Origin: Patescibacteria group bacterium
Lineage (GTDB): Bacteria > Patescibacteriota > UBA1384 > CAJBMM01
NCBI GenBank assembly: GCA_041660565.1
Contig: JBAZWC010000002.1
Coordinates: forward strand, 85,520 to 149,519
Direction: 5' to 3'
DNA: 64,000 nt
Positions 1 to 64,000 of this stretch are shown piece after piece (within the stretch, counting starts at the first letter, position 1; every line of letters begins with the position of its first letter). The position numbers and the translations under genes are program-made. Under the pieces are notes generated by a model. That model saw only the letters and a program-made list of their open reading frames with translations. It was not told where the DNA came from and did no database searches.

Positions 1-1843
1 CGAATGGAATCATGGCATGCACGTTTTTTAAGTCGTATGCTTCGCGCACTTTTTTAAGAGCAGCAACTTCTAGCGCAAACACATCGGGCTCGCGAATGTA
101 GCGGCAAGCTCCACGATAACCGATCATCGGATTATTTTCCTGAAACTCAAACTCGGCGCCACCTTTAAGATTTCGATATTCATTGGTTTTGAAATCGGTA
201 AAGCGATAAATTACCGGACGAGGTGCAAACGCGGCAGCAATAGTATGAATGCCTTCGGCCAATTTATCAGTAAATTCTCCGCCACGCCCCGCTTTAAGCA
301 TTGCGCGTGGATGCTCACCAATACCAGCAATAATGAACTCGGCGCGCATCAGCCCAACCCCGTCTACCGGTAGCTTGGCAATTTTCTCCGCTAATTCTGG
401 CTCACCTAAATTAACATAAACCTTGGTACCGGTAACCGGAACAGATTCGGCCGAAACCGATGTACCCGAAACTGCGGCGGCTGCGGCTGCTTTTACATTA
501 TTATTTAATTCCACTTTCCCTTTGTATACCTGTCCATTTTGACCATCTACCGTAATCATTTGACCGGTTTTGAGCACCGAGGTAGCGGTACCGGTACCAA
601 CCACACATGGGATGCCTAATTCACGGCTGACAATGGCAGCGTGACAAGTGCGACCACCGGTGTCGGTTACAATTCCGGCGGCGCGGCGCATTGCCGGTAC
701 AAAATCTGGCGTGGTCATCTCGGTTACTAACACGTCGCCCTCATTAACCTTGTCTATTTCGGATGGTTTGTGAATAATTTTAACCGGGCCAAACGCCGAA
801 CCCATTGATGCCGGAGCCCCTTTTAGCAAAATCAGATCGGCGGAAACTTTTACCGGTGCCTCGGCCGAATTATTTGCCGCGGCTGCAGTATCAACGTCTT
901 TTAAGGTAGTCACCGGACGAGATTGAACCATAAAGACATGGCTGCCTTCTATTGCCCACTCGGTATCTTGCGGCGAACCATAATGATCTTCAATTTTTTT
1001 AGCGATAGCGGCGAGCGCCAAAATTTCTTCGTCGCTTAATTTTTGCACACTCTGCTCACCTTTTGGCACATTAACGTGCTTATCACCCTGTTTAGATTTA
1101 ACGATCTTCCAAGTCTGAGTATGTAATTCTTTATTGGCAATTTTCATCGTTGCTTTATCAACCACATACCGGTCTGGTGTCACCGAACCGGAAACAATCG
1201 CTTCGCCCAAGCCCCACCCGGCTTCAATTACAATTTTGGTCAAATCTGAAGTAACCGGATCAACGGTAAACATAATACCGGATTTATCGCTTTCCACCAT
1301 CCGCTGCACCGGCACCGCCAGCGCAACTTTGAAATGTTCGTATTTATTGATAATGCGATAGTAAATGGCGCGGGCTTCGAATAACGAGGCATAAGCGCGT
1401 TGTACCGCGTGCACCACTTCGGCATCGCCCGAAACATTCAAAAATGTGGCTTGCTGACCGGCAAAAGAGGCATCGGGCAAATCTTCGGCGGTGGCGCTTG
1501 ATCTAACCGCCACCAAAACATCGTCTCCCATCATTTGATACGAATCGATAATTTCGGTTTCCAACGCTTTGGGCATTGGAGTGGCCATGATTAGTTTTTT
1601 AATATCTCGGCTAATGCTCTGTAGTTTTTTAGAGTCTTCGGGATTAACGTCTTTTAGCATTGTTACTAGTTTGCTAGCCAAGCCGGTTTTTTTAACGTAA
1701 TTAAAATAAGCGTCTGCGGTAACGATGAATCCGGATGGCACTGGCAGGCCAGCCTTGGTCATTTCACCTAAGTTTGCCCCCTTACCGCCTACTAAGGCAA
1801 CGTCATCTTTACCAACTTCGGAAAACCACACAATTTGCTTCAT
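1..1843 (-). CDS. Phosphoenolpyruvate synthase / pyruvate phosphate dikinase family, N-terminal ~614 aa (C-terminus runs off window start)
   Basis: Minus-strand translation from ATG at 1843 gives MKQIVWFSEVGKDDVALVGGKGANLGEM (ATP-grasp PEP/pyruvate-binding domain). About 390 aa in lies the swivel phospho-His motif GIVTDTGGRTCHAAIVSRELGIPCVVG. Not in the ORF track because it is open at the window edge. Confidence 0.85.
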   Translation of the reverse strand, partial: MKQIVWFSEVGKDDVALVGGKGANLGEMTKAGLPVPSGFIVTADAYFNYVKKTGLASKLVTMLKDVNPEDSKKLQSISRDIKKLIMATPMPKALETEIIDSYQMMGDDVLVAVRSSATAEDLPDASFAGQQATFLNVSGDAEVVHAVQRAYASLFEARAIYYRIINKYEHFKVALAVPVQRMVESDKSGIMFTVDPVTSDLTKIVIEAGWGLGEAIVSGSVTPDRYVVDKATMKIANKELHTQTWKIVKSKQGDKHVNVPKGEQSVQKLSDEEILALAAIAKKIEDHYGSPQDTEWAIEGSHVFMVQSRPVTTLKDVDTAAAANNSAEAPVKVSADLILLKGAPASMGSAFGPVKIIHKPSEIDKVNEGDVLVTEMTTPDFVPAMRRAAGIVTDTGGRTCHAAIVSRELGIPCVVGTGTATSVLKTGQMITVDGQNGQVYKGKVELNNNVKAAAAAAVSGTSVSAESVPVTGTKVYVNLGEPELAEKIAKLPVDGVGLMRAEFIIAGIGEHPRAMLKAGRGGEFTDKLAEGIHTIAAAFAPRPVIYRFTDFKTNEYRNLKGGAEFEFQENNPMIGYRGACRYIREPDVFALEVAALKKVREAYDLKNVHAMIPF

Positions 1844-1948
1844 TTACCCTCCTACTTTAAAACTCGCCTATGTTTAGGCCTACTATTAGTCTATCAATCA
1901 GAGACAGAAATGTATAGGGGATGGATGACAGAGGATAGATTGTCTTCT

Positions 1949-1981
1949 GCCATTCCGGATTTAATCCGGAATCTATATAAA
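1949..1981 (+). repeat. R1 hairpin repeat copy a (GCCATTCCGGAT-TTAA-ATCCGGAAT-CTATATAA)
   Basis: Perfect 9-bp palindrome ATTCCGGAT/ATCCGGAAT followed by CTATATAA. Same architecture at 9 other sites. Followed by a second palindrome CCTTCTCCTCGAGAGGAGAAGG (1986-2007). Confidence 0.8.
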
Positions 1982-2118
1982 AGTCCCTTCTCCTCGAGAG
2001 GAGAAGGCGTCCGGAGGGCGGATGAGGAGGACAATCAATTGTTAAATGATAAATAAAGGAGTAAATTAAAGCTGAAATCACGGCCGTACATTCACAACCA
2101 GAAGGGTGGTGAGATAAG

Positions 2119-2562
2119 ATGCATTCTATGACTGCGTCCGATGCCGTCGAGAGAAGATGCGACCGTCCACGGTGCTTGCCCAAAAGCCAACCGATGATGA
2201 AACCACGATTTCTCATCAAAGGCATCGTTGCCAAATTCGACAAGGGTGTCAGAGTCTGGTGCAAAACCTACTTGCCCGAATTCCACGTGGCACCCGTCGG
2301 ACAAGCTGAGTGCGTACTTGATCAGGGATCGGTTTATCTGATCGGTCCTGTGGATGGAGTCGAACACGCCCGGTGTCAGTTAACCGACTATGGAGATGCC
2401 CTGCCTGGGTTCTACGCGGCGTACGCACTCGGCCGAAAGGGAGCGCTTTCTCCGATCATCAAGGGACCCGCGTACAACGTCCATGCGCCAGGTGCGGTTG
2501 TGCCACTTGCCGCTCTGCCAACCGCAGAACAAGTAGCGGAACATGCAAGACGATGCAGATGA
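2119..2562 (+). CDS. Hypothetical protein (GC-rich island A, gene 1)
   Basis: 147-aa ORF, RBS GGTGGTGAG 6 nt upstream of ATG. GC-rich codon usage distinct from backbone. No recognisable domain. Confidence 0.4.
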   Translation: MHSMTASDAVERRCDRPRCLPKSQPMMKPRFLIKGIVAKFDKGVRVWCKTYLPEFHVAPVGQAECVLDQGSVYLIGPVDGVEHARCQLTDYGDALPGFYAAYALGRKGALSPIIKGPAYNVHAPGAVVPLAALPTAEQVAEHARRCR

Positions 2563-2574
2563 GCAAGGAGCGGA

Positions 2575-2820
2575 TTGATGTCAGATACAAACGCGCAAGT
2601 AGTTGAACCACTATCCGATGTTGATCGACTGACCAAACTCGAGCAGGAGCAGGCGAGAATGCGTGATCAGTTTACTGCGCTAGAACGTCGAGTGAGCCAG
2701 CTCGCCACCGAGAACGAACGGCTTAACCGACGAACACTGCCGATGCAGACGTTTGGCGGCCCACCGAATGATGGCGGCGGCCTATTGGACGACACCCTAG
2801 ACGGTATGCCACCCTTGTAA
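2575..2820 (+). CDS. Small coiled-coil protein (island A, gene 2)
   Basis: 81 aa, heptad-like LTKLEQEQARMRDQFTALERRVSQLATENERLNRR. AAGGAG RBS just upstream of TTG/ATG. Adjacent to gene 1 with 12-nt spacing (operon-like). Confidence 0.5.
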   Translation: MMSDTNAQVVEPLSDVDRLTKLEQEQARMRDQFTALERRVSQLATENERLNRRTLPMQTFGGPPNDGGGLLDDTLDGMPPL

Positions 2821-2843
2821 GCACAATAAGGAGGTGATGCTAC

Positions 2844-3044
2844 TTGTCAGACAAGCCAAATCGCCCATGGCACCCGACGCGATTGTCCAAGGCAGGTCTA
2901 GAAACAACTCTCACGTCGAAGTGGAATGACGCCGGCAACCCGGACAGATGTGTCGGCGACTCAAGCGTACAAGGGCTCGGGCTTGGGGAGCTGATCAATG
3001 AGTTGGCACTCAGAGGTACAACCAGAACGCGACCCGCCAAGTAG
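2844..3044 (+). CDS. Hypothetical small protein (island A, gene 3)
   Basis: 66 aa, strong RBS AAGGAGGTG 7 nt upstream of TTG start. Confidence 0.45.
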   Translation: MSDKPNRPWHPTRLSKAGLETTLTSKWNDAGNPDRCVGDSSVQGLGLGELINELALRGTTRTRPAK

Positions 3045-3062
3045 CGCCATACGGAGGAGACA

Positions 3063-3266
3063 ATGCCGAACGACAGCCATGTTACTCCGCTTGCGCCTGA
3101 GGGAATCTCCGAGATTACCGATCAAGACGGCACTCTGACCGAAGAGCTTGATTCCCAAGCCCTGGAGTCGTTCGCCAGCAGGAGCAAGTACATCCACGAA
3201 CGGACCAAACTGCTAGCCGCGTACTATCGGGGCCACCCCTTCGAGGACTTTCGGATAACCGCATGA
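3063..3266 (+). CDS. Hypothetical small acidic protein (island A, gene 4)
   Basis: 67 aa, RBS GGAGGAG 4 nt before ATG. Confidence 0.5.
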   Translation: MPNDSHVTPLAPEGISEITDQDGTLTEELDSQALESFASRSKYIHERTKLLAAYYRGHPFEDFRITA

Positions 3267-3279
3267 CCACGCACAACAG

Positions 3280-3320
3280 GAGCCCCGGCAAACCAGCCGT
3301 GCGGCTCCTTCTTTTTATCT
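3280..3320 (+). terminator. Rho-independent terminator closing island A operon
   Basis: GGAGCC-loop-GGCTCC stem immediately followed by TTCTTTTTAT. Confidence 0.6.
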
Positions 3321-3334
3321 AACTCGCCACGAGC

Positions 3335-3367
3335 TGTCATTCCGGGCTCGACCCGGAATCTATATAA
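3335..3367 (+). repeat. R1 hairpin repeat copy b (TGTCATTCCGGGCTCGACCCGGAATCTATATAA)
   Basis: Same TGTCATTCCGG...CCGGAATCTATATAA frame with a different palindromic loop (CCGGGCTCGACCCGG). Same + orientation as copy a. R1a and R1b bracket island A. Confidence 0.8.
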
Positions 3368-3408
3368 AAAAATTCAACGTTAATTGTTAACTGTTAATAG
3401 TTAATTGT

Positions 3409-3864
3409 TTAATCACCTTTTATAATTCGATAAACCGCACCACTACTAAACCCGCGGGATTGTAAAAATCGGGCTAGCTTTTGTTTCGTTTCTTGATCGT
3501 CCAAATTATGATAATGAGACAGTTGTTTTTCGGCTACTTTTTTTGCCAAATCGTACTCTTCCTCAGCCGATAACTTGCTAGCGTCAGCAGCAATCTCTTT
3601 ACTAATGCCGCGTTGACGTAATTTTAATTGCAAATATCGCCCGCCAATTGGCGCACTTCGCGAACGATAAGCCACATAATCGTGTGCGTACTTAACGTCA
3701 TCAATTAATTTCAATTCCTCAAGCCGAGCAATGGTCTGGCTAATAATTTCGTCTTTAAATTCGCGCTTTTTTAGCTTCTCTATCATCTTAAATCTGGTCT
3801 GACTGGCACGATTTAAGATTTTTAACGCATCACCAAAACATCTTGTTAGATCTTGTTCTGACAT
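3409..3864 (-). CDS. recX: Regulatory protein RecX
   Basis: 151 aa, three-helix-repeat RecX-like sequence (…YAHDYVAYRSRSAPIGGRYLQLKLRQRGISKEI…). Immediately downstream of recA on the same strand. Confidence 0.8.
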   Translation of the reverse strand: MSEQDLTRCFGDALKILNRASQTRFKMIEKLKKREFKDEIISQTIARLEELKLIDDVKYAHDYVAYRSRSAPIGGRYLQLKLRQRGISKEIAADASKLSAEEEYDLAKKVAEKQLSHYHNLDDQETKQKLARFLQSRGFSSGAVYRIIKGD

Positions 3865-3875
3865 TGTACCTCCAA

Positions 3876-3958
3876 TTAGGGAATTTTAGGGTGATTAGGG
3901 ACTTTGGGGGATCCGTCGGTTATCCCAATGACCCTAATGCCCATAATCCCCCTAATGT
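3876..3958. repeat. TTAGGG-like inverted repeat with G-tracts on both strands
   Basis: ATTAGGGAATTTTAGGGTGATTAGGGACTTTGGGGG ... CCCAATGACCCTAATGCCCATAATCCCCCTAAT. The two arms are imperfect reverse complements. Four G-runs per arm. Second copy at 31743-31812. Confidence 0.7.
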
Positions 3959-3960
3959 AT

Positions 3961-5028
3961 TTAGTCTTCTGGCAATGCCACTACTGGCGCAACCGCTCCG
4001 GATAGATATTTTTCACGAATAGTATTTTCAATTTTATCAGCTAAATCTTGATGAGCTCTTAAGAAATTACGCGCCGCTTCTCGGCCTTGCCCTAATTTTT
4101 CCTCACCCAAAGTGAACCAAGACCCGGATTTGTCTATTACCCCACAGGCAACACCCAAATCTAAAATTTCGCCTTCATGGCTGATACCCTGATTATATAG
4201 GATATCGAACTCAGCTACCTTAAACGGTGGGGCTACTTTGTTCTTAACCACTTTAACCGTGCAGTGTGAGCCGATTACGTTTTCACCCTCTTTAATCTGT
4301 TCTTTGCGGCGGATATCTAACCGTACCGAGGCATAAAACTTAAGCGCATTACCACCGGTGGTGGTTTCGGGGTTGCCAAACATTATTCCAATTTTCATTC
4401 TAATTTGGTTAATGAAGATAACAATTGTTTTTGATTTAGAGATAGCACCCGCCAATTTACGTAATGCCTGGCTCATCAATCGCGCTTGCACTCCCACCAT
4501 CGCATCACCCATTTCACCTTCAATTTCGGCACGTGGCACCAATGCCGCCACCGAGTCTATCACTACCACATCTACCGCATTTGAGCGTACCAAAGTCTCC
4601 ACAATTTCCAGCGCTTGCTCACCGGTATCTGGCTGTGAAATTAGCAACTCATCCAAATTTATACCTAATTTACGCGCGTATTCCGGATCAAAAGCGTGCT
4701 CGGCATCTACCACTGCCGCCGTACCACCTTTTTTCTGTGCCGATGCCGCAATATGAATGGCTAGAGTAGTTTTACCTGAGCTTTCAGGCCCATATATTTC
4801 AATAATGCGTCCGCGCGGTATTCCCCCACCCACAGCGATATCCAGCGATAGCGACCCAGAGGGGATAGTTTCCACCTGCATTCCCACTGCTTCGCCCAAC
4901 TTCATAATTGCACCCTTGCCAAACTGCTTTTCGATTTGCATCATCGCCATTTTCAACACTTCGGCTTTACCGCTATCTACCGGGCCGGTTTTTTCAACCA
5001 CTTCTTTGACTTCTTTCTTTGCCATCAC
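3961..5028 (-). CDS. recA: Recombinase RecA
   Basis: 355 aa. Walker [13 protein letters not shown]2 loop [47 protein letters not shown] upstream. Confidence 0.97.
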
Positions 5029-5036
5029 ATTCCTTT

Positions 5037-5071
5037 GTTAATTGTTAATTGTTAATTGTTAATTGTTAATT
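5037..5071. repeat. Tandem heptamer (GTTAATT)x5
   Basis: gttaattgttaattgttaattgttaattgttaatt directly upstream of the recA RBS, overlapping the rodZ-like stop codon. Degenerate GTTAAT clusters also at 3380-3412 and 23490-23512. Confidence 0.8.
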
Positions 5072-5820
5072 GTTTTTTCAACCTTAATACTTCGAGTAAT
5101 TGAACGTAACTTCCCCGTTCTGGATTCTGCGGTGATGATGATGGTGTGAATACCCACTTCGCCCGCGTTAACTTCTTGCGCAAAATTGCCGTTTTCGTCC
5201 ACCGGAATCACTTGGCTACCCACCTTAACCGTTACTCCAGGCTCGGTTTTTCCCGATACCGTAAAGGTGCGAGAACTAACAACCGCTTGTTCAGACGGGC
5301 TGGAGATTGAAACCATTGGCACACCACTAAAAAAGTAAACTTGCGTGGCCAAATACCCAACAATCGCAATGACAGCCAGCGATATCACCGAAACCCAAAT
5401 CAATTTTGGGGTAATGGCAAATCGACTCAGCCGCAGGTTAGATTTATACGATAGGTTTGACAACGACGCTTGATTAGCCACACCGTACTCTTTTTGGAAC
5501 TGAGATAGTAGTTTAGTCGGATTAAGTTTCAAAAAACTGGCGTAATTCTGCAAAAATCCGGAAACATAAACCGAGTTAGGTAGCTGATAATACTTGGCGT
5601 TCTCTAGTGCTTCCAAATATTTAGCACGGATTAAAGTGCGCCGTTCGGCTTCTAACAGATCAATACCCATTTTTAAGCGCGCACGACGCAATTTTTCGCC
5701 CACAGTCAGCGGCACCTCAACAGATTTAGTTTTTTTACGTTTTGAAGCATTTTTTTTACTTAAAACAGCGTCTGAAGACGGTAGTTTAGGTAAAATTGAG
5801 GCGGATTTTACGGTTGTCAT
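5059..5820 (-). CDS. RodZ-like cytoskeleton protein (XRE-type HTH + TM segment + C-terminal domain)
   Basis: 253 aa. HTH LTVGEKLRRARLKMGIDLLEAERRTLIRAKYLEALE, one TM helix (LIWVSVISLAVIAIVGYL), beta-rich C-terminus. Confidence 0.65.
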   Translation of the reverse strand: MTTVKSASILPKLPSSDAVLSKKNASKRKKTKSVEVPLTVGEKLRRARLKMGIDLLEAERRTLIRAKYLEALENAKYYQLPNSVYVSGFLQNYASFLKLNPTKLLSQFQKEYGVANQASLSNLSYKSNLRLSRFAITPKLIWVSVISLAVIAIVGYLATQVYFFSGVPMVSISSPSEQAVVSSRTFTVSGKTEPGVTVKVGSQVIPVDENGNFAQEVNAGEVGIHTIIITAESRTGKLRSITRSIKVEKTINN

Positions 5821-5873
5821 TTGCCCCTATCATAACGCAACGGAGGCAAAAAACAAGAGGACGCATTTTCCCT

Positions 5874-5910
5874 GTCATTCCCGCGAAGGCGGGAATCCAG
5901 TCTATAAAAT
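5874..5910 (+). repeat. R1-related hairpin repeat copy c (TGTCATTCCCGCGAAGGCGGGAATCCAGTCTATAAAATAA)
   Basis: Same TGTCATTCC...GGAAT...CTATA(A) frame with ATTCCC-N8-GGGAAT stem. Followed at 5925-5960 by nested palindrome TCCCCGA..CCGCCAGCTGGCGG..TCGGGGA. Confidence 0.7.
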
Positions 5911-6142
5911 AATTTTCTTGCTGGATCCCCGAATATTCCGCCAGCTGGCGGAGTCGGGGATAACAAGGGGTTCAGTCACTCCGAGACTAACTCAGAGAGT
6001 GGGCTGTTCGTGTTAGCCCCCGGTTTCCGAAGCAGAGCGAGGTACCGCCTCTACAATGCTCGTGATACATTCCTCCATCTTCCATTCTCTCTATCCTCTA
6101 TCTTCTGATTTGTGTTACTATATTAGTGTACAAGGAGGGCTA

Positions 6143-8293
6143 TTGCCTCGACATAAACGTCGACAAACCGGCCCGCGTTTTTGGCAACGCAAAAAAGATC
6201 GCGGCAAAGGTTATCAATTTGATTTCGGCATGAAAGAAGAGACACGTCGCGAAACCGTGGCGATTGTCAGTTTAGTGTTATTCCTTATATATATGTTGGC
6301 AATCTTTGGTTACGCCGGTCATTTTGGCAACTTTGTCTTAACTCAAACGCGCATTTTAATTGGTTTGTTGGCCTATTTGTTGCCATTTATCTTTTTGACC
6401 GTTGTCGCCAGCATTGTAAACCCCAAAATGTTTGAAATTCGCCTGTCCACCGTGGTTGGCATTATCTTATTCTTTTTCAGTTTTGGCGGATTATTGCAGA
6501 TGCTATTAAATAATGACAACCCGGTTAGCTTAGCTTATTCCGGTAGCGGTGGCGGCTTAGCGGGATATTTTTCAGTCTATATTTTGTCATCAGTAGTAGG
6601 CAGTATTGCCACTTTCTTGATTTTATTTGCGGTGATGTTACTTTCGGTCTCAATGTCGCTTAATACATCGATTCTAAAGCTATTTGCATCTTTCTTTAAC
6701 AACGAAGAAGACGACCGCCGCATCACCGTAAACGAGGGCGGCAACAAAGTTTCGGTCTTTACCACAGTCAAAAAAGGCTTTTCCGGGTTTAGATTTGGCA
6801 AAAACAAAGACTTGCCGTCTAAGGCACCGGTGTTAGAGGTAAAACCAATTGGTATGCCTAAGTCTGGTGGTGATGGAGTTTGGAGTCCCCCGCCAATGGA
6901 TTTGCTGGAAATTCCCGAAAATAACAAAGCTAATCCGGGCAATATTCAAAAGAATGTGGAAGTGATAGAAAAAACGCTGCGAGAATTTAGCATTGACGTT
7001 ACAATGCAAGACGTTAACATTGGGCCAACGGTAACGCAGTACACGTTCAAACCAACCGAAGGGGTAAAGCTGGCCAACATTACCGCCCGCAGCAACGATT
7101 TGGCGTTAGCGCTTGCAGCCAAAAGTTTGCGCATGGAAGCACCAATTCCGGGGCAATCGGCGGTTGGAGTGGAAATTCCAAACAAGCAAACCGCGCGGGT
7201 TACGCTGCGTGAGCTGCTGGAATCAAAAGAATATCAATCTAGCAAAGGTAAACTAACTATCCCTCTTGGAAGAGATGTTGCCGGCACCCCAATGGTAATT
7301 GACCTAGAAAAAATGCCTCACTTACTCATTGCCGGCGCTACCGGCTCTGGAAAATCAGTCGCCATTAACTCTATTATTATTAGTTATATAATGAATAACG
7401 CCCCGGCCGATTTGAGATTACTATTGGTTGATCCGAAACGGGTTGAACTAACCGGCTACAACGGCATCCCGCATTTGTCCACCCCGGTGATTACCGAACC
7501 GGAAAAGACCGTCAATGCCTTAAAATGGGCAGTGAGCGAGATGGAAAATCGATATCGATTATTTGCCGATTTAGGCGCGCGCAACTTAGCGGCATACAAT
7601 GAAAAACCGGGCCCATTAGGCAAGTTGCCACATATCGTCATTATCATCGACGAGTTAGCAGATTTAATGGCAGTATCGGCCAATGACGTTGAATCATCAA
7701 TCGTTCGCCTAGCCCAGATGGCCCGCGCCATCGGTATTCATTTAATCGTAGCGACACAGCGCCCAAGCGTAGATGTAATCACCGGATTAATTAAGGCCAA
7801 CATTCCCTCCCGCATCGCCTTTACTGTGGCCAGCCAGGTTGACTCGCGCACCATTTTAGACGTTGGCGGCGCTGAAAAACTACTTGGACTTGGTGATATG
7901 TTATACATCGGCGGAGATATTACCAAACCAAAACGTATTCAGGGCTGTTTTGTGAGTGATAAAGAGATCAATAGCATTACCAACTTCTTGAAAAAAGACC
8001 AGTTTGTGCAATATGATGAGTCTATCACCGAATACCACTCTACCGGCGCATCTGTTGCCGGCAGCGGTAACGGCGTATCCGAGGATGATTTATATAATGA
8101 TGCGGTGTCGGTGGTAGTTCAGGCCGGAAAAGCCTCGGCATCACTATTGCAAAGACGAATGCGCATTGGTTACGCACGTGCTGCCAGATTACTTGATCTG
8201 CTTGAGGCAGAGGGCGTCATTGGCCCACCGGATGGCGCAAGACCGAGGGACGTGCTGGTTTCACCAACCGAATTGCATACAGAGGACAGATAA
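6143..8293 (+). CDS. ftsK: DNA translocase FtsK/SpoIIIE
   Basis: N-terminal TM helices, then the motor domain with Walker A GATGSGKS and Walker B IVIIIDELADLM, and a C-terminal gamma wHTH (LLQRRMRIGYARAARLLDLLEAEGVIG). Start moved to in-frame TTG 6143 with RBS AAGGAGGG 5 nt upstream (track start 6056 lacks RBS). Confidence 0.9.
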   Translation: MPRHKRRQTGPRFWQRKKDRGKGYQFDFGMKEETRRETVAIVSLVLFLIYMLAIFGYAGHFGNFVLTQTRILIGLLAYLLPFIFLTVVASIVNPKMFEIRLSTVVGIILFFFSFGGLLQMLLNNDNPVSLAYSGSGGGLAGYFSVYILSSVVGSIATFLILFAVMLLSVSMSLNTSILKLFASFFNNEEDDRRITVNEGGNKVSVFTTVKKGFSGFRFGKNKDLPSKAPVLEVKPIGMPKSGGDGVWSPPPMDLLEIPENNKANPGNIQKNVEVIEKTLREFSIDVTMQDVNIGPTVTQYTFKPTEGVKLANITARSNDLALALAAKSLRMEAPIPGQSAVGVEIPNKQTARVTLRELLESKEYQSSKGKLTIPLGRDVAGTPMVIDLEKMPHLLIAGATGSGKSVAINSIIISYIMNNAPADLRLLLVDPKRVELTGYNGIPHLSTPVITEPEKTVNALKWAVSEMENRYRLFADLGARNLAAYNEKPGPLGKLPHIVIIIDELADLMAVSANDVESSIVRLAQMARAIGIHLIVATQRPSVDVITGLIKANIPSRIAFTVASQVDSRTILDVGGAEKLLGLGDMLYIGGDITKPKRIQGCFVSDKEINSITNFLKKDQFVQYDESITEYHSTGASVAGSGNGVSEDDLYNDAVSVVVQAGKASASLLQRRMRIGYARAARLLDLLEAEGVIGPPDGARPRDVLVSPTELHTEDR

Positions 8294-8327
8294 TAGAAAT
8301 TTCAAATTAATTTATTATGGAGGTAGC

Positions 8328-8651
8328 ATGAGTCACCACGACGACGAGCCGATAATCCCAATTGCTAGCGAGGAAGATCAATCTTCTTCACAGAGGGCAA
8401 AATTAGAGATTTTACATAAAACAACCACCGATAGAATTGTTGAATTGCGTACCGCCGAAGACGCGATTATGCAAGAGATCGAAAAGGGCGTTGCCGGTCA
8501 TCTTGGAGACGATAAAATTAGTGAGTTAAGATCTAAACAATCCGAGATTCATACCGAAACCGAACAGCTATCGGTAAAATTAACCAAAATTGAGTTCGAC
8601 CTTGAACAACTAAAGCAACAAGAGCCAAAAACTGAAAATTCGAAGCACTAA
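8328..8651 (+). CDS. Hypothetical coiled-coil protein
   Basis: ATG at 8328 with GGAGG 5 nt upstream, about 107 aa. The track ORF 8166..8651 overlaps the ftsK 3' end and is probably over-extended. Confidence 0.55.
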   Translation: MSHHDDEPIIPIASEEDQSSSQRAKLEILHKTTTDRIVELRTAEDAIMQEIEKGVAGHLGDDKISELRSKQSEIHTETEQLSVKLTKIEFDLEQLKQQEPKTENSKH

Positions 8652-8805
8652 ACTCGAAGCACGAAACAAATTCAGAAATATAAATTAAAAAAACCATAGT
8701 ACAAGCTTTAGCTTGCTTTCAAATTTGTGCATAAACACGCTAAAGCGTGGGCCACGTTTTTTGTTTTTTTTCGTATTTCGAAATTCGGATTTCGTGCTTA
8801 TGGTT
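8640..8805. repeat. R3 AT-rich inverted-repeat element (AAGCACTAAA ... TTTCGTGCTT) including a terminator-like hairpin
   Basis: tcgaagcactaaactcgaagcacgaaa at the left end and ttcggatttcgtgctta at the right end. Internal CACGCTAAAGCGTG hairpin plus T-run (8738-8778). Related copies at 27660-27815 and 36368-36480. Confidence 0.6.
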
Positions 8806-9314
8806 TACTTGTCACTATTCGCCACATGCGCTCGACTGTGGCGGATTAGATCTATGACCGAATCAGGCGAAGAAACGCCGTGTAAAATCACTGTGCGTTC
8901 GCTAGTCTCGCTTTCTAACGTTATTGTGCCATAGTTCAATAACTGCCCTATTATCCCAGCATGACCCTCTACTCTGGATAAATCATGCAAACTGATGTAT
9001 TTTTTTTGGTGAGTAATAAAGCCCTCAATCACCTCAATAGTTGATTCAGTCAAAATATAATATGTGCTGTACCAATCCATTAAAATAATAAACGCAATAA
9101 TGCAAATACAAAACACAATTACCAATATTACTAGTCCAATTGCACCATAAGATAAATCTAAGCCATTACTAATATTCAAAAAAACGCCAATTAGCCCTAA
9201 ACCAACCAAAAAGAACACCGCCATTGGCCCAACCAAAAACCAGCGCGATTTATGCACCTTAAAAATTTGCATTGGTTTGTCCGAAGTAGGTAAGTTGTCT
9301 TCCATAGCTTGCAT
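8805..9314 (-). CDS. Membrane protein with bacterial PH (bPH_2, YdbS/YdbT-like) domain
   Basis: 169 aa. Two TM helices after the FKVHKSRWFLVGP motif, then an ESTIEV…GTITLESETSERTVILHGVSSP PH-like fold. Confidence 0.6.
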   Translation of the reverse strand: MQAMEDNLPTSDKPMQIFKVHKSRWFLVGPMAVFFLVGLGLIGVFLNISNGLDLSYGAIGLVILVIVFCICIIAFIILMDWYSTYYILTESTIEVIEGFITHQKKYISLHDLSRVEGHAGIIGQLLNYGTITLESETSERTVILHGVSSPDSVIDLIRHSRAHVANSDK

Positions 9315-9333
9315 TATAACACACTTTTCTCGT

Positions 9334-9425
9334 TGTCATTCCGGCGCTATGAGTATGTCGATCCGAGTACTCTGGCCTCCGGCTCTACAAGCCGATAGGC
9401 TCGGAGAGAGAAATCTAATAGAATA
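9334..9425 (+). repeat. R1-related long hairpin repeat copy d
   Basis: TGTCATTCCGGCGC...extended imperfect palindrome (GAGTATGTCGATCCGAGTACTC; GGCTC..GAGCC)...GAGAGAGAAATCTAATAGAATA. Same start and end frame as other R1 copies. Confidence 0.6.
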
Positions 9426-9435
9426 TCACATGAAT

Positions 9436-9560
9436 AATTTTAAATTCTAAAGCATGAAACTTGCGAGCTCGGCTCGCACAGTTACGAAATTGCTGAAGCA
9501 ATTATAAATTTTAAAAAGGTTCCTTATTTAGTCATTTAAAATTGGCAACCATTCATTTGA
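9436..9560 (+). repeat. R2 composite AT-rich interspersed repeat, copy 1 (both modules)
   Basis: Contains module GCATGAAACTTGCGAGCTCGGCTCGCACAGTTACGAAATTGCTGAAGCAATT and module AAGGTTCCTTATTTAGTCATTTAAAATTGGCAACCATTCATTTGA. Both reappear (inverted) at 45561-45745. Confidence 0.75.
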
Positions 9561-9642
9561 TAATCCCGAGCGTTCCGCGAGTGATTTCGATGCTAAGCAT
9601 CTAATTAAAAATTAAAAAATTTATATTTCACTTTCACGGATT

Positions 9643-10182
9643 GTGAAGTTTTGCTTGATCTACTATACTAATTCTATGCCACCTAATCCGCAAGTTATCA
9701 CCACCACACGTGCTACAGCCGTACCGATGCTCTCATCTGAAACGGAGATTTTTCGCGTACATAAAAGTTACTTTTTCCTAATTGCCCCGATTATTTTTGT
9801 CTCCCTGGTTGGAATAGCACTGATTATCGCCATAAACGTGCTCTCAAATCAGATCCCAACAAACTTAATTAACTACTTACGTATTGGCATTATTGCGATG
9901 ATCGTCTTTATTGATGCTTTAATTTGGTTTGATTGGCTGACTACTATCTATACCTTAACCAATCGAAGAATACAGTACCGTTTTGGTGTTATTGGCGAAC
10001 AAACAAAAACTATTGCCCTAGATCAGATCACCGACAACAAGGTGGTTATCGGTATTTTTGGACGCATTTTTAACTATGGCGATGTGGTAATAGATGCCGC
10101 CCATATTAATAGCACTATTTCATTCAAAGGAATCGGCTCTGCTGAAAGCCGAAAAGATCAGATTGACAATGCAAAAGGGTAA
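9643..10182 (+). CDS. Membrane protein with bacterial PH (bPH_2) domain, divergent paralog of 8805..9314
   Basis: 179 aa. FRVHKSYFFLIAP motif, two TM helices, C-terminal PH-like region. Start may be internal (MPPNPQ). Confidence 0.6.
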   Translation: MKFCLIYYTNSMPPNPQVITTTRATAVPMLSSETEIFRVHKSYFFLIAPIIFVSLVGIALIIAINVLSNQIPTNLINYLRIGIIAMIVFIDALIWFDWLTTIYTLTNRRIQYRFGVIGEQTKTIALDQITDNKVVIGIFGRIFNYGDVVIDAAHINSTISFKGIGSAESRKDQIDNAKG

Positions 10183-10240
10183 ATTTTTAGGGCCGGCCGC
10201 GTAACAACGCAACCGACCCTACCTCCCCCTCGTCAAGTCA

Positions 10241-10339
10241 GACCCTCCTTAGGTCTTTGATATAGTCTCGAATCTCCGCCACTAGGACGATAACCAACGC
10301 GGGCAGAAACTCGAACCACACTCCGAGAATCTTCATCGT
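10241..10339 (-). CDS. Small (32-aa) single-TM membrane peptide, island B
   Basis: MKILGVWFEFLPALVIVLVAEIRDYIKDLRRV, with perfect RBS GAGGAGGG 7 nt upstream of ATG. Below the 60-aa cutoff of the ORF track. Immediately downstream of the 167-aa membrane protein, same strand. Confidence 0.45.
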
Positions 10340-10435
10340 GCTGCCCTCCTCAATCCTGAGAAAGACTACCGCCGAAGTGGGTGATGATGACCCACATCCC
10401 GATCACCCACTCCAGGGCTGCACGGAGCACCGATA

Positions 10436-10939
10436 TCATCTTGCCATCCTCCTTCTGACCTCTACCCTTCCCGGGTGACGAGGTCGCGGAGACATCCGAG
10501 CACGACCACCCTCGGTTGTGATCAGTCGGAGAGGGCGGTATTCCTGTCGTCGGCGGGCGCGCCTGACCTTGACGATCAGATACAGCCCCACCATGCCAAC
10601 CGCAACAGCGTAAAAGCGGTTGATGTTGAGCCAGTCGGTGATCTGTATTGTGCCCAGATCCTCGAAGGCTGTATTGTACAGCCAGATGGACGCCGGGCGA
10701 ATCGCCCATACCCACGCGGCCCAAAGCGAGCCGCAGCAGATGGCGATGATCCCACCCCAAACGGTGGAGTTAATCATCGCCCAGCGGTTGTCCGACAACC
10801 ACTGGCGGATCGAATCGCGGCAGATGTACGCCGACGCAATCGCCGAAGCGATTACCATCGCCGCGAGCCACATCACGGGGGAGTCTTGCCCCCACATCGC
10901 ACGATAAAACGCGTGCGACATGTTGTAATCGTCGTTCAT
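10436..10939 (-). CDS. Hypothetical integral membrane protein with Arg-rich C-terminal tail (GC-rich island B)
   Basis: 167 aa, 3-4 predicted TM helices, RBS GGAAGG upstream. GC-rich codon usage. No recognisable family. Confidence 0.5.
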   Translation of the reverse strand: MNDDYNMSHAFYRAMWGQDSPVMWLAAMVIASAIASAYICRDSIRQWLSDNRWAMINSTVWGGIIAICCGSLWAAWVWAIRPASIWLYNTAFEDLGTIQITDWLNINRFYAVAVGMVGLYLIVKVRRARRRQEYRPLRLITTEGGRARMSPRPRHPGRVEVRRRMAR

Positions 10940-11070
10940 GTCCGTTACCTTCCTCCCGCTTCATCGCGAGAAAAAATGAGACGAAACTGTGTTGTTCAAG
11001 AGCAATCTCAGCTACTTACAGCTCAGCATTATTACTTATATTATACACCCTACGTGTGTGTTTGTCAACC

Positions 11071-13197
11071 CTAAACCTCTATCACTACCGGTACCACCAT
11101 CGGGCGGCGCTGGGTTTTAGTATACAGAAATTCGCCCAGTTTTTCCCGAATATCGTTTTTGAATAAGTTTGCATCTAGCGCACGAGTCTCGGTATGTCTG
11201 GAAAAGTGCTTTTTCACTTCGGCTCGGGCAGCATGCACCAAATCTTCATTTTCACGCATATAAATGAATCCACGTGAAATGATATCGGGCGATGTTACCA
11301 TCTTGCCGGTGTTGTGATCTAGCGTAACAATTACCACAAAGATACCGTCTTCGGCCATCACGCGACGATCACGCAACACAATATTACCCACGTCACCGAT
11401 ACCTAAACCATCTACCATTACGTAACCGGCAGGCACACGCTCTTCGCTAACTCGTCCCACACCGCCGGAGAACTCTAGTACCTGACCATTATCACAGATC
11501 AGTACGTTTTCGGCCGGAATGCCCAAACTTTGCCCCAGTTGCCCGTGCATCACCAATTTATGGCGTTCGCCATGAATTGGCACCAAATGTTTTGGTTGCA
11601 CTAGCGAGAGCATTAGTTTTAAGTCTTCTTGGTAGGCGTGGCCGGAACTATGGATGTCAATCATCTTGTTATAAATAACTTTAGCACCCTGTCTAAGCAG
11701 GTTATCCATGACAGATGAGATTGATTTCTCGTTACCCGGAATTGGTGATGTGGCAAGCACAATCGTATCACCTTTTTTGACCCGTACTTGACGATGTTCA
11801 CCGGTTGAAATACGGTACAATCCCGACATTTCTTCGCCCTGTGCGCCGGTTGAGATAATACAAATCTTGTCATCTGGGTATTTACCGATGTCTCTAATAT
11901 CAATCAGCGTATCCGCTGGCAATTTGATTGCGTCAATCGATAGCGCGGCGTCCACATTATCCACCATACTACGTCCAACCAGCGCTACTTTGCGTCCGGT
12001 TTTGGCCGAAGCGTTTAGCACTTGCTGAATACGTGAGATAAGCGAGGCAAACATTGCTACCATAATGCGCCCGTTGGTGTGATTTTCAAAAATATCTACC
12101 AAGTTTTTTTCGATTTCGCGTTCGGAAATTGAGTGACCTTGTTTATCAATGTTAGTCGATTCCGAAAACAACGCCAACGGCTGAGTAGCCGATAGTTGAG
12201 CGATACGACGCAAGTCGGTTGGTCGCCCGTCGGATGGAGTATGATCTAACTTCCAGTCGGTACAGTACATTAACATACCTTCTGGGGTAAAGACCGCTAG
12301 ACCCATTGCGTCTGGAATAGAGTGCGCCAAGCGGAATGATTCCACTTTGAACACGCCGAATTGCAACACGTCAACGCCAATTTGAATAACGTTAACCGCC
12401 ACTTTACCAACCAAACCAAACTCTTCCAGTCGTTTTTCCACTAGTTTTGCGGTTAGAGGTGAGGTAAATATCGGCGGATTACCCAGTTTGCCAATCAAAT
12501 AAGGCACGGCACCAATGTGATCCAAGTGACCGTGAGTAATTACTACGCCGCGAATTTTATCTTTGCGTTCTTCTAAGTACGAGACATCCGGGATGACATA
12601 GTCGATACCCAACATCGCCTCGTCTGGGAACATCAAACCCATATCAATAATCATGATGTCATTACCATATTCGATGGCGGTCATATTTTTACCGATTTCT
12701 TCCACACCACCCAACGGGATAACGCGCAATTTTGGTGTGGCGGTCTGGCTGGACATTGGCTGAGTTGGAACTGCAGCGTGTCCGCTATCGCCGTTATGAA
12801 TTAAAGCTTTACCGGTAAAGAAGTCATCGATGCTTTTTTTCTCACGTCGGTTACGCGTATTTCGACGGGCAGGACGACTGGTTCTGGTGTCATCAGCTTT
12901 ATGAGCCGGTGTTTGAGTTGGGCGGGTTGTAGTTGGACGTTGAATGTTAGTTCTTTCTGGAGCACGATACTCCGAAACCGGCTGCCGCGAAATTGCTGCA
13001 ACCATGTCTGTGGCTGGCTTTGGCATCTGGCCATTACCGCCTTTGGTTAAATTTGATAATACTGATTCCGCTGACGGAAATTTTGAGGCCGGTTTTTGGG
13101 CTTCCTCGGATTGGCGTTTGATTCTTTCGATATCAAATGCCGGCTGGCTACCTTGTGCAGCCATAGGTTGATTGTTGTTTGGTGTTTCTTCCACCAT
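11071..13197 (-). CDS. rnj: Ribonuclease J (metallo-beta-lactamase/beta-CASP RNase) with ~190-aa low-complexity N-terminal extension
   Basis: HGHLDHIGAVPYL motif, beta-CASP and C-terminal domain. Start chosen at ATG 13197 (RBS GAAAGGAAC) rather than track start 13233. Confidence 0.9.
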   Translation of the reverse strand: MVEETPNNNQPMAAQGSQPAFDIERIKRQSEEAQKPASKFPSAESVLSNLTKGGNGQMPKPATDMVAAISRQPVSEYRAPERTNIQRPTTTRPTQTPAHKADDTRTSRPARRNTRNRREKKSIDDFFTGKALIHNGDSGHAAVPTQPMSSQTATPKLRVIPLGGVEEIGKNMTAIEYGNDIMIIDMGLMFPDEAMLGIDYVIPDVSYLEERKDKIRGVVITHGHLDHIGAVPYLIGKLGNPPIFTSPLTAKLVEKRLEEFGLVGKVAVNVIQIGVDVLQFGVFKVESFRLAHSIPDAMGLAVFTPEGMLMYCTDWKLDHTPSDGRPTDLRRIAQLSATQPLALFSESTNIDKQGHSISEREIEKNLVDIFENHTNGRIMVAMFASLISRIQQVLNASAKTGRKVALVGRSMVDNVDAALSIDAIKLPADTLIDIRDIGKYPDDKICIISTGAQGEEMSGLYRISTGEHRQVRVKKGDTIVLATSPIPGNEKSISSVMDNLLRQGAKVIYNKMIDIHSSGHAYQEDLKLMLSLVQPKHLVPIHGERHKLVMHGQLGQSLGIPAENVLICDNGQVLEFSGGVGRVSEERVPAGYVMVDGLGIGDVGNIVLRDRRVMAEDGIFVVIVTLDHNTGKMVTSPDIISRGFIYMRENEDLVHAARAEVKKHFSRHTETRALDANLFKNDIREKLGEFLYTKTQRRPMVVPVVIEV

Positions 13198-13238
13198 GTT
13201 CCTTTCTGTATTGAAACAAATAGTTCGTTTCAAAATTG

Positions 13239-13826
13239 TTATTTTTTGTCGATTAATTGATCGATTTTTTTAATTATTGCTGGGATGCGGCCAAAATCGT
13301 CCATTAGCGTCTGGCGCAAACCACCGTTATGCAGCGCCGCAGCCGGATGATAAAGGGGTAAAATGTATAAATCGCCACGATGCTTGGGTTGGCCATGAAC
13401 TTCGGATATCTTAAAACCGGGTAAAAAATAGTTCATTGAATGCCTGCCTAAACAGACGATTAACTTTGGATTGATAAATTTGATTTGTGCTTCTAAATAG
13501 GGCAAACATGCCGCTTTTTCTTCGTCTTCCGGATCACGATTTTCCGGTGGACGGCATTTGACAATGTTGGTAATAAAAACTTGGGTGCGATCTAAATTGA
13601 TACTGTTAAGCATTTCGTCTAAAAATTTGCCGGCGTTTCCCACAAACGGACGCCCCAACTTGTCTTCGTTAAATCCCGGGCCTTCGCCCACAAACAGAAT
13701 TTCTGATTGAGGATTTCCTTCACCCGGAACCGAATTTAATCGAGTGCGATGCAAGGGGCAACGCTCACAGACGCGGACTTGATTTGCCACATCGGACAGA
13801 TCATTAAACCCTAGTACATCGGGCAC
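13239..13826 (-). CDS. Uracil-DNA glycosylase, family 4
   Basis: 195 aa. CERCPLH…, GEGPGFNEDKLGRPFVGNAGKFLDEML and HPAAAL motifs typical of family-4 UDG. Confidence 0.85.
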   Translation of the reverse strand: MPDVLGFNDLSDVANQVRVCERCPLHRTRLNSVPGEGNPQSEILFVGEGPGFNEDKLGRPFVGNAGKFLDEMLNSINLDRTQVFITNIVKCRPPENRDPEDEEKAACLPYLEAQIKFINPKLIVCLGRHSMNYFLPGFKISEVHGQPKHRGDLYILPLYHPAAALHNGGLRQTLMDDFGRIPAIIKKIDQLIDKK

Positions 13827-13995
13827 AAGACTCCTTGAAATAGGTTAGTTGATGAAAAACATATTTTTAGTACAAAATATTTACGTTCTAAGTGTAGCAC
13901 ATAGGATTAATATTGTCAATAGCAAAGTGTTGCGTCAGAATCGAAAAAGTGATATAACATAGTTAGCTACATCATCCCGATGGAGGAGAAACGCG

Positions 13996-14268
13996 ATGAC
14001 GGATCAGGTAATTCATCACGCTGTAACGCCCTCAGAAGAGGAGCCGATCACGCTGACCAAGCGCGAGACCGAGATCCTTACGCTGGTAATCGAGGGCCGG
14101 TCAAGCCAGGAAGTAGCCGACATGCTGTACGTCTCCAAGCGGACAATCGACTTCCACTTGGCGAACATCTACGAAAAGTTGCAGGTGAGCAACCGCGTGC
14201 AGGCCTTCCGGCGAGCAGCTCGCCTAGGCTTGATCCCGTTCGACCCGCACTTCGGAGAATCCGAGTGA
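13996..14268 (+). CDS. LuxR/GerE-type HTH solo transcriptional regulator (GC-rich island C)
   Basis: 90 aa. LTKRETEILTLVIEGRSSQEVADMLYVSKRTIDFHLANIYEKLQVSNRVQA is a canonical GerE/LuxR C-terminal HTH. RBS GGAGGAG upstream. Promoter-like TTGCGT-17-TATAAC at about 13935-13965. Confidence 0.8.
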   Translation: MTDQVIHHAVTPSEEEPITLTKRETEILTLVIEGRSSQEVADMLYVSKRTIDFHLANIYEKLQVSNRVQAFRRAARLGLIPFDPHFGESE

Positions 14269-14370
14269 CGACCCAGCCCAGTTTACGCGCCCGCGACAAA
14301 CCACCGTCATCGGGCGCCTTCTTTTTGCAGACACTTGACCCCGTCAGAGGTAATCGTCTCTAACGGGGTT

Positions 14371-14400
14371 GACATTACTCACCTAATCGCGTATTATAAT
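14371..14400 (+). promoter_or_regulatory. Near-consensus sigma70 promoter (TTGACA-17-TATTAT/TATAAT)
   Basis: ttgacattactcacctaatcgcgtattataat has a perfect -35 hexamer, 17-bp spacer and -10 TATTAT overlapping TATAAT. No ORF with a plausible RBS follows. Confidence 0.6.
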
Positions 14401-14404
14401 GGAT

Positions 14405-14690
14405 GTGCGAGGAATGGAGCACGCGCACAGTCGCACTGTTCGAGTTGCCACCCCGCTTAGCGGGGTAATCGGGACGTCAGCGGGACGCCCAGCGTCCTTA
14501 GCGTTCCACCATTTCGCCTACCTCGTCGGCCGGGGGGGAGAGGCAGGCGAAACGCCGGGTTGACGCGGGACTGTTTGGTACCCCCTTCCGGTCCCGCTCC
14601 CCGTCGCAATCATACCGCTCCTTTTCGGGAGCGAACGTCTCACCCGGGTGCCAACAGTGTTGTTGGTGCCCGGTTTTCTTTTATCTAAAA
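14405..14690 (+). ncRNA. Candidate structured non-coding RNA (~285 nt, GC-rich), class unknown
   Basis: Lies between the consensus promoter and an intrinsic terminator. Multiple strong local hairpins (CCCCGC-UUAG-GCGGGG, GGACGC-CCAG-GCGUCC, GCGGGAC...GUCCCGC, GCUCC-UUUUC-GGGAGC). No convincing ORF. Next gene is on the opposite strand. Confidence 0.4.
14648..14690 (+). terminator. Rho-independent terminator of the candidate ncRNA
   Basis: CCCGGGUGCCAACA-GUG-UUGUUGGUGCCCGG stem followed by UUUUCUUUUAU. Confidence 0.6.
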
Positions 14691-14710
14691 TTCCAATTTA
14701 TCCAATTTGC

Positions 14711-15598
14711 CTAATTAAGCCAATTTGAACTGTTTTTTATCACTCCGGCCGTCGTAACAGTACCACTTTTTATTCTGACCAAAATGTATTTCAACGCTAG
14801 CCAAAACCCCCAAAACTGCTCCCACCGCCGATGGACTAAAGCGTTAACTACGTGAAACGGCATCCAAAATAAATGCACCAGCAACATGGGCAAGTTGTCT
14901 ATCGCCCGCCAGGTAAAAAGATACGCACCCTTCCAGCCATGGGCTTTTTTTATTAATGGCGTTGCCACCATCGAAGTAGTTGATTCATGATGGTGAATAC
15001 AGCGGCTTTTTGGCACAAATATCGATTTCCAACCTTTTTTCCAAGCCCGAAAACACAAATCGGCATCTTCCCAATAAAACGGCCGAAAAATTGGTGAAAA
15101 TCCACCTAAATCTAAAAACTTTTGCCGATTAAAAGCGCCGGCGCCACCACTAACGTAGAAAGTGTTTATCGGATCGCTAAATTTACGGTCAGGATACATC
15201 TCAAACACCGGCCGATGGCGCAACAAGCCCCGTTTCCACTCTGCCACCGTTCCCCCATCGTCGTATTCATGATCACCAGCAACGACACGCTGATACGCGC
15301 CAACCGCAAAAACTTTGTCATCCTCTAATTCTTTATATAACGGACTGAAAAAATCACCCTCGGTTTGAATATCGGTATTCAGCAACACCACAATGTCTGT
15401 TTTGGTCATTTTCACCGCGCGGTTATAACCATCGCCAAAGCCGTAATTCTGATCAAATGGCACCCATTTGGCGATTTTATGATCTTTAACCACCTGCGCA
15501 CTGTTATCTTTTGAGCCGTTATCAACCACAATCACTTCAGTTGAAATGCTCGCCAGACTAGCCGATTTTATCACCGACGCCAAATTCCGGCGCAGCAA
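14711..15598 (-). CDS. Glycosyltransferase family 2
   Basis: 295 aa. VIVVDNGSKDNS (DxD-context) and GGAGAFNRQKF motifs of GT-A fold GT2 enzymes. Confidence 0.8.
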   Translation of the reverse strand: MLRRNLASVIKSASLASISTEVIVVDNGSKDNSAQVVKDHKIAKWVPFDQNYGFGDGYNRAVKMTKTDIVVLLNTDIQTEGDFFSPLYKELEDDKVFAVGAYQRVVAGDHEYDDGGTVAEWKRGLLRHRPVFEMYPDRKFSDPINTFYVSGGAGAFNRQKFLDLGGFSPIFRPFYWEDADLCFRAWKKGWKSIFVPKSRCIHHHESTTSMVATPLIKKAHGWKGAYLFTWRAIDNLPMLLVHLFWMPFHVVNALVHRRWEQFWGFWLALKYILVRIKSGTVTTAGVIKNSSNWLN

Positions 15599-15746
15599 CC
15601 CCTCGCCATTGTAGTTTAAAATAATTACAGAAGCAGTTTTTATATCGTTTCTTTCTGCACTCAGATTACCAAAATCTGATCCGTTATGATAGGTTGGACT
15701 AGCCCTGAGGCGATATTTGTTGTATAACTAGACCAGGAGATAACAA

Positions 15747-16820
15747 ATGTCACTAAATATTGGGATTGTTGGACTGCCAAACGTGGGAAAATCGACGTTG
15801 TTTAATGCGCTGACCAAATCCGGCCAAGCCGCGGCAGAGAACTACCCATTTTGCACCATCGAGCCAAACGTGGGCATTGTGCCGGTGCCAGATGATCGCC
15901 TGCAAAAACTGGCAGATGTAGTTAAAACCAACAAACTAATCCCCGCCACCGTGCAATTTGTCGATATTGCCGGGCTGGTGGCCGGCGCGCACAAGGGTGA
16001 GGGTTTGGGCAATCAGTTTTTAGCCCACATTCGCGAAACCGATGCTATCGCCATGGTGGTGCGCTGTTTTACCGATGAAAATGTGATCCACGTGACGGGC
16101 ACTGTTGACCCCAAATCTGACATCGAAACCATCAAACTAGAACTAATCTTAGCCGACCTGCAAACGGTGACAAAAATGCGCGGCGTGGCAGAAACCAAAG
16201 CCAAAGGCCACGACAAAGAGGCAATGGTTCTGTTTACCGCGTTAAATAAAGTTGAACACACCTTAAATCAAGAACAACTTGCGAGCCTTGCCGATCTTGG
16301 CGATGACGAGCGAAGCGCTATCAATTCGATTCAATTATTAACCAACAAACCGTTTCTTTACATTGGCAATGTTAGCGAAGCAGATGTGAACAAAGATCCG
16401 AGTGATTTTGGCCTACCAAGTGACGCAATTTTGATCTCGGCCAAAGTGGAATCGGAGTTAGTATCGCTTACTGACAGCGAACAAGCGGAATACCTAGCTG
16501 CACTTGGACTAAATGAATCTGGTTTAACCCGATTAATCCATCGCGCCTACAAAACTTTGGGCTTGCAATACTTTTTCACCGCTGGGCCAAAGGAAGTGCG
16601 GGCATGGACTATTCACCAAGGCTCAACCGCGCCAATTGCCGCCGGCGTTATTCATACCGATTTTATTAAAGGATTTATTCGCGCCGAAGTAATGTCTTAT
16701 GATGATTTAATTACTCTGGGATCTGAACTAAAAGTAAAAGAAGCCGGCAAATTGCGCATTGAGGGCAAGGATTACGTGATGCGCGAAGGCGACGTGGTAC
16801 ATTTTAGGGTAACGAGCTAG
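15747..16820 (+). CDS. ychF: Ribosome-binding ATPase YchF (Obg-family GTPase)
   Basis: 357 aa. G1 GIVGLPNVGKSTLFNALT, FVDIAGLV, C-terminal TGS domain. Confidence 0.92.
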   Translation: MSLNIGIVGLPNVGKSTLFNALTKSGQAAAENYPFCTIEPNVGIVPVPDDRLQKLADVVKTNKLIPATVQFVDIAGLVAGAHKGEGLGNQFLAHIRETDAIAMVVRCFTDENVIHVTGTVDPKSDIETIKLELILADLQTVTKMRGVAETKAKGHDKEAMVLFTALNKVEHTLNQEQLASLADLGDDERSAINSIQLLTNKPFLYIGNVSEADVNKDPSDFGLPSDAILISAKVESELVSLTDSEQAEYLAALGLNESGLTRLIHRAYKTLGLQYFFTAGPKEVRAWTIHQGSTAPIAAGVIHTDFIKGFIRAEVMSYDDLITLGSELKVKEAGKLRIEGKDYVMREGDVVHFRVTS

Positions 16821-16827
16821 TATTTAT

Positions 16828-16860
16828 TGTCATTCCGGATTTAATCCGGAATCTATATAA
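16828..16860 (+). repeat. R1 hairpin repeat copy e (TGTCATTCCGGATTTAATCCGGAATCTATATAA)
   Basis: Core identical to copy a (which starts GCCATTCC). 8 nt after ychF stop, at the left edge of GC-rich island D. Confidence 0.85.
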
Positions 16861-17026
16861 TTAAATTCTTTTTATAGCATGAACTCCGGGTCATGCCCTT
16901 AAGTGACAGCTGCTGACGTTTGACATATCAAATAATAAGCGTAAAGTAGTTTTTAATGCCTCAATCGCTCGAATGAGGAGCACTTTTCACATACATGTCG
17001 GCTCGGTAGGCCAAAAGGAGGCCAGC

Positions 17027-17254
17027 GTGGCGATACAGGAAGACGGAATCCCCAACGACCAAGACTGTATCCCCGCACCCGGGGAGAAAGCCGTGCGTCT
17101 GCTACTCGAGGACAATGCCAACCTACGCAGGGTGAACGAGGAGTTACGCGCGGCCAATGCAGACCTTCGCAGCAAGCTGATGGCAGCAACAGGACGGATT
17201 ACTGCCCTGACGCGCCGGACAGATGTTCAACCCGCCACCCCAACGCGCACGTGA
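17027..17254 (+). CDS. Small coiled-coil protein (island D, gene 1)
   Basis: Track ORF 16973..17254. A more likely start is GTG 17027 after RBS AAAGGAGG. Heptad-rich LEDNANLRRVNEELRAANADLRSKL. Upstream promoter-like TTGACA-16-TAAAGT at about 16920-16950. Confidence 0.45.
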   Translation: MAIQEDGIPNDQDCIPAPGEKAVRLLLEDNANLRRVNEELRAANADLRSKLMAATGRITALTRRTDVQPATPTRT

Positions 17255-17266
17255 AGGAGAGAACGC

Positions 17267-18004
17267 ATGTGCCCACCGCATTCCGTTGAGGAAGCGTCGA
17301 CTGACCCATACGACACAATCGACCTTCTTGAACAAGACATCGAGAGTCGCGACCGAACCATTGCTGATCTGCGCCGAGAGAACGCCCAGCTGTTGACCCG
17401 CGTCAACGAGCTTGGTCAGCAGAAAGCCACAGCTGAGACGCTAGCTGAGGATCTCCAGCGAGACATAGCGCTGTTGCGCCGTGAGATCCAGCGCTTGCAA
17501 TGTCAGGACACAACCACGCAGCCTGAAGATGCACCGCCAGCAACGCCATGGTTTGCGAACATCAGTTTCAGCACGAACGCATGGGAAGTGCTTGCCGTGC
17601 GTGCACCGGCGGTTGCCCGCGAGTTCAGCGAGAACTACGTCTCCACAGAGCATCTGTTGCTCGCGATACTCCGAGTTCCCGATTGTACTGCGGCGAAGTT
17701 TCTGGACTATCGCGGTGTCACCGAGCGCATCATTGCCGAGGTAAACCGGCAAGCGATGCGGGGAGATGATCGAACAACGGCTGAACCGCAACTAACCCCG
17801 CGCTGCAAGCGATGTGTCGAATTAGCGATCAACGAAGCTGCGGGCGACACTTTCGGCACCGGATACATGCTGCTCGGTTTGATCCAAGACGGTGAAGGTC
17901 TGGCGGCTCGTGTCTTGACCAAGATCTGCGGCGTGACACTCGAATCGGCTCGACGGGAGCTTCAAGCGCTGCGCCAACCCAATCCCACCCCAACGCCTGC
18001 GTAA
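17267..18004 (+). CDS. Coiled-coil protein with C-terminal double Clp_N (Clp amino-terminal R) domain (island D, gene 2)
   Basis: 245 aa. N-terminal coiled coil (DLRRENAQLLTRVNELGQQKATAETLAEDLQRDIALLRREIQRLQ), then two Clp_N-like repeats (FSTNAWEVLAVRAPAVAREFSENYVSTEHLLLAILR ... ELAINEAAGDTFGTGYMLLGLIQDGEGLAARVL). RBS GAAGGAGA. Confidence 0.6.
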   Translation: MCPPHSVEEASTDPYDTIDLLEQDIESRDRTIADLRRENAQLLTRVNELGQQKATAETLAEDLQRDIALLRREIQRLQCQDTTTQPEDAPPATPWFANISFSTNAWEVLAVRAPAVAREFSENYVSTEHLLLAILRVPDCTAAKFLDYRGVTERIIAEVNRQAMRGDDRTTAEPQLTPRCKRCVELAINEAAGDTFGTGYMLLGLIQDGEGLAARVLTKICGVTLESARRELQALRQPNPTPTPA

Positions 18005-18017
18005 AGGAAAGAGCGCC

Positions 18018-18326
18018 ATGCCGACAGACGATAGCCCCGAAGCGAGGATCGAGAGTCAGCGAACGTACATCCAGCAACTCGAGAGAGAGAAGGCTCAGCT
18101 GTCGCAAGAGCTCGCCGACGTCAGGCAGGAGATCCAGACCACCAGGAACTCGCTGCGGGAAGCACAGGAAACGCTGGCGGGGGTCGCGCCGGAAAAGCTC
18201 GAGCTTCTCGGACAGCTGCGAACCGAGCAGACGCGAAACCGCCAACTGGAGGACCGATTGGGTCTGCTCCGGTCGGTTAGCGACCAACTTTCCGCCCTAT
18301 CCGCGGAATACCCTCCGATCGAGTAG
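18018..18326 (+). CDS. Small coiled-coil protein (island D, gene 3)
   Basis: 102 aa, continuous heptads (IQQLEREKAQLSQELADVRQEIQTTRNSLREAQETL). RBS AAAGGAAAGAG. Confidence 0.5.
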   Translation: MPTDDSPEARIESQRTYIQQLEREKAQLSQELADVRQEIQTTRNSLREAQETLAGVAPEKLELLGQLRTEQTRNRQLEDRLGLLRSVSDQLSALSAEYPPIE

Positions 18327-18329
18327 CCC

Positions 18330-18378
18330 ACTTGCCCCCATCCGCTTGCGGACATGGGGGCTTGCTTTTTTGAAAAAT
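18330..18378 (+). terminator. Rho-independent terminator closing island D
   Basis: CCCCCATCCGCTTGCGGACATGGGGG hairpin followed by CTTGCTTTTTT. Confidence 0.6.
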
Positions 18379-18478
18379 ATCTGTTAAATTAATAGTAATA
18401 TAAACCAACTTTTTCCCGCGGCTAATTTGCCTCGGGTCGGGAATGAAAAAATATCCCGAACCACAGAAAGGACATTAC

Positions 18479-19012
18479 GTGAAAACGTACGAAATTACCT
18501 ATATCGTTTCAGACACCGTTGCCGAAGACAAAGTTAGCAACGAAATGGCCGAAGTCTCTAAAGAGCTCGAACGCCTTGGTGGCGTCATTGTTAAAGAAGA
18601 ACCATGGGGCAAAAGACGTTTGGCATATCCAATTAAGCGAAGCCAGTTTGGTTATTATGTTACCTTGCAAAGTCATATAGAGAATAGCAAGGTTAAAGAA
18701 TTAGATCGATTTTTCAGACTTCACAGCACCATTTTGCGCCATCTAATTTTAGCCTCAATTCCGGAACCGGTTAAAGCAGCCGATGAGACCGAATTGGTTG
18801 AGTCGATTGAGAAACGGGTTGAAGCATCCAAAGAGGCCGCCAGCGAAATCGTTGCCACCGAAACCAAAACCGCTTCGAGTGAGGAAGAGAAGCCAAAAAC
18901 CACTCGCGTTAAAAAATCAGTCAAATCCAATGAATCAGAGAAAAAAGCTGAAAATGATGATGAGCGCCGCAAGCAGGTTGAAGAAAAATTAAGTGAGATA
19001 TTAAAAGACTAA
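18479..19012 (+). CDS. rpsF: 30S ribosomal protein S6 with acidic/Lys-rich C-terminal extension
   Basis: VKTYEITYIVSD… matches the S6 N-terminus. GTG start at 18479 after AAAGGA. Track ORF begins 18443. rpsF-ssb-rpsR synteny. Confidence 0.8.
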   Translation: MKTYEITYIVSDTVAEDKVSNEMAEVSKELERLGGVIVKEEPWGKRRLAYPIKRSQFGYYVTLQSHIENSKVKELDRFFRLHSTILRHLILASIPEPVKAADETELVESIEKRVEASKEAASEIVATETKTASSEEEKPKTTRVKKSVKSNESEKKAENDDERRKQVEEKLSEILKD

Positions 19013-19034
19013 TAAATCTCTTAAAGGAGAAAAT

Positions 19035-19514
19035 ATGTACAGTCTAAATCGTGCTCAAATACTGGGAAATTTGACTCGGGATCCGGAATTAAAATCTACC
19101 CCAAGCGGGCAAATGGTAACCTCGTTCAGCATTGCCACTAATCGCAGCTGGCAAAACCCGGATGGCACCCGCCAAGACGCCGTTGAATATCACGACATCG
19201 TGGCGTGGGGCAAATTGGCCGAAATTTCATCGCAAATTTTAGCCAAAGGCAAACAAGCGTATGTTGAAGGTCGCTTGCAAACTCGTAGCTGGGATAGCCA
19301 AGACGGTCAAAAACGACAAAAAACCGAGATTGTGGCCGAAAATATCATTGCTACCGGTTCAAGAGGCGAAAGAGACATTAAAATGTCTGACGACTCTGTG
19401 CAGTCATCCCCTAACGTTGGCAAACCAGAAAGAAAAGATAAAAAAGATGATGTAAAATCATCCGAATCTGCCAAAACAGATGAAGAAATTAACATCGATG
19501 ACATCCCATTTTAA
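19035..19514 (+). CDS. ssb: Single-stranded DNA-binding protein
   Basis: 159 aa. OB-fold N-terminus (LNRAQILGNLTRDPELKSTPSGQMVTSFSIATNRSWQ), acidic tail ending DDIPF. Confidence 0.9.
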   Translation: MYSLNRAQILGNLTRDPELKSTPSGQMVTSFSIATNRSWQNPDGTRQDAVEYHDIVAWGKLAEISSQILAKGKQAYVEGRLQTRSWDSQDGQKRQKTEIVAENIIATGSRGERDIKMSDDSVQSSPNVGKPERKDKKDDVKSSESAKTDEEINIDDIPF

Positions 19515-19529
19515 AGTAAAAGGAGCTTA

Positions 19530-19751
19530 ATGCCAAAACCATATTACACCAAAAAAGAATGTCTATTTTGCAAAAAGCGCATGAACAGCGTGGATTACAA
19601 AGACGTTTCGCTATTATCTAAATTTACTACCCATTGGGGTCGTATTGAAACCGCCAAGAAATCCGGTACTTGCCATAAGCACCAACGCTTGTTAGGCACT
19701 GCAATTAAACAAGCAAGACACTTGGCCTTGATTCCGTTTACCACGAAATAA
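19530..19751 (+). CDS. rpsR: 30S ribosomal protein S18
   Basis: 73 aa. CLFCKKRMNSVDYKDVSLLSKF… conserved S18 core. Confidence 0.9.
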   Translation: MPKPYYTKKECLFCKKRMNSVDYKDVSLLSKFTTHWGRIETAKKSGTCHKHQRLLGTAIKQARHLALIPFTTK

Positions 19752-19753
19752 TC

Positions 19754-20314
19754 ATGCTAAGTATTACCGATCTACGTAACGGCACATTGGTTGAAATTGA
19801 TGGCGATCCTCATATCGTGATCAACTATTCGCATCACAAAATGGGACGCGGTGGGGCTGTGGTTAAAACCAAACTTAAAAACCTCAAAACCGGCGCCACC
19901 TATGAGCGCTCTTTTCACGGTAACGACAAGTTAGATCAGGCTACACTGGACGAAAAACAGGCCAGTTTCTTGTATAAAGAAGGTAACAAATATCTATTTA
20001 TGGATTCAAGCACCTACGAACAGTTTGAGCTACCTGATTCGGTGATTGCAGACAGCATCCCATTTCTGGCTGAAGGCATTGAAGTTAAAGTGATGTTTTT
20101 TGATGGCTTACCAATTGCGCTAAACTTACCGATTAAAATGGAATTTAAAGTTACTCATACCGAGCCGGGCGTTAAAGGTGACACGGCGCAAGGTGGCACT
20201 AAACCAGCCACCATTGAAACCGGCGCTTCGATTATCGTACCGCTATTCGTCAATATAGGTGACGTAATTAGAGTGGACACACGAAACTCTAGCTACATCG
20301 AACGAGTTAAGTAA
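19754..20314 (+). CDS. efp: Elongation factor P
   Basis: 186 aa. HHKMGRGGAVVKTKLKNLKTG (KPGKG loop region), three OB domains. Confidence 0.92.
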   Translation: MLSITDLRNGTLVEIDGDPHIVINYSHHKMGRGGAVVKTKLKNLKTGATYERSFHGNDKLDQATLDEKQASFLYKEGNKYLFMDSSTYEQFELPDSVIADSIPFLAEGIEVKVMFFDGLPIALNLPIKMEFKVTHTEPGVKGDTAQGGTKPATIETGASIIVPLFVNIGDVIRVDTRNSSYIERVK

Positions 20315-20328
20315 TCCTCATTTGCATC

Positions 20329-20868
20329 TTGATGCAGTCAAAGGTGTATAATGGAGTCGATATGCTTATTGCCGCATCTAAATTACAAAACGTGCCGTTA
20401 ATCGGCATGGAATCTCACAGTAGGCTCGGTACCATTAAACAGTGCATTTTTCACCCCGATACCGGACAGCTTTTAGCGTTCGCAATTAACCTAAATTCCG
20501 TTATTCCAAGAGTGAACTACATCTCTTTTAACGATATTGTCTCTTTTGAACAACACGCGGTGGTAGGAGATAGAGAATGTCTTTTTGATTTGGATGACTA
20601 CACCAAGGTCAAAAACATCTTGAGCCAAAAACGGCCTATTTTGGGTCAGAAAGTGCTCACCCGTGACCAGAAATATCTCGGAGACGTGACGGACGTGATG
20701 ATTGAAAAAACCACCGGCCAGATGGTGGAGTTTGAAGTACATCATCTTTTTTCAAAACGAATCTTCCGTTTTAATGATATCGACCAAATTACCACCAAAG
20801 GCGTAGTGGTAAAAAATGATTTGGAAATGGTCAAATCTGGGGTAGCGGTTGAGACAAACACCGCATGA
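20329..20868 (+). CDS. PRC-barrel domain protein (two PRC repeats)
   Basis: About 170-aa beta-rich protein with two LGTIKQCIFHPDTGQLLAF-type PRC motifs. Real start likely at ATG 20362 (MLIAASKL). Confidence 0.45.
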   Translation: MMQSKVYNGVDMLIAASKLQNVPLIGMESHSRLGTIKQCIFHPDTGQLLAFAINLNSVIPRVNYISFNDIVSFEQHAVVGDRECLFDLDDYTKVKNILSQKRPILGQKVLTRDQKYLGDVTDVMIEKTTGQMVEFEVHHLFSKRIFRFNDIDQITTKGVVVKNDLEMVKSGVAVETNTA

Positions 20869-20927
20869 CACGACATGGTTGTTAATTCGAGCATGTCAGA
20901 GAAATCTTAAAAATGAATCCGACCCAA

Positions 20928-21050
20928 ATTTTAAATTTTAAAGGCAAAATTTTAAATGAATAAGTACCGAATGATTAAATTTTAAATGGTTCCTTATTTA
21001 GTCATTTAAAATTGGCAACCATTCATTTGAAATTAAAAATTTATAATTTA
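20928..21050 (+). repeat. R2 AT-rich interspersed repeat, copy 2
   Basis: AAATTTTAAAGGCAAAATTTTAAATGAATAAGTACCGAATGATTAAATTTTAAATGGTTCCTTATTTAGTCATTTAAAATTGGCAACCATTCATTTGAAATTAAAAATTTATAATT. Near-identical to 25421-25550. Inverted at 45561-45745 and 48637-48768. Confidence 0.8.
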
Positions 21051-21649
21051 AAATTGTCTCGAATTTCTCGCTCTAGCTGATCCACATCATCCACCACCAC
21101 TACGGCGTGGCTTTTTTGTAAGGTCTGTTTATCTTGGTAACCCCAGCTGACCGCAATAGACTTTACTCCAGCCGATTCTGCCTCAATTACATCGCCAGAA
21201 GTGTCGGTTATCAAAATTGATTGCACTGCGTCAATGCCAGTGTCAGCTAAGACGCGACGAATTTTATTGGTTTTGCTGTGGTCAACATCACCCCCTAACA
21301 CTTGGGTAAAATACTCAGACAGGTTGTTTTCATCCAAATACCGCTTGATCGAGGCGGTGTAAGTGGACGAAATAATGACCAACGTAAAGTCTTTGGCCAA
21401 GTCTGGCAATAACGGCGCAATCCCATCTTTGACGGGGTCATGGACGATTTTAGCGTCATACTGATCAAAGAAGTTATCTACCGGAACGATTCCGTCCTGT
21501 TGGATTGACCTGTAAACTCCAGTGTTAAATATCTGACGGTACTCATCTTCGGTCAAATTTGGGTTCGTCTGGCGCATAATATTGTACGCATCAAAAAAGG
21601 TATTAACAATCACTCCGTCAAAGTCAAAAAAGATTATTTTTTTAGGCAT
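21041..21649 (-). CDS. HAD-superfamily hydrolase (beta-phosphoglucomutase-like phosphatase)
   Basis: 202 aa. Motif I IIFFDFDGVIVNT, motif III/IV region. Confidence 0.75.
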   Translation of the reverse strand: MPKKIIFFDFDGVIVNTFFDAYNIMRQTNPNLTEDEYRQIFNTGVYRSIQQDGIVPVDNFFDQYDAKIVHDPVKDGIAPLLPDLAKDFTLVIISSTYTASIKRYLDENNLSEYFTQVLGGDVDHSKTNKIRRVLADTGIDAVQSILITDTSGDVIEAESAGVKSIAVSWGYQDKQTLQKSHAVVVVDDVDQLEREIRDNFKL

Positions 21650-21689
21650 TTTTGCTCCAAATATTTACCATCATCATAACACAAAATGC

Positions 21690-21716
21690 GGCGCACAGCG
21701 CCGCATTTTGGCTTCC
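21690..21716. terminator. Symmetric hairpin AAAATGCGGCGC-ACA-GCGCCGCATTTT (bidirectional terminator, downstream of groEL)
   Basis: Perfect 12-bp stem flanked by A/T runs on both sides. Lies at the end of a ~150-nt structured groEL 3' UTR (21720-21840). Confidence 0.6.
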
Positions 21717-21841
21717 CCCCTAGCAATAGATTGCTAAACCAGAGGACTAGACGATATTATAGTCTAGGCCTGGTTACAGAAGAGTTAGCCCCACTTCGCC
21801 CCGCAAAAGCGGAGCTACGAGGGGCGTCGTCGCTACCGCTC

Positions 21842-23497
<1,656 letters not shown>

Positions 23498-23511
23498 TTA
23501 AATGTTAATAG

Positions 23512-23796
23512 TTATTCTACGATTCCCAAAATATCCGACTCATTCAAAACCAACAGTTCTTCGCCATCTATCTTAATCTCTGTTGGGCCATATTTGGTAA
23601 ACATTACTTTCTGTCCCACTTTTACTTCCAATGGTTTCAATGTCCCATCAATATATTTTCCACTACCAACAGCAATTATTTCGCCCTCCTGCGGCTTTTC
23701 TTTAACCGTATCTGGTAGTACAATTCCAGATTTTGTTACTTCGTCTTTTTTGAGTGCCCTAACCAAAACGCGATCACCAAGCGGCTGAAACTTCAT
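23512..23796 (-). CDS. groS: Co-chaperonin GroES (10 kDa)
   Basis: MKFQPLGDRVLVRALKKDEVTKSGIVLPD…, 94 aa. RBS AAGGAG 6 nt upstream of ATG at 23796. Track ORF 23512..23958 is over-extended. Confidence 0.93.
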   Translation of the reverse strand: MKFQPLGDRVLVRALKKDEVTKSGIVLPDTVKEKPQEGEIIAVGSGKYIDGTLKPLEVKVGQKVMFTKYGPTEIKIDGEELLVLNESDILGIVE

Positions 23797-23834
23797 CCTA
23801 GCTCCTTTTCGTTTTATGTGTTGTCTAGGCTCAA

Positions 23835-23864
23835 GTTTATCGTTTGGGCGATAAAATGTCAAGT
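23835..23864 (-). promoter_or_regulatory. Putative sigma70 promoter of groES-groEL (TTGACA-17-TAAACT)
   Basis: Minus strand reads TTGACATTTTATCGCCCAAACGATAAACT about 40 nt upstream of the groES RBS. No CIRCE (TTAGCACTC-N9-GAGTGCTAA) found. Confidence 0.45.
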
Positions 23865-24751
23865 ATACTTTGCATTTTGCGAATGTAGTTAGGACGATGA
23901 TCCACCGAATGCATTTTAAGGATGTTTGGGGCGCATACCAGCAGTTTTGAATTTGCAAACTCCGAATCCCGCATTATTTTGCGCTGGCTAAGATGGAAAA
24001 TGATTTTTTCTAGCACGCCATATTTTCCGACGTCCAACCCCTGCTCTTTGTCCCCCGCTAAATGCGCAACCTGATGCTTTTTCCAATTCGGCAACAAATC
24101 AAAAATATAATCGTTGACTTTAATAAATTGATTGTAAGTTTGGACACCAAACAACGGCACCATGGTAGCAATCCACATAGCATTGGTACGATCATCACAC
24201 CGGTACTTTCTTACATCCAAATTGTCTTCAGTCAGCCAATAACCCAAACAGGCGCGCCCAGCTTGTAAATGATGGTTTTTGTGCAAACCAAGAATTTTTA
24301 ATTTGATTAACGCTAAGGCTCTGGCAAAGTATAGATGCCCGGGCGCGGTGATGACCAGAAAATCAATGTCACTTTCTTTGCGATTTGTCTGCATTGCCAC
24401 GCTATTCATTAAAATAACCGATTGTATGTACGGCGTAGAACTAATTATTGAAGCAATACGTAAGGCTCTCTGACGCAAAATGGTAAGCGTAGTCTGCCGG
24501 TTGATTGTGGCGGTGATGCTACTCTGAGAGAGAGCAATGTACCCACAGTCAACCACCAATTTATGTTTATTGCATAAATTATTGACTGTGTTAGCCAGTT
24601 GCTCGTCTGACAATGGCTGCTGGTATAAGAAATTTTTGATCTCAATAAAGGTTAGCGCCCGTTGCCACTGACCAAAATATGCCACGACTTCTAAGACTGA
24701 AAGTTCTTCTTTGTTCATAGCCAAATAATAGCATAAATTAAAAGCTTCCAA
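23837..24751 (-). CDS. Nucleotidyltransferase-fold protein (minimal Pol-beta-like NTase core with N-terminal wHTH-like region)
   Basis: 304 aa. VILMNSVAMQTNRKESDIDFLVI matches the hG[GS]-x9-13-Dh[DE] NTase signature. Confidence 0.5.
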   Translation of the reverse strand: MEAFNLCYYLAMNKEELSVLEVVAYFGQWQRALTFIEIKNFLYQQPLSDEQLANTVNNLCNKHKLVVDCGYIALSQSSITATINRQTTLTILRQRALRIASIISSTPYIQSVILMNSVAMQTNRKESDIDFLVITAPGHLYFARALALIKLKILGLHKNHHLQAGRACLGYWLTEDNLDVRKYRCDDRTNAMWIATMVPLFGVQTYNQFIKVNDYIFDLLPNWKKHQVAHLAGDKEQGLDVGKYGVLEKIIFHLSQRKIMRDSEFANSKLLVCAPNILKMHSVDHRPNYIRKMQSILDILSPKR

Positions 24752-24795
24752 ATATCCAATTAGCCCAATTCATCCTATTTATCCAATTCGGACTT

Positions 24796-25329
24796 TTACT
24801 TTTTGCCCGAGCCAAAGATGCTAGACCAAAAAGAGTTGTTTGCTTTCTTTTTACTTGTTGTCGATTCCGCCGGAGCGGTTAGTTGCTTCACTTGGTCTTT
24901 TAGGGTTTCGACTTGGTTTTGATAATAACCTAGCTGTCCGGCCATATTAAAGTTTTTCTCGCCAAATTCTTTTGATTCCTGACGCAGTTGCTCTTTTTCT
25001 TTTCTTAGGTTTTCTAACTCTTTTTCCAAAACCTCAATAGCATGGGCTATGTTAGGGTCTGCTGATGCAGTGTTAGGGACACTGTTTGTAACAGTATTTT
25101 TAACAGCCTTATCAATAGGCTTTCTACCAGTGTTAACCGGAGTGTCTTTAAGGGTCTGCTTAAGCTCTACTAATTCCTCGCGATTAAGCCGCATTTCTTG
25201 GCCGTTAAAGCCTTCAACATACTGCTTGCTGAGCTTGTTACTACGCACGTATGAGCGCACCGTGGCTGACTTTTTTCCCAAGATATCCATTGCTTCCCGC
25301 AAAGAAACATCGTAAACTTTTTCTGCCAT
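24796..25329 (-). CDS. HTH (excisionase/MerR-like HTH_17) DNA-binding protein with coiled-coil and basic C-terminus
   Basis: 177 aa. VSLREAMDILGKKSATVRSYVRSNKLS N-terminal HTH, then LEKELENLRKEKEQLRQESKE coiled coil. Confidence 0.5.
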   Translation of the reverse strand: MAEKVYDVSLREAMDILGKKSATVRSYVRSNKLSKQYVEGFNGQEMRLNREELVELKQTLKDTPVNTGRKPIDKAVKNTVTNSVPNTASADPNIAHAIEVLEKELENLRKEKEQLRQESKEFGEKNFNMAGQLGYYQNQVETLKDQVKQLTAPAESTTSKKKANNSFWSSIFGSGKK

Positions 25330-25420
25330 ATTTCACACTCCTCTTATTACCCTAAACATTAGGGTGTTATGAAACGGTTGTCAATAGGGGTGATAATAGA
25401 GTGCTGCTATAAGAAGAACA

Positions 25421-25550
25421 ATTATAAATTTTAAAGGCTAAATTTTAAATGAATAAGAGCCGAATGATTAAATTTTAAATGGTTCCTTATTTAGTCATTT
25501 AAAAATTGGCTACCTTTCATTTGAAATTAAAAATTAAAAATTGGCTATGG
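25421..25550 (+). repeat. R2 AT-rich interspersed repeat, copy 3
   Basis: Near-identical to 20928-21050 (AAGAGCCGAATGATTAAATTTTAAATGGTTCCTTATTTAGTCATTTAAAAATTGGCTACCTTTCATTTGAAATT). Confidence 0.8.
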
Positions 25551-27353
25551 TGTTGCCACTGGCCCTGTCCCAACCAGATATCTCGCCTGCCACGGTACAT
25601 AATGGCTAACAAAGGTTTGTTTATTTCTTTCAGACCCATCGGCGTTCAAAACGGTGTACGTAAAGCTTGCGTTAGAGCCGGCATGGGCTTTTTCGATCTG
25701 TTTGGTAGTTCCGGTGGGTAACGTGTCAGTATTGACATAGACGGGGTCTGGGGGCTGTACAACATCATATACGCTAGGAGCTGTCTGTTGAACAGTACGC
25801 CCATCCTTTTTACCGTAGATATCAAAGGTAATTTTAGTGCCATCAACATGAGATTGGATTAGAATATTCGACGCGGTATCGTTTACAAATTTAAAGTCTG
25901 GGCTGCCTTCATAAATTGTGGCGTCCATGCCCACCGGTGGCTCATAATAGCCCACTCGATAAGAGTGGTTTCGACGATCGGTGATTTTCAATCCGGAGTT
26001 CATTGAGGCTCGAAAAAGCGTGGTTGAGACCTGACACAGTCCACCACCAAATTCCGGCTCGGTGCGATTTTCTTTAATCACCAATTCGGGTAAATAACCG
26101 GACGCACCATCAATCTTGCCTAAATTCTTAAGAGTCGAAAACTCCTCACCCGGTTTGATCAATATCCCATTCAGCGCCGCTGCACCAACTGTAATGTTAT
26201 GAACACGATTTTGGGGACTTCCGGAAAAACTGGTAGTGCCACTCCCAATTAAATCCACAATACCCAGGCTGCTAATATTGCTCTCATTTACCTGCGGTTT
26301 GGTGACAATAATCACGGCCGGAATGGTAATAGTATCGTCACTCTTATTATTTTGAATAAAATCTTGCACCGCTTTTACCACGTTGGCATCGGTCTTGGCA
26401 ACGTCAAGCTGTCGCCCATCCTGCCCGGGCACGGTAATGGACACGGTACTATTTTGCAAGGTCAAGCGCGATTCGGTTGGGTCTTGATTAATCTGTGACG
26501 TAATTTTATTTAACCAGGCCTTAACTGCTTCAGCGTTTACTCCAGCTTGAATTTGTTGATGCACCATCTCGGAGTTTATCCAACTATCAAGTTCGCTTTG
26601 AGATGGAGAGTAGGTTTTTGTGCCATCGCTAAGTTTAATTTTGGCTTGACGTAATTTTTTTGCCTGTGCGATAGCATTATCGGTGTGGCCGGCTAGATAT
26701 AAAGGCGTCACTACCAACCGCTCAAGCAAAATCTGGTCTGACGACCCCAATTTCCACCGCGACACAATTTGTTTAATCGCCATATCTTGATCTAATCGAT
26801 ATCCCTTAGCGCCACTAGTCTCAACCACCTGCCCATTGTCAACTTTAATACCGGCGTTAACCTCGGGCTGATCCACTTTGGCGGCAAAATCACTCACCAA
26901 TTTAGCTAATTTTTCTGCGTCATAGCTAATCACATAATCCACGGTTCGAGGATAAAAAATCTGCACCAAAGCTTCTGACATAGACGGGAAAATACTACTG
27001 CGCCGCCCGATTGCATAGGTGTTGATGGCGGTAGTTTTAGCATCGTAGGTTAGTCCAACGTCGGCTGCATGAATTTCTAAACTTTGTTTATTTACTTCTA
27101 ATTTAACCGTAGCATTGGCCACCGTCTGAATTTGCGCTTCAAGTTTACTACCGGAATCTGGTAATGAAAGCCCGCTTAAATCTTGGCTAGCCACATAGAT
27201 GTTAGGAAAAACGCGCGTGGAGTAGTACCACATATATCCGGCAAATCCACCCACGACCAAAACAACCGCTATCACCCCATAAGCAATCAACCAACGCCGA
27301 CTAAAAAAGTGTCGAACGTTTTTTTTAGTTTTTTCTTTTTTTGTCGATACCAT
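25545..27353 (-). CDS. VanW-family protein (N-terminal TM anchor, PG-binding-like repeats, C-terminal VanW domain)
   Basis: 602 aa. C-terminal FGGGLCQVSTTLFRASMNSGLKITDRRNHSYRVGYY matches the VanW signature. Confidence 0.7.
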   Translation of the reverse strand: MVSTKKEKTKKNVRHFFSRRWLIAYGVIAVVLVVGGFAGYMWYYSTRVFPNIYVASQDLSGLSLPDSGSKLEAQIQTVANATVKLEVNKQSLEIHAADVGLTYDAKTTAINTYAIGRRSSIFPSMSEALVQIFYPRTVDYVISYDAEKLAKLVSDFAAKVDQPEVNAGIKVDNGQVVETSGAKGYRLDQDMAIKQIVSRWKLGSSDQILLERLVVTPLYLAGHTDNAIAQAKKLRQAKIKLSDGTKTYSPSQSELDSWINSEMVHQQIQAGVNAEAVKAWLNKITSQINQDPTESRLTLQNSTVSITVPGQDGRQLDVAKTDANVVKAVQDFIQNNKSDDTITIPAVIIVTKPQVNESNISSLGIVDLIGSGTTSFSGSPQNRVHNITVGAAALNGILIKPGEEFSTLKNLGKIDGASGYLPELVIKENRTEPEFGGGLCQVSTTLFRASMNSGLKITDRRNHSYRVGYYEPPVGMDATIYEGSPDFKFVNDTASNILIQSHVDGTKITFDIYGKKDGRTVQQTAPSVYDVVQPPDPVYVNTDTLPTGTTKQIEKAHAGSNASFTYTVLNADGSERNKQTFVSHYVPWQARYLVGTGPVATP

Positions 27354-27394
27354 TTAAATGGTTCCCCTAATGGCCTAATCAGCTAATCACCTGC

Positions 27395-27643
27395 CTACGA
27401 TATCAGTTCGTTCAATACCGCTTTGGTGGTCTGATCTTGGCGTTTTTGCGCCATGTCAAACTGCTCCACCGTGATGGCAACGTCATCACCTACTTTTAGG
27501 TTAACAGGAATGATTGCCTTGGGGCAAATAAAACTATCGGTCGCGTTAGTTAAGACCGCTTGATCATTCTCGATCGAGTCGATTTTGTATTGATGCAAAA
27601 CCGGAGGATAAATTGTTGATCCCGGTACGTTACGAGTTGTCAT
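27395..27643 (-). CDS. DUF3006-like small protein
   Basis: 82 aa. IDSIENDQAVLTN…AIIPVNLKVGDDVAITV pattern. Confidence 0.45.
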   Translation of the reverse strand: MTTRNVPGSTIYPPVLHQYKIDSIENDQAVLTNATDSFICPKAIIPVNLKVGDDVAITVEQFDMAQKRQDQTTKAVLNELIS

Positions 27644-27659
27644 TTCAGTTCCAAATCAA

Positions 27660-27815
27660 GTAAATTCGAAGCACTAAATCCGATAATCACGAGTATTCTG
27701 CGAGTGATTTCGATGCGAAACATCTATTTCGAAACAAATTTCAAATATAAAATTCCAAAAGTTTTGAATTTGATTTTTGGTGATTTGCGATTTTTTCGTG
27801 CTTCGTATTTCGTGC
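27660..27815. repeat. R3 AT-rich inverted-repeat element (TTCGAAGCACTAAATCC ... CGTGCTTAGTGCTTTGC)
   Basis: Terminal inverted AAGCACTAAA/TTTAGTGCTT. Internal segment CGAGTGATTTCGATGCGAAACATCTATTTCGAAAC also present at 9572-9615. Confidence 0.6.
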
Positions 27816-27826
27816 TTAGTGCTTTG

Positions 27827-29953
27827 CTACTTCGCTTCTTGGCTAACTTTGGGTCGGCGCAAATACGCAACAACCAACAGAACCACCACAAACACGGCCA
27901 ATACAATCCACTTAGCTTGGCTTGTCAAAGCATGTTCGGTCATTAATGAGATAATCAACAACGCCACAATGTTCACCACTTTAATCATGGGGTTGATGGC
28001 CGGACCGGCGGTGTCTTTATATGGATCGCCTACAGTATCGCCGGTAACGGCGGCCTGATGAGCAAACGAACCTTTTCCACCAAAGTTACCAGATTCGATG
28101 TATTTTTTAGCGTTATCCCAAGCGCCACCGCCCGAAGTCATCGAAATTGCCACGAAGATACCAGTGACGATAGATCCAACCAGCAATCCACCCAAAGCCG
28201 ATGGCCCCAGCAAGAATCCAACCAAAACAGTGGCTACGATAGGCAATACAGCCGGAATAACCATTTCTTTAATTGCAGATTTTGTCACAATATCCACTGC
28301 CGCCCGATAATCCGGCTTCTCAGTTCCTTTCATAATGCCCTTAAAGACTCGGAACTGGCGTCGAACCTCTTCTACTACCTGTGCGCCCGCTTTTCCCACC
28401 GCTTCCATAGACAACGCGGCAAAATAGTAGGGCAACAGACCACCAATAAACAGACCAACCAAAACGTACGGGTCGGACAACGAGAAAGTCAATTCTTGGC
28501 CGGTCAAAGTCTTCAAATCGGCCACATAAGACGCAAACAACACAATGGCGGCCAAACCAGCTGAACCAATGGCATAACCCTTGGTAACGGCTTTGGTGGT
28601 GTTACCCACGGCATCTAATTCATCGGTAATGGTGCGGATTGATTCCGGCAGCTCGGCCATTTCGGCAATGCCACCGGCGTTATCAGTGATCGGACCATAG
28701 GCATCAATAGCGACGATGATTCCCGCCAGCGACAACATCGCAACCACTGCGATGGCAACACCAAAGATTCCGGCCAAGCTGTACGAGGCCAAAATGGCGG
28801 CGCAAATAACCAAAACTGGCATTGCGGTTGAGCGCATCGAAACTGCCAAACCGGTGATCACGTTAGTACCGTGGCCGGTTTGTGAGGAGGCGGCAATTGA
28901 TTTAACCGGCGCATATTTGGTGCTGGTAAAGTATTCGGTGATGACAACCAAAAGCGCGGTTACGGCCAAACCAATCAATGATGCAAAAAACAGATTGTTC
29001 ACGGTATAGTCGGCACCATAGCTGGTTAATCCGGACATAAATTTATTCGTCACAAACCAGAACGCCACCGCCGATAACACGCCAGCGACGATCAAACCGT
29101 TGTACAGCGCGGCCATAATGCCTTGCTTGCCAAAACGGCGCACGAACCAAGTACCAATAATAGTGGCGACGATGGATACGCCACCAAGAGCCAATGGGTA
29201 CAACAGCACGCTTTCGTTGCCCTTAAACAAAATGGCACCAAGCAACATTACCGCAATCATGGTAACACAGTAAGTTTCAAATAGATCGGCGGCCATTCCG
29301 GCGCAATCACCCACGTTATCGCCTACGTTATCGGCAATGACGGCCGGATTTCGCGGATCGTCTTCTGGAATTCCGGCTTCAACTTTACCCACCAAATCGG
29401 CACCAACGTCGGCGCCTTTGGTGTAAATACCGCCGCCCAATCGAGCAAAGATGCTAATTAATGATCCTCCAAAACCCAAACCAATTAAAGCTGAGGTGTC
29501 TTTGAAAATCGCGTAAAAAGCGGTGACGGCCAGCAAGCCCAAGCCCACTACCAACAATCCGGTTACGCTACCACCTTGAAAAGCCACTTTCAAAGCTGCG
29601 TCTAAGCCAGATTTTGCCGCTTCGGCAGTACGAACATTGGCGCGCACCGAGACGTTCATCCCAATGTAACCAGCCAACGCCGATAATGTTGCTCCCACCA
29701 AAAAGCCAACCGCAGTGTGCCAGTTAAGCGCGTAGAGCAGCACCACGAATAGGACAACGGCCACAAGTGCCACGGTTGAGTACTGGCGATTAAGAAAAGC
29801 CATTGCACCTTGTTGGATGGCCAACGCAATGTCTGCCATCTTTTTGGTTCCCACCGGTTTCTTTAGAATATTTAAGGCGGTCAATATGCCATATACAACC
29901 GCAAGGGATCCTCCGCCAAGTGCCAGGGTAAGCGCTAACTGGTAGGTGCTCAT
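27827..29953 (-). CDS. hppA: Membrane-bound proton/sodium-translocating pyrophosphatase
   Basis: 708 aa. [40 protein letters not shown], about 16 TM helices. Confidence 0.93.
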
Positions 29954-30079
29954 AGTTCATCTTCCTTTCAGATTTTGATAGGGTTTGTTTTCGTTTGTTT
30001 TCCTTATTTATATCAGTTTGAGACCTCAATAGCAAGATTTTAGGCCCTCCAACGTGCGGAGGGCCTATGGCTGGCGACT

Positions 30080-30754
30080 TCACCAGTCGATTGTAACGAT
30101 GCGAGCAAACTGGCTAGATGCGGTCATGGGATCGGCATACAGCTTGACATAGGTGACGTCCAGGCCATCTTCGACCAGATACATCACCGCCCACAGCTTC
30201 CTCGATCGATCAGGAACCCCCGGGAAAACGTGTAATCCGGGCACATACAACGGAAAGTTCATATCGCTCCGACATTTCAGCCAGATAAACTGCATCACCC
30301 GCGCCAACGGGATCGGCACCCCACCTGCCTCATCGAACATCTGCTGGTAGGTTGCCCGACGCCCCAAGTTGTTGACGGTCACCGAACAGGGCAGCGGCTC
30401 TTGCATCAACACGTCGTCCCCAAAGACATCGTGGAACGATTTGTCGATGGACCATTTGGTCAGGCCATAACCAGATACCAGATCGCCGGTGGCCAAATGC
30501 AGTGGCACAAGGTTGTTAACCAGCGGCAAGTTCACCGAAATGGTCGGCTTCAGCAACCCCGTCTGTGATGCGGGCTCGCGCGGTACTGGCGACATCAACA
30601 ACCTTCGCAACTCCGGACCAAGCAAGCTAGTGTGACCTTGCCAAAACCGTACGGCGTCAGCGGGAACTTCTTCAACGGGCATTGGAGACTGCTGCACTAG
30701 CATTGCATGCAGCTCTTTCAGCATTCTTGCTTGGGCTCTCTCATGTTCTGGCAT
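30080..30754 (-). CDS. Hypothetical protein, LARVWQY-motif paralog family member E1 (GC-rich island E)
   Basis: 224 aa. Shares PLARVMQFIWLKCRS…FPGVPDR with E2 (SLARVWQYLHVACRS…RVPNR) and F1 (ITLARVWQYVALY). Identical 96-bp leader upstream. Confidence 0.55.
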   Translation of the reverse strand: MPEHERAQARMLKELHAMLVQQSPMPVEEVPADAVRFWQGHTSLLGPELRRLLMSPVPREPASQTGLLKPTISVNLPLVNNLVPLHLATGDLVSGYGLTKWSIDKSFHDVFGDDVLMQEPLPCSVTVNNLGRRATYQQMFDEAGGVPIPLARVMQFIWLKCRSDMNFPLYVPGLHVFPGVPDRSRKLWAVMYLVEDGLDVTYVKLYADPMTASSQFARIVTIDW

Positions 30755-30847
30755 GAGCTATCCCCTTTACGTTTTACGCCCGCCGGCGTAACGGCTCGCC
30801 TGTTCGAGCCGTTTGAATCCACACAAAAAATACCACAAAAAGTGGTA
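30752..30847 (-). promoter_or_regulatory. Duplicated 5' leader/regulatory module, copy 1 (identical to 31619-31714)
   Basis: Sense orientation: TACCACTTTTTGTGGTA (perfect IR), U-run, AACGGCTCG-AACAGG-CGAGCCGTT hairpin, ACGCC-GGCG-GGCGT hairpin, AAAGGGGA RBS, ATG. 96/96 identical between copies. Confidence 0.7.
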
Positions 30848-30910
30848 AATGTCTAGAATGAAATCGGCCCCGGGGGTTAGCCGGGGCCGGAGTGTTTGAC
30901 GTGCCTGATG

Positions 30911-31621
30911 TCAACTGGCGTAGACCAGCACATTGGCTTGGACCGGATCATCCAGCGGGTGAGCATCCAACATAATCCACGACTTACCCGTGCTGTGATC
31001 CGGAGTAGCGCAAACGACAACATGAGCGCCATTGCGGTTCGGGACTCGGATGAAAGCGTGGCTGGTGTCACCCATACTGATCAAACTCTCGCATGACCGA
31101 CACGCCACATGGAGGTACTGCCACACCCGTGCCAACGACAACGACCGCACCGGGTAGGCTATCGTCCCAGCAACGTCTTGGTAGGTATCTCTTTCTTTCG
31201 GATGTACGCGATTACAGACTGTCACGTTCCCAGCTAGCCACAGGATTATCGGCCCGATCCCTCTGAACGCCTCAGTGAACGAATCATCAAGGATCACGCC
31301 CCAATTGTTGATGGCAACGCCGTCAGATTTGTCAAAGCGCCGATTGTGCCAGTACTCATCCGGCGGCAACTGGATGGTTATCAGTTTCTCCAGTACCGTC
31401 TCGTCAAACGCCGGTGGAAAGACGCATCGTAGGCCAGCTTGCATCGCCTCCCCTAGCAGGCTCTTGTGCGCTAGCAGATATTCGACATGTTGCATCGAGA
31501 TGCCAGCACCGGGAGTCGGCGCCTTCGCCAAGACAGCAGTGTACCAATCATGAACGTAGCCCGCAGTCAGCAAATCGACTCCCCGATCTCTTGCCTGGGC
31601 TGTCTCACGGTCCGTAGACAT
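30911..31621 (-). CDS. Hypothetical protein, LARVWQY-motif paralog family member E2
   Basis: 236 aa, see E1. Starts with the same leader and ATG context (rc of CATGAGCTATCC). Confidence 0.55.
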   Translation of the reverse strand: MSTDRETAQARDRGVDLLTAGYVHDWYTAVLAKAPTPGAGISMQHVEYLLAHKSLLGEAMQAGLRCVFPPAFDETVLEKLITIQLPPDEYWHNRRFDKSDGVAINNWGVILDDSFTEAFRGIGPIILWLAGNVTVCNRVHPKERDTYQDVAGTIAYPVRSLSLARVWQYLHVACRSCESLISMGDTSHAFIRVPNRNGAHVVVCATPDHSTGKSWIMLDAHPLDDPVQANVLVYAS

Positions 31622-31714
31622 GAGCTATCCCCTTTACGTTTTACGCCCGCCGGCGTAACGGCTCGCCTGTTCGAGCCGTTTGAATCCACACAAAAAATAC
31701 CACAAAAAGTGGTA
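31619..31714 (-). promoter_or_regulatory. Duplicated 5' leader/regulatory module, copy 2
   Basis: Exact repeat of 30752-30847. Upstream flanks differ. Confidence 0.7.
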
Positions 31715-31742
31715 GGTGTCCATATTTGACGTAAGGGTAGTT

Positions 31743-31812
31743 TGGGAAATTAGGGGTTTTAGGGGCATTAGGAACTCCCAATTTCCCTAATCGCCCTAAT
31801 GCCCCTAACCGG
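31743..31812. repeat. TTAGGG-like inverted repeat with G-tracts, copy 2
   Basis: AAATTAGGGGTTTTAGGGGCATTAGGAACTCCCAATTTCCCTAATCGCCCTAATGCCCCTAA. Arms are reverse complements. Related to 3876-3958. Confidence 0.7.
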
Positions 31813-31814
31813 CT

Positions 31815-33076
31815 TTATTTTCCCAACAGCTCTTCTATCCTTAATAGCTCATTATATTTGGCGATGCGTTCGCCGCGGGCCGGCGCGCCAAATTTAACAT
31901 ACGGCACTTGCAACCCCACCGCCAAATGCGCCAAAATTGGGCTTTCGGTATCGCCAGAGCGGTGCGATAACACTGGCGCATAACCCAACTTTACCGCTTC
32001 GATTATTGCTTCCACCGAACCGGTTAACGTGCCAATTTGGGTTGGTTTAATCATAATTGCGTTGGCAATGTGGTCAGTGGCGCCTTTACGTAACCGCGTG
32101 GCGTTGGTGGAGAAAATGTCATCGCCAATTACCATAATTTTATCGTTCAATTGGCGCGACAACTCAATCCACCCATCCCAGTCTTGATCTGCCAAACCGT
32201 CCTCAATACCCATCAACGGAAAGTTGGCGTGCAACTTGGTAAATTTGTCTATTAGATATTGTGCCGGTACATCACCATCGTGATGAGAAAGATGATACAA
32301 TCGCGCATCGGTGTACAGATTATTCGCTGCCACATCCAACACAATGCCATGTCTTCGGCTTTGTAGCCGGCCAACTGCGTGCCCTCAACAATCAGCGACA
32401 TACCCTGATCGGTGGTAGCGTTTGGCACCGAATACCCACCTTCATCGCCCACCTGCTTGCCAAACCCACTTTTCTGCAAAATGGTGCCTACAGCATGATA
32501 AATATCCGCCCCAACTTGCAACGCTTGCCTAAAACTAGAGGCATTTTTGATCACAATGTTAAATTCTTGCGCGTCGGTAGAGAAAGCCGCCAATTTGCCA
32601 CCGTTAAAGATGTTAATCATTGGCTTAGGGATTTCTAATTTGGCGCTCGGGTCTAAATCTTCCCTAAGCATTCGAAAGCTAACATACGCCGGCTGTTTTT
32701 GACGATCTGCTTCGGCCATTGCATACGCATACGACAGGCAGAGGATGCCGTTGGCGCCGTAATGCTCCAAACTGGGAGTGCCGTCTAGGCCAACGATGTA
32801 CTGATCAAAAACTTTTTGATTATTAAATTCCATCCCGATAATTTGCGGCGCTAGATAATGATTAACGTTTTCTACTACGCGGGTAACGCCGCGGCCTCGC
32901 AAACGGCCTAAATCGCCATCGCGTAGTTCATGCATTTCGTATGAGCCAATAGAGGTGCCACTACCAACGTTAGCGGAAGTAACGCCACCGCCGTCTAGGG
33001 CGATGTCAACTTCTACCGTCGGGTCTCCTCGCGAGTCGATAATTTCTCTGGCTTTTATGGTGGTTATTTTAGACAA
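31815..33076 (-). pseudogene. eno: Enolase (phosphopyruvate hydratase) interrupted by an apparent +/-1 frameshift near 32335-32345
   Basis: N-terminal part (TTG start 33076 after RBS GAGGGG; …IIDSRGDPTVEVDI…GDEGGY…AGYKAEDMAL) and C-terminal part (…LDVAANN…SHRSGDTESP…GAPARGERIAKYNELLRIEE) lie in different frames (track ORFs 32252..33139 and 31815..32342). Could be a sequencing error or an authentic disruption. Confidence 0.85.
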
Positions 33077-33143
33077 TAAAACCCCTCTGCTAATATGATA
33101 ACAGAAAACAGATGACATGGGACAGAGGACAGACGCCACGACC

Positions 33144-33220
33144 TGTCATTTCGACCCTACGAGAATGTCAATTCGAGTATGTTGGAGAAATCTTAAAGAA
33201 GAATCCCTTCCAGTATATAA
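33144..33220 (+). repeat. R1-related repeat copy f (TGTCATTTCGACC ... GGAGAAATCTTAAAGAAG variant)
   Basis: Shares TGTCATTTCGAC head and GGAGAAATCT tail with copies h (38281) and i (48567). Confidence 0.65.
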
Positions 33221-33221
33221 A

Positions 33222-33252
33222 AAGAACGCCTCCCAACTTGCAGGGAGGCGTC
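33222..33252 (-). terminator. Terminator hairpin of F1 (ACGCCTCCC-AACTTGCA-GGGAGGCGT)
   Basis: On the minus strand, GGGAGGCGT is followed by TCTTTTTATATA. Paralogous hairpin at 34052-34082 after F2. Confidence 0.55.
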
Positions 33253-33261
33253 GAGTACACG

Positions 33262-33906
33262 TCAAGCAACGACGACGCGGGCGCCAGCGTTCAGCTCATC
33301 CGAACCATGGGCGATGTTGAAATGTACACGATTTTTTCCTGCCCAGCGTGTGAAATCCATTCTTACACCGTGTACATGTCCCAAATGGTCGAGCACGTAT
33401 GGAATGTAGTATCGCCACGCCCAAGACTGGTCATCTTGGATGTACAACGCGACATACTGCCATACACGAGCCAAGGTTATTCCGATCTGACGGTGTAATT
33501 CTGGCGACACTCCGGTGCAGTCTGTCATCGAGGTGGTCTTGAGTATGTGAAGCTTAGCCGACATGCGCTCGTCAAGCCGATTTTCACTGTCGAGCATATC
33601 AGACGTGAAGATGGAACGGAACTCATCGCTCGTCTTCTCTATTCTCACCTCATCGCCAATAAACGCGCCCTGGGCAAACTTCTCCCTGAGGTCAAACCCC
33701 GTCAACGCTGGTAGTACAACGGAATACCAGAGCTCCAGAAGTTGTCGTCCCGCTGGTCTCGGCAGTTTGGACTTGACGTAAGTGACAAACTGGTCTGGGT
33801 GTTCGATCAACGCTTTTTGGAAGTCATCGTCCCCAACCCCACGCTCCTCCAGTAAGCGAGCCAGCTCGCCCACCTTTCTTGCACTAATAGGCTGCACGGT
33901 TGCCAC
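33262..33906 (-). CDS. Hypothetical protein, LARVWQY-motif paralog family member F1 (GC-rich island F)
   Basis: 214 aa, GTG start with AGGTG RBS. ITLARVWQYVALYIQDD motif. Upstream 79-bp leader duplicated at 34719-34799. Confidence 0.55.
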   Translation of the reverse strand: MATVQPISARKVGELARLLEERGVGDDDFQKALIEHPDQFVTYVKSKLPRPAGRQLLELWYSVVLPALTGFDLREKFAQGAFIGDEVRIEKTSDEFRSIFTSDMLDSENRLDERMSAKLHILKTTSMTDCTGVSPELHRQIGITLARVWQYVALYIQDDQSWAWRYYIPYVLDHLGHVHGVRMDFTRWAGKNRVHFNIAHGSDELNAGARVVVA

Positions 33907-33917
33907 CGCAACACCTA

Positions 33918-33996
33918 TTTGCCTTTCTGCGCCCTTCGACGCGGCCTTGGCCCGACAGTTCGGACCGTTGGTAAAGAACTAGCCAAAACGATACCA
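33918..33996 (-). promoter_or_regulatory. Second duplicated leader family, copy 1 (matches 34719-34799)
   Basis: TTTGCCTTTCTGCGCC..GACGCGGCCTTGGCCCGACAGTTCGGACCGTTGGTAAAGAACTAGCCAAAACGATACCA, about 75/79 identical to copy 2. Contains GGUCCG/CGGGCC hairpin (sense). Confidence 0.65.
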
Positions 33997-34017
33997 CTTT
34001 AATCCGTATTTGTCCAC

Positions 34018-34050
34018 TGTCATTCCGGATTTAATTCGGAATCTATATAA
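34018..34050 (+). repeat. R1 hairpin repeat copy g (TGTCATTCCGGATTTAATTCGGAATCTATATAA)
   Basis: One mismatch in the stem relative to copies a and e. Confidence 0.8.
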
Positions 34051-34090
34051 GAAGAACGCCTCCTAAGCATCAGGAGGCGTCGAATACCGG

Positions 34091-34711
34091 TCAACCGATG
34101 ACCAGACTGAATGATCTGAACGCGTCAAAGTTCCATCCGCGTCTGTTGTAACCGAGACGACAGATGACATCCGGATCGAACTTGACCCACACTCTGACGT
34201 GTGTGCCATTTACCGGCAGTACTCCGTCTGCACCTCGTCCCTGTGGTTTGATCAGCTGAATCAGGTGGGCGGGGTGGATCGGGATTGGTTGGTCGCCACT
34301 ACCGACTCCCACGATCATCATTCCCGATGACTCCGAGGTGCGAAATGGGCGGTAAACCACGTCTACTGATGGAATAATTATGGGGGTTTTGTCGAAATCG
34401 AGTGCCGTCGCCCAAAAGTCTGGAGAAAAAGCATCGATCTTGACACCGTCACCTAGGTCCACGGTCCCGTTGTAGAGATCAGACACCACGACATTGCGTT
34501 GTTCTGGGAGGTGGATTCGAAAGCTGCCATCATGTCCGATCGACAACTGATGCGTGTACTGGTTCTTCAACGATTCCGGCGGCTCTCTGCGCAGGAATAG
34601 GCACAATTGCCTTAACCACTCAGAGCCATTTCTTCCGCATAGCTTATCCCACAAATCCTTCATCGGTCCGTGTGCATCACGGAGCGACACACCGAGCATG
34701 TCATCAGACAT
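34091..34711 (-). CDS. Hypothetical protein, distant paralog F2
   Basis: 206 aa. Weak similarity to E1 (REPPESL vs REPASQTGL region). Same leader family as F1. Own terminator hairpin at 34052-34082. Confidence 0.5.
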   Translation of the reverse strand: MSDDMLGVSLRDAHGPMKDLWDKLCGRNGSEWLRQLCLFLRREPPESLKNQYTHQLSIGHDGSFRIHLPEQRNVVVSDLYNGTVDLGDGVKIDAFSPDFWATALDFDKTPIIIPSVDVVYRPFRTSESSGMMIVGVGSGDQPIPIHPAHLIQLIKPQGRGADGVLPVNGTHVRVWVKFDPDVICRLGYNRRGWNFDAFRSFSLVIG

Positions 34712-34718
34712 GGTCAGT

Positions 34719-34799
34719 TTTTGCCTTTCTGCGCCTTAAAGACGCGGCCTTGGCCCGACAGTTCGGACCGTTGGTAAAGAACTAGCCAAAACGATACCA
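34719..34799 (-). promoter_or_regulatory. Second duplicated leader family, copy 2
   Basis: See 33918-33996. Confidence 0.65.
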
Positions 34800-34872
34800 T
34801 CAAAACTAGCGCTTGTCGAGACGTAGAAAATCAAAATTTCAAATTCATCGTTATTCTTGCTACAATATCCCT

Positions 34873-36384
34873 ATGAATCTAACGCGAAAAGTGGCGTGGA
34901 ATACCGCCGTGCAAGGTTTTGGCCGCCTGCTGGCCATTTTAGTGTCGTTTGCCAGCGTCAAAATTTTAACCGTTAACCTGGGCCCGGCCGGCTACGGAGA
35001 GTACGCTGCTATTCTAAACTACGTTACCTTTTTTGCCGTGCTAGCCGATTTTGGTTTTTTCTGGATTTTAGTTAAAGAGCTATCAGTAGTTACCGATCGC
35101 GAGCGCACCAACTACATCACCGGTAACATTATGGCGTTTCGCGCCATCTTTGCCACTATCGTATTGGCTTGCGCCGTTATTGCCGTTTATTTGGCGCCAG
35201 CCGGCTCCATCGCCATTCTAACGCCAGCCGTTAAATGGGGCATTTTGGTGGTAGCTATCGCCACATTTTGGCAATCCATGAACAGTACTATGGTGGCGGT
35301 TTTTCAAGCGCATTTTAGGATGGAAGCGCCGGTTATTACCGATATCATCGGACGCATTATCTCGCTGATTGTTTTAATCCCGTTTATCATCTGGCATTTG
35401 AACGTGGCTTGGCTGGTTTCGGCGATGGTGTGGGGCGGATTTATTAATTTTGTCTTGAACATTATTGCCGGCCGCAAATACGCCGACTTTGGTTTTAAGT
35501 TTGATTTTGCATACTGGCGCAAAATTTGGTCGGAATGCGCTATTTTAGGCGTGGTTTCGGTGCTGGCGTTGGTCTATTTTAAGATCGACGGCGTGATGTT
35601 ATCGATTATGAGAAGCGCCACCGATGTGGGTATTTATTCGGCGCCTTATAAAGTGATTGAAATTATCAACTTTTTCCCCGCCATCTTTATGGGGTTGATT
35701 TTTACGGCGTTAGCGCAAAGCTGGCAGACGGACAAAAAACGAGCGGCCACGCTGATTAATCGATCAACCGAAGCGATGACCTTGATCATCTTTCCCATTC
35801 TAATTGCCGGCATTGTGCTAGCCAAACCGATTATGCAGTTTGTTACCTCTACCAGTTATGCCGACTACTCCACCGTTACCTTGAATATTTTGAACCATCA
35901 TTTGGTGTTTAACGGGGTGATGGTGTTGCAACTGTTGTTAGTTGCGGTAACTATTGATGCGTTTGCCAACATTTACGGCAAGGGGATCATTGCGTTTGGG
36001 TCAACAAAGCTGTTATTGTGGCCCAACGTCATCGCCGTTTTAGTGAATATTGGGCTTAATTTATACGTTATTCCGCGCTGGTCTTACGCCGGAACCACCT
36101 TTGTCACTATCATTACTGAATTAATTGTGTTAATAATTCAGATAGTCATTATTAAGCGATACGTTAAGATGGTTTTGCCATGGAAGATGTTTGGCCGCAC
36201 CATTTTGGCTACCCTAATGATGGCGATAGTGCTTTTGCCACTGCGAGACGTGAACGCGTTAATTGGACTTGGGGTAGGAGCAGTGGTTTATACTGCGTTT
36301 GCTTGGCTCTTTGGCGCTATCACGCCTGAAACGGTGCAGATGGTGTTTAAGAAAAACGAGGGCGAGGTAAGCACTAAACTCTAA
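34873..36384 (+). CDS. Polysaccharide biosynthesis protein / oligosaccharide flippase (Wzx/PST family)
   Basis: About 500 aa, 12-14 TM helices, MNLTRKVAWNTAVQGFGRLLAILVSF N-terminus typical of the PST family. ATG 34873 sits 7 nt after a TACAAT -10 box (possible leaderless start). Track start 34813 is a TTG. Confidence 0.75.
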   Translation: MNLTRKVAWNTAVQGFGRLLAILVSFASVKILTVNLGPAGYGEYAAILNYVTFFAVLADFGFFWILVKELSVVTDRERTNYITGNIMAFRAIFATIVLACAVIAVYLAPAGSIAILTPAVKWGILVVAIATFWQSMNSTMVAVFQAHFRMEAPVITDIIGRIISLIVLIPFIIWHLNVAWLVSAMVWGGFINFVLNIIAGRKYADFGFKFDFAYWRKIWSECAILGVVSVLALVYFKIDGVMLSIMRSATDVGIYSAPYKVIEIINFFPAIFMGLIFTALAQSWQTDKKRAATLINRSTEAMTLIIFPILIAGIVLAKPIMQFVTSTSYADYSTVTLNILNHHLVFNGVMVLQLLLVAVTIDAFANIYGKGIIAFGSTKLLLWPNVIAVLVNIGLNLYVIPRWSYAGTTFVTIITELIVLIIQIVIIKRYVKMVLPWKMFGRTILATLMMAIVLLPLRDVNALIGLGVGAVVYTAFAWLFGAITPETVQMVFKKNEGEVSTKL

Positions 36385-36480
36385 GCACCAAATTCTAAAT
36401 AAATTCGAAATATCAAATTCAAAATTCAAAACGTATATTTTTTAATTTTTGTGCTTTGAATTTATTTAGTGCTTGGAACT
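36368..36480. repeat. R3 AT-rich inverted-repeat element (AGCACTAAACTCTAAGCACC ... TTTAGTGCTTGG) forming a long AT hairpin
   Basis: Inner IR CTAAATAAATTC / GAATTTATTTAG. Located at the flippase 3' end. Confidence 0.55.
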
Positions 36481-36544
36481 TAGAATTTAGAATTTATTAC
36501 TTATAGGTGTCGCTAATTATTAAGAAAATAAAGGTGTATAGACA

Positions 36545-37615
36545 ATGAAGATAGGTATTGATATTCAAACCACCCTGGGCCAGAAAACCGGCTTTGGATT
36601 TTATGTGGACAATTTGGTCAAAGCCATGCAAAAAATTCGGGGAGATAACGAATTGGCGTTTTTTTATCCGGATTCAGAGCACGATTTATCCACCCCGCAG
36701 CGCTGGTGGTGGGATCAGATCAGTTTACCCAAAGCTGCTTACAAAGCCAAAGTAGATTTATTGCACCAACCGGCTTTTTCGGTGCCTATTTGGTATCCAG
36801 GTAAAAAAATTGTCACCATTCACGATACCATCAGCCTGTTTTACACCGACATTCCGTTTGTTTCACGCCAATATTACGCCAAATGGATGCCGTTTTCGTA
36901 TAATTATGGCGACCACTTTATCACCATCTCAAATCACTCCAAAAAAGACATCATGGAGCGAATGCATATTCCGGCAGATAAAATTACCGTCACCTACGAA
37001 GCGGCTGACGAGCGATTTCGCCTCCCGGTATCGGCAGACAAAAAACATGAAGTTTGTGCCAAATACGGCATCAAACCGCCATTTTTACTAGATGTCGGCA
37101 CCTTAAATCCTCGCAAAAACTTAGAGTTTTTAATTAAAGCTTTCGCCAAATCAATCAAGCATTTGGACAAGCCGTATCAACTGGTGCTAACTGGCAAAAA
37201 AGGCTGGCATTATGACCAGTTGTTTAAGTTGGTTGAGGATTTGGGCTTAAACGATCGGGTAATTTTTACCGGATATGTGGACGATGATGACAAACCGGCG
37301 CTTTATCACGCTTCTACGATGTTTGTTTTCCCATCGGTTTATGAAGGATTTGGTCTGCCACCGCTAGAGGCGATGACCTGTGGCGTGCCGGTCATTTCCA
37401 GCAATACCTCTTCCTTGCCCGAGGTGGTAGGTGATGGCGGTATTAGTTTAGACCCGCACGACGAAGCGGAATGGGTAAAATCGATTATTGAAGTTTTATC
37501 GCATGAAAAGCTTCACCATGACTTAAGCGAGCGCGCCGCTAAGCAGGCCGCAAAGTTCTCTTGGGATCGCTGCGCTAAAGAAACCCTAGCCGTTTACGAA
37601 ATGTTTAAGAAATAA
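36545..37615 (+). CDS. Glycosyltransferase family 4 (GT-B, GT1 clan)
   Basis: 356 aa. C-terminal EGFGLPPLEAMTCGVPVISSNTSSLPEVVGDGG motif. Confidence 0.85.
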   Translation: MKIGIDIQTTLGQKTGFGFYVDNLVKAMQKIRGDNELAFFYPDSEHDLSTPQRWWWDQISLPKAAYKAKVDLLHQPAFSVPIWYPGKKIVTIHDTISLFYTDIPFVSRQYYAKWMPFSYNYGDHFITISNHSKKDIMERMHIPADKITVTYEAADERFRLPVSADKKHEVCAKYGIKPPFLLDVGTLNPRKNLEFLIKAFAKSIKHLDKPYQLVLTGKKGWHYDQLFKLVEDLGLNDRVIFTGYVDDDDKPALYHASTMFVFPSVYEGFGLPPLEAMTCGVPVISSNTSSLPEVVGDGGISLDPHDEAEWVKSIIEVLSHEKLHHDLSERAAKQAAKFSWDRCAKETLAVYEMFKK

Positions 37616-38198
37616 TTTTTCTAGTCTGATCAATTTGATCACTCGCCGTTTCGAGCGTGCTATTTGGCATGTTCCAAGTTTGATAGATCAAATATCCAAC
37701 CCACCCAATGGCGCCGAATAGCGCCAGGGCTCCCAGAAAATATATCACCCCACCAATCTGTTGATCAGATTGTAACAAAGACCAATGATCAAGTAACCAG
37801 TGCCAATCGTGTGACTCCGGATCGTCTGTAATCAACGGAAGCGATCGAGCCTGTGCATCTTTAATGTACACCGCTACATTAATCAAGCTATCGCCCAACC
37901 AAAATAAAGCAAAAGCGGCAGAGCCAAACTGCTTTTTTGACCAAAATGCAATCAAACAAATAATCGGAATGATCAGTTGAGTCAACGAGCCACCCAGAAT
38001 ACGCAGTACGTCACCAAATGGCGAGAATAGTACGTGGCCGGATTCGTGAAAAATCAGATTGACATAGTCAAGAAAAATCCACGGTTGCTCAACCGGTCTA
38101 AGCAAGCGGCTGGTTAGATATATCAATACCGCACCACCCAAAACTAACCCAATAATGCGGTTCCAGTTGCGGTTGATAGTTTCGGCGTTGTTTTGCAT
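37605..38198 (-). CDS. Hypothetical integral membrane protein
   Basis: 197 aa, about 5 TM helices. HESGH metal-binding-like motif (IFHESGHVLFSPFG). Confidence 0.45.
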   Translation of the reverse strand: MQNNAETINRNWNRIIGLVLGGAVLIYLTSRLLRPVEQPWIFLDYVNLIFHESGHVLFSPFGDVLRILGGSLTQLIIPIICLIAFWSKKQFGSAAFALFWLGDSLINVAVYIKDAQARSLPLITDDPESHDWHWLLDHWSLLQSDQQIGGVIYFLGALALFGAIGWVGYLIYQTWNMPNSTLETASDQIDQTRKIIS

Positions 38199-38280
38199 AT
38201 TTTTAGTGTACCATGCCCAAATAGGCTAAATAAACTGACCGCTATTTCTGTTGATATATCGTGAATACGATTACCTCCGT

Positions 38281-38436
38281 TGTCATTTCGACCCGAGGAG
38301 CAGGCTCGAGCGACTACGTTGGAGAAATCTGAGAAAGAACCCCTTCCAGTTTTTCTCGAGATCTCTCCCTCCGGGCTTACGCCCTAAGAGGGCAGGAAGC
38401 CACCCTCGAGACAAAGCTCGAGGAGTCGAGATGACA
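38281..38436 (+). repeat. R1-related long element with terminal inverted repeats (TGTCATTTCGAC ... GTCGAGATGACA), ~156 bp
   Basis: Head identical to copies f and i, GGAGAAATCTGAGAAAG internal tail. GC-rich internal palindromes (CTCGAG x3). Ends with the reverse complement of its head. Confidence 0.6.
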
Positions 38437-38487
38437 GCAAAATGTAATTATTTCTATAGATATGTATATGTGTGTTAAAATATATTT

Positions 38488-39939
38488 ATGAAAAAGATTA
38501 GTTATTTTATTCTCTCGGTTCTAATATTCGGAACGGTTGTGGGACAATCGGCTTTGACTGTACCAAAGGCCTCGGCCGCAACATTTGATCCGAATAATTT
38601 AATTGACGATACCACCTTTACCAACATTAATGCCATCTACACCTCGGGCATTCAAGCCTTTTTGGTAGCTCAGGGGTCATTTTTAAAAAACTATTCCGAG
38701 GGCGGCCGAAGTGCGGCGCAAATCATCTTTGATGCGGCGCATGGGTTTGGAGACAGCACCGGCACTATCAACAGTATTGCGATCAACTCTACCACCGGTA
38801 CCGTGAGTCCGTACGTTATTCTTGCCACTCTACAAAAAGAGCAGGGGTTGATTAGCATGCCGACGCAGAATAACGCCAGCTTAAACGCGGCCATGGGTTA
38901 CGCTTGTCCGGATGGCGGAGGCTGTAATGCGGCTTACGCCGGGTTCACCAAACAAGTTGAGAACGGGGCTTGGCAGCTGCGCTACAACTACGAGCGCGCC
39001 AACGGCCGCGGTTTTACGGACTATCAGGTAGGACAGTCAATGAGTTTTGTCGATTATAACGGCACTCACTCTGCTACTTTTTCCAATCGATCCACCGCGT
39101 CTTTATATCGTTACACTCCGCACGTTTACAACGGTAACTATAACTTCTGGTATTTGTATAATCTCTATTTCCCTTCCTACTTACATCAATTTGTCAGTCA
39201 AAACGGTTACCCCACTTTAGCCCCCGGAGATTCGTACAACTTTAGAGTGACGGTTAAAAACACCGGCAGCGCCAGTTGGTCATCCGGTACGATCCACTTA
39301 GCTACCAACCGCCACCAAGACCGTGTCCCCGGTTTTACTCGGGAAGGCAACGGCCCAAGCGGCTGGACATCTGACAACCGCGTTAGAATGCAGGAAGACA
39401 GCGTAGACCCAGGTGAAAACGCCACATTTTCTTTCTGGATGAGAAATGACGGCATCACACCGGGCACTTATCGCGAATACTTTAGACTAGTAGCCGATGG
39501 TATTCAGTGGATGGAAGACTACGGTATCTACTGGGATGTCAGGACTATCTCAACGGCAGATTCATACCATCACTCGTTCGTCAGCCAAAATGCTTACCCT
39601 TCGTTAGGCAAGCAGTCCGAATACAATTTTAGAGTAACCGTTAGAAACACCGGCACTGCCACCTGGCGTAAAGGCGTGGTTAATTTGGGCACCAGCCGCA
39701 ACCTAGACCGCGTTTCCGCGTTTACACGAGAGGGTAACGGCCCAAGTGGCTGGGTTAAAGACAATCGCATTACGATGCAAGAAGACAGCGTAGCCCCGGG
39801 TGCGAACGCCACATTCTCGTTTTGGATGAGAAACGACTACGCCCCGATTGGCGTTAATCGCGAATACTTTAGACTAGTTGCCGACGGCATCACTTGGATG
39901 GAGGACTACGGCATTTATTGGGATGTTACGGCTCGTTAG
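38488..39939 (+). CDS. Secreted protein with signal peptide and two tandem ~125-aa beta-sandwich repeats
   Basis: 483 aa. N-terminal signal (KKISYFILSVLIFGTVVG…ASA). Repeats FVSQN(G/A)YP…FRVTV(K/R)NTG…GNGPSGW…ATFSFWMRND…REYFRLVADGI(Q/T)WMEDYGIYWDV at about 39170-39545 and 39545-39935. Confidence 0.6.
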   Translation: MKKISYFILSVLIFGTVVGQSALTVPKASAATFDPNNLIDDTTFTNINAIYTSGIQAFLVAQGSFLKNYSEGGRSAAQIIFDAAHGFGDSTGTINSIAINSTTGTVSPYVILATLQKEQGLISMPTQNNASLNAAMGYACPDGGGCNAAYAGFTKQVENGAWQLRYNYERANGRGFTDYQVGQSMSFVDYNGTHSATFSNRSTASLYRYTPHVYNGNYNFWYLYNLYFPSYLHQFVSQNGYPTLAPGDSYNFRVTVKNTGSASWSSGTIHLATNRHQDRVPGFTREGNGPSGWTSDNRVRMQEDSVDPGENATFSFWMRNDGITPGTYREYFRLVADGIQWMEDYGIYWDVRTISTADSYHHSFVSQNAYPSLGKQSEYNFRVTVRNTGTATWRKGVVNLGTSRNLDRVSAFTREGNGPSGWVKDNRITMQEDSVAPGANATFSFWMRNDYAPIGVNREYFRLVADGITWMEDYGIYWDVTAR

Positions 39940-41426
39940 TTCGAAACTCCGGACCGAGTGTAAATTTCGGTTCCATCCGGATATTTTGCTGACAATCTGA
40001 AGCTAGAAAAAGTTCTCATTTTGGCCGATATTTGATCATAATTAGCATAATACGGATAAACATCCTCCGAAGTTAACGGTGGGCGTGAAGCGATGTAGAT
40101 TGTGAACACATCACTATGATTCACATCACCGTTTAGCTGCGTAGGCGAAATAATGGTTAAAACGTTGCGATTAACTAAATACTTAATAAACGGGTTGCCA
40201 TTATTGGCCATAATTACCCCGCTTTCGGGAGTAATCGTGTTCATAAATTGAAACGCCCCAGACTGATCATTAGAGACTCTGATTAAGCTATGAAAAGGGT
40301 CGGGTAACGCGTACGGACGATGAAAACTACCAACAAAGTCAACACCAATACCAAGCACAATAATGGCCACCACCATCCATCCGCGGCGATGCGCGTTTGC
40401 CCATTGCCATAGTTGCCACCCCAAAAATCCGCCGCACAACGATAACGGAATAGCCAACTCACGCACAAAACGTCCGGGTAATCCAAAAAACGAGGTGGTG
40501 CTAAACCAGATCAAAATTAGCACCCAAAATATCATCAACATCTTTTGTGGAAAACGAGTACGCGAAAAAAGCATCGCCACCAGCCCAATTAATCCGGTAT
40601 AAACTAACACCGGGTTATTCAATTCTAATAGCATTTGCCACGAAACCGAGTTACTGCCGGAGCCAAAATATTCGGCCAGCGACCTGCCTTGGATGATGTT
40701 CTCAATAAACGGCGTGGCAATTGGTCCGATAATCAGCCAACCAAGCCCGACAAACAACAATATCCCCACAATTACCCATAAAATCATCCCAATTTTCTCG
40801 TGATGTCGCTTTTTCCACAGTTGATTAACACCATATATTAGTGCCCACGGCCCGACTGCGATTAATAAATAAACCACCGTCAAATGGTGAGTCAGTACGA
40901 TAAGCATTGAGAATACAACGGCATAGATTAGATTTTTCCAAGACGGTTTGGAAACCAACAGATAAACATAGGCTACCGCCAGCGGCAATATGACGCTAGA
41001 AGCCAGTAAATTCGGATAATTACCATCTCCAAACGCCCTAACTGGCCCAAGTGCAATAAACGCCCAAATCGCCGCAGCCACCGCCCCCACCATCTCACTT
41101 TCAAAAATCTTTTTTCCAGCCAAATAGATCGAAATAATCGGCAAAATCAACAGCAATGGAGTAAACCAAATTACCGCTTTTAGCGCCGTCATATGCAATA
41201 TTTTGGTCAGAGCGATAATAATTAGGTGGAATCCCATTGGATAGCCGCTGGTCACTAACGAGATCTTATTCTGGAGCATAGTGGTAATGTAATATAGGTG
41301 ATTCGCCGCATCATCGCCCGGAGGCACCAGATAATTAAAATGTGTTGGGGTCCAATAAGCATAGACCGCTCGCCAGATGAGAGCGGCTAACACCAACAAC
41401 AACCATGGAGAAAGTTTTATCTTCAC
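39936..41426 (-). CDS. Polytopic membrane protein, GT-C-like (ArnT/PMT/O-antigen-polymerase-like)
   Basis: 496 aa, at least 11 TM helices. N-terminal YxxPxxxxYLVPPGDDAANHLYY loop. C-terminal soluble domain. Confidence 0.5.
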   Translation of the reverse strand: MKIKLSPWLLLVLAALIWRAVYAYWTPTHFNYLVPPGDDAANHLYYITTMLQNKISLVTSGYPMGFHLIIIALTKILHMTALKAVIWFTPLLLILPIISIYLAGKKIFESEMVGAVAAAIWAFIALGPVRAFGDGNYPNLLASSVILPLAVAYVYLLVSKPSWKNLIYAVVFSMLIVLTHHLTVVYLLIAVGPWALIYGVNQLWKKRHHEKIGMILWVIVGILLFVGLGWLIIGPIATPFIENIIQGRSLAEYFGSGSNSVSWQMLLELNNPVLVYTGLIGLVAMLFSRTRFPQKMLMIFWVLILIWFSTTSFFGLPGRFVRELAIPLSLCGGFLGWQLWQWANAHRRGWMVVAIIVLGIGVDFVGSFHRPYALPDPFHSLIRVSNDQSGAFQFMNTITPESGVIMANNGNPFIKYLVNRNVLTIISPTQLNGDVNHSDVFTIYIASRPPLTSEDVYPYYANYDQISAKMRTFSSFRLSAKYPDGTEIYTRSGVSN

Positions 41427-41595
41427 CTTTTTATTCTAGCAATATTATGGAGGATAGAGAATAGAGTTTCTTGTTCGATCCGCCAGCTGGCGGAGAGAAC
41501 TATCACTAGATCACTATGGAGTAGTTCTCGTTACACTCGAACAATAATATGGCCGTCTTCCATCGTCCTACCAATTCAACTATAATTTGAACAAT

Positions 41596-42111
41596 ATGAC
41601 AACCGATAAAAAAATAATCAAATATGCTGATCTGGCAAAGGTTAGGCGAAATGTATCGAAAAATCGCCAGACGATCGCATTCACCTCTGGCTGCTACGAT
41701 ATGCTTCATATGGGACACATTATTCATTTTAACTACTGCAAAAGTAAAGGTGATATTTTGGTTGTTAGTGTGGGTAACGATCAAAATGTTTCCGAGCTAA
41801 AAGGACCAAGCAGACCGATTGTGACCGAAAGTTTTCGGGCCAGACACATTGCTGCCTTAGCGTGCGTTGATTACGTGGTGATAAGCGAGGAAATGGGCAT
41901 CATGGATCACAACCGCATGCTAGAGCTACTTAAACCGGATATTTACGTTGTCCCCGTATCAGACAAGTTGCTAAATGCCAAAAAAGAGCTGGTCAGTCGA
42001 AACGGCGGCAAAGTACACACCTGCCGACGGATCCCGCCGGAACATCTGAAAGGCGGTATTTCCACCACCAAATTGGAAGAAAAGATCCGTAAAAATACTA
42101 GTATTTTGTAA
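41596..42111 (+). CDS. Cytidylyltransferase, glycerol-3-phosphate cytidylyltransferase (TagD)-like
   Basis: FTSGCYDMLHMGHIIHF (HxGH) and RARHIAALACVDYVV motifs. ATG 41596 lies 10 nt after TATAAT. Confidence 0.7.
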   Translation: MTTDKKIIKYADLAKVRRNVSKNRQTIAFTSGCYDMLHMGHIIHFNYCKSKGDILVVSVGNDQNVSELKGPSRPIVTESFRARHIAALACVDYVVISEEMGIMDHNRMLELLKPDIYVVPVSDKLLNAKKELVSRNGGKVHTCRRIPPEHLKGGISTTKLEEKIRKNTSIL

Positions 42112-42132
42112 AATGGACAAATAAAGACGGCG

Positions 42133-42157
42133 GCTGGATCAACCAGCCGCCGGTAAG
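42133..42157 (+). terminator. Hairpin CGGCGGCTGG-ATCAA-CCAGCCGCCG after tagD-like gene
   Basis: Perfect 10-bp GC stem. No clear T-run. Abuts the stop of the convergent GC-rich gene 42168..43214. Confidence 0.45.
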
Positions 42158-42167
42158 GCACGAGCTA

Positions 42168-43214
42168 CTACAGGAGGGAATCGATGAACGTCGCCGCGCG
42201 CAAGGCGCTGTTGTCATCGAACGCGGGCCCGCGCCCAACCCGAGGAGGGGCATTCAGCATATCGCGCAGATCGGCGAGAGTACGTGCTTCTGCAACGTAC
42301 CCAGCCTCGACCCAGGGAAACCTCGGGGCGATAGTGGCGTCTTTCTCGTACATCTTGTCCGTGTGCGGCAAAGCGTAGTTGACTGCCGAAACGCCCATCG
42401 CGGCGGCCCGACCAAGCACCGTGGAATACGGCGCGATAACCACGTCGGATGCCGCAATGACTTCATCGGTTGTGAAGTCGCTAGTGTCGACCGCCATGTC
42501 TCCCAGGCTCGCGAATGCAGCCTGATACGCCGCAAACTCCTCTGGCGCTCGCTCAGCCAAACGTGGATGCGGACGAAGCGCCGCGCGGACAGGGAACGTG
42601 CATGTCATGATCACGCGCACCACGTTGCGCATCATCTCGCCAGTCTGTTCAATACTACTGAACGCCGACACCAGGCACCACTCGGGCGAAATACCCAACT
42701 CCTGTCGGACCCAGCAACGTACGGCATCCATTTCGAACCCAGCCAGTCGGTCGAACGCCGGGTAACCGGTGACGACAGCGCGGTCGGGATTGAAATCGGG
42801 CCAGGCGCGCAGAATGATCTGCTTCCCGACCTCATCACCGGCGGTGATGTAGTCGGGCCGCGCGTTCGGCCACTCGTCGTTGGTGAGGGCGCCACTGACC
42901 GGATAGTCGGAAAGCGCTACCACCGGGCCGGTGTATCCGTTCTGGCGCAAGTGCTGCACCAGAGCGAACCCGATGTTGCCCGATGAATCGAGAGATGTTA
43001 CGACCAGGTCAGGCATCCACCCGAGCTTGTCGCAGCATTCCGGCCCCAGGCAGAGATAGCTGGTCGCCCCTTCGATCAGTAGTTTGGTCGCCGGTCCATC
43101 GGCAACCACTCGAACCGTGTTGCGCTGGTCTTGTGCCAACTGCCGATACACCGGGATAATGCCCTCGGCCCCTCCGGTATCGGCGCAGATCATCAGGATA
43201 TTGCGTTTGCTCAA
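42168..43214 (-). CDS. CDP-glycerol glycerophosphotransferase (TagB/TagF)-like GT-B protein, GC-rich island G
   Basis: 348 aa. C-terminal …LRPHPRL…DEVIAASDVVIAPYSTVLGRAAAMGVSAVNY resembles the TagF-family catalytic region. GC content is higher than both flanks. Confidence 0.5.
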   Translation of the reverse strand: MSKRNILMICADTGGAEGIIPVYRQLAQDQRNTVRVVADGPATKLLIEGATSYLCLGPECCDKLGWMPDLVVTSLDSSGNIGFALVQHLRQNGYTGPVVALSDYPVSGALTNDEWPNARPDYITAGDEVGKQIILRAWPDFNPDRAVVTGYPAFDRLAGFEMDAVRCWVRQELGISPEWCLVSAFSSIEQTGEMMRNVVRVIMTCTFPVRAALRPHPRLAERAPEEFAAYQAAFASLGDMAVDTSDFTTDEVIAASDVVIAPYSTVLGRAAAMGVSAVNYALPHTDKMYEKDATIAPRFPWVEAGYVAEARTLADLRDMLNAPPRVGRGPAFDDNSALRAATFIDSLL

Positions 43215-43378
43215 TCTCGTTCTCCTCCCTTCAGGACATGCAACGATCAGAGTACCAGTATTTTATCTCATTTATCTATTTTTGTCAATCTCGATACGCT
43301 ATCAAATTATTGCGTAATAAACCAGACTCTATCATTTTTGCCCAGAAGTGCTATAACAGTTAATAGACAAGGAGATTC

Positions 43379-44377
43379 ATGTTAGATGACAAGACAATAC
43401 TGATCACCGGTGGCACCGGATCTTTCGGCAAAAAGTTTACCGAACGCATTTTTAAGGAATACAACCCCAAGAAAATCATCATTTACTCTCGTGATGAATT
43501 TAAACAGTACATGATGCAAAAGCAGTACCCACAGTTCAAAGACAAACTACGCTATTTTATCGGTGATGTCCGAGATCGGGAACGCCTACATCGCGCTTTT
43601 GATGGTGTTGATGTGGTTATTCACGCCGCCGCCATCAAACACGTACCCGCCGCAGAGTACAACCCGTTTGAAGCAGTTCAGACCAATATTATGGGCGCTA
43701 AAAATGTCATCGATGCCGCCATCGACCGCGGAGTGAAGCAAATTGTTGCCCTGTCTACCGATAAAGCGGCCAATCCGATCAACCTTTACGGCGCCACCAA
43801 ATTAGTTTCCGACAAGCTGTTTACCTCGGCAAACGCCTACGTTGGCGGCAAAGACACTGTTTTCAGCGTGGTCAGATACGGCAACGTGGCCGGAAGCCGC
43901 GGCTCGGTTATTCCATTCTTTAAATCGCTGGTAGATCGCGGCGAAAAATCGCTGCCGGTAACCGACCTGCGTATGACTCGTTTTATGATTACCCTAGATC
44001 AAGGCGTGGATTTGGTTTTTCGCGCCATTAAAGAAGCCAGGGGCGGCGAAATTTACGTTGCCAAAATTCCATCGTTTAAAATTTCAGATTTAGCTCGCGT
44101 CATGCATCCGAAAGGCAAAATTAACGAAATCGGCATCCGCGAAGGCGAAAAATTGCATGAAGTAATGATAACCGAGGAAGATTCTCGCTTAACTTACGAC
44201 TACGGCGACCATCACATCATCTACCCCAACTTTGAATGGTGGTCTATGGATACGCACTTCAAAGAGGGTGGCAACAAGGTGCCGGACGGTTTTCGATATG
44301 CCTCGGACACCAATGAATTATGGATGGATATTCCGGAATTAACCAAATTTATTGAATCATTGGAAGTGACTTACTAA
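43379..44377 (+). CDS. pseB: UDP-N-acetylglucosamine 4,6-dehydratase (inverting), PseB/FlaA1-like
   Basis: 332 aa. ILITGGTGSFGK Rossmann motif, IIYSRDEFKQ, YGATKL catalytic region. Confidence 0.85.
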   Translation: MLDDKTILITGGTGSFGKKFTERIFKEYNPKKIIIYSRDEFKQYMMQKQYPQFKDKLRYFIGDVRDRERLHRAFDGVDVVIHAAAIKHVPAAEYNPFEAVQTNIMGAKNVIDAAIDRGVKQIVALSTDKAANPINLYGATKLVSDKLFTSANAYVGGKDTVFSVVRYGNVAGSRGSVIPFFKSLVDRGEKSLPVTDLRMTRFMITLDQGVDLVFRAIKEARGGEIYVAKIPSFKISDLARVMHPKGKINEIGIREGEKLHEVMITEEDSRLTYDYGDHHIIYPNFEWWSMDTHFKEGGNKVPDGFRYASDTNELWMDIPELTKFIESLEVTY

Positions 44378-44378
44378 T

Positions 44379-45533
44379 ATGCTTGATCATTTTATTTCAT
44401 ACGGTAAACAGTGGATTGATGACGATGATATCAAAGCTGTCACCGAGACGCTTAAAAGTGATTTTTTGACCCAAGGCCCAAAGCTGGCTGAATTTGAAAA
44501 GGCCATTTGCGATTATACCGGCGCTAAATACTGTGTTGCGGTATCAAACGGCACTGCCGCTTTGCATTTGGCTGTTTTGGCGCTAGATTTGCCAAAAGGC
44601 GAAGGCATTACGACACCAAATACCTTTGCTGCCTCGGCTAACTGTTTGTTATACGCCGGACTAAAGCCGGTTTTTGCCGACATCAAAACAGATACATATA
44701 ATATTGACCCGGCCGAAATTACCCAGAAAATTACCAAAGACACCAGAGTGATTGTGGCGGTGGATTTTGCCGGACAAGCTGCGGATATGGAAGATATTTA
44801 CCAAATGGCGCAAGCAAAAGGGATTGCGGTAATTGAAGACGCCGCGCACGCGATCGGATCAAAATATGCTGATGGCAGTTTGGTTGGATCATGTAAATAT
44901 TCAGATTTGACCACTTTTTCGTTTCATCCGGTTAAAACCATCACCACCGGTGAAGGTGGTGCTATTACCACAAACGATGAGAAACTGTATCAGAAGTTGC
45001 TTTTACTGCGGTCTCACGGCATCACCAAAGATGCGGCGCTGCTTGGCCAAAACCCCGGCCCATGGTATTACGAAATGCAACAGATCGGGTTTAACTATCG
45101 CTTAACCGACATTCAAGCGGCATTGGGCATTAGTCAGTTTAAAAAACTAGATCGATTCGTGACGCGTCGCCGTGAAATCGTAGATCAATATAATACTGCG
45201 TTTGCCAGCAACGGTTTAATCACAACCCCGCACGAAAAAGCTGGATTAAATTCGACCTTTCATTTATACGTGGTTAAAATTGACTATGCCAAATTGGGCA
45301 AAACGCGGTCAGAGGTCATGATTGAACTAAAAAACCAAAACATCGGCACTCAAGTGCATTATATTCCGGTTCACCTACTGCCGTATTATCAAAAACAGTT
45401 TGGCTATAAGACCGGTGATTATCCGGTTGCCGAAAATTATTATGACCACTGCCTTAGCTTGCCTCTTTACCCCAAAATGACCGACGAGGATGTTAAGTTA
45501 GTAATCAAGACCATTAACCAAACACTGAGTTAG
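44379..45533 (+). CDS. pseC: DegT/DnrJ/EryC1 PLP-dependent aminotransferase, PseC-like
   Basis: 384 aa. FISYGKQWIDDDDI N-terminus, FSFHPVKTITTGEGGAI lysine region. Directly follows pseB with a 1-nt gap. Confidence 0.85.
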   Translation: MLDHFISYGKQWIDDDDIKAVTETLKSDFLTQGPKLAEFEKAICDYTGAKYCVAVSNGTAALHLAVLALDLPKGEGITTPNTFAASANCLLYAGLKPVFADIKTDTYNIDPAEITQKITKDTRVIVAVDFAGQAADMEDIYQMAQAKGIAVIEDAAHAIGSKYADGSLVGSCKYSDLTTFSFHPVKTITTGEGGAITTNDEKLYQKLLLLRSHGITKDAALLGQNPGPWYYEMQQIGFNYRLTDIQAALGISQFKKLDRFVTRRREIVDQYNTAFASNGLITTPHEKAGLNSTFHLYVVKIDYAKLGKTRSEVMIELKNQNIGTQVHYIPVHLLPYYQKQFGYKTGDYPVAENYYDHCLSLPLYPKMTDEDVKLVIKTINQTLS

Positions 45534-45560
45534 CCCCTGTCGCTGCACCTAATTGGTACA

Positions 45561-45745
45561 GTACGAATTATAAATTTTCAATTTTTAATTTCAAATGAAT
45601 GGTTGCCAATTTTAAATGACTAAATAAGGAACCTTTTTAAAATTTAATCATTCGGTACTTATTCATTTAAAATTTATAATTGCTTCAGCAATTTCGTAAC
45701 TGTGCGAGCCGTGCTCGCAAGTTACATGCTTTAAAATTTAAAATT
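45561..45745 (-). repeat. R2 composite AT-rich interspersed repeat, full-length copy, inverted orientation
   Basis: Reverse complement contains both R2 modules seen at 9436-9560 and 20928-21050 (…AATGAATGGTTGCCAATTTTAAATGACTAAATAAGGAACC…TGCTTCAGCAATTTCGTAACTGTGCGAGCCGTGCTCGCAAGTT…). Confidence 0.8.
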
Positions 45746-45755
45746 AAGGGAAAAC

Positions 45756-46613
45756 ATGACTGGCATTATTATTCAAGCCCGATACAATGCATCTCGCTTG
45801 CCGGGAAAGGTGTTGAAAGAGCTGCCTTTAGGTAGTGGAATTTCAGTGTTGGCGCAAGTAATTAGACGACTAAAAAAGTGCCAGCTGGCTGATTTGGTGA
45901 TTTTGGCCACCACCGAGAATCAATCAGATGACGCCTTAGTGGACGTTGCCAACGCAGAGAAGATCCAATGCTATCGCGGCAGTACCGAGAATTTACTGGA
46001 GCGATATTACAAAGCGGCGCAAAAATATAACCTCAGCACAATCGTACGTATTACCGCCGATTGTCCATGCATTGACCCAAAAGAGGTTGATCGGCTAATT
46101 AAGAAACACCTAGCCACCAATAGCGATTTCACTTCGATGGCGCTGGGGCCGCGCACATATCCGCACGGCATTGAAGTTGAGGTTTTCTCAATCAGCGCAC
46201 TGGAGCAATCATACCAAAACGCCACCACGGATTACGAAAAAGAGCATATCAACATCTACGCCGAAGAAACCGCACCGCAGAAATTCAAAATCACCTCTGC
46301 TCCCGCCCCCAAATCACTTACCTCTCCGGACATCCGCATCACTCTAGACACCCCCAAAGACTACACCTTATTGTGCGCCGTGTATGACTTCCTTTATCCT
46401 GCGGACCCATTTTTCGACACAGCCGCAATTATCAAGCTATTTAAACTGCGTCCGTGGCTGTACGAGATCAATCGTGATGTAGTGCAAAAAAAGATGTATG
46501 CCACCGTCAAAGACGAGCTGCTAGAGGCAGAGAAGGTGCTGGGACTGCAGGAATTACATCGCGCTCGAAAATTTATCTTGCAGCAGCTGGAGAATAATGA
46601 CCAACAATCCTAA
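45756..46613 (+). CDS. pseF: CMP-sugar cytidylyltransferase (CTP_transf_3), PseF/NeuA-like
   Basis: 285 aa. N-terminal IIQARYNASRLPGKVL motif. Confidence 0.7.
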   Translation: MTGIIIQARYNASRLPGKVLKELPLGSGISVLAQVIRRLKKCQLADLVILATTENQSDDALVDVANAEKIQCYRGSTENLLERYYKAAQKYNLSTIVRITADCPCIDPKEVDRLIKKHLATNSDFTSMALGPRTYPHGIEVEVFSISALEQSYQNATTDYEKEHINIYAEETAPQKFKITSAPAPKSLTSPDIRITLDTPKDYTLLCAVYDFLYPADPFFDTAAIIKLFKLRPWLYEINRDVVQKKMYATVKDELLEAEKVLGLQELHRARKFILQQLENNDQQS

Positions 46614-47601
46614 AATTTACATCGTAACCGAGGGTGGGGGTGATATTGGATACGGCCACCTGATGCGTTGCCTATCACTCTGCCAAGCGTTCGCGGAAAA
46701 AAACATTGCGCCCGTAATGCTAATTGATAGTGATGGCGCCAAAGTTAAGCTTAATCAATTTCCAAATGCGGAAATGTTGGCCTGGCATAAAAACCTAGAT
46801 TTACTCTACAATCACATTAAAGACGCCGATGTGGTGATTGTTGACTCATTGCTGGCACCGGAATCGCTTTGGACCGACATCCACAACTACTGCAAGGTAG
46901 CGGTTTTATTGGATGATTTTATTCGTCGCAAACATGTAAAAGGCGTTGTTGTTGACTGGACAGTGTTGGCCGACCAAAAATTTTATCAAGAGCAAAACCA
47001 TGACGTCACTTACCTACTTGGCACCAAATACACCGCTTTGCGCCAAGAGTTTTGGGACATACCACCAAAGCAAATCAGCCCGACTCTTACGAACATTTTA
47101 GTCACGTTCGGCGGCAGCGATGTGGCTAATATGACACCATTAGTAGTTGAATTACTCAAAAGTCATTATCCCCACGCCGACGTGAAGGTGATAATTGGCC
47201 CCGGCTTTACCAACTTGAAGGAAATTGAAGGATTAGCGTATTTGAGCTGCGAGCTAATTATGCAACCCTCCGCTTCAGAGATGGTTAAGTTGATGCTGTG
47301 GGCGGATGTTTGCATTAGCGCCGGCGGTCAAACTTTTTACGAGCTAGCCCGCGTGGGCACGCCCACTATCGGGGTGCAAGTAGCAGATAACCAGCGCGAT
47401 GATGTTTCAGGTTGGACTGCAACCGGTTTTCTGCAATTTGCCGGAGAAGCTGATGACCCTAATATTAAACAAGAAATCGCCAATCAACTTGATCATCTAG
47501 CTAATTTTGAATTACGAGAAAAAGTTTCAAAAATTGGACAAACACAAATTGACGGGCAGGGCGCGCGGCGTTTAGTCAAAGCGATTTTGGAGGAGGCATG
47601 A
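46597..47601 (+). CDS. pseG: UDP-2,4-diacetamido-2,4,6-trideoxy-beta-L-altropyranose hydrolase, PseG-like (GT28 C-terminal fold)
   Basis: 334 aa. IYIVTEGGGDIGYGHLMRCLSLCQAF N-terminus characteristic of PseG. Overlaps pseF by 17 nt. Confidence 0.7.
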   Translation: MTNNPKIYIVTEGGGDIGYGHLMRCLSLCQAFAEKNIAPVMLIDSDGAKVKLNQFPNAEMLAWHKNLDLLYNHIKDADVVIVDSLLAPESLWTDIHNYCKVAVLLDDFIRRKHVKGVVVDWTVLADQKFYQEQNHDVTYLLGTKYTALRQEFWDIPPKQISPTLTNILVTFGGSDVANMTPLVVELLKSHYPHADVKVIIGPGFTNLKEIEGLAYLSCELIMQPSASEMVKLMLWADVCISAGGQTFYELARVGTPTIGVQVADNQRDDVSGWTATGFLQFAGEADDPNIKQEIANQLDHLANFELREKVSKIGQTQIDGQGARRLVKAILEEA

Positions 47602-48557
47602 AACCGGTTTTTGAGCAACGCGCATCTACCATTTTATTTAACTTGTTTCGTCAGCTTGATCATACAAAATCGGTCATTGTTCCGGCAAACGTTTGTCCGA
47701 TTGTAGCCGTAACGCTAATGAAAGCCGGGCAACCCTTTGAGCTGGTTGACATAAATAAAGAGACACTTTGCCTTGACGAAGAGTTCACTTTGCACCAGAT
47801 CAAAAAACATCCGCAAAAATATGCCGGCGTGTTGTTTGTACATACCTACGGTAACCCCCATCAACCTGAACCATTTTTTCATTATATTAAGCAAATCGCC
47901 CCGGATATATTAATCATTGACGATCGATGCCCCGGTCTGCCCGAGTTTGATCTGCCGCCAACTGCCGCCGATGCGGTAATATTCAGCACCGGCTATGCCA
48001 AATACATTGAATTAGGTTTTGGTGGATATGGCTATATTAAACCCGAGGTAAAATATGAGCCAAAACAACTGCCGTTCAACGAGCACGATCATCAGGCGTT
48101 GGTTGAGCAAGAACGCCAGGCTCAAGAAACGTTGGCGCCTTTTAGCTATCATGATTCAGATTGGCTGGATACCACTAAACCAAAAATCTCATTCGACCAA
48201 TACAAGCTAGAGATCATCGCTAAAATTCCGGAAGCGCGACTTCATCAACAAAAATTGAATCAGATTTATGCCAAAAATATCCCAGCAAAATATCAACTGG
48301 GAGACGAGTTTAGTCAGTGGCGATTTAGTATTCTGGTGCCAGATAAGGTAAAATTATTGAGGATGATCTTTGACCATGGGTTGTTTGCCAGCTCGCATTA
48401 CCCATCGCTAAACGGGATTTTTGGACACGGCGCCGACCAAAACGCGGCAAAATTACATTCGCAAGTGGTTAACTTATTCAATAACCACCGCTACACCGAA
48501 GATCAAGCAAAGCTGACATGCGATGTTATAAACAAGCATCTAAAAGAATGTGCTTAG
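47598..48557 (+). CDS. Hypothetical protein, DegT-like N-terminal fold (possible PseH functional substitute)
   Basis: 319 aa. IVPANVCPIVAVTLMKAGQPFELVDIN resembles the aminotransferase small-domain N-terminus. Translationally coupled to pseG (4-nt overlap). Confidence 0.35.
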   Translation: MKPVFEQRASTILFNLFRQLDHTKSVIVPANVCPIVAVTLMKAGQPFELVDINKETLCLDEEFTLHQIKKHPQKYAGVLFVHTYGNPHQPEPFFHYIKQIAPDILIIDDRCPGLPEFDLPPTAADAVIFSTGYAKYIELGFGGYGYIKPEVKYEPKQLPFNEHDHQALVEQERQAQETLAPFSYHDSDWLDTTKPKISFDQYKLEIIAKIPEARLHQQKLNQIYAKNIPAKYQLGDEFSQWRFSILVPDKVKLLRMIFDHGLFASSHYPSLNGIFGHGADQNAAKLHSQVVNLFNNHRYTEDQAKLTCDVINKHLKECA

Positions 48558-48566
48558 CCACCCCCC

Positions 48567-48636
48567 TGTCATTTCGACTCCCTCCGGGCAGAGCCTCGAG
48601 CATTGTCTCGAGAGTGGAGAAATCTATAATAATAAG
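48567..48636 (+). repeat. R1-related repeat copy i (TGTCATTTCGACTCC ... GGAGAAATCTATAATAATAAG)
   Basis: Same head and tail as copies f and h. Directly followed by an inverted R2 copy. Confidence 0.65.
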
Positions 48637-48768
48637 AATTATAAATTTTCAATTTTTAATTTTTAATGAAAGGTAACCAATTTTAAATGACTAAATAAGG
48701 TACTTTTTTAAAATTTAATCATTCGGCACTTATTCATTTAAAATTTAACATTTAGAATTTAAAATTAT
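48637..48768 (-). repeat. R2 AT-rich interspersed repeat, copy 5, inverted orientation
   Basis: TATAAATTTTCAATTTTTAATTTTTAATGAAAGGTAACCAATTTTAAATGACTAAATAAGGTAC…ATCATTCGGCACTTATTCATTTAAAATTT. Confidence 0.75.
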
Positions 48769-48831
48769 TGGAGTGGAAACTCACGAGGTCAAAATGACAA
48801 TTTAACCACACTAAATTAAAAAGGAGATCTA

Positions 48832-49503
48832 ATGTTATTTAAGGATTTTGAGGGATTAAAATTTCCGGTTGAATACGTAACCCGATATTTTTTCAAAGAA
48901 AAACTGCATACCCAGTCCGGTCGAGTTTTGGAACTGGGCTCAGGTAATGGCAATAATTTGATGCTATTTTATCAGTATGGTTGGGATGTGGTAGGCGCCG
49001 ATATTGATCCCGAGCTCATTAAACAAGCCGATCACAACTTTAAGCTAACCGGGCTAAAAAACCACTACGAGCACGTAGCGGCCGATATGGTGGAATTCGT
49101 GGAAAAGTATCAAGGCGAGCCGTTTGATGCGTTTCTAATGCCCCACAGCATCTACTACTTACCAATGGATCAGATTGTCAGGCTACTCGATTTGATTAAA
49201 AGCAAAAAGCTAATCAAACCCAATGCTTCGTTTTTTCTTACCGTGCGAACACCAGAGGATTATCGGTTCGGCCGCGGCAAACAAATCGGTGACAAAACAT
49301 ACGAATTGGCCATCGACGAAACCGGTGAAAAAGGTTGTACTATCACGTTTTTCAGCGAATTTGAAATCATCGAGCTATTAAAAAAATATTTTACTATCGA
49401 TTCGCTCCATGTCTCTAGACAGCTGTATGGTAATTTTATGCATGATCGGTTGGTCAATAACAGCGATATTACTATTTGGGGTAACATTACAATTCGAAAA
49501 TAG
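48832..49503 (+). CDS. Class I SAM-dependent methyltransferase
   Basis: 223 aa. Motif I VLELGSGNGNNLMLF, motif II/III region. RBS AAAGGAG. Confidence 0.7.
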   Translation: MLFKDFEGLKFPVEYVTRYFFKEKLHTQSGRVLELGSGNGNNLMLFYQYGWDVVGADIDPELIKQADHNFKLTGLKNHYEHVAADMVEFVEKYQGEPFDAFLMPHSIYYLPMDQIVRLLDLIKSKKLIKPNASFFLTVRTPEDYRFGRGKQIGDKTYELAIDETGEKGCTITFFSEFEIIELLKKYFTIDSLHVSRQLYGNFMHDRLVNNSDITIWGNITIRK

Positions 49504-49664
49504 TGATTTTTTGCATTTTATTTTTATGTGATATACTTTAATAAAGCTCAGTTTATCTAATTAATTTTAAATGTTGTCGCCTAGACTGTTTACGTGTAAA
49601 CGTAAGTGGTGGCAGTGTTTTTCCCCGTAAAAAAATATTTTGTTCGTTTAAAATAGGAGTAGTT

Positions 49665-49865
49665 ATGGTTTTTAAGATACTGTTAGGAATTGCGGTGGCA
49701 GTACTGTTGCCGTTCGATGATGCACACGCATATATTGACCCAGGTACGGGTAGTCACGCTATACAAGTACTAATCGCCGTAATCGCCGGGGTATCCTACT
49801 CCGCTCGAATCTATTGGACCAACATCCGTGTCTTTTTAAGCCGTTTCAGCAAGAAAAATAAATAG
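49665..49865 (+). CDS. Small (66-aa) membrane protein
   Basis: RBS AGGAG 5 nt upstream. Two hydrophobic segments. TATACT -10 about 120 nt upstream. Confidence 0.4.
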   Translation: MVFKILLGIAVAVLLPFDDAHAYIDPGTGSHAIQVLIAVIAGVSYSARIYWTNIRVFLSRFSKKNK

Positions 49866-49868
49866 ACT

Positions 49869-51269
49869 ATGACAGTACAAAGCCATATTGATAAAAACTC
49901 GGGCTCATTTCGAGATCCCAGTGGATACATTTTTCGTCATAATAACGAAATCTATCGCTACATTGCCCCAAATTATTTGCCCCATTACCGTATGTTAATG
50001 GATTCCGGCTTGTATCAAAAACTAGTCGATGAAGGCTTGCTAATCTCGCATCAAGAAAAACCAAATATGCCCGCGATTGATGGCGGTTTAATCATCAAAC
50101 CAACCATGATTCCGTTTATATCGTATCCATATGAATGGTGTTTTAGCCAAATTAAAGACGCGGCGCTAACTACCCTTAAAATCCAAAAAATCGCCCTTGA
50201 ACACAATATGGTGCTTAAGGATGCTAACGCCTACAATATTCAGTTTTTTCAGGGCAAACCGATCTTAATTGACACTTTGTCTTTTGAAAAATACGAGGAA
50301 AATGCGCCCTGGGTGGCGTACCAACAGTTTTGCCAACATTTTTTGGTCCCATTGTGCTTAGCCACGTACACCGACGTATTTTTGCCCAGATTAACCAGCA
50401 TGTTTTGCGACGGCATTCCGCTGGAAATTGCGGTAAAACTGCTGCCAACGCGGGCTCATTTTAACTTGGGATTGCAAATGCATTTGTTTGCCCACGTTAA
50501 ATTTCAAAAAAACTATAATGAAAAACCCAAAGACGCTAAGTCTTTTAAGATCAAGAAGTCTGGTTTGCTGGCGCTAATTTTTGATCTCGAACGCGTGGTT
50601 AATAAATTACATTTCCCAAGCAGGCACACCGAGTGGGGAGACTATTACACTAATACCAATTACACTTCCAAGGCGATTCTAGAAAAAGAAAATATGGTGG
50701 CAAAATTGATCGACAAATTGGATATTAAGACGGTTTGGGATGTCGGGTCAAACGATGGACGTTTTAGCCGCATGGCAACAGACAAAGGATTATTTACGAT
50801 CTCATCAGACATAGACCCGGTGGCGGTAGAGAAAAACTACCTGCAAACCAAAGTAAAAAACGAAAAGTTGATGCTGCCGTTAATTGTGGATCTAAACAAC
50901 CCCAGCCCTAACATCGGCTGGAACAATCAAGAACGAGAAGCTTTTTTTGGCCGTGCTAAAAGCGACTTGATTCTAGCACTGGCGCTAATCCACCATATTG
51001 CCATTTCCAACAACGTCCCATTTGATCAAGTAGCAAGCTTTTTTGCCCCGCTCTGTCGATATTTAATGATCGAATTTGTGCCCAAAGATGACTCCAAAGT
51101 GCAACGTCTGTTAGCCAGTCGCAAAGATGTTTTTGTGCACTACAACCAACCGGATTTTGAAAAATCATTTTCTCAGTATTTCAATATCAAAGAAAAGATT
51201 TTAATTAAAGGAACCAAACGCACCCTGTATTTGATGGAAACAAAGACTCGCGTACCTCACAATGAATAG
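49869..51269 (+). CDS. Two-domain protein with a kinase-like N-terminal region (tentative) and C-terminal class I SAM methyltransferase
   Basis: 466 aa. N-terminal LKDANAYNIQF…IDTLSFE is weakly reminiscent of APH/Kdo-kinase HxD..N..(I/L)D motifs. C-terminal VWDVGSNDGRFSRMA is MTase motif I. Confidence 0.4.
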   Translation: MTVQSHIDKNSGSFRDPSGYIFRHNNEIYRYIAPNYLPHYRMLMDSGLYQKLVDEGLLISHQEKPNMPAIDGGLIIKPTMIPFISYPYEWCFSQIKDAALTTLKIQKIALEHNMVLKDANAYNIQFFQGKPILIDTLSFEKYEENAPWVAYQQFCQHFLVPLCLATYTDVFLPRLTSMFCDGIPLEIAVKLLPTRAHFNLGLQMHLFAHVKFQKNYNEKPKDAKSFKIKKSGLLALIFDLERVVNKLHFPSRHTEWGDYYTNTNYTSKAILEKENMVAKLIDKLDIKTVWDVGSNDGRFSRMATDKGLFTISSDIDPVAVEKNYLQTKVKNEKLMLPLIVDLNNPSPNIGWNNQEREAFFGRAKSDLILALALIHHIAISNNVPFDQVASFFAPLCRYLMIEFVPKDDSKVQRLLASRKDVFVHYNQPDFEKSFSQYFNIKEKILIKGTKRTLYLMETKTRVPHNE

Positions 51270-52788
51270 AACAAAATTAATTAATAAAGTTAAAAAATAC
51301 TTCAGCCCACTCTACCCTTGGCTTTATCTTTTGTACACCCTGCTTTTGTTTACCGGATATGGTATTCATTTCACTAATGTTTTTTACCTCGCACTAAATT
51401 TGATTATTGCCGGCATCGGACTGTTTGTTCTAATGCTAATTCTAGGCAAATTTACCTCAGACCGAGCCAAAATTGCCTGCATCACCCTGGTTTTTGAAGT
51501 AATTTATTTTAACTACAAAGCATTCGAAGACTGGGCGCTTACTCTACCTGCCTCTGATATTCTATTTAAACTGCACCTCCCCGTTCTACTGACCATCGCG
51601 GTTTTAATCTTTTTCAGCATCAAAGTAATCAAATTTTCCAAGCCGATCACCGCTTTTACCAAGGTTGCTACGTTTGTGGTGATAATTTTAGTGCTGGACA
51701 GTTTGTACGTAGTCATTGATGCTCGCGCGAAAGACTACTCATTAAGAAACAGGGTCGAAAACTCGGTTACCGAGTACCAAAGCGAGGATAAGCCGGACAT
51801 CTATTACATTATTTACGATCGCTACACCGGCTCTAAGGCCTTAAAAAATTTGTACGGTTATGATAATTCAGCGTTTACAGACGAGCTAAAGAAGCGCGGT
51901 TTTTATTATGCGGACAAAAGCTCAAGCAACTATTTCGGTACTTTGCATTCGTTAACTTCAATTATGAATATGGATTTTAATGATTCCAAAGCCAGCAACG
52001 ATCTGTTTAAAGACAGTGATTTGTTGGCGATGCTGGACAATAATCGGGTTACCTTTACCTTGCAGAAAATGGGTTATTCGACATACAACGTCGGATCTTG
52101 GTGGACCGACACCAACCGTAACCCCAATATGATATCACCAAAGCAAATGGCACCAATGACATTAATGGACTACACCACTTACTATTTGCTCAGGGGCACG
52201 TTGGCTGAACCACTTAAAAAGCCCATCACCAACTATCAAATGAAACACGTTTTTAATTATCGCGTAAAATCACTTGATGAAATAAAAAATAATCCGTCAC
52301 CAAAATTTGTTTTTATGCATTCATTATCGTCTCATACCCCGTTTGTTTACGATGCCAAATGCAATATCAAATCTGATATCAGTCAAGAGAGTGTCGAGAT
52401 ATATTTGGATAATCTGCAGTGTGTTAATCAGCATATATTACAAATTGTGGATACAATTTTAAACAAACCGGGAGACAAACCGGTCATCATTCTACAATCA
52501 GACGAAGGGCACGAAATCACTCAAGCCCTACCAACTACTACTGATGCGCCAGACGCAGCTCTGCTTGAGAAATTTTCCACCCTCAGTACTTTTTATTTCC
52601 CAGATCAAAAATACGATCAGCTTTATCCGGAAATTTCATCGGTTAACACCTTTCGCGTGGTCTTGAATAAATTATTTAACGCCAATATTGCATTATTACC
52701 GGACAAAAGTTACGTCAGTGGCGATCAATTCGAGATAAACGATACCAAAGAGGTAACAAATCGCATTAGCGAATTGATCAGAAAATAG
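51262..52788 (+). CDS. Membrane-anchored sulfatase/LtaS-like (alkaline-phosphatase superfamily) transferase
   Basis: 508 aa. 5 N-terminal TM helices, then PDIYYIIYDRYTGS…SLSSHTPF typical of the LtaS/phosphoglycerol or phosphoethanolamine transferase fold. Confidence 0.5.
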   Translation: MNRTKLINKVKKYFSPLYPWLYLLYTLLLFTGYGIHFTNVFYLALNLIIAGIGLFVLMLILGKFTSDRAKIACITLVFEVIYFNYKAFEDWALTLPASDILFKLHLPVLLTIAVLIFFSIKVIKFSKPITAFTKVATFVVIILVLDSLYVVIDARAKDYSLRNRVENSVTEYQSEDKPDIYYIIYDRYTGSKALKNLYGYDNSAFTDELKKRGFYYADKSSSNYFGTLHSLTSIMNMDFNDSKASNDLFKDSDLLAMLDNNRVTFTLQKMGYSTYNVGSWWTDTNRNPNMISPKQMAPMTLMDYTTYYLLRGTLAEPLKKPITNYQMKHVFNYRVKSLDEIKNNPSPKFVFMHSLSSHTPFVYDAKCNIKSDISQESVEIYLDNLQCVNQHILQIVDTILNKPGDKPVIILQSDEGHEITQALPTTTDAPDAALLEKFSTLSTFYFPDQKYDQLYPEISSVNTFRVVLNKLFNANIALLPDKSYVSGDQFEINDTKEVTNRISELIRK

Positions 52789-52856
52789 ACTTATTACAAA
52801 ATCTTTCAAAACAATGTATTATATACTGGAATATTGAAAGAATAATAAGGAGATCA

Positions 52857-53615
52857 ATGGCTAATAAGGCAATCCACACCAAGGTAGTCTCAGCTAACCA
52901 TGAAACGGAACTGCGTCGGGATTTTCAAAAACTATTTCGTGACTGCCCCATTCCGGACAATGAGATATTAGAGAATTTGTCCTTATTCTTAAACCGCCAA
53001 ACTATGTCTCGTATTATATTTATGAACGAGATGTATCAGCGAATCATTAATGTTCACGGTGTAGCCATGGAATTCGGCACTCGTTGGGGCCGAAACTTGG
53101 CAATGTTTGAATCGTTTAGAGGAATGTACGAACCGTTCAACTTTAATCGTAAAATTGTTTGTTTTGATACCTTCTCCGGGTTTCCATCTGTCGATGCCAA
53201 AGATGGCAAAGCCGATATTATTAAGGAGCAAGCTTTTTCCACCACCGAAAATTACGATGAGTATTTAACCAAAGTACTGGACTATCACGAAAAAGAAAGC
53301 CCAATCTCACACATCAAGAAATATGAGATCGTTAAAGGTGATGCTACCAAAACCGTCCACCAATATTTCATTAATAATCCGGAAACCATTGTGGCCATTG
53401 CCTATTTTGATTTTGATATCTACGCCCCAACCAAAGAATGCCTGGTGGCGCTCAAAAACCACGTTACCAAAGGCACAGTCATCGGGTTCGATGAATTAAA
53501 TCTACACGATTACCCAGGTGAAACATTGGCTTTCAAAGAGGTGTTTGAGTTGGATAAATATGCCATTCGCCGCTCACCTCTAGTCCCCAACGCTTCGTAC
53601 ATTGTGATTGAATAA
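52857..53615 (+). CDS. Macrocin-O-methyltransferase (TylF)-family sugar O-methyltransferase
   Basis: 252 aa. GVAMEFGTRWGRNLAMF, CFDTFSGFPS, VAIAYFDFDIYAPT motifs. Confidence 0.7.
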   Translation: MANKAIHTKVVSANHETELRRDFQKLFRDCPIPDNEILENLSLFLNRQTMSRIIFMNEMYQRIINVHGVAMEFGTRWGRNLAMFESFRGMYEPFNFNRKIVCFDTFSGFPSVDAKDGKADIIKEQAFSTTENYDEYLTKVLDYHEKESPISHIKKYEIVKGDATKTVHQYFINNPETIVAIAYFDFDIYAPTKECLVALKNHVTKGTVIGFDELNLHDYPGETLAFKEVFELDKYAIRRSPLVPNASYIVIE

Positions 53616-53635
53616 CAAATCTACGCGAGGTTAAT

Positions 53636-54331
53636 ATGAGATGCGCCATAATGCAACCGACCTATTTGCCATGGCTCGGCTACTTTGAGTTGATGCTGTC
53701 TTCTGACGTTTTTGTCTATTTTGACGATGTCCAATTTGTGAGCAAAAGTTGGCAGCAACGCAATCGCATTAAAACCGCCACCGGCGAGCTAATGTTGACC
53801 GTGCCAGTGTTAAAAAAAGGCGAGCACGAGCAGGTAATCAATCAAACTTTAATCAATAATCAAGAAAATTGGCGACGTAAACACCTTGGATCGATTGAAA
53901 ACAGCTACCGCAAAGCACCTTATTTTGACCATTACATTGATGGGATACGTGAAATCTATGCGCGCGATTTTACCAAATTAATTGATTTGAATGTGGCGCT
54001 AAATGAGTTTGTGCGCGCAAAGGTGGGCATTACTACCCCGGTCAAATATTCGTCTCAAATTTGCCCGCCCGCAGAACGAAACGCCCGCATTGTTGACATC
54101 TGCCATAAAATTGGTGCCACCGAGCTGTACGACGCCGCCGGCGCTGAGGCAATTTTGGATTTGGATTATTACAAAAAGAATAACGTTAAAATGATTTTTC
54201 AGCATTATAACCATCCGATTTACAAGCAACAGTTCGGCGAATTTCTGCCGTATATGTCGGCAATCGACCTGCTCTTTAACGAAGGTGAAAAAGCCAAAGA
54301 GATCATCATTAGCGGAGGCATCAATGATTGA
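53636..54331 (+). CDS. WbqC-like family protein
   Basis: 231 aa. MRCAIMQPTYLPWLGYFELM N-terminus typical of WbqC (PF08889). Confidence 0.6.
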   Translation: MRCAIMQPTYLPWLGYFELMLSSDVFVYFDDVQFVSKSWQQRNRIKTATGELMLTVPVLKKGEHEQVINQTLINNQENWRRKHLGSIENSYRKAPYFDHYIDGIREIYARDFTKLIDLNVALNEFVRAKVGITTPVKYSSQICPPAERNARIVDICHKIGATELYDAAGAEAILDLDYYKKNNVKMIFQHYNHPIYKQQFGEFLPYMSAIDLLFNEGEKAKEIIISGGIND

Positions 54332-55367
54332 AATTGGTCACCGAAAGATTGGATCGGGGGAACCGGCGCTAATTGTAGCGGAGATTTCGGGGAATCACCT
54401 GCACAAGTTTGATCTGGCGGTCAAAACCATCCACGCCATGAAAGAAGCCGGTGCGGATGCGGTAAAACTGCAAACCTTCACCGCCGATACTATCACTTTA
54501 GATGCAAACACCAAGTATTTTCAGATTAAAGACACCATTTGGGCCGGGCAAAATATGCACAAACTTTTTGCCGAGGTAAGCATGCCCTGGGATTGGCAAC
54601 CGAAATTGAAAAAGGTGGCCGAGGATTTGGGAATGATGCTTTTTTCGACCCCGTTTGATTTTAGTTCGGTGGATTTTCTAGCTGAAATGGGCGTACCGTG
54701 TTACAAAGTAGCCTCGCCGGAGATTGTTGATTTACCGTTAATTGAACATATCGCCTCTAAAAACAAACCGGTCATATTAGCTACCGGTGTGGCGGCACTA
54801 GCCGATATCCGCGCTGCCGTTAATGCTTGCCACAATGTTGGAAATCACCAAATTATCATCCTAAAATGTACTTCGGCGTATCCAACTCCGTGGGATGAGG
54901 TCAACTTACAAACCATGGTAGATATTAAGAAAAAATTCAAGACCGTGGTCGGCATATCTGACCACACCCCCGGATCAGTAGTACCAATTTCGGCAGTAGC
55001 GCTAGGCGCATCAATGATTGAAAAACATTTTATTTTAGACCGACATTTGGGCGGCCCGGACTCATCATTTTCGCTTGAACCCAATGAATTCAAAAAAATG
55101 GTAGACGAAATCCGTCAAGCTGAGAAAGCGCTCGGTCACGTCAACTATCAGCTAACGCCGGGGATGAAGATTGAGCGAAAACAAGGGCGATCTTTGTTTG
55201 TAGTGGCTGATATTAAAAAGGGCGAGATTTTTACCACAGACAACGTCCGGTCCATCAGACCCGGTGATGGCTTACCGCCAAAATTCATAGGCGAAGTTTT
55301 AGGCAAAAAAGCTAAATCTGACATTAAAAAAGGCAATCCACTAACCTGGAAACAAATTATTAAATGA
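54324..55367 (+). CDS. pseI: Nonulosonic (pseudaminic/N-acetylneuraminic) acid synthase, NeuB/PseI family, with C-terminal SAF domain
   Basis: MIEIGHRKIGSGEPALIVAEISGNH…, TIM barrel plus SAF (…VVADIKKGEIFTTDNVRSIRPGDGLPP…). ATG 54324 after GGAGG. Overlaps the wbqC-like end. Confidence 0.85.
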   Translation: MIEIGHRKIGSGEPALIVAEISGNHLHKFDLAVKTIHAMKEAGADAVKLQTFTADTITLDANTKYFQIKDTIWAGQNMHKLFAEVSMPWDWQPKLKKVAEDLGMMLFSTPFDFSSVDFLAEMGVPCYKVASPEIVDLPLIEHIASKNKPVILATGVAALADIRAAVNACHNVGNHQIIILKCTSAYPTPWDEVNLQTMVDIKKKFKTVVGISDHTPGSVVPISAVALGASMIEKHFILDRHLGGPDSSFSLEPNEFKKMVDEIRQAEKALGHVNYQLTPGMKIERKQGRSLFVVADIKKGEIFTTDNVRSIRPGDGLPPKFIGEVLGKKAKSDIKKGNPLTWKQIIK

Positions 55368-56815
55368 ATATTATTATCAATGACTTTGACGACCCGGAGC
55401 TGTCCGAAGTAACTTTTAAAATTTTGCGTGATTTTAAGGCGCAACACTGCGCTGCTATCTATAACAACGTGCCAACCAAGGTGCCAAAACACGTTAAATG
55501 CGATCGATTTGATTGGGAGAAAATTATCTTTTTTGCCGATTACGACGTTAATTGGAATAATATTACCCCGTTAGACGAAGAAATTATCGAGTCTTACTCT
55601 CAAACTGAAACAGTGGTAATAAAAATGATGGACCGGCTGGAAGTCCGGCGTCCCCTCTCGTATCAGATGCGCAAAGAAATGTATTTGAAACACCTTCGAT
55701 TTTGGCTAGATTACATCAAAAAGAATCACATTGACTTATTTTTTTCGACCAACACCCCACACGAAATATATGACTTTGTGATTTATGATATTTGCAAAAA
55801 GCAGGGCATTCCCACCCTTTTTACCCACCAATCGCAAATTGATGATACCTCTTTGTTACTTAATGATTGGCAAAAATCGATCGACAACTTACCTTTAATA
55901 ATGAGCCAGCTCAAAGGCAAACCGATTAAGTTATCTGAACGATTCGAACGGATTTTTAGCTACTATTCCCACTCTAACCCTACCCCCGGGTCAAAAATCA
56001 CCCTAAGTTATACCAACCAACGTTTTACCATTCATAAAATAATTCAGCCAATTCAGGTGATAATTAAATTACTCACCACCTTAAAACGTACTATCAAGCG
56101 CCTGCCCATTTACCTTGTCGTTTATACTCGACGAGAGATAATTGGCATTAGTACGGCTTATTTACACTGGTTTTATCGCCAACACACCACAAAAGCTGAT
56201 CTAAAACAAAAATACATCTACTTTCCGTTGCACTATCAGCCCGAATTAACCACTTCACCTGGTGCTGGCGAATTTGTTAACCAGGTTTTAATTGCTACCT
56301 TGCTGTCACATTACGCGCCCAAAAACGTCTTGATTTACATTAAAGAGCATCCGGCACAAAACGCTCGCTGCCGATCCACTAGTTATTTCCGAGAGTTGCT
56401 AAACATGCCGAACGTACGGTTAATGCCCGTAAAAACTAGCACGTACGAGCTAATCGATCACGCCCAAGCGGTGGCAACCGGTATGGGCACGGCAGGTTGG
56501 GAAGGAATTTTTCGGGGTAAACCGGTATTGATGTTTGGCCACGATTTTTACCAGTACGCCCCGGGCGTATTCCCCATCAAAACAAATGCGGACTGCGCTA
56601 AGGCGATGACCCAGATTTTTACCGGTCAGTATAAATATGACGAAAATAATTTACGCATATTCTTAAAAGCAGTGGAGATGACTACCATTTCGGGAACAAC
56701 AGATCTGCTTTACCGCCAACAATTTGGAGTCAACGAAGCACAAAATAGCCAGAATATCTATGGCGCCATCGCCAAACGCCTAACTGACATGGGATTCGCC
56801 AAAAATGATCGATAG
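55364..56815 (+). CDS. GT-B transferase, capsule-polysaccharide (KpsS/KpsC-like) or TagB/F-like
   Basis: 483 aa. …YIYFPLHYQPELTTSPG…IKEHPAQ…VATGMGTAGWEGIFRGKPVLMFG. Paralog at 58135..59553. Confidence 0.5.
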   Translation: MNIIINDFDDPELSEVTFKILRDFKAQHCAAIYNNVPTKVPKHVKCDRFDWEKIIFFADYDVNWNNITPLDEEIIESYSQTETVVIKMMDRLEVRRPLSYQMRKEMYLKHLRFWLDYIKKNHIDLFFSTNTPHEIYDFVIYDICKKQGIPTLFTHQSQIDDTSLLLNDWQKSIDNLPLIMSQLKGKPIKLSERFERIFSYYSHSNPTPGSKITLSYTNQRFTIHKIIQPIQVIIKLLTTLKRTIKRLPIYLVVYTRREIIGISTAYLHWFYRQHTTKADLKQKYIYFPLHYQPELTTSPGAGEFVNQVLIATLLSHYAPKNVLIYIKEHPAQNARCRSTSYFRELLNMPNVRLMPVKTSTYELIDHAQAVATGMGTAGWEGIFRGKPVLMFGHDFYQYAPGVFPIKTNADCAKAMTQIFTGQYKYDENNLRIFLKAVEMTTISGTTDLLYRQQFGVNEAQNSQNIYGAIAKRLTDMGFAKNDR

Positions 56816-58142
56816 CATCAAATCTATGTTAAAAACTGCCAGTTTGCGCCAAATTATCGCCAACTCGTTTTGGATAATGCTGGATAATATTGTGCGCATT
56901 GGCGTGGGTTTTTTTGTTGGGGTTTGGGTAGCGCGCTACCTTGGTCCAAGCCAATACGGATTATGGAACTACGCCATTTCTTTCGTAGCTATATTTAGCG
57001 TGATCGCCAACCCCGGTTTTAATGATATTGTCATTCGTGACGTGGTCAGAATGTCCGAAAAAAGAGGTGAGGTTCTGGGCACCTCGTTTTTCTTACGCCT
57101 CGTTGGCGCTTCAATCGCCTCGGTTTTGGCAATAATAATTATTTTAATACTGTCACACCGCGACTTTCTAACCACCGCATTGGTAGCAGTTTCGGCGGTT
57201 GGCTTAATTTTCCAGTCATTTGATGTGATTTCATTATGGTTCGAGTCAAGAGTGAAATCTCAAAAATCAGTCACAGTTAGATTGATTGCTTTCTCTGTTT
57301 CCAGCGCGATTAAAGTAGCATTAATACTTTCACACGCCTCTTTAATTTACTTTGCCCTGGCCAGCATTATCGAACTTGGTTTAAGCGCCATCGGGATAAT
57401 TCTGGCATACTGGCACGATAAACAGTCGTTTCGCGCTTGGCAATTTACCATTCCTTATGCCAAAACGATGCTTCGCAACTGCTGGCCAATTATGGCAGCA
57501 GGCGCATTGAGTATGGTTTACCTACGCGTGGATAAAATATTGGTAGGTAATTTGATTAGCGATTCCGCTTTGGGTAACTACTCCGTTGGCACCATGCTAA
57601 CCGAATCATTGCGTTTTGTGGCCATCGCCATCACCGCCTCTGTCTTCCCGGCAATCATCTACTCCAAACAGCAAAACGAAAAACTATACCTGCATCGGCT
57701 GCAAATGCTTTATAACTTTATGATTTTGATGGCGGTGGTAATAGCCGTGCCAATTACCATTTTTGCCCATCAAATTATCCATTTACTCTATGGTGATCAG
57801 TTTAGCCAAGCCGCCACGGTGTTATCGATTTACATTTGGACGAATGTTTTTATGTTCTCCGATTTTGCCGCGTCAAAATGGTTCTACACCGAAAATCTGC
57901 AAAAATTCATCCTGTATAAAGATTTGGCGGGCGCGATAGTCAGTTTGGCGCTCGATTTGATATTGATCCCACGCATTGGAGTAATCGGCGCCGCCATCTC
58001 TGGGATCATCTCGATTATGATTGTAACCTACCTTGGCAACCTGTTCTTCCCCCAAACCCGAATCGTTTTCCGAATGCAAACCGCTTCCTTTTTCCATTTT
58101 TTGTCGTATCATAAGCTTAAAAGCGAGATAAACAGTGATTAA
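56805..58142 (+). CDS. Polysaccharide flippase (Wzx / MOP superfamily)
   Basis: 445 aa, 12 TM helices. Overlaps neighbours on both sides (coupled). Confidence 0.75.
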   Translation: MIDSIKSMLKTASLRQIIANSFWIMLDNIVRIGVGFFVGVWVARYLGPSQYGLWNYAISFVAIFSVIANPGFNDIVIRDVVRMSEKRGEVLGTSFFLRLVGASIASVLAIIIILILSHRDFLTTALVAVSAVGLIFQSFDVISLWFESRVKSQKSVTVRLIAFSVSSAIKVALILSHASLIYFALASIIELGLSAIGIILAYWHDKQSFRAWQFTIPYAKTMLRNCWPIMAAGALSMVYLRVDKILVGNLISDSALGNYSVGTMLTESLRFVAIAITASVFPAIIYSKQQNEKLYLHRLQMLYNFMILMAVVIAVPITIFAHQIIHLLYGDQFSQAATVLSIYIWTNVFMFSDFAASKWFYTENLQKFILYKDLAGAIVSLALDLILIPRIGVIGAAISGIISIMIVTYLGNLFFPQTRIVFRMQTASFFHFLSYHKLKSEINSD

Positions 58143-59553
58143 AGTATTGTGGATTCTAAATAAATACGTTGACGGGCAAAACCACAGCCAGTTTTATCCG
58201 TATTTTTTGGCGGATTTGGAAAAAGAGTGCTTATCAAAAGAAATTCAACTTGAGTTTACCTATTTTAGCGATGCGCAAAAAAAGTGCGATCGGACGCAAC
58301 ATCATCATTTTTTCTTTGAACATCATCGCAAAATAACTGATTTCCACCGAGAAGCGGCTCGCATTGAAAACGAATATAATTTTACCCTAAATCACGCCTA
58401 TTATTCGGACATTATTCAGGTCACCAAAACTCAAGATACTCGTCGCATAACCGTACCGGAAAAAGAGCTTAATAATCATCAATTATTAGTAGAGAAATTT
58501 GTCTACCTAGAGAACTTAGTCAAAAAGAACGGGTATGACGTTATTTTTTGCGATCAATCTCCTGAGGCCGAAGCGGAATTTGGACGGGTGATAGCGCTGA
58601 AAAATAATTTGGTTTTCATTCGTCATGGCGAAGGTTTTTTGGCCAACAGCTTATTCAGCCAACAATTCGAGTTCGGCAAAGAGCGATTGTCAGAAGCGGT
58701 TTTGAATACAGACGTTACACTAGAACAAGCCAAAGAGTTTGTGCGAGATTTTATTAAAAACAAAAGGCCGCCGTATCAATATCCGGAAACCCACAAAGCC
58801 AGCGCCTTAAAGTTTTATTCCGCTCGCATCGCTCATTTTTACCGCTACCCCAATTTTATTAAAATGGCTTTGTCTCAGCCGTGGCTGTGGTTTGAGGAAA
58901 AATGGCTAAAAAGACGACTGGAAAAGCAGTTTGACCCCACCGCATCGTATCTGTTTTTAGGATTGCAGCTGCCAACCGAATCTACCATAGTGCTGCGTTC
59001 GCAACCATACGCCAATCAATCACTAATTATTGAGGCCATCAGCCGAGTCTTACCCGATAACACCCTGTTATATGTGCGTGAACATCCAAAATGGCGTAAA
59101 CATTTTCCGGCGCGATTCCTTGGTCAAATTGCCTCACTACCAAACGTGCGTTTAATTTCGCCACAAATCCCGGCATGGGAGGTTATTCATCATGCCAAAG
59201 CGGTTTTAACCTACAACTCTACCATCGGCATTGAAGCGCTAATGCACGGCAAGCCGGTGCTCTCTTTTGCGCCAAATGTCTACATCAACCAACACCCGGC
59301 CGTTACTTTGTGCACAAATTTATATGATTTGGACCATAGCTTGGCTAAGTTGGTTAATACTAAAGTTGAGATAGAGGACACTTACAAATACATCTACAAA
59401 ATGATGCGTATCAGCAGCTGGGTGCCATTGTGGGCCAGCGGATTTTTATCTGAAGATGATGCCCAAAAAAAGGCCGGCGTGTTTAGCCAGCATTTACTAT
59501 TAGCGATTAAAGATTGCCAAAATTGGCAAAAAAATAACGGGCACTTGCGCTAG
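58135..59553 (+). CDS. GT-B transferase paralog (KpsS/KpsC-like or TagB/F-like)
   Basis: 472 aa. …YLFLGLQLPTES…VREHPKW…LTYNSTIGIEALMHGKPVLSFAP. Same architecture as 55364..56815. Confidence 0.5.
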   Translation: MIKVLWILNKYVDGQNHSQFYPYFLADLEKECLSKEIQLEFTYFSDAQKKCDRTQHHHFFFEHHRKITDFHREAARIENEYNFTLNHAYYSDIIQVTKTQDTRRITVPEKELNNHQLLVEKFVYLENLVKKNGYDVIFCDQSPEAEAEFGRVIALKNNLVFIRHGEGFLANSLFSQQFEFGKERLSEAVLNTDVTLEQAKEFVRDFIKNKRPPYQYPETHKASALKFYSARIAHFYRYPNFIKMALSQPWLWFEEKWLKRRLEKQFDPTASYLFLGLQLPTESTIVLRSQPYANQSLIIEAISRVLPDNTLLYVREHPKWRKHFPARFLGQIASLPNVRLISPQIPAWEVIHHAKAVLTYNSTIGIEALMHGKPVLSFAPNVYINQHPAVTLCTNLYDLDHSLAKLVNTKVEIEDTYKYIYKMMRISSWVPLWASGFLSEDDAQKKAGVFSQHLLLAIKDCQNWQKNNGHLR

Positions 59554-59585
59554 CAAGCACCCGCTTTGGAGCAACCATCAGCTGG

Positions 59586-60188
59586 TCAGGAGAAGAGTGC
59601 CAGCACCACTCCAGAGACGAACAACCATTGTCCGAGCAACGCCTCCGGGGTCAGTCTGACGTAGTACTCTATCAGCCACTCGTCTACCGTCTTGGAGTAA
59701 TAGCCCAGCACCACGTCTCCAGGTATTGCCCGGACGAGATAACGCCGCCCGTTTGCGGTGCCGAACAGTCGGTAGAAAGTTGGCGAAAACGGCCCGAGCC
59801 AGGTTAGCCCGCAGCCATTCGCCTCGCCTGTGCTGTCGTGCACGAAGTGCATGATCAGGCAAGTGAATGCCAGCAACCCCCAGAACAACTGGTTTCCGTG
59901 CAGCCACTGAGCGATCAGCACCGTGACAGCCACCACCACAGGGACGAACAGGATGGGGAAGTGGAACAGATCGCGATGGTGTTTGATCTTCACTCCCATT
60001 CTCTTGAGCAAGGCGCCGACCACAATGTCGGCGTCTGGCAGCACCGAAAACGCCATGCCCGCCAGATAGCACCAGTAGCTAACGTGGACATCGAGTCCCT
60101 TTGCCAGCAGGTACGTCAGCCACAACCCTACACCAAAGTCATGCAAGGCGGCGTTGGTCAGCCCAAACAACCTCGTCGTGGGCGACAT
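59586..60188 (-). CDS. Membrane-bound metal-dependent hydrolase, YdjM/DUF457-like (GC-rich island H)
   Basis: 200 aa, 4-5 TM helices. HHRDLFHFP and HDSTG motifs. GC-rich codon usage. Confidence 0.6.
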   Translation of the reverse strand: MSPTTRLFGLTNAALHDFGVGLWLTYLLAKGLDVHVSYWCYLAGMAFSVLPDADIVVGALLKRMGVKIKHHRDLFHFPILFVPVVVAVTVLIAQWLHGNQLFWGLLAFTCLIMHFVHDSTGEANGCGLTWLGPFSPTFYRLFGTANGRRYLVRAIPGDVVLGYYSKTVDEWLIEYYVRLTPEALLGQWLFVSGVVLALFS

Positions 60189-60198
60189 TGTCCCCCTC

Positions 60199-60942
60199 CT
60201 AGGGTATGGGCGAGATGATTCCCGACGCGGAATAGCGTTTGACGCGCTCGATCTCGCCTTCGAGCACCTTGGACAGTCTGACGTTGTAGCCGTATCCCAT
60301 CAGAGACGGGATACCAACGACTTCACGTGTCACGCTGGTTAGACCACCAATCCAGTGTCGTGCGGTGCGGAATACCCGAGGAACATGGTAATCCGTCGTC
60401 ACCAGCACAACATGTCCGATAGTCTCGTATCGCAGGTAATCTGCCAGAACCTGAAGTTGAGTACCGGTGTTTGCCGACCCTGTTGGGCCGCAATCGAGGT
60501 AAGTGATCGCGTCGGCGGGCATACCAGCCGAGACAGCGATGCCGCGACTCTCGATCTCCTCTTCGGTCTCGCCATCGATCACGAGGGTGGGGAGACAGGA
60601 CGCAGCTTCGAGTACCATTCTGACAGCGGCACGAATTCGATCCGCGTTCTCTTCGGTGTCAGCGTGCTCACGCGGGCCGGTCTTTGGCCCACAGTAGGTG
60701 CCGGTCAACATCACCACGTGAGTGGTGTTGTCCGGGACAGTCAATGGTTGTCGCGCCGCATTGTAGCACGCGACGTACTCGTCAATCAGGCCGCCCCGGT
60801 CCGGGTATCGGCAGCGCAGAACATCCCATTCCCGATCAGTCACATGCATCACTCGGTTTTGATCCAATGACGTTTCCCCCTTTGGGATCGATTTGTTAAG
60901 GAAGCGTGTATTACAGATCGCACACCTGCGACGATAAACCAT
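60199..60942 (-). CDS. DUF218 (YdcF/ElyC/SanA-like) domain protein (GC-rich island H)
   Basis: 247 aa. HVVMLTGTYCG… and HVVLVTTDYHVPRVFRTARHWIGGL match the DUF218 pattern (xVTSxYHMxRA). Confidence 0.55.
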   Translation of the reverse strand: MVYRRRCAICNTRFLNKSIPKGETSLDQNRVMHVTDREWDVLRCRYPDRGGLIDEYVACYNAARQPLTVPDNTTHVVMLTGTYCGPKTGPREHADTEENADRIRAAVRMVLEAASCLPTLVIDGETEEEIESRGIAVSAGMPADAITYLDCGPTGSANTGTQLQVLADYLRYETIGHVVLVTTDYHVPRVFRTARHWIGGLTSVTREVVGIPSLMGYGYNVRLSKVLEGEIERVKRYSASGIISPIP

Positions 60943-61025
60943 ATCTTACTTTATTTTAGCCCCCTTGTCAACCAATTCGGAAGATTGGGGATGGAAAATA
61001 GATGATAGATTTTGGTAATTTTCCT

Positions 61026-61058
61026 TTGTCATTCCGGGCTTGACCCGGAATCTATATA
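61026..61058 (+). repeat. R1 hairpin repeat copy j (TGTCATTCCGGGCTTGACCCGGAATCTATATAA)
   Basis: Near-identical to copy b. Right edge of GC-rich island H. Confidence 0.8.
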
Positions 61059-61092
61059 ATCTAAAATTAAAACATACACCAAAAGAAATACT

Positions 61093-62718
61093 ATGCTCGC
61101 GACAATAATAATTTGGATTTATATCACCCTAATTTCGTTTGTAGTTGGGGTACGGTTTTGTAAACAACCGATTCCGCGGTTTGCCTCTACTACTATTGTC
61201 GGATTCATTATTTTAACCGCGTTAGCGACATTATTATCCCTTTTCATGCCGATTAGCGGATGGGCTTCTGCGGCCTCTCTGGCACTGGCAATTTTACTGA
61301 TAGCCATTTATCCGCAAAGATACCTAAAAATCGCCTCAGCGGGCTTTAGACGCCTGCTAGAGCGCGATATGATCTGGATTGCTCCCCTGTTTTTAATTTT
61401 TGCCGCATTTTTCATCACCCAAACAATTCAACCAATACAAAATTACGACACCGGCTTGTATCACGCCCAAGCGATTCGCTGGCTAGAGCAGTTTGGCACT
61501 GTGCCCGGTTTGGGTAATTTACACTTTCGATTGGCAATGAGTAGCGGGTGGTTTGTTTCCGGAGCGCTGTTTAGTTTCAGTTTTCTTAAAACGCAATCAT
61601 TCCACGTAATCAACGGCTGGCTTATTTTAATGTCAACGCTTTATTTGCTTACAAACTGGAATTTTAAGAAGCCGGATATCTCCACCATTGCCAAATTGTG
61701 CGCCCTACCCCTAATGTTTTTTCTATTTACCACCGATGTAGCCACGCCATCACCAGACGTCCCAGCCGCCATTTTTGTAGTCCTATCCATTCTTTTCGTG
61801 CTTGAGAAACTAGATGATAAAGTAATAATTTTGATGGCTTGTTTTACTCTTACACTAAAGCTATCTGTCATTACTGTTTTGCTTATTCCTCTTTACTTAC
61901 TGATCCGAGAGGTGGTTAAAAAACGATGGCGGGCGGTTTTGGTAATGGTTGCGATAATGTCGGCGGTGATTATTCCCGCATTGGTTCGTAATTATATTCA
62001 ATCAGGATACATCACCTACCCGGCAACCTATCTCAACTTCATGCACCCAGATTGGCAGCTAAACAAAACGGATGCGGTAGCGGTGCAACAATCGATCGAA
62101 CAGTGGGCCAAAGTTCCCCACGCCACTTCAAACGATTATTTTAACCAGGGCATCCGCGGCTGGTTTCCAACTTGGTATCAGAATCAACCGCAATATTTAA
62201 TAAATTATTTGTGGGCAATTGCGGCACTAAGCTTCATCAACCTAATTGGATTGTTGATAATGGCAAAAAAACGCCCCGGATTTATTCAGGAACACGCGCT
62301 TGTCATAATTTCCGGCATTAGTGTAATTGGCGGGGTGGTTTTTTGGCTGATTAGTGCCCCATCTTTTAGATTTGGGCAAGGATTTATTGCCGCTAGCAGT
62401 ATGATGCTAATTTCGTACCCGCTGTATTTAGTCTGTCGCCGAATTCCACGGGCGACGATTATTATTGGCATTGTTAGCATTGTATATTGTTTAATTTACA
62501 CTAACGATCATTTTACCTCATACTCCATCGTTAAACTCCACCTAAAATATCCCGCCGACTACCCCGTCACCGCGGTCGAAGATCGCTTGGGTACCGGAAC
62601 AGTTTGGTCCCCGGTTAATGGTGATCAATGTTGGTACGCCACGCTACCATGTACACCGTATCCGAATGGCACGATGACTTTACGAGGGGAGTCATTAAAA
62701 AATGGGTTTAGGCGATAG
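61093..62718 (+). CDS. Polytopic membrane protein (GT-C/PMT-like or O-antigen-polymerase-like)
   Basis: 541 aa, at least 12 TM helices. Confidence 0.45.
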   Translation: MLATIIIWIYITLISFVVGVRFCKQPIPRFASTTIVGFIILTALATLLSLFMPISGWASAASLALAILLIAIYPQRYLKIASAGFRRLLERDMIWIAPLFLIFAAFFITQTIQPIQNYDTGLYHAQAIRWLEQFGTVPGLGNLHFRLAMSSGWFVSGALFSFSFLKTQSFHVINGWLILMSTLYLLTNWNFKKPDISTIAKLCALPLMFFLFTTDVATPSPDVPAAIFVVLSILFVLEKLDDKVIILMACFTLTLKLSVITVLLIPLYLLIREVVKKRWRAVLVMVAIMSAVIIPALVRNYIQSGYITYPATYLNFMHPDWQLNKTDAVAVQQSIEQWAKVPHATSNDYFNQGIRGWFPTWYQNQPQYLINYLWAIAALSFINLIGLLIMAKKRPGFIQEHALVIISGISVIGGVVFWLISAPSFRFGQGFIAASSMMLISYPLYLVCRRIPRATIIIGIVSIVYCLIYTNDHFTSYSIVKLHLKYPADYPVTAVEDRLGTGTVWSPVNGDQCWYATLPCTPYPNGTMTLRGESLKNGFRR

Positions 62719-62721
62719 CAA

Positions 62722-64000
62722 TTATTTTCGGACACACAGTGTAAATTGCAAATAATTACCGGATATCTGACAGCTAAAATCTGACAAATTAAACCAACTT
62801 GGGGGATTGGCTTGAAAAAGCGTCAGCACATCCGAGAAAACCAGCACCGCGTCTATTTTTGAGGTGTCTGTGATATTTACGGAACATTTATTACCGCAAA
62901 AACTGCTTGGATTTTGTTGGAATGTACTCTGCTGTGCGGCGTTGTTTGATATCGGCAACGCGTAAAGATTGGCTCGGTCCGATTCGGTGGATATAAAAGT
63001 TTTGATTGACGAGCTCCACTCCGGTGTGACCGACGGATCAGAAACAATTACCACATTGCTTGATGCACCAGTGTTGAGTTTAATCGATTGCAACATCGCT
63101 CGGGTTTCTTGCCCTTCCGCAGAGTAACTTTTAGCTTTTAGCAAAGTGGTTTGAAGCGCCCCGAATAAAAAATACACGTTAATTATCACCAGCGCCAAAT
63201 AGAGCCAGTAGTTTTGCTTATCATCTCTCAGCTTTTGCATCAGCCACACCACCCCCAAGCCCAAAGCGAGCGTTGACGGCAAAATGTAGCGGTCGGCATT
63301 GATGCCAGATTTCGCGTATAACACCGATTGCGGCAGGATGATTAACAACACGATAAAAATTGGCCATCTTAATTCCACCACCAACCGCCGACATCGCGTC
63401 ATCAGCTCTTGACTGCTCGAAACTCCGACGATTAATATCGACAACACCGCCGCCAAAGCAACTAACGACCAGCCATTAAATCCTAAAATAGTGCGGAAAA
63501 TAAAGAAGTAGCGCAGCGGCATAAATCCTTCCACACCGGCGTAGCTTAACCCACCCATTTTCATCCCAAATTTTATAAACAATATCTCGGCCAGACCAAC
63601 CAGCAGCGGCACCACTAACCAGAGATAATCAACCGTATTTAATTTTCGCCCATCTTTTATCTGTAAAAAGTATTTTAATGCGATCATTCCCGGGATTACC
63701 ATCACGAAGCTCTCTTTGACCAGCGACATTAAGGTAATGGCGATGATGAATGATATCTCGTACCACAGGCGATATCGTCGGTGTTGTGCGGCTAAAATCA
63801 TCAACAACAGCGCAACCGATAACAACACCGTACCGATGGTTTCGGCCGGACCCAGCCGCCACCAAATCGCCATTTGCCGCCCCACTAACAACCAAGCCAC
63901 AAATAGCGCGGCAAGCACCGTGGATTTAGTCAGTTTTTTGGCAAAAACATAAAAGAAAAACGAAGTGATTACCGCCAGACCGGCCAAGCAAATTGACCAA
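62722..64000 (-). CDS. Polytopic membrane protein, paralogous in architecture to 61093..62718 (N-terminus beyond window end)
   Basis: Over 421 aa open to the window edge, many TM helices. C-terminal soluble domain. Confidence 0.45.
   Translation of the reverse strand, partial: WSICLAGLAVITSFFFYVFAKKLTKSTVLAALFVAWLLVGRQMAIWWRLGPAETIGTVLLSVALLLMILAAQHRRYRLWYEISFIIAITLMSLVKESFVMVIPGMIALKYFLQIKDGRKLNTVDYLWLVVPLLVGLAEILFIKFGMKMGGLSYAGVEGFMPLRYFFIFRTILGFNGWSLVALAAVLSILIVGVSSSQELMTRCRRLVVELRWPIFIVLLIILPQSVLYAKSGINADRYILPSTLALGLGVVWLMQKLRDDKQNYWLYLALVIINVYFLFGALQTTLLKAKSYSAEGQETRAMLQSIKLNTGASSNVVIVSDPSVTPEWSSSIKTFISTESDRANLYALPISNNAAQQSTFQQNPSSFCGNKCSVNITDTSKIDAVLVFSDVLTLFQANPPSWFNLSDFSCQISGNYLQFTLCVRK

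Follow-up and report, generated by a model that had tools for sequence, protein, structure and literature searches.

Four GC-Rich Orphan Genes on Both Sides of Enolase

In the Patescibacteria genome studied here, the enolase gene is flanked on both sides by four GC-rich ORFs on the minus strand, termed E1, E2, F1, and F2. An earlier note on this DNA had proposed these four ORFs, and the ORF coordinates confirmed them. E1 (30080..30754; NCBI MFA6082383.1/WC773_03160) encodes an orphan protein of 224 aa with a pI of 6.1, and E2 (30911..31621) encodes a paralog of 236 aa, for which the annotated start of WC773_03165 is internal. F1 (33262..33906) starts with GTG and encodes 214 aa; F2 (34091..34711) encodes another orphan of 206 aa. 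All four proteins are soluble and lack a signal peptide or transmembrane segment.

The four genes have a GC content of 53%–56% and GC3 values of 0.59–0.66, compared to 45.8% GC for the window (the whole 64-kb stretch of DNA that was analyzed) and a typical GC3 of 0.41–0.53, which is also the range of the neighboring genes. Their surroundings have a housekeeping character, with genes for an H+-PPase, enolase, and a flippase, and the 30 further ORFs of the window that were scanned were all housekeeping or unannotated. A dispersed palindromic repeat is located between F2 and F1, and the same repeat borders other GC-rich islands of the window. The genes in those islands also mostly had no Pfam match.

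Relatedness of the Proteins and Database Searches

A BLASTP alignment of 228 aa between E2 and E1 showed 26% identity with an E-value of 3.5e-11, and the amino-acid identity was 29% over 215 codon-aligned positions. Judged by this similarity, E1 and E2 are true paralogs. The identities at the three codon positions were 0.45, 0.52, and 0.36, and 4-fold sites at conserved residues reached 0.35, with a random expectation of 0.28. Since the synonymous sites were also saturated, either the two sequences diverged long ago or they arose separately, and a "diversifying" family, as it had been called, found no support in terms of diversifying selection. F1 was tied to E1 and E2 solely through the 7-residue LARVWQY block. 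F2 lacks this block and did not resemble E1, E2, or F1 at a significant level, so that its placement as a more distant relative was not upheld. The block is indeed present in E1, E2, and F1, while the proposed four-member family is reduced to E1 and E2, with F1 attached by the block alone.

An E1+E2 profile was searched with HMMER against 1.84 billion protein representatives and retrieved E1 and E2 themselves together with three repeat-protein matches. Two of these three were inspected and turned out to be spurious tandem-repeat translations. The F2 search matched only F2 itself, and F1 matched itself and one further protein at the N-terminus. The first 44 aa of F1 are 59% identical to P0003 of a Saccharibacteria MAG; the gene in Saccharibacteria repeats these 44 residues together with the SD region, and its remainder is unrelated to F1. 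Domain searches gave no match for any of the four proteins, in agreement with the earlier note. Structure searches gave no match either, with AlphaFold models that were unusable, and no phage or plasmid match was obtained, including in phage collections. The four proteins are lineage-restricted orphans.

The E1 and E2 Promoter-Leader Repeat

E1 and E2 are preceded by a 102-nt repeat of 98% identity (30752..30853 for E1 and 31619..31720 for E2, minus strand). A leader of 96 bp with 100% identity had been claimed, and positions 30752..30847 and 31619..31714 were indeed identical at 96 of 96 positions including the ATG. The identity ended exactly at the ATG, and all of the 93 nt 5' of it were the same in both copies (93/93).

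A consensus scan placed a putative E1 promoter at 30827..30855 (minus strand), with the -35 element TAGACA, a 17-nt spacer, and the extended -10 element TGgTATTTT (9 of 12 matches, TG present). The putative E2 promoter (31694..31722, minus strand) has the -35 element TGGACA and the same spacer length and extended -10 element. The perfect palindrome TACCAC-TTTTT-GTGGTA (30831..30847 for E1, followed by T6; 31698..31714 for E2) lies within the spacer of both E promoters and overlaps the TG of the extended -10 element. It is, therefore, part of the promoter DNA, as an operator or a terminator of read-through transcripts, and not of the 5'UTR. The fold of the palindrome had -7.8 kcal/mol and a z-score of -4.07, none of 200 shuffles was equally good, and a U6 run follows; the scan flagged it as terminator-like. 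The E1 copy looks as if it terminates transcripts from upstream, and it could also be an operator.

Downstream, the E1 5'UTR folds into two hairpins (30775..30812, minus strand; MFE -25.8 kcal/mol, z-score -2.06), with hairpin 1 formed by ACGGCUCG/CGAGCCGU (30791–30812) and hairpin 2 by UACGCC/GGCGUA (30775–30790). The SD sequence AAAGGGGA (30761–30768) is largely unpaired in this fold. The order of palindrome, U-run, hairpin 1 (8–9 bp), hairpin 2 (6 bp), SD, and ATG thus reads as previously described. The repeat is not a purely transcribed leader; it begins inside the promoter and combines the promoter core with the complete 5'UTR.

The F1 and F2 Promoter-Leader Repeat

For F1 and F2, a shared leader of about 79 bp had been reported. 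This leader resolved into two blocks of 100% identity, one of 59 nt (33938–33996 and 34741–34799) and one of 16 nt (33918–33933 and 34720–34735), split by a loop that differs (4 vs. 5 nt). The F1 copy as a whole (33918..33996, minus strand) extends from the -10 element up to a point approximately 12 nt ahead of the GTG and forms two hairpins, of which hairpin 2 has a different loop from that of the F2 copy (34720..34799, minus strand). The predicted promoters (33988..34016 for F1 and 34791..34819 for F2, minus strand) have the -35 elements TGGACA and TCGACA, respectively, and both show a 17-nt spacer and the extended -10 element TGgTATCGT. The F spacers have no stem-loop, and only the GTGGTA/ATGGTA half of the palindrome is retained, which is the -10 element itself. 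F1 and F2 have the 5' module and the stems of the terminators in common, and the proteins have no similarity. Because the loops differ where the stems are kept, in hairpin 2 and in the terminators, the structure is under selection.

Purifying selection without any recombination could also account for the repeats, if TACCAC-N5-GTGGTA were a shared operator for a dimeric repressor bound across the -35/-10 spacer of a small regulon and the 5'UTR were functional. The perfect 6+6 palindrome at the extended -10 element of both E promoters and the conserved stems and variable loops of the F pair are what this explanation would predict. Nevertheless, the 93/93 identity includes loops, linkers, and spacer bases next to coding sequences with saturated synonymous sites, and fixation of every base is a rare outcome of selection. 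The F promoters do not hold the complete palindrome, and no regulator gene adjoining the units was found among the scanned ORFs of the window. We consider selection as the only cause to be rather unlikely.

Leader Folds and Predicted Terminators of the Four Units

All four genes have a TnGACA-17 nt-TGgTAT(TTT/CGT) promoter. The region contained 10 promoter-like sites, compared to 4.6 expected, and the specific pattern matched exactly these four sites only. A joint leader pattern also matched exactly these four sites, and it did not occur in any of 100 shuffles. The calls for promoters, TSSs, and terminators are consensus matches only, and the promoter and terminator activity of the four units is predicted from them. 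Counted from a TSS assumed about 7 nt downstream of the -10 element, the 5'UTRs have a length of approximately 65–75 nt.

A new cis-regulatory RNA that controls the four genes as a riboswitch, attenuator, thermosensor, or protein-binding leader would fit the two-hairpin architecture and the sequence AACGGNNCGAACNGNCGNGCC, which are common to all four leaders, and also the z-score of the E leader. A few compensatory pairs were seen in the four-sequence alignment, in which covariation has no power since only three sequences are distinct. Against such an element, Rfam gave no match for the leaders at E ≤ 1, no U-run follows either of the UTR hairpins, and the E leader left the SD exposed and showed no alternative pairing with it. 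The fold z-scores were only -2.1, -0.1, and -1.7 (-0.08 for F1), and the similarity between the E and F leaders was not significant (p about 0.03–0.1). The viral and metagenome collections did not contain the motif apart from chance matches in coding DNA. Hence, the attenuator or cis-acting RNA suggested earlier was not evident, and we regard it as improbable.

The suggestion that each gene has its own terminator hairpin was borne out, as all four 3' hairpins had energies of -19 to -21 kcal/mol. The terminator-like hairpin of E1 (30041..30067, minus strand) had -20.7 kcal/mol and a z-score of -3.4 and is followed by the H+-PPase promoter. The hairpin of E2 (30865..30889, minus strand), which resembles an intrinsic terminator, has 9 GC pairs and -20.9 kcal/mol. 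Scan and fold placed the putative intrinsic terminators of F1 and F2 at 33225..33252 and 34055..34081 (minus strand); they are 80%–91% alike over 23–30 nt, with identical stems and different loops.

Support for the Assembly

The source is a metagenome-assembled genome and the repeats are 59–102 nt long, so we considered an artefact in which the shared leader had linked strain variants of one locus into a tandem. In run SRR18595301, a Logan contig was 100% identical to positions 29310–30781 of the window and stopped exactly 30 nt into the shared leader and ATG, which equals k-1 for the assumed Logan k of 31. As this independent contig ends in the repeat, the repeat also branches in a second assembly graph, which is compatible with an artefact. 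The same contig, however, exactly reproduced the junction between E1 and the H+-PPase gene. E1 and E2 also differ in their 3' flanks and have unique 5' junctions (-35 and upstream), which means that they cannot be alleles of a single slot. Between F2 and F1 lies a spacer of approximately 50 nt that is unique and carries the dispersed repeat, and 26%–29% protein identity is too low for strain variants. We conclude that an assembly artefact is extremely unlikely.

Proposed Autonomous Units with Homogenized Regulatory Modules

The reading that we favor, with a probability of about 50%, is that the four genes are autonomous, probably acquired orphan gene units, the promoter/UTR modules of which have stayed alike through gene conversion or modular recombination. 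Each unit would be monocistronic and consist of a sigma-70-type promoter (TnGACA, 17-nt spacer, extended -10 TGgTAT...), a 5'UTR that contains two GC-rich hairpins and leaves the Shine-Dalgarno sequence exposed, the ORF, and its own intrinsic terminator. The repeated "leaders" would then be modules of promoter core plus 5'UTR. The spacer palindrome and the T-run may turn the module of the E pair into a composite of a weak terminator and a promoter, which would insulate each unit.

Identity or near-identity of the modules within a pair would result from recent recombination, by gene conversion or module replacement, restricted to the regulatory segment, and the coding sequences beneath would be anciently diverged (E1/E2) or unrelated (F1/F2). 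It had been pointed out that the coding sequences diverged strongly and the leaders did not, and this was confirmed, as the diverged genes are preceded by repeats that are exact or nearly so. Synonymous sites of E1 and E2 are saturated yet the leader is identical; therefore, the leader was probably homogenized recently. Concerted evolution, which had been offered beside strong selection, is the best reading of third positions with an identity of 0.36 (0.28 for random sequences) next to 93 identical nt in front of the ATG. We infer gene conversion within the pairs. The members of a pair would receive equal transcription and translation signals, leading to co-expression.

The direct repeats could also act as portable homology, through which the ORFs between them might be deleted, duplicated, or swapped. 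No further leader copies were found elsewhere and each module has only two (2+2 in 64 kb); mobility and ORF shuffling were therefore not observed but would be permitted by the layout. The four units were probably acquired horizontally. Another explanation would be that the 5' segments are site-specific recombination sites that move or switch genes, similar to integron attC or the 5' boxes of Mycoplasma vsp/vsa. The cassette-like layout, clearest for F1/F2 with the same flanks and unrelated ORFs, is consistent with this, as is the dispersed palindromic repeat. The scanned 30 ORFs of the window, on the other hand, did not include a recombinase, reverse transcriptase, transposase, or integrase, and the leaders have no attC-type architecture. 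The four genes are co-oriented and each has its own promoter, hence none is silent, and lipoprotein signals or repeat-rich coding sequences were not found in them. Site-specific cassettes are, thus, very unlikely. In our favored reading, the locus is a tidy case of homogenization of regulatory modules and not a new kind of system.

Comparison with Known Systems

Phage "morons" are single accessory ORFs of odd composition with their own promoter and terminator, inserted between conserved genes. The E and F units match this layout, but their surroundings are not those of a prophage, and phage collections gave no match. Multigene families such as Mycoplasma vsp/vlp and Borrelia erp have a conserved 5' expression region, with regulatory DNA that is nearly identical upstream of divergent tandem coding sequences, as in the E and F units. 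Those genes encode surface lipoproteins and involve phase-variation or recombinase mechanisms, whereas the E and F proteins have no signal peptide and no recombinase is encoded nearby.

In tandem paralog clusters, such as the one with the unit outlined in PMC2568036, flanking and intergenic segments are also conserved and the gene interiors are variable. The conserved unit described there begins in the 3' part of one ORF, crosses the intergenic region, and reaches into the 5' part of the ORF that follows. The identity here halts precisely at the start codon in the E pair and spans just the UTR and the terminator stems in the F pair.

The closest analogue is the PeSL (promoter-early stem-loop) cassette of T4-like phages. 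According to Arbiol et al. 2010 (PMC2839356) and Comeau et al. 2014 (PMC4122927), PeSL comprises a strong sigma-70 promoter with a stem-loop that mostly lies in the -35/-10 interval or overlaps the -10 element, has the SD and start at its 3' end, and is located upstream of ORFans. Compared to PeSL, the E and F modules reside in a Patescibacteria chromosome instead of a phage hyperplastic region and number 2+2 in 64 kb, whereas PeSL reaches about 50 copies per genome. Their structured 5'UTR is long, a promoter stem-loop is missing from the F modules, and no recombination products were observed for the modules. The likeness lies in a repeated intergenic module with a strong sigma-70-type promoter and a stem-loop in or overlapping the -35/-10 region that may terminate upstream transcription, which ends with the SD and start codon directly upstream of orphan genes. 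In both systems, direct repeats bracket unrelated ORFs, which would permit modular shuffling.

Shared Leaders of the E and F Gene Pairs

The four minus-strand open reading frames were present as first described. E1 (30080–30754) and E2 (30911–31621) flank the enolase gene on one side, F1 (33262–33906) and F2 (34091–34711) on the other, and all four have the same orientation. The claim of the earlier note that each pair shares a repeated leader was borne out by the repeat finder and by alignment. The E leader, the promoter-core and 5′UTR repeat common to E1 and E2, is a direct repeat of 102 nt with 98% identity (30752–30853 versus 31619–31720), which contains 96 identical nt. In the alignment of the upstream regions identity started just past the -35 hexamer and extended exactly to the ATG. 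The corresponding F leader comprises an exact block of 59 nt (33938–33996 = 34741–34799) and one of 16 nt (33918–33933 = 34720–34735), with a 4- versus 5-nt difference between them. The 3′ flanks of F1 and F2 are also alike in the terminator stems and the following TTATATA. A joint pattern for both leaders, TGGTAT-N13-21-AACGGNNCGAACNGNCGNGCC, matched four sites only in the window and none of 100 shuffles. Each module is present in two copies within 64 kb. Homology between the E and the F leader was dropped, since their similarity was not significant.

Identical leaders could also result from one locus being assembled twice. The E1 and E2 units differ in their 3′ flanks and in the sequence upstream of the -35 hexamer and are therefore not alleles of one slot; a unique spacer sets F2 apart from F1. 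From run SRR18595301, an independent Logan contig matched positions 29310–30781 with zero mismatches and stopped exactly 30 nt into the shared E leader and ATG. We assume that Logan used k=31, and a k=31 graph would branch at this point at a true repeat. The contig reproduces the E1-pyrophosphatase side and shows the repeat in the reads; by itself it does not prove the tandem order of the units. The differing E flanks, the unique spacer and the E1-pyrophosphatase junction in this contig count against an assembly duplication. A scan of JGI metagenomes with the joint pattern gave six matches, all of them inside high-GC coding DNA and considered chance.

Leader Identity and Coding Divergence

BLASTP aligned E1 and E2 with 26% identity over 228 residues (E 3.5e-11), and identity was 29% over 215 codon-aligned positions. 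By these alignments, E1 and E2 are genuine paralogs. In the codon alignment, the first, second and third codon positions had identities of 0.45, 0.52 and 0.36, respectively, and four-fold sites of conserved residues had 0.35; 0.28 is expected from base composition. With third positions and four-fold sites this close to the expectation, the synonymous sites are essentially saturated. The 93 nt ahead of the ATG showed zero differences, loops and linkers included. A simple tandem duplication cannot give saturated silent sites beside an identical leader, and positive selection on the E protein was ruled out because the silent sites have diverged as well. Recent homogenization of the E regulatory segment, via gene conversion or module replacement, would be the economical explanation. 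Purifying selection on every base of the E leader would have to hold loops and linkers constant too, and we regard it as the weaker alternative to homogenization. The F pair has the exact 59-nt block, yet its hairpin 2 and its terminators keep the stems while the loops differ, which is what selection on structure would look like.

The earlier note had proposed a LARVWQY family of four proteins. This was supported for E1 and E2. The seven residues of the block are identical in F1 and E2 with synonymous codon differences; the block is thus conserved at the protein level. A comparison of E with F1 by hhalign aligned 20 residues at a probability of 32%, and a profile of E1 and E2 scored F1 above 2999 of 3000 shuffles; nothing was left without the LARVWQY block. 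For F2 the hhalign probability was 4%, BLASTP against F1 gave an E value of 1.8, and its score was reached by 16/3000 and 1092/3000 shuffles in two tests. By these comparisons F2 has no detectable relative among the other three proteins, and the F1 and F2 reading frames inside their shared flanks are unrelated. The protein family therefore comprises E1 and E2, with F1 attached by one block and F2 unattached. We concluded that the earlier interpretation was right in part: the contrast of saturated silent sites with an identical leader speaks for concerted evolution of a regulatory module in front of orphan proteins.

Promoter, 5′UTR and Terminator Predictions

A consensus scan found T(A/G/C)GACA, a 17-nt spacer and an extended -10 (TGgTATTTT in E, TGgTATCGT in F) ahead of all four genes, as a match to consensus only. 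The exact pattern TnGACA-N14-TGGTAT occurred at just these four places. Since the same promoter design precedes all four genes, the repeat would correspond to the core promoter from the spacer on and the whole 5′UTR, which is about 65–75 nt long for a TSS assumed some 7 nt past the -10.

The palindrome TACCAC-TTTTT-GTGGTA of the E units had been counted as part of the leader. It covers spacer positions 3–17 and reaches two bases into the -10, which makes it promoter DNA that would not be transcribed from its own promoter. In RNA arriving from upstream it is predicted to fold into a small hairpin with U6 after it (-7.8 kcal/mol, z -4.07), and it was flagged as terminator-like in our scan. The F1 and F2 promoters are without a spacer stem-loop and have a separate upstream terminator.

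The E 5′UTR was predicted to fold into two adjacent hairpins of 8 bp and 6 bp. The Shine-Dalgarno (SD) sequence AAAGGGGA, 6 nt ahead of the ATG, was largely unpaired. Z-scores of the leader folds were modest (E -2.06, F1 -0.08, F2 -1.72). No sign of the attenuator that had been suggested was seen: the leader hairpins have no U-run after them and no evident SD-sequestering alternative fold, and the covariance models of Rfam 15 found nothing on the leaders. A known riboswitch or cis-regulatory RNA family was rejected on the same Rfam result. The E 5′UTR (30752–30826) also holds two upstream reading frames, GTG..TAA with 16 codons and TTG..TAA with 19 codons, both of which stop just ahead of the SD. 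They are probably meaningless, because neither has an SD of its own.

A hairpin with a folding energy between -19 and -21 kcal/mol stands at the end of each of the four genes. With its own predicted promoter, structured UTR, SD, ORF and terminator, each unit thus appears self-contained.

The Four Proteins in Sequence Databases

The four genes are annotated as hypothetical proteins WC773_03160, 03165, 03180 and 03185, and the segment WC773_03160-03185 is carried on a 374,447-bp contig of a 'Patescibacteria group bacterium' MAG. Each of the proteins is mildly acidic and has neither a hydrophobic segment (maximal Kyte-Doolittle 19-residue score ≤1.37) nor a hydrophobic N-terminus. The earlier note had seen no recognizable domain, in agreement with our searches of Pfam, PHROGs, NCBIfam, PADLOC and PDB sequences, which gave no match above noise; the best profile or structure-sequence matches had E values of 0.03–0.4, far under curated cut-offs. 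A word-indexed search of 5.8 billion clusters returned self matches alone for E2 and F2, and for F1 itself and one N-terminal match, P0003, a protein of 151 aa from a Saccharibacteria MAG. With the E1 and E2 profile, HMMER was run in full against 1.84 billion representatives and found E1, E2 and three repeat-protein matches, two of which were inspected and turned out to be tandem-repeat artefacts. There was no match by tblastn against phages and plasmids, none in IMG/VR scans with protein patterns and leader DNA, and none in exact-protein look-ups of F1, F2, E2 (three start variants) and the pyrophosphatase. AlphaFold2 models had a mean pLDDT of 30.6 for E2 (with E1) and 42.8 for F1 (with P0003), too low to use. 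The four proteins and their modules are seen in one genome only.

P0003 is the sole outside link. F1 residues 4–47 are 59% identical to its N-terminus (E 2e-16), and the remainder of P0003 is unrelated to F1. Its gene is preceded by a TTGACA-17-TGTATTTT promoter and a UTR hairpin and shares the AGGTGTTGCG SD region with F1; the similarity of the two leaders had a p of about 0.01. Scanning GTDB genomes, a collection without the window's own genome, for the F1 N-terminal module recovered the same Saccharibacteria locus only. The presence of this module in E1, E2 or F2 was not significant and was dropped. The AlphaFold2 model of F1 (with P0003) has a helix-loop-helix at residues 9–35 with a pLDDT of only about 60. 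A SAP/HeH-type N-terminus of F1 and P0003 was rejected, as SAP, Rho_N and related Pfam models gave nothing at E ≤ 10. Downstream of P0003, an AT-rich stretch (10460–10790 of CAZXNT010000001.1) carries GTGT(A/T/G)AAAC-like motifs, iterated at least five times, and past it a free-standing LAGLIDADG endonuclease gene lies on the opposite strand.

Genomic Surroundings and Other GC-Rich Islands

An H+-pyrophosphatase gene, with its own promoter-like site in the sequence immediately past the E1 terminator, lies downstream of the E/F region, and a divergent polysaccharide flippase gene lies upstream. E1, E2, F1 and F2 have 53–56% GC and a GC3 of 0.59–0.66; values are 45.8% GC for the window and a GC3 of 0.41–0.53 for most genes. 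A Pfam scan of 30 other ORFs of the window named GroEL, VanW, H+-PPase, flippase, glycosyltransferases, UDG, ribosomal protein S6 and sugar-nucleotide enzymes, and revealed no recombinase, transposase, reverse transcriptase or integrase among them. Judged from its translation, recA is located at 3961–5028.

The enolase gene (31815–33139) consists of two overlapping ORFs (32252–33139 and 31815–32342) with a frameshift near 32340. The break appears to stem from a 1-nt deletion (...GAC ATG GCA TT|GTG TTG GAT GTG..., expected DMAL-VLDVAA). Either this gene for a core glycolytic enzyme is a real pseudogene, or the MAG consensus is in error. Directly past the enolase stop, a long imperfect hairpin (31733–31834, arms 31733–31772 and 31795–31834) with TTAGGG/CCCTAA-like units is probably the enolase terminator. 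Two sub-threshold matches to miRNA models of Rfam 15, both spurious, fell on this hairpin.

Further GC-rich islands (55–58% GC) sit among housekeeping genes at 2118–3394, 10129–11036, 13925–14782, 16915–18474, 41950–43304 and 59471–60974. Most of their ORFs are without a Pfam match; those with an identity are a Clp_N-domain protein (17267–18004), a coiled-coil protein (18018–18326), YdjM (59586–60188) and DUF218 (60199–60942). Among the island ORFs neither paralogy nor detectable similarity to E or F was found. As these islands are likewise GC-rich and mostly Pfam-less, the E and F units seem to belong to a general layer of orphan DNA that this genome has acquired.

A dispersed palindromic intergenic repeat of about 33 nt, TTATATAGATTCCG[GA][AG]T[TC][AG]A[AG][TC]CCGGAATGRCA, occurs in five copies, all on the minus strand (1948–1976, 3335–3363, 16828–16856, 34018–34046 and 61027–61055), and matched 0 of 100 shuffles. 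Covariation is seen in its inner stem (GGAT..ATCC versus GGG..CCC). Of the five copies, two in direct orientation flank the GC-rich island 1976–3335, single ones border the islands at 16.9–18.5 kb and 59.5–61.0 kb, and one sits past the F2 terminator, ahead of the F1 promoter. The repeat resembles a REP-like element or a site of insertion or attachment. Two IMG/VR matches to the pattern lay in coding DNA and were considered chance.

Discussion

We propose that each unit would act as an insulated monocistronic expression module. The promoter and UTR common to a pair would provide both genes with the same transcription and translation signals, and in E the spacer hairpin and T-run may stop read-through at a second point. 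The direct repeats, 96–102 nt for E and about 80 nt for F, could be substrates for RecA-type recombination, which would explain the homogenization. Such recombination would also allow the ORF between the repeats to be lost, duplicated or exchanged.

It is unlikely, with a probability of roughly 15%, that the modules are mobile regulatory cassettes by which orphan genes are captured, expressed and exchanged through homologous recombination, as a bacterial counterpart of the promoter-early stem-loop (PeSL) cassettes of T4-like phages. If true, this would explain how GC-rich orphan islands turn over among the core genes of these tiny-genome symbionts, with the 33-nt palindromic repeat bordering several islands possibly taking part.

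No new biochemical system is revealed. If our reading is right, the locus offers a clean small case in which, in a reduced-genome (CPR) bacterium, regulatory DNA evolves as one module and coding DNA as another, with homogenized promoter/UTR cassettes and, behind them, proteins that either are unrelated or have reached saturated divergence. It would also provide a handle on the poorly known native promoters, UTRs and terminators of Patescibacteria, and on how orphan accessory genes get installed among core genes.

Several known systems were compared. Integron gene cassettes depend on an IntI integrase and a 3′ attC and are usually promoterless, whereas here the repeats are 5′, comprise promoter and UTR, and each gene has its own predicted promoter; with no integrase among the 30 ORFs scanned, this possibility was rejected. 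The vsp/vsa families of Mycoplasma have a lipoprotein signal peptide, repeat-rich coding sequences, inverted orientations and a nearby recombinase. A phase-variable surface-protein family was rejected, since the four proteins have no hydrophobic N-terminus and one orientation, and no recombinase was among the ORFs scanned. A diversity-generating retroelement was rejected as well, because no reverse transcriptase or recombinase was among the nearby ORFs scanned and the repeats are 5′ and not in a C-terminal variable region.

Among described systems, the PeSL cassette comes closest. It consists of a strong sigma-70 promoter, present as a repeat, whose stem-loop mostly lies between -35 and -10 or overlaps the -10; the cassette ends in an SD and start codon, stands ahead of ORFans and mediates modular shuffling (PMC2839356, PMC4122927). 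All four genes likewise have a predicted sigma-70-like promoter inside the repeat, by consensus match, and an SD and start codon at the 3′ end of the module, directly upstream of orphan genes. A stem-loop in the promoter is provided by the E1/E2 palindrome (-7.8 kcal/mol and U6) and is absent from the F1/F2 promoters, so that it is the E modules whose predicted anatomy fits. PeSLs occur in many copies in phage hyperplastic regions, whereas here two copies per module lie within 64 kb in a bacterial housekeeping context, and no phage similarity of the units was found in the phage collections searched. Because copy number, genomic setting and recombination evidence are off the PeSL definition, we do not file the units as members; they would nevertheless work like PeSLs.

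Follow-up and report, generated by a model that had tools for sequence, protein, structure and literature searches.

Among the systems closest to the locus analyzed here, the CMP-pseudaminic acid (CMP-Pse) pathway of Campylobacter and Helicobacter relies on PseB, PseC, PseH, PseG, PseI, and PseF. The Flm system of Caulobacter crescentus (FlmA/B/H/D, NeuB, and FlmC), which has the GNAT FlmH and glycosylates flagellin via FlmG, offers the precedent of a cytidylyltransferase gene unrelated to pseF directly upstream of the pseG-type gene (FlmC–FlmD), together with a PseH step that is redundant, not tied to one orthologue, and encoded away from the other pathway genes (PMC7591256). In Tannerella forsythia, which has PseH, a modified, non-diacetyl Pse (Pse5Am7Gra) or a Leg derivative is carried by a surface glycan, and the transferase Tanf_01245/BFO_1060 harbors, toward its C-terminus, a conserved region that binds CMP and contains an HP motif (PMC5420450). 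The KpsC/KpsS beta-Kdo transferases (PF05159) share a domain with this motif. Further likenesses are found in the mycothiol/bacillithiol logic (GT4, LmbE deacetylase, amino-acid ligase, and GNAT), in a Streptomyces proSx–GT4–WbqC–lmbE–tRNAProX operon, where a dedicated ProRS paralogue and a tRNA stand beside WbqC (PMC10404621), and in the nodL–noeA–noeB host-range operon of S. meliloti.

A Pse-Type Gene Block in a Patescibacteria Genome

We analyzed a 64-kb stretch (hereafter, the window) of a contig of at least 374 kb. Its proteins are recorded, with the locus tag WC773_03245, under a MAG of the Patescibacteria group, which bears out the reduced-genome organism proposed in a preliminary description of this DNA. 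Positions 43379–59553 of the window hold 16 genes, all on the plus strand and in a single unbroken block. Every gene listed in that description was recovered in place and on the plus strand, except that the ORF of the first Wzx flippase starts at 34813 rather than at 34873, and a 66-aa gene (49665–49865) was absent from its list. On the basis of the encoded proteins, we could confirm a genuine Pse pathway in a Patescibacteria genome, without the usual acetyltransferase step (PseH) in the scanned window. The features that bear on the core pathway and on the export of its product are as follows:

43379–44377, plus strand: pseB, UDP-GlcNAc 4,6-dehydratase (inverting); TIGR03589 528 bits (cut-off 407.75), Pfam Polysacc_synt_2 8.6e-104
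44379–45533, plus strand: pseC, UDP-4-amino-4,6-dideoxy-N-acetyl-beta-L-altrosamine transaminase; TIGR03588 516.1 bits (cut-off 423.5)
45756–46613, plus strand: CTP_transf_3 (SpsF/FlmC-like) cytidylyltransferase, presumed CMP-Pse synthetase; Pfam PF02348 1.7e-22
46597–47601, plus strand: pseG, UDP-sugar hydrolase; TIGR03590 159.8 bits (cut-off 153.55), Glyco_tran_28_C
52857–53615, plus strand: CalS11-like (TylF-type) sugar O-methyltransferase; PDB 4gf5/3tos, CalS11 TDP-rhamnose 3'-O-methyltransferase, E 1.9e-59, residues 13–249
54324–55367, plus strand: pseI, pseudaminic acid synthase with NeuB and SAF domains; TIGR03586 465.1 bits (cut-off 340.25)
55364–56815, plus strand: GT-B ulosonic-acid-type glycosyltransferase 1, Capsule_synth C-terminal domain with EHP motif; PF05159 4e-8, 33.5 bits (cut-off 20)
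56805–58142, plus strand: Wzx-type MOP flippase; Polysacc_synt 8.4e-23, Polysacc_synt_3 5.6e-21
58135–59553, plus strand: GT-B ulosonic-acid-type glycosyltransferase 2; PF05159 1.6e-10, KpsC PDB 8fux E 0.0023
59536–59565, no strand assigned: hairpin with a 13-bp stem, a terminator-like site closing the gene block, flanked by convergent genes

As in Campylobacter and Helicobacter, the PseB, PseC, PseG, and PseI equivalogs are co-directional, with a cytidylyltransferase and a nonulosonic-acid-type transferase adjacent. All four calls, which we assigned by NCBI curated equivalog (NCBIfam) cut-offs, exceed these thresholds, PseG marginally so, and the pseI start at 54324 is also the gene call in L001. 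The synthase passes the PseI model and fails the NeuB model (318.3, under the cut-off of 399.65), and PseC reaches only 231 on the LegC model, against a cut-off of 420. These scores support a Pse-type rather than a Neu- or Leg-type pathway, as first proposed, and by the same equivalog scores the synthase is neither sialic- nor legionaminic-like and PseB and PseC are not generic dTDP-sugar enzymes. Unlike the Campylobacter/Helicobacter pathway, the block is devoid of PseH and interleaved with WbqC, a short DegT-like PLP protein, and three methyltransferase-type genes, and its cytidylyltransferase is not an equivalog of PseF. Indeed, the gene initially described as PseF-like does encode a cytidylyltransferase of the CTP_transf_3 type (PDB 6oew, “cytidylyltransferase,” 4.4e-36), but at E ≤ 1e-3 its product gives no match to TIGR03584, the equivalog model for PseF. 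The gene shares 17 nt with pseG, and its likeness to Caulobacter FlmC is one of gene position, not of sequence comparison.

The additional methyltransferases, the two GT-B transferases, and Wzx that had been described are likewise present, as judged by Pfam and PDB matches, and a further MOP/Wzx flippase lies at 34813. The CalS11 homology fits the earlier TylF-family call, and a homologue of this gene follows pseC in L103 (150 bits). The two GT-B genes, described as paralogous, both encode PF05159 proteins that pass the Pfam gathering score, but their paralogy is confined to the C-terminal ~128 aa (32% identity, E 1e-18). Both align with KpsC structures across the region of the HP motif, a match limited to ~90–130 C-terminal residues, and both match the Tannerella transferase family over exactly its conserved C-terminal region. 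However, their scores on the BFO_1060 family domain (26.4 bits for the first and 37.3 bits for the second) are far below the cut-off of 200, the second is also below cut-off on TIGR04396 (29.1 bits), and the N-terminal halves are unrelated to the Tannerella enzyme. Because the locus has no Kdo pathway, their likely donor is CMP-Pse rather than CMP-Kdo. Homologues of the first GT-B gene are found near pse and WbqC genes in L103 and L172.

We propose that the block would direct the synthesis of a CMP-activated Pse-type sugar and its placement on a lipid-linked surface glycan. As their membership of curated families shows, PseB and PseC convert UDP-GlcNAc into UDP-4-amino-4,6-dideoxy-beta-L-AltNAc, PseG removes UDP, and PseI condenses the hexose with PEP. 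The SpsF/FlmC-like enzyme would presumably make the CMP-sugar, the CalS11-like enzyme may add an O-methyl group, the two GT-B enzymes may carry out the transfer through the C-terminal domain that they have in common with KpsC/KpsS and the Tannerella transferase, and Wzx may flip the product. Such a Wzx/GT-B route, with neither a GNAT nor a flagellar context in the window, differs from the flagellin glycosylation of Caulobacter.

A NoeA/NoeB-Like Cassette within the Block

Three genes in the middle of the block appear to have a history of their own:

49665–49865, plus strand: 66-aa peptide with a signal/TM segment and an AY-I-DPGTGS motif, opening the cassette; gene call in L001 and translation
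49869–51269, plus strand: NoeA-like protein, conserved N-terminal domain (fold family unassigned) and C-terminal class I SAM methyltransferase; 35% identity to S. meliloti NoeA over 96%
51262–52788, plus strand: NoeB-like membrane protein with an alkaline-phosphatase/sulfatase-superfamily domain; Pfam Sulfatase 1.3e-10, NoeB match weak (E 1e-4)

The NoeA-like protein, which has at least 8,000 homologues at ~55% identity, gives no Pfam match, and the top Foldseek match of its AF2 model (pLDDT 84.6) is WbdD, through the methyltransferase domain only. The AY-I-DPGTGS motif adjoins the NoeA-like gene in all seven cases examined, S. meliloti pSymA included. The NoeB-like protein has three hydrophobic stretches within residues 37–158; in both L088 and L096 its gene comes after the NoeA-like one in the same position, in L089 it lies one gene further on, and in L087 a Pfam-less gene of ~526 aa occupies its position. 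This arrangement, with a small AY-L/I-DPGTGS membrane peptide before NoeA and a NoeB-like sulfatase-superfamily membrane protein after it, is that of S. meliloti nodL–noeA–noeB, whereas the window cassette has no nod-box or Nod-factor context and its NoeB similarity is weak. The trio is a self-contained cassette, which in other places stands by itself amid housekeeping genes, and here it would be a separate envelope-modification unit inserted mid-block. The methyltransferase and LtaS/sulfatase-like genes of the preliminary description exist as called, but the methyltransferase domain of 49869 and the sulfatase do not appear to be Pse tailoring enzymes in any obvious sense.

A Candidate Replacement for the PseH Step

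Three other genes may account for the step that is usually taken by PseH:

47598–48557, plus strand: sDegT, short DegT-like PLP-dependent protein; NtdA PDB 4k2b E 3.6e-4, Pfam DegT 19.6 bits (cut-off 19.8, narrowly missed)
48832–49503, plus strand: class I SAM methyltransferase, co-traveling with sDegT in pse loci; Methyltransf_23/25/11
53636–54331, plus strand: WbqC family protein, proposed to stand in for PseH as a sugar-amine N-acylating enzyme; PF08889 6.8e-74

The scan of ~45 window ORFs recovered no GNAT or LbH (hexapeptide) acetyltransferase and no recognizable PseH, in agreement with the earlier remark that no GNAT PseH was obvious. WbqC had been listed without an assigned role, and proteins of this family are uncharacterized in the literature. 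In related metagenome loci, pse genes accompany WbqC in 13 of the 43 WbqC loci of at least 5 kb. Among the Pfam families present in at least 4 of 10 pse+WbqC loci, a count that shows only families with at least four members and in which rare acetyltransferases could be hidden, we found WbqC (10), CTP_transf_3 (10), and NeuB (9), and no acetyltransferase family. In L121, six genes that all overlap form a compact PseB–PseC–CTPtr–PseG–WbqC–PseI operon (PseB 488.6, PseC 476, PseG 236.5, and PseI 486.6, with CTP_transf_3 and WbqC), and the same gene order is found in L124 and L135. A plasmid of the cultured Mariluticola halotolerans carries pseB–pseC–pseF–PIG-L–pseG–neuB–hyp–WbqC–…–MTase, again without PseH. 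All the pse clusters without PseH that we examined contain WbqC, and such clusters recur across unrelated lineages.

The neighbors of WbqC, either deacetylases (PIG-L/LmbE) or aminotransferases that generate amines, plus capping enzymes such as GNATs, place it in the slot of the enzyme for acylation of a newly exposed sugar amine in the mycothiol/bacillithiol logic and the Streptomyces operon. This analogy is drawn from gene order alone, as similarity of WbqC to MshC, BshC, or Fem-type enzymes is not detectable. Because its AF2 model (pLDDT 93.9) has no significant structural neighbor in PDB, neither a fold nor an acyl donor can be deduced from it.

The 319-aa sDegT overlaps pseG by 4 nt (ATGA), indicative of translational coupling, and belongs to a family of more than 1,300 proteins of ~315 aa. 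Its invariant residues (D108, D109, S130, and K135, the latter aligned with the Schiff-base lysine of PseC) identify it, at the sequence level, as a truncated DegT-like fold-type-I PLP enzyme whose chemistry would be of the aminotransferase type. Because of this fold and lysine, an acyltransferase role is unlikely. WbqC (PF08889) lies within 3.4 kb of sDegT in 68 of 81 genome loci. The pseG–sDegT(–MTase) junction is kept in L026, L090, and L091, which have no GNAT, with WbqC in L090 and L091; an orthologue of the window methyltransferase follows sDegT in L026 (143.8 bits) and L091, and the class I methyltransferases that neighbor WbqC/sDegT from one lineage to another are not demonstrably orthologues. 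In Anaerolineae, a WbqC–MTase–sDegT unit adjoins DegT–RmlB–RmlA, with no N-acetyltransferase, so that two distinct nucleotide-sugar pathways have this unit after their C4 aminotransferase.

In our best reading, which we give about an even chance of being right, WbqC would carry out the N-acylation of PseH by forming an amide on the free 4-amino group, with aminoacyl-tRNA as a candidate acyl donor, and the acyl group would then be tailored, through transamination by sDegT and methylation by the adjacent class I methyltransferase. The predicted product would therefore not be Pse5Ac7Ac but a Pse whose N7 bears a group other than acetyl, probably a methylated one, akin to the modified Pse of Tannerella. 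Taken as a whole, the Pse-type block with WbqC acylation and sDegT/methyltransferase tailoring is the best explanation that we can offer, and one to which we commit about half of our confidence.

Alternative Explanations

A possible, if rather improbable, alternative is that the product is canonical Pse5Ac7Ac, with PseH or a promiscuous GNAT/LbH enzyme encoded outside the window, and with WbqC, sDegT, and the methyltransferases acting later on CMP-Pse (as in Campylobacter PseA/PtmG/PtmH) or on another sugar of that glycan. There is established precedent for PtmG/PtmH acting late on CMP-Leg (PMC3766260), and our view covers 64 kb of the genome, so that a PseH gene may lie elsewhere, as it does from its pathway in Caulobacter. 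WbqC and acetyltransferases are moreover not strictly exclusive, GNATs being found in some WbqC loci, including the pse locus L110, where WbqC accompanies a weak PseH-like GNAT (47.6 bits vs. a cut-off of 93.1). Yet this scenario is at odds with the PseH-less WbqC pse clusters of unrelated lineages, which include overlapping six-gene operons and a complete plasmid locus, with the WbqC/sDegT unit beside acetyltransferase-less DegT–RmlB–RmlA clusters, and with the small genomes and little redundancy of Patescibacteria.

It is quite unlikely that the C4 amine is left unacylated, either free or N-methylated by the class I methyltransferase (as by TylM1/DesVI on dTDP-amino sugars), with sDegT and WbqC introducing or processing a second nitrogen. 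Small class I methyltransferases do recur beside WbqC and sDegT, and desosamine/forosamine-type pathways typically combine two DegT-family enzymes with an N-methyltransferase, but the minimal Anaerolineae unit has no oxidoreductase or dehydratase for a second keto group, PseG and PseI equivalogs are by family definition tuned to a 2,4-diacetamido substrate, and acyl exchange better fits the presence of PIG-L deacetylases and GNATs alongside WbqC. Finally, the earlier suggestion that ORF 47598 (sDegT) is itself a non-canonical PseH substitute, in favor of which its coupling to pseG, the conservation of this junction in three loci, and the lack of another established role can be invoked, is very improbable, because it is an aminotransferase-type PLP protein with catalytic Lys and Asp kept, a fold in which we know of no acyl-CoA N-acyltransferase, because it is missing from all 80 WbqC-centered metagenome loci, the 13 pse-containing ones and the compact operon of L121 among them, and because the majority of its family lies in non-pse dTDP-sugar contexts.

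With regard to the preferred reading of WbqC acylation followed by tailoring, the combination of WbqC, a short PLP enzyme, and a methyltransferase is found repeatedly in other bacteria and suggests a decoration of amino sugars that is as yet undescribed.

A Pseudaminic Acid Block That Lacks PseH

Between positions 43379 and 59553, 16 plus-strand genes follow one another in a single run with short or negative spacers, delimited on the left by a divergent intergenic region (43214-43379) and on the right by a hairpin with a 13-bp stem (59536-59565) lying between convergent genes. The preliminary description had read this block as a pathway of the pseudaminic acid (Pse) type, and the curated equivalog cut-offs of NCBIfam, on which our Pse enzyme calls are based, bear this out, as four equivalog models are passed.

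Main genes of the Pse block (start or range, strand, product; scores in bits)
43379, +: PseB, inverting UDP-GlcNAc 4,6-dehydratase (TIGR03589, 528 against a cut-off of 407.75, passed)
44379, +: PseC, C4 aminotransferase (TIGR03588, 516.1 against 423.5, passed)
45756-46613, +: cytidylyltransferase, Pfam CTP_transf_3
46597, +: PseG, UDP-sugar hydrolase (TIGR03590, 159.8 against 153.55, a marginal pass)
47598-48557, +: short DegT-like protein (sDegT), overlapping pseG
48832, +: class I methyltransferase
49665, +: 66-aa peptide
49869, +: NoeA-like protein
51262, +: NoeB-like membrane protein
52857, +: CalS11-like methyltransferase
53636, +: WbqC
54324, +: PseI, Pse synthase distinct from NeuB/LegI (TIGR03586, 465.1 against 340.25, passed)
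55364-56815, +: first GT-B transferase
56805-58142, +: Wzx flippase
58135-59553, +: second GT-B transferase

The synthase reaches only 318.3 bits on the NeuB_NnaB model, under its cut-off of 399.65, and the aminotransferase falls below the cut-offs of the NCBIfam LegC, WecE, and ArnB models, which argues for a Pse-type pathway rather than a sialic or legionaminic one. Judged by these sequence models, the Pse assignment is correct, and the pathway itself is known chemistry. The other early calls also stand, namely WbqC, the class I methyltransferase, the sulfatase-superfamily membrane protein, two Wzx-type flippases, and two GT-B proteins of PF05159.

One step of the pathway has no obvious enzyme: among the roughly 45 ORFs scanned in this 64-kb window of the genome, neither NCBIfam nor Pfam returned a match to the PseH GNAT (TIGR03585), and no member of the Acetyltransf or Hexapep families was found. 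The cytidylyltransferase is atypical as well, in that at E<=1e-3 it has no match to the PseF equivalog TIGR03584, the same model on which the PseF of a related Methylococcales locus (L026) scores 316.8 bits, and its nearest solved relative is an unnamed "cytidylyltransferase" (PDB 6oew). A precedent exists in Caulobacter, where a cytidylyltransferase without homology to PseF, encoded just upstream of a PseG-type gene, is active in a reconstituted pathway (PMC7591256). The SpsF-like enzyme of the window may perhaps provide the CMP-Pse synthetase function.

WbqC Recurs in pse Clusters without PseH

The WbqC protein of the window matches PF08889 over nearly its full length (248.8 bits, E 6.8e-74, residues 7-221 on model positions 1-216 of 218). 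When metagenomes were searched with a WbqC profile and the resulting loci scored with the proteins of the window, WbqC was found amid pse genes in 13 of the 43 loci that measured 5 kb or more; sDegT was found in 0 of the 80 WbqC-centred metagenome loci. The closest relatives of the window's sDegT are themselves located in pse clusters that likewise lack PseH.

Gene orders in related pse loci (CTPtr, cytidylyltransferase; MTase, methyltransferase; x, other gene; model scores in brackets)
L026 (Methylococcales): pseB-pseC-NanM MTase-pseF-pseG-sDegT-MTase, then contig end
L090: PseB-DegT-MTase-WbqC-CTPtr-PseG-sDegT-NeuB/SAF
L091: MTase-CTPtr (285 aa)-PseG-sDegT-MTase-x-x-WbqC-NeuB/SAF
L121: six overlapping genes, PseB (488.6)-PseC (476)-CTP_transf_3-PseG (236.5)-WbqC-PseI (486.6)
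Mariluticola halotolerans plasmid (cultured example): pseB-pseC-pseF-PIG-L-pseG-neuB-hypothetical-WbqC-NAD(P)-MTase

The cleanest case is L121, a six-step pathway with WbqC in the PseH slot. A Pfam survey of 93 ORFs from ten loci that combine pse genes and WbqC gave WbqC and CTP_transf_3 in all 10, NeuB in 9, DegT in 8, and class I methyltransferases in 5-6, and among the families found at least four times in these ten loci there was no acetyltransferase. There is one counter-observation, however, as L110 holds a weak PseH-like GNAT as well as WbqC. Overall, WbqC is the common denominator of the pse clusters that lack PseH.

B12-binding radical SAM enzymes also recur in loci of this kind (L098, L103, L130, L131, L162, and others), Radical_SAM being present in five of the ten surveyed and B12-binding in four. 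None is encoded in the window; their presence in its relatives suggests C-methylation or other radical tailoring of the Pse substituent.

A Short DegT-Like Family next to WbqC

The preliminary description had considered ORF 47598 as a possible substitute for PseH. In the PDB it matches NtdA best (E 3.6e-4), and on the Pfam DegT model (PF01041) it scores 19.6 bits, just below the threshold of 19.8, with residues 21-89 only matching. It is missing about 50 N-terminal residues of the DegT fold; its profile alignment with the PseC of the window spans 265 columns, in which K135 is aligned with the Schiff-base lysine of PseC (SFHPVK), and D108/D109, S130, and K135 are invariant across 26 sDegT sequences. 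By its sequence, ORF 47598 is thus best described as a divergent, N-terminally shortened DegT-like protein, whose chemistry should be of the PLP type rather than acyl transfer.

The family has over 1300 members, each about 315 aa long, none of which was found on plasmids. In 68 of 81 genome loci, sDegT has a WbqC gene no more than 3.4 kb away, and most of the 13 others end at a contig edge. In Anaerolineae, the modal order is GT2-WbqC-(class I methyltransferase of about 220 aa)-sDegT-DegT-RmlB-RmlA-GT2, without an acetyltransferase, and further contexts are glycan loci of Paenibacillaceae and Dojkabacteria; because of these occurrences, sDegT cannot be regarded as specific to Pse. Both sDegT and WbqC come after a C4 (or C3) sugar aminotransferase. 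The class I methyltransferases next to WbqC or sDegT in Anaerolineae, in L090, and in Mariluticola are not clearly orthologous to that of the window, and we therefore do not call WbqC-methyltransferase-sDegT a strictly conserved three-gene unit.

A Possible Amide-Forming Role for WbqC

WbqC is treated as uncharacterized in the literature and belongs to a family (PF08889) of more than 3000 proteins. Sequence search found no relative of solved structure, and a confident structure model (pLDDT 93.9) had no significant Foldseek neighbor in the PDB. Its gene neighborhoods are more telling: they include DegT aminotransferases and PIG-L/LmbE deacetylases, which generate a free amine on a sugar, along with GNATs (directly adjoining in several loci) and methyltransferases, which could cap the new amine. 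A Streptomyces operon, proSx-GT4-WbqC-lmbE-tRNAProX-murG, associates WbqC with a dedicated ProRS paralogue and tRNA (PMC10404621), and in O antigens amide-linked amino acids and N-acetyl-amino acids are common on amino sugars (PMC7685785).

From these neighbors and from the amide-linked amino acids of O antigens, we infer how the missing PseH step might be performed: WbqC would make an amide on the sugar amine, possibly with an aminoacyl donor, and the group so attached would be modified further by a GNAT, a methyltransferase, or sDegT. In its full form, this is a tentative proposal to which we give rather less than even chances, namely that WbqC is a new amide-forming family that acylates free nucleotide-sugar amines, maybe via aminoacyl-tRNA, and has taken the place of PseH, a GNAT, in pse clusters of a widespread class. 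In that case, sDegT would be a PLP enzyme whose substrate is the newly attached aminoacyl group rather than a keto-sugar.

Two named proteins were considered in this respect. Campylobacter PtmG (Cj1324) was dropped as a WbqC protein leading to acetamidino formation, as the literature confirms its function only, and it is more probably a PseA/WbpG-type enzyme. The E. coli wbqC gene, which may be linked to the N-acetylglycyl group of O121, was sought by distant blastn, which found nothing.

WbqC also occurs in a small-molecule-like amino-sugar cluster on megaplasmids of the Bacillus cereus group (28 Bacillus records). On B. thuringiensis pKBT365 (L093, 3446-11303), the order is sugar dehydrogenase, DegT, epimerase, class V PLP enzyme, 293-aa GNAT, WbqC, PIG-L deacetylase, sugar-phosphate isomerase, and MFS transporter.

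A NoeA/NoeB Cassette and a Sugar Methyltransferase

The middle of the locus (49665-52788) is a separate cassette, made in the window of a small peptide, a NoeA-like protein, and a sulfatase-superfamily membrane protein. For ORF 49869, homologues at about 55% identity number at least 8000; the protein is 35% identical to NoeA of S. meliloti over 96% of its length, and belongs to a family that no Pfam model covers. The NoeA-like proteins (about 460 aa) are accompanied by a signal/TM peptide of about 70 aa with the motif AY[ILV]DPG[TS]GS, whose core (Y[ILV]DPG[TS]GS) was found beside the NoeA-like gene in 7 of the 7 loci examined, S. meliloti pSymA among them. The cassette was noted in the window, L057, L087, L088, L089, L095, and L096, and on pSymA the peptide gene has no name and is a "hypothetical protein" between nodL and noeA. 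A membrane protein of about 520 aa, NoeB by annotation in S. meliloti, directly follows the NoeA-like gene in the window, L057, L087, L088, and L096; it stands one gene further on in L089, with 735 aa, and none was seen after the NoeA-like gene in L095. In the window, in L088, and in L089 it has a Pfam assignment to the sulfatase superfamily, the similarity of ORF 51262 to NoeB is weak (E 1e-4), and the L057 partner has marginal similarity to ORF 51262 only. In L088, the trio is found by itself, with housekeeping genes on either side. A 447-aa gene beside WbqC in L004, considered as a relative of ORF 49869, proved unrelated on comparison.

The AF2 model of ORF 49869 (pLDDT 84.6) has as its best Foldseek match WbdD (E 4.5e-8, about 230 of 466 columns aligned), a chain terminator that joins a kinase and a methyltransferase; the likeness lies in the methyltransferase part, and the model is consistent with a match to that half alone. 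A profile search of the PDB with the NoeA-like N-terminal domain gave 0 matches, and we read LKDxxxYN...IDTLSF in this domain as a putative kinase-like motif.

Another ulosonic-acid-type locus is built around this cassette in L087 (1-14215), with GFO_IDH, SDR, CTP_transf_3, HAD, NeuB without SAF, the peptide, a 535-aa protein, the NoeA-like protein, a 526-aa protein, and Capsule_synth. After these come a class II aaRS-like protein (weak match to tRNA-synt_2b) and a GNAT, which gives a second hint of amino-acid ligation accompanying such glycans.

Next to the cassette, ORF 52857 is a CalS11 homologue over its full length (E 1.9e-59, residues 13-249 on 16-253) and thus a predicted sugar O-methyltransferase of the TylF/CalS11 type.

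Glycan Assembly and Genomic Surroundings

The two GT-B proteins resemble each other over their C-terminal 128 aa or so only (32% identity), a region that carries an E-H-P motif and matches KpsC structures and Pfam Capsule_synth. They score 33.5 and 41.4 bits on PF05159 (cut-off 20), on the C-terminal part of the model only, and resemble weakly, in the HP-motif region only, the Tannerella Pse/Leg-derivative transferase BFO_1060/Tanf_01245 (NF046086, 26.4 and 37.3 bits, below the cut-off of 200). Homologues lie near pse genes and WbqC in L103 and L172, and the donor is most likely a CMP-Pse derivative. The Wzx flippase and the GT-C-like membrane proteins on both sides of the block suggest that the Pse product is borne by a lipid-linked, flipped glycan.

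The host is represented by a Patescibacteria metagenome-assembled genome, and RecA, GroEL, FtsK, RNase J, YchF, and a Na+-pyrophosphatase are encoded upstream in the window, in which no tRNA or Rfam RNA was found. A larger envelope region surrounds the Pse block:

34813-43214: second Wzx, GT4, CARDB/DUF11-type surface protein, and large PTPS_related membrane protein
41587-42152, just upstream of the Pse block: TagD-like CTP_transf_like cytidylyltransferase (PF01467, 4.9e-13)
59586-63987: YdjM, DUF218, LIC_10190-family membrane protein, and a PMT_2 (GT-C) protein reaching the window end

The TagD-like gene, followed by a strong GC-rich 10-bp hairpin, could provide the same envelope polymer with CDP-glycerol or a donor like it. 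Farther upstream, the glycolytic enolase is encoded by two overlapping ORFs (31815-33139), a split that is due to a frameshift, a pseudogene, or an assembly error:

32252-33139, - strand: eno model positions 1-232 of 425
31815-32342, - strand: Enolase_C positions 103-282

Over 48-54 kb, GC content is 0.39-0.40; elsewhere in the window it is roughly 0.40-0.54, with a value of 0.54 at 42-44 kb. This drop is consistent with the insertion of foreign modules, and the methyltransferase/NoeA/NoeB/CalS11/WbqC segment may be of other origin than the pseBCG part.

Implications

What is new here is a recurrent PseH-less architecture around WbqC, found in this Patescibacteria genome together with sDegT and a methyltransferase. 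Pathogens carry pseudaminic acid as a surface sugar, which is targeted by inhibitors and by chemoenzymatic synthesis and whose six-enzyme pathway is regarded as fixed. A version with WbqC and without PseH would give a first function to WbqC and to the short DegT-like family, explain by which route amino-acid-type N-acyl groups, whose enzymes are mostly unknown, reach bacterial amino sugars, and predict new Pse derivatives. The noeA/noeB cassette and its conserved peptide likewise offer a handle on two Rhizobium host-range genes for which, to our knowledge, no biochemistry has been described. In the literature that we searched, no paper tied nonulosonic acids to Patescibacteria, and here an ultra-small genome of this group devotes about 16 kb to an elaborate nonulosonic-acid glycan. 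If the role proposed for WbqC is true, Patescibacteria, Chloroflexota, and others would carry a family of N-acyl decorations, methylated and derived from amino acids, on both 4-amino-4,6-dideoxy sugars and Pse.
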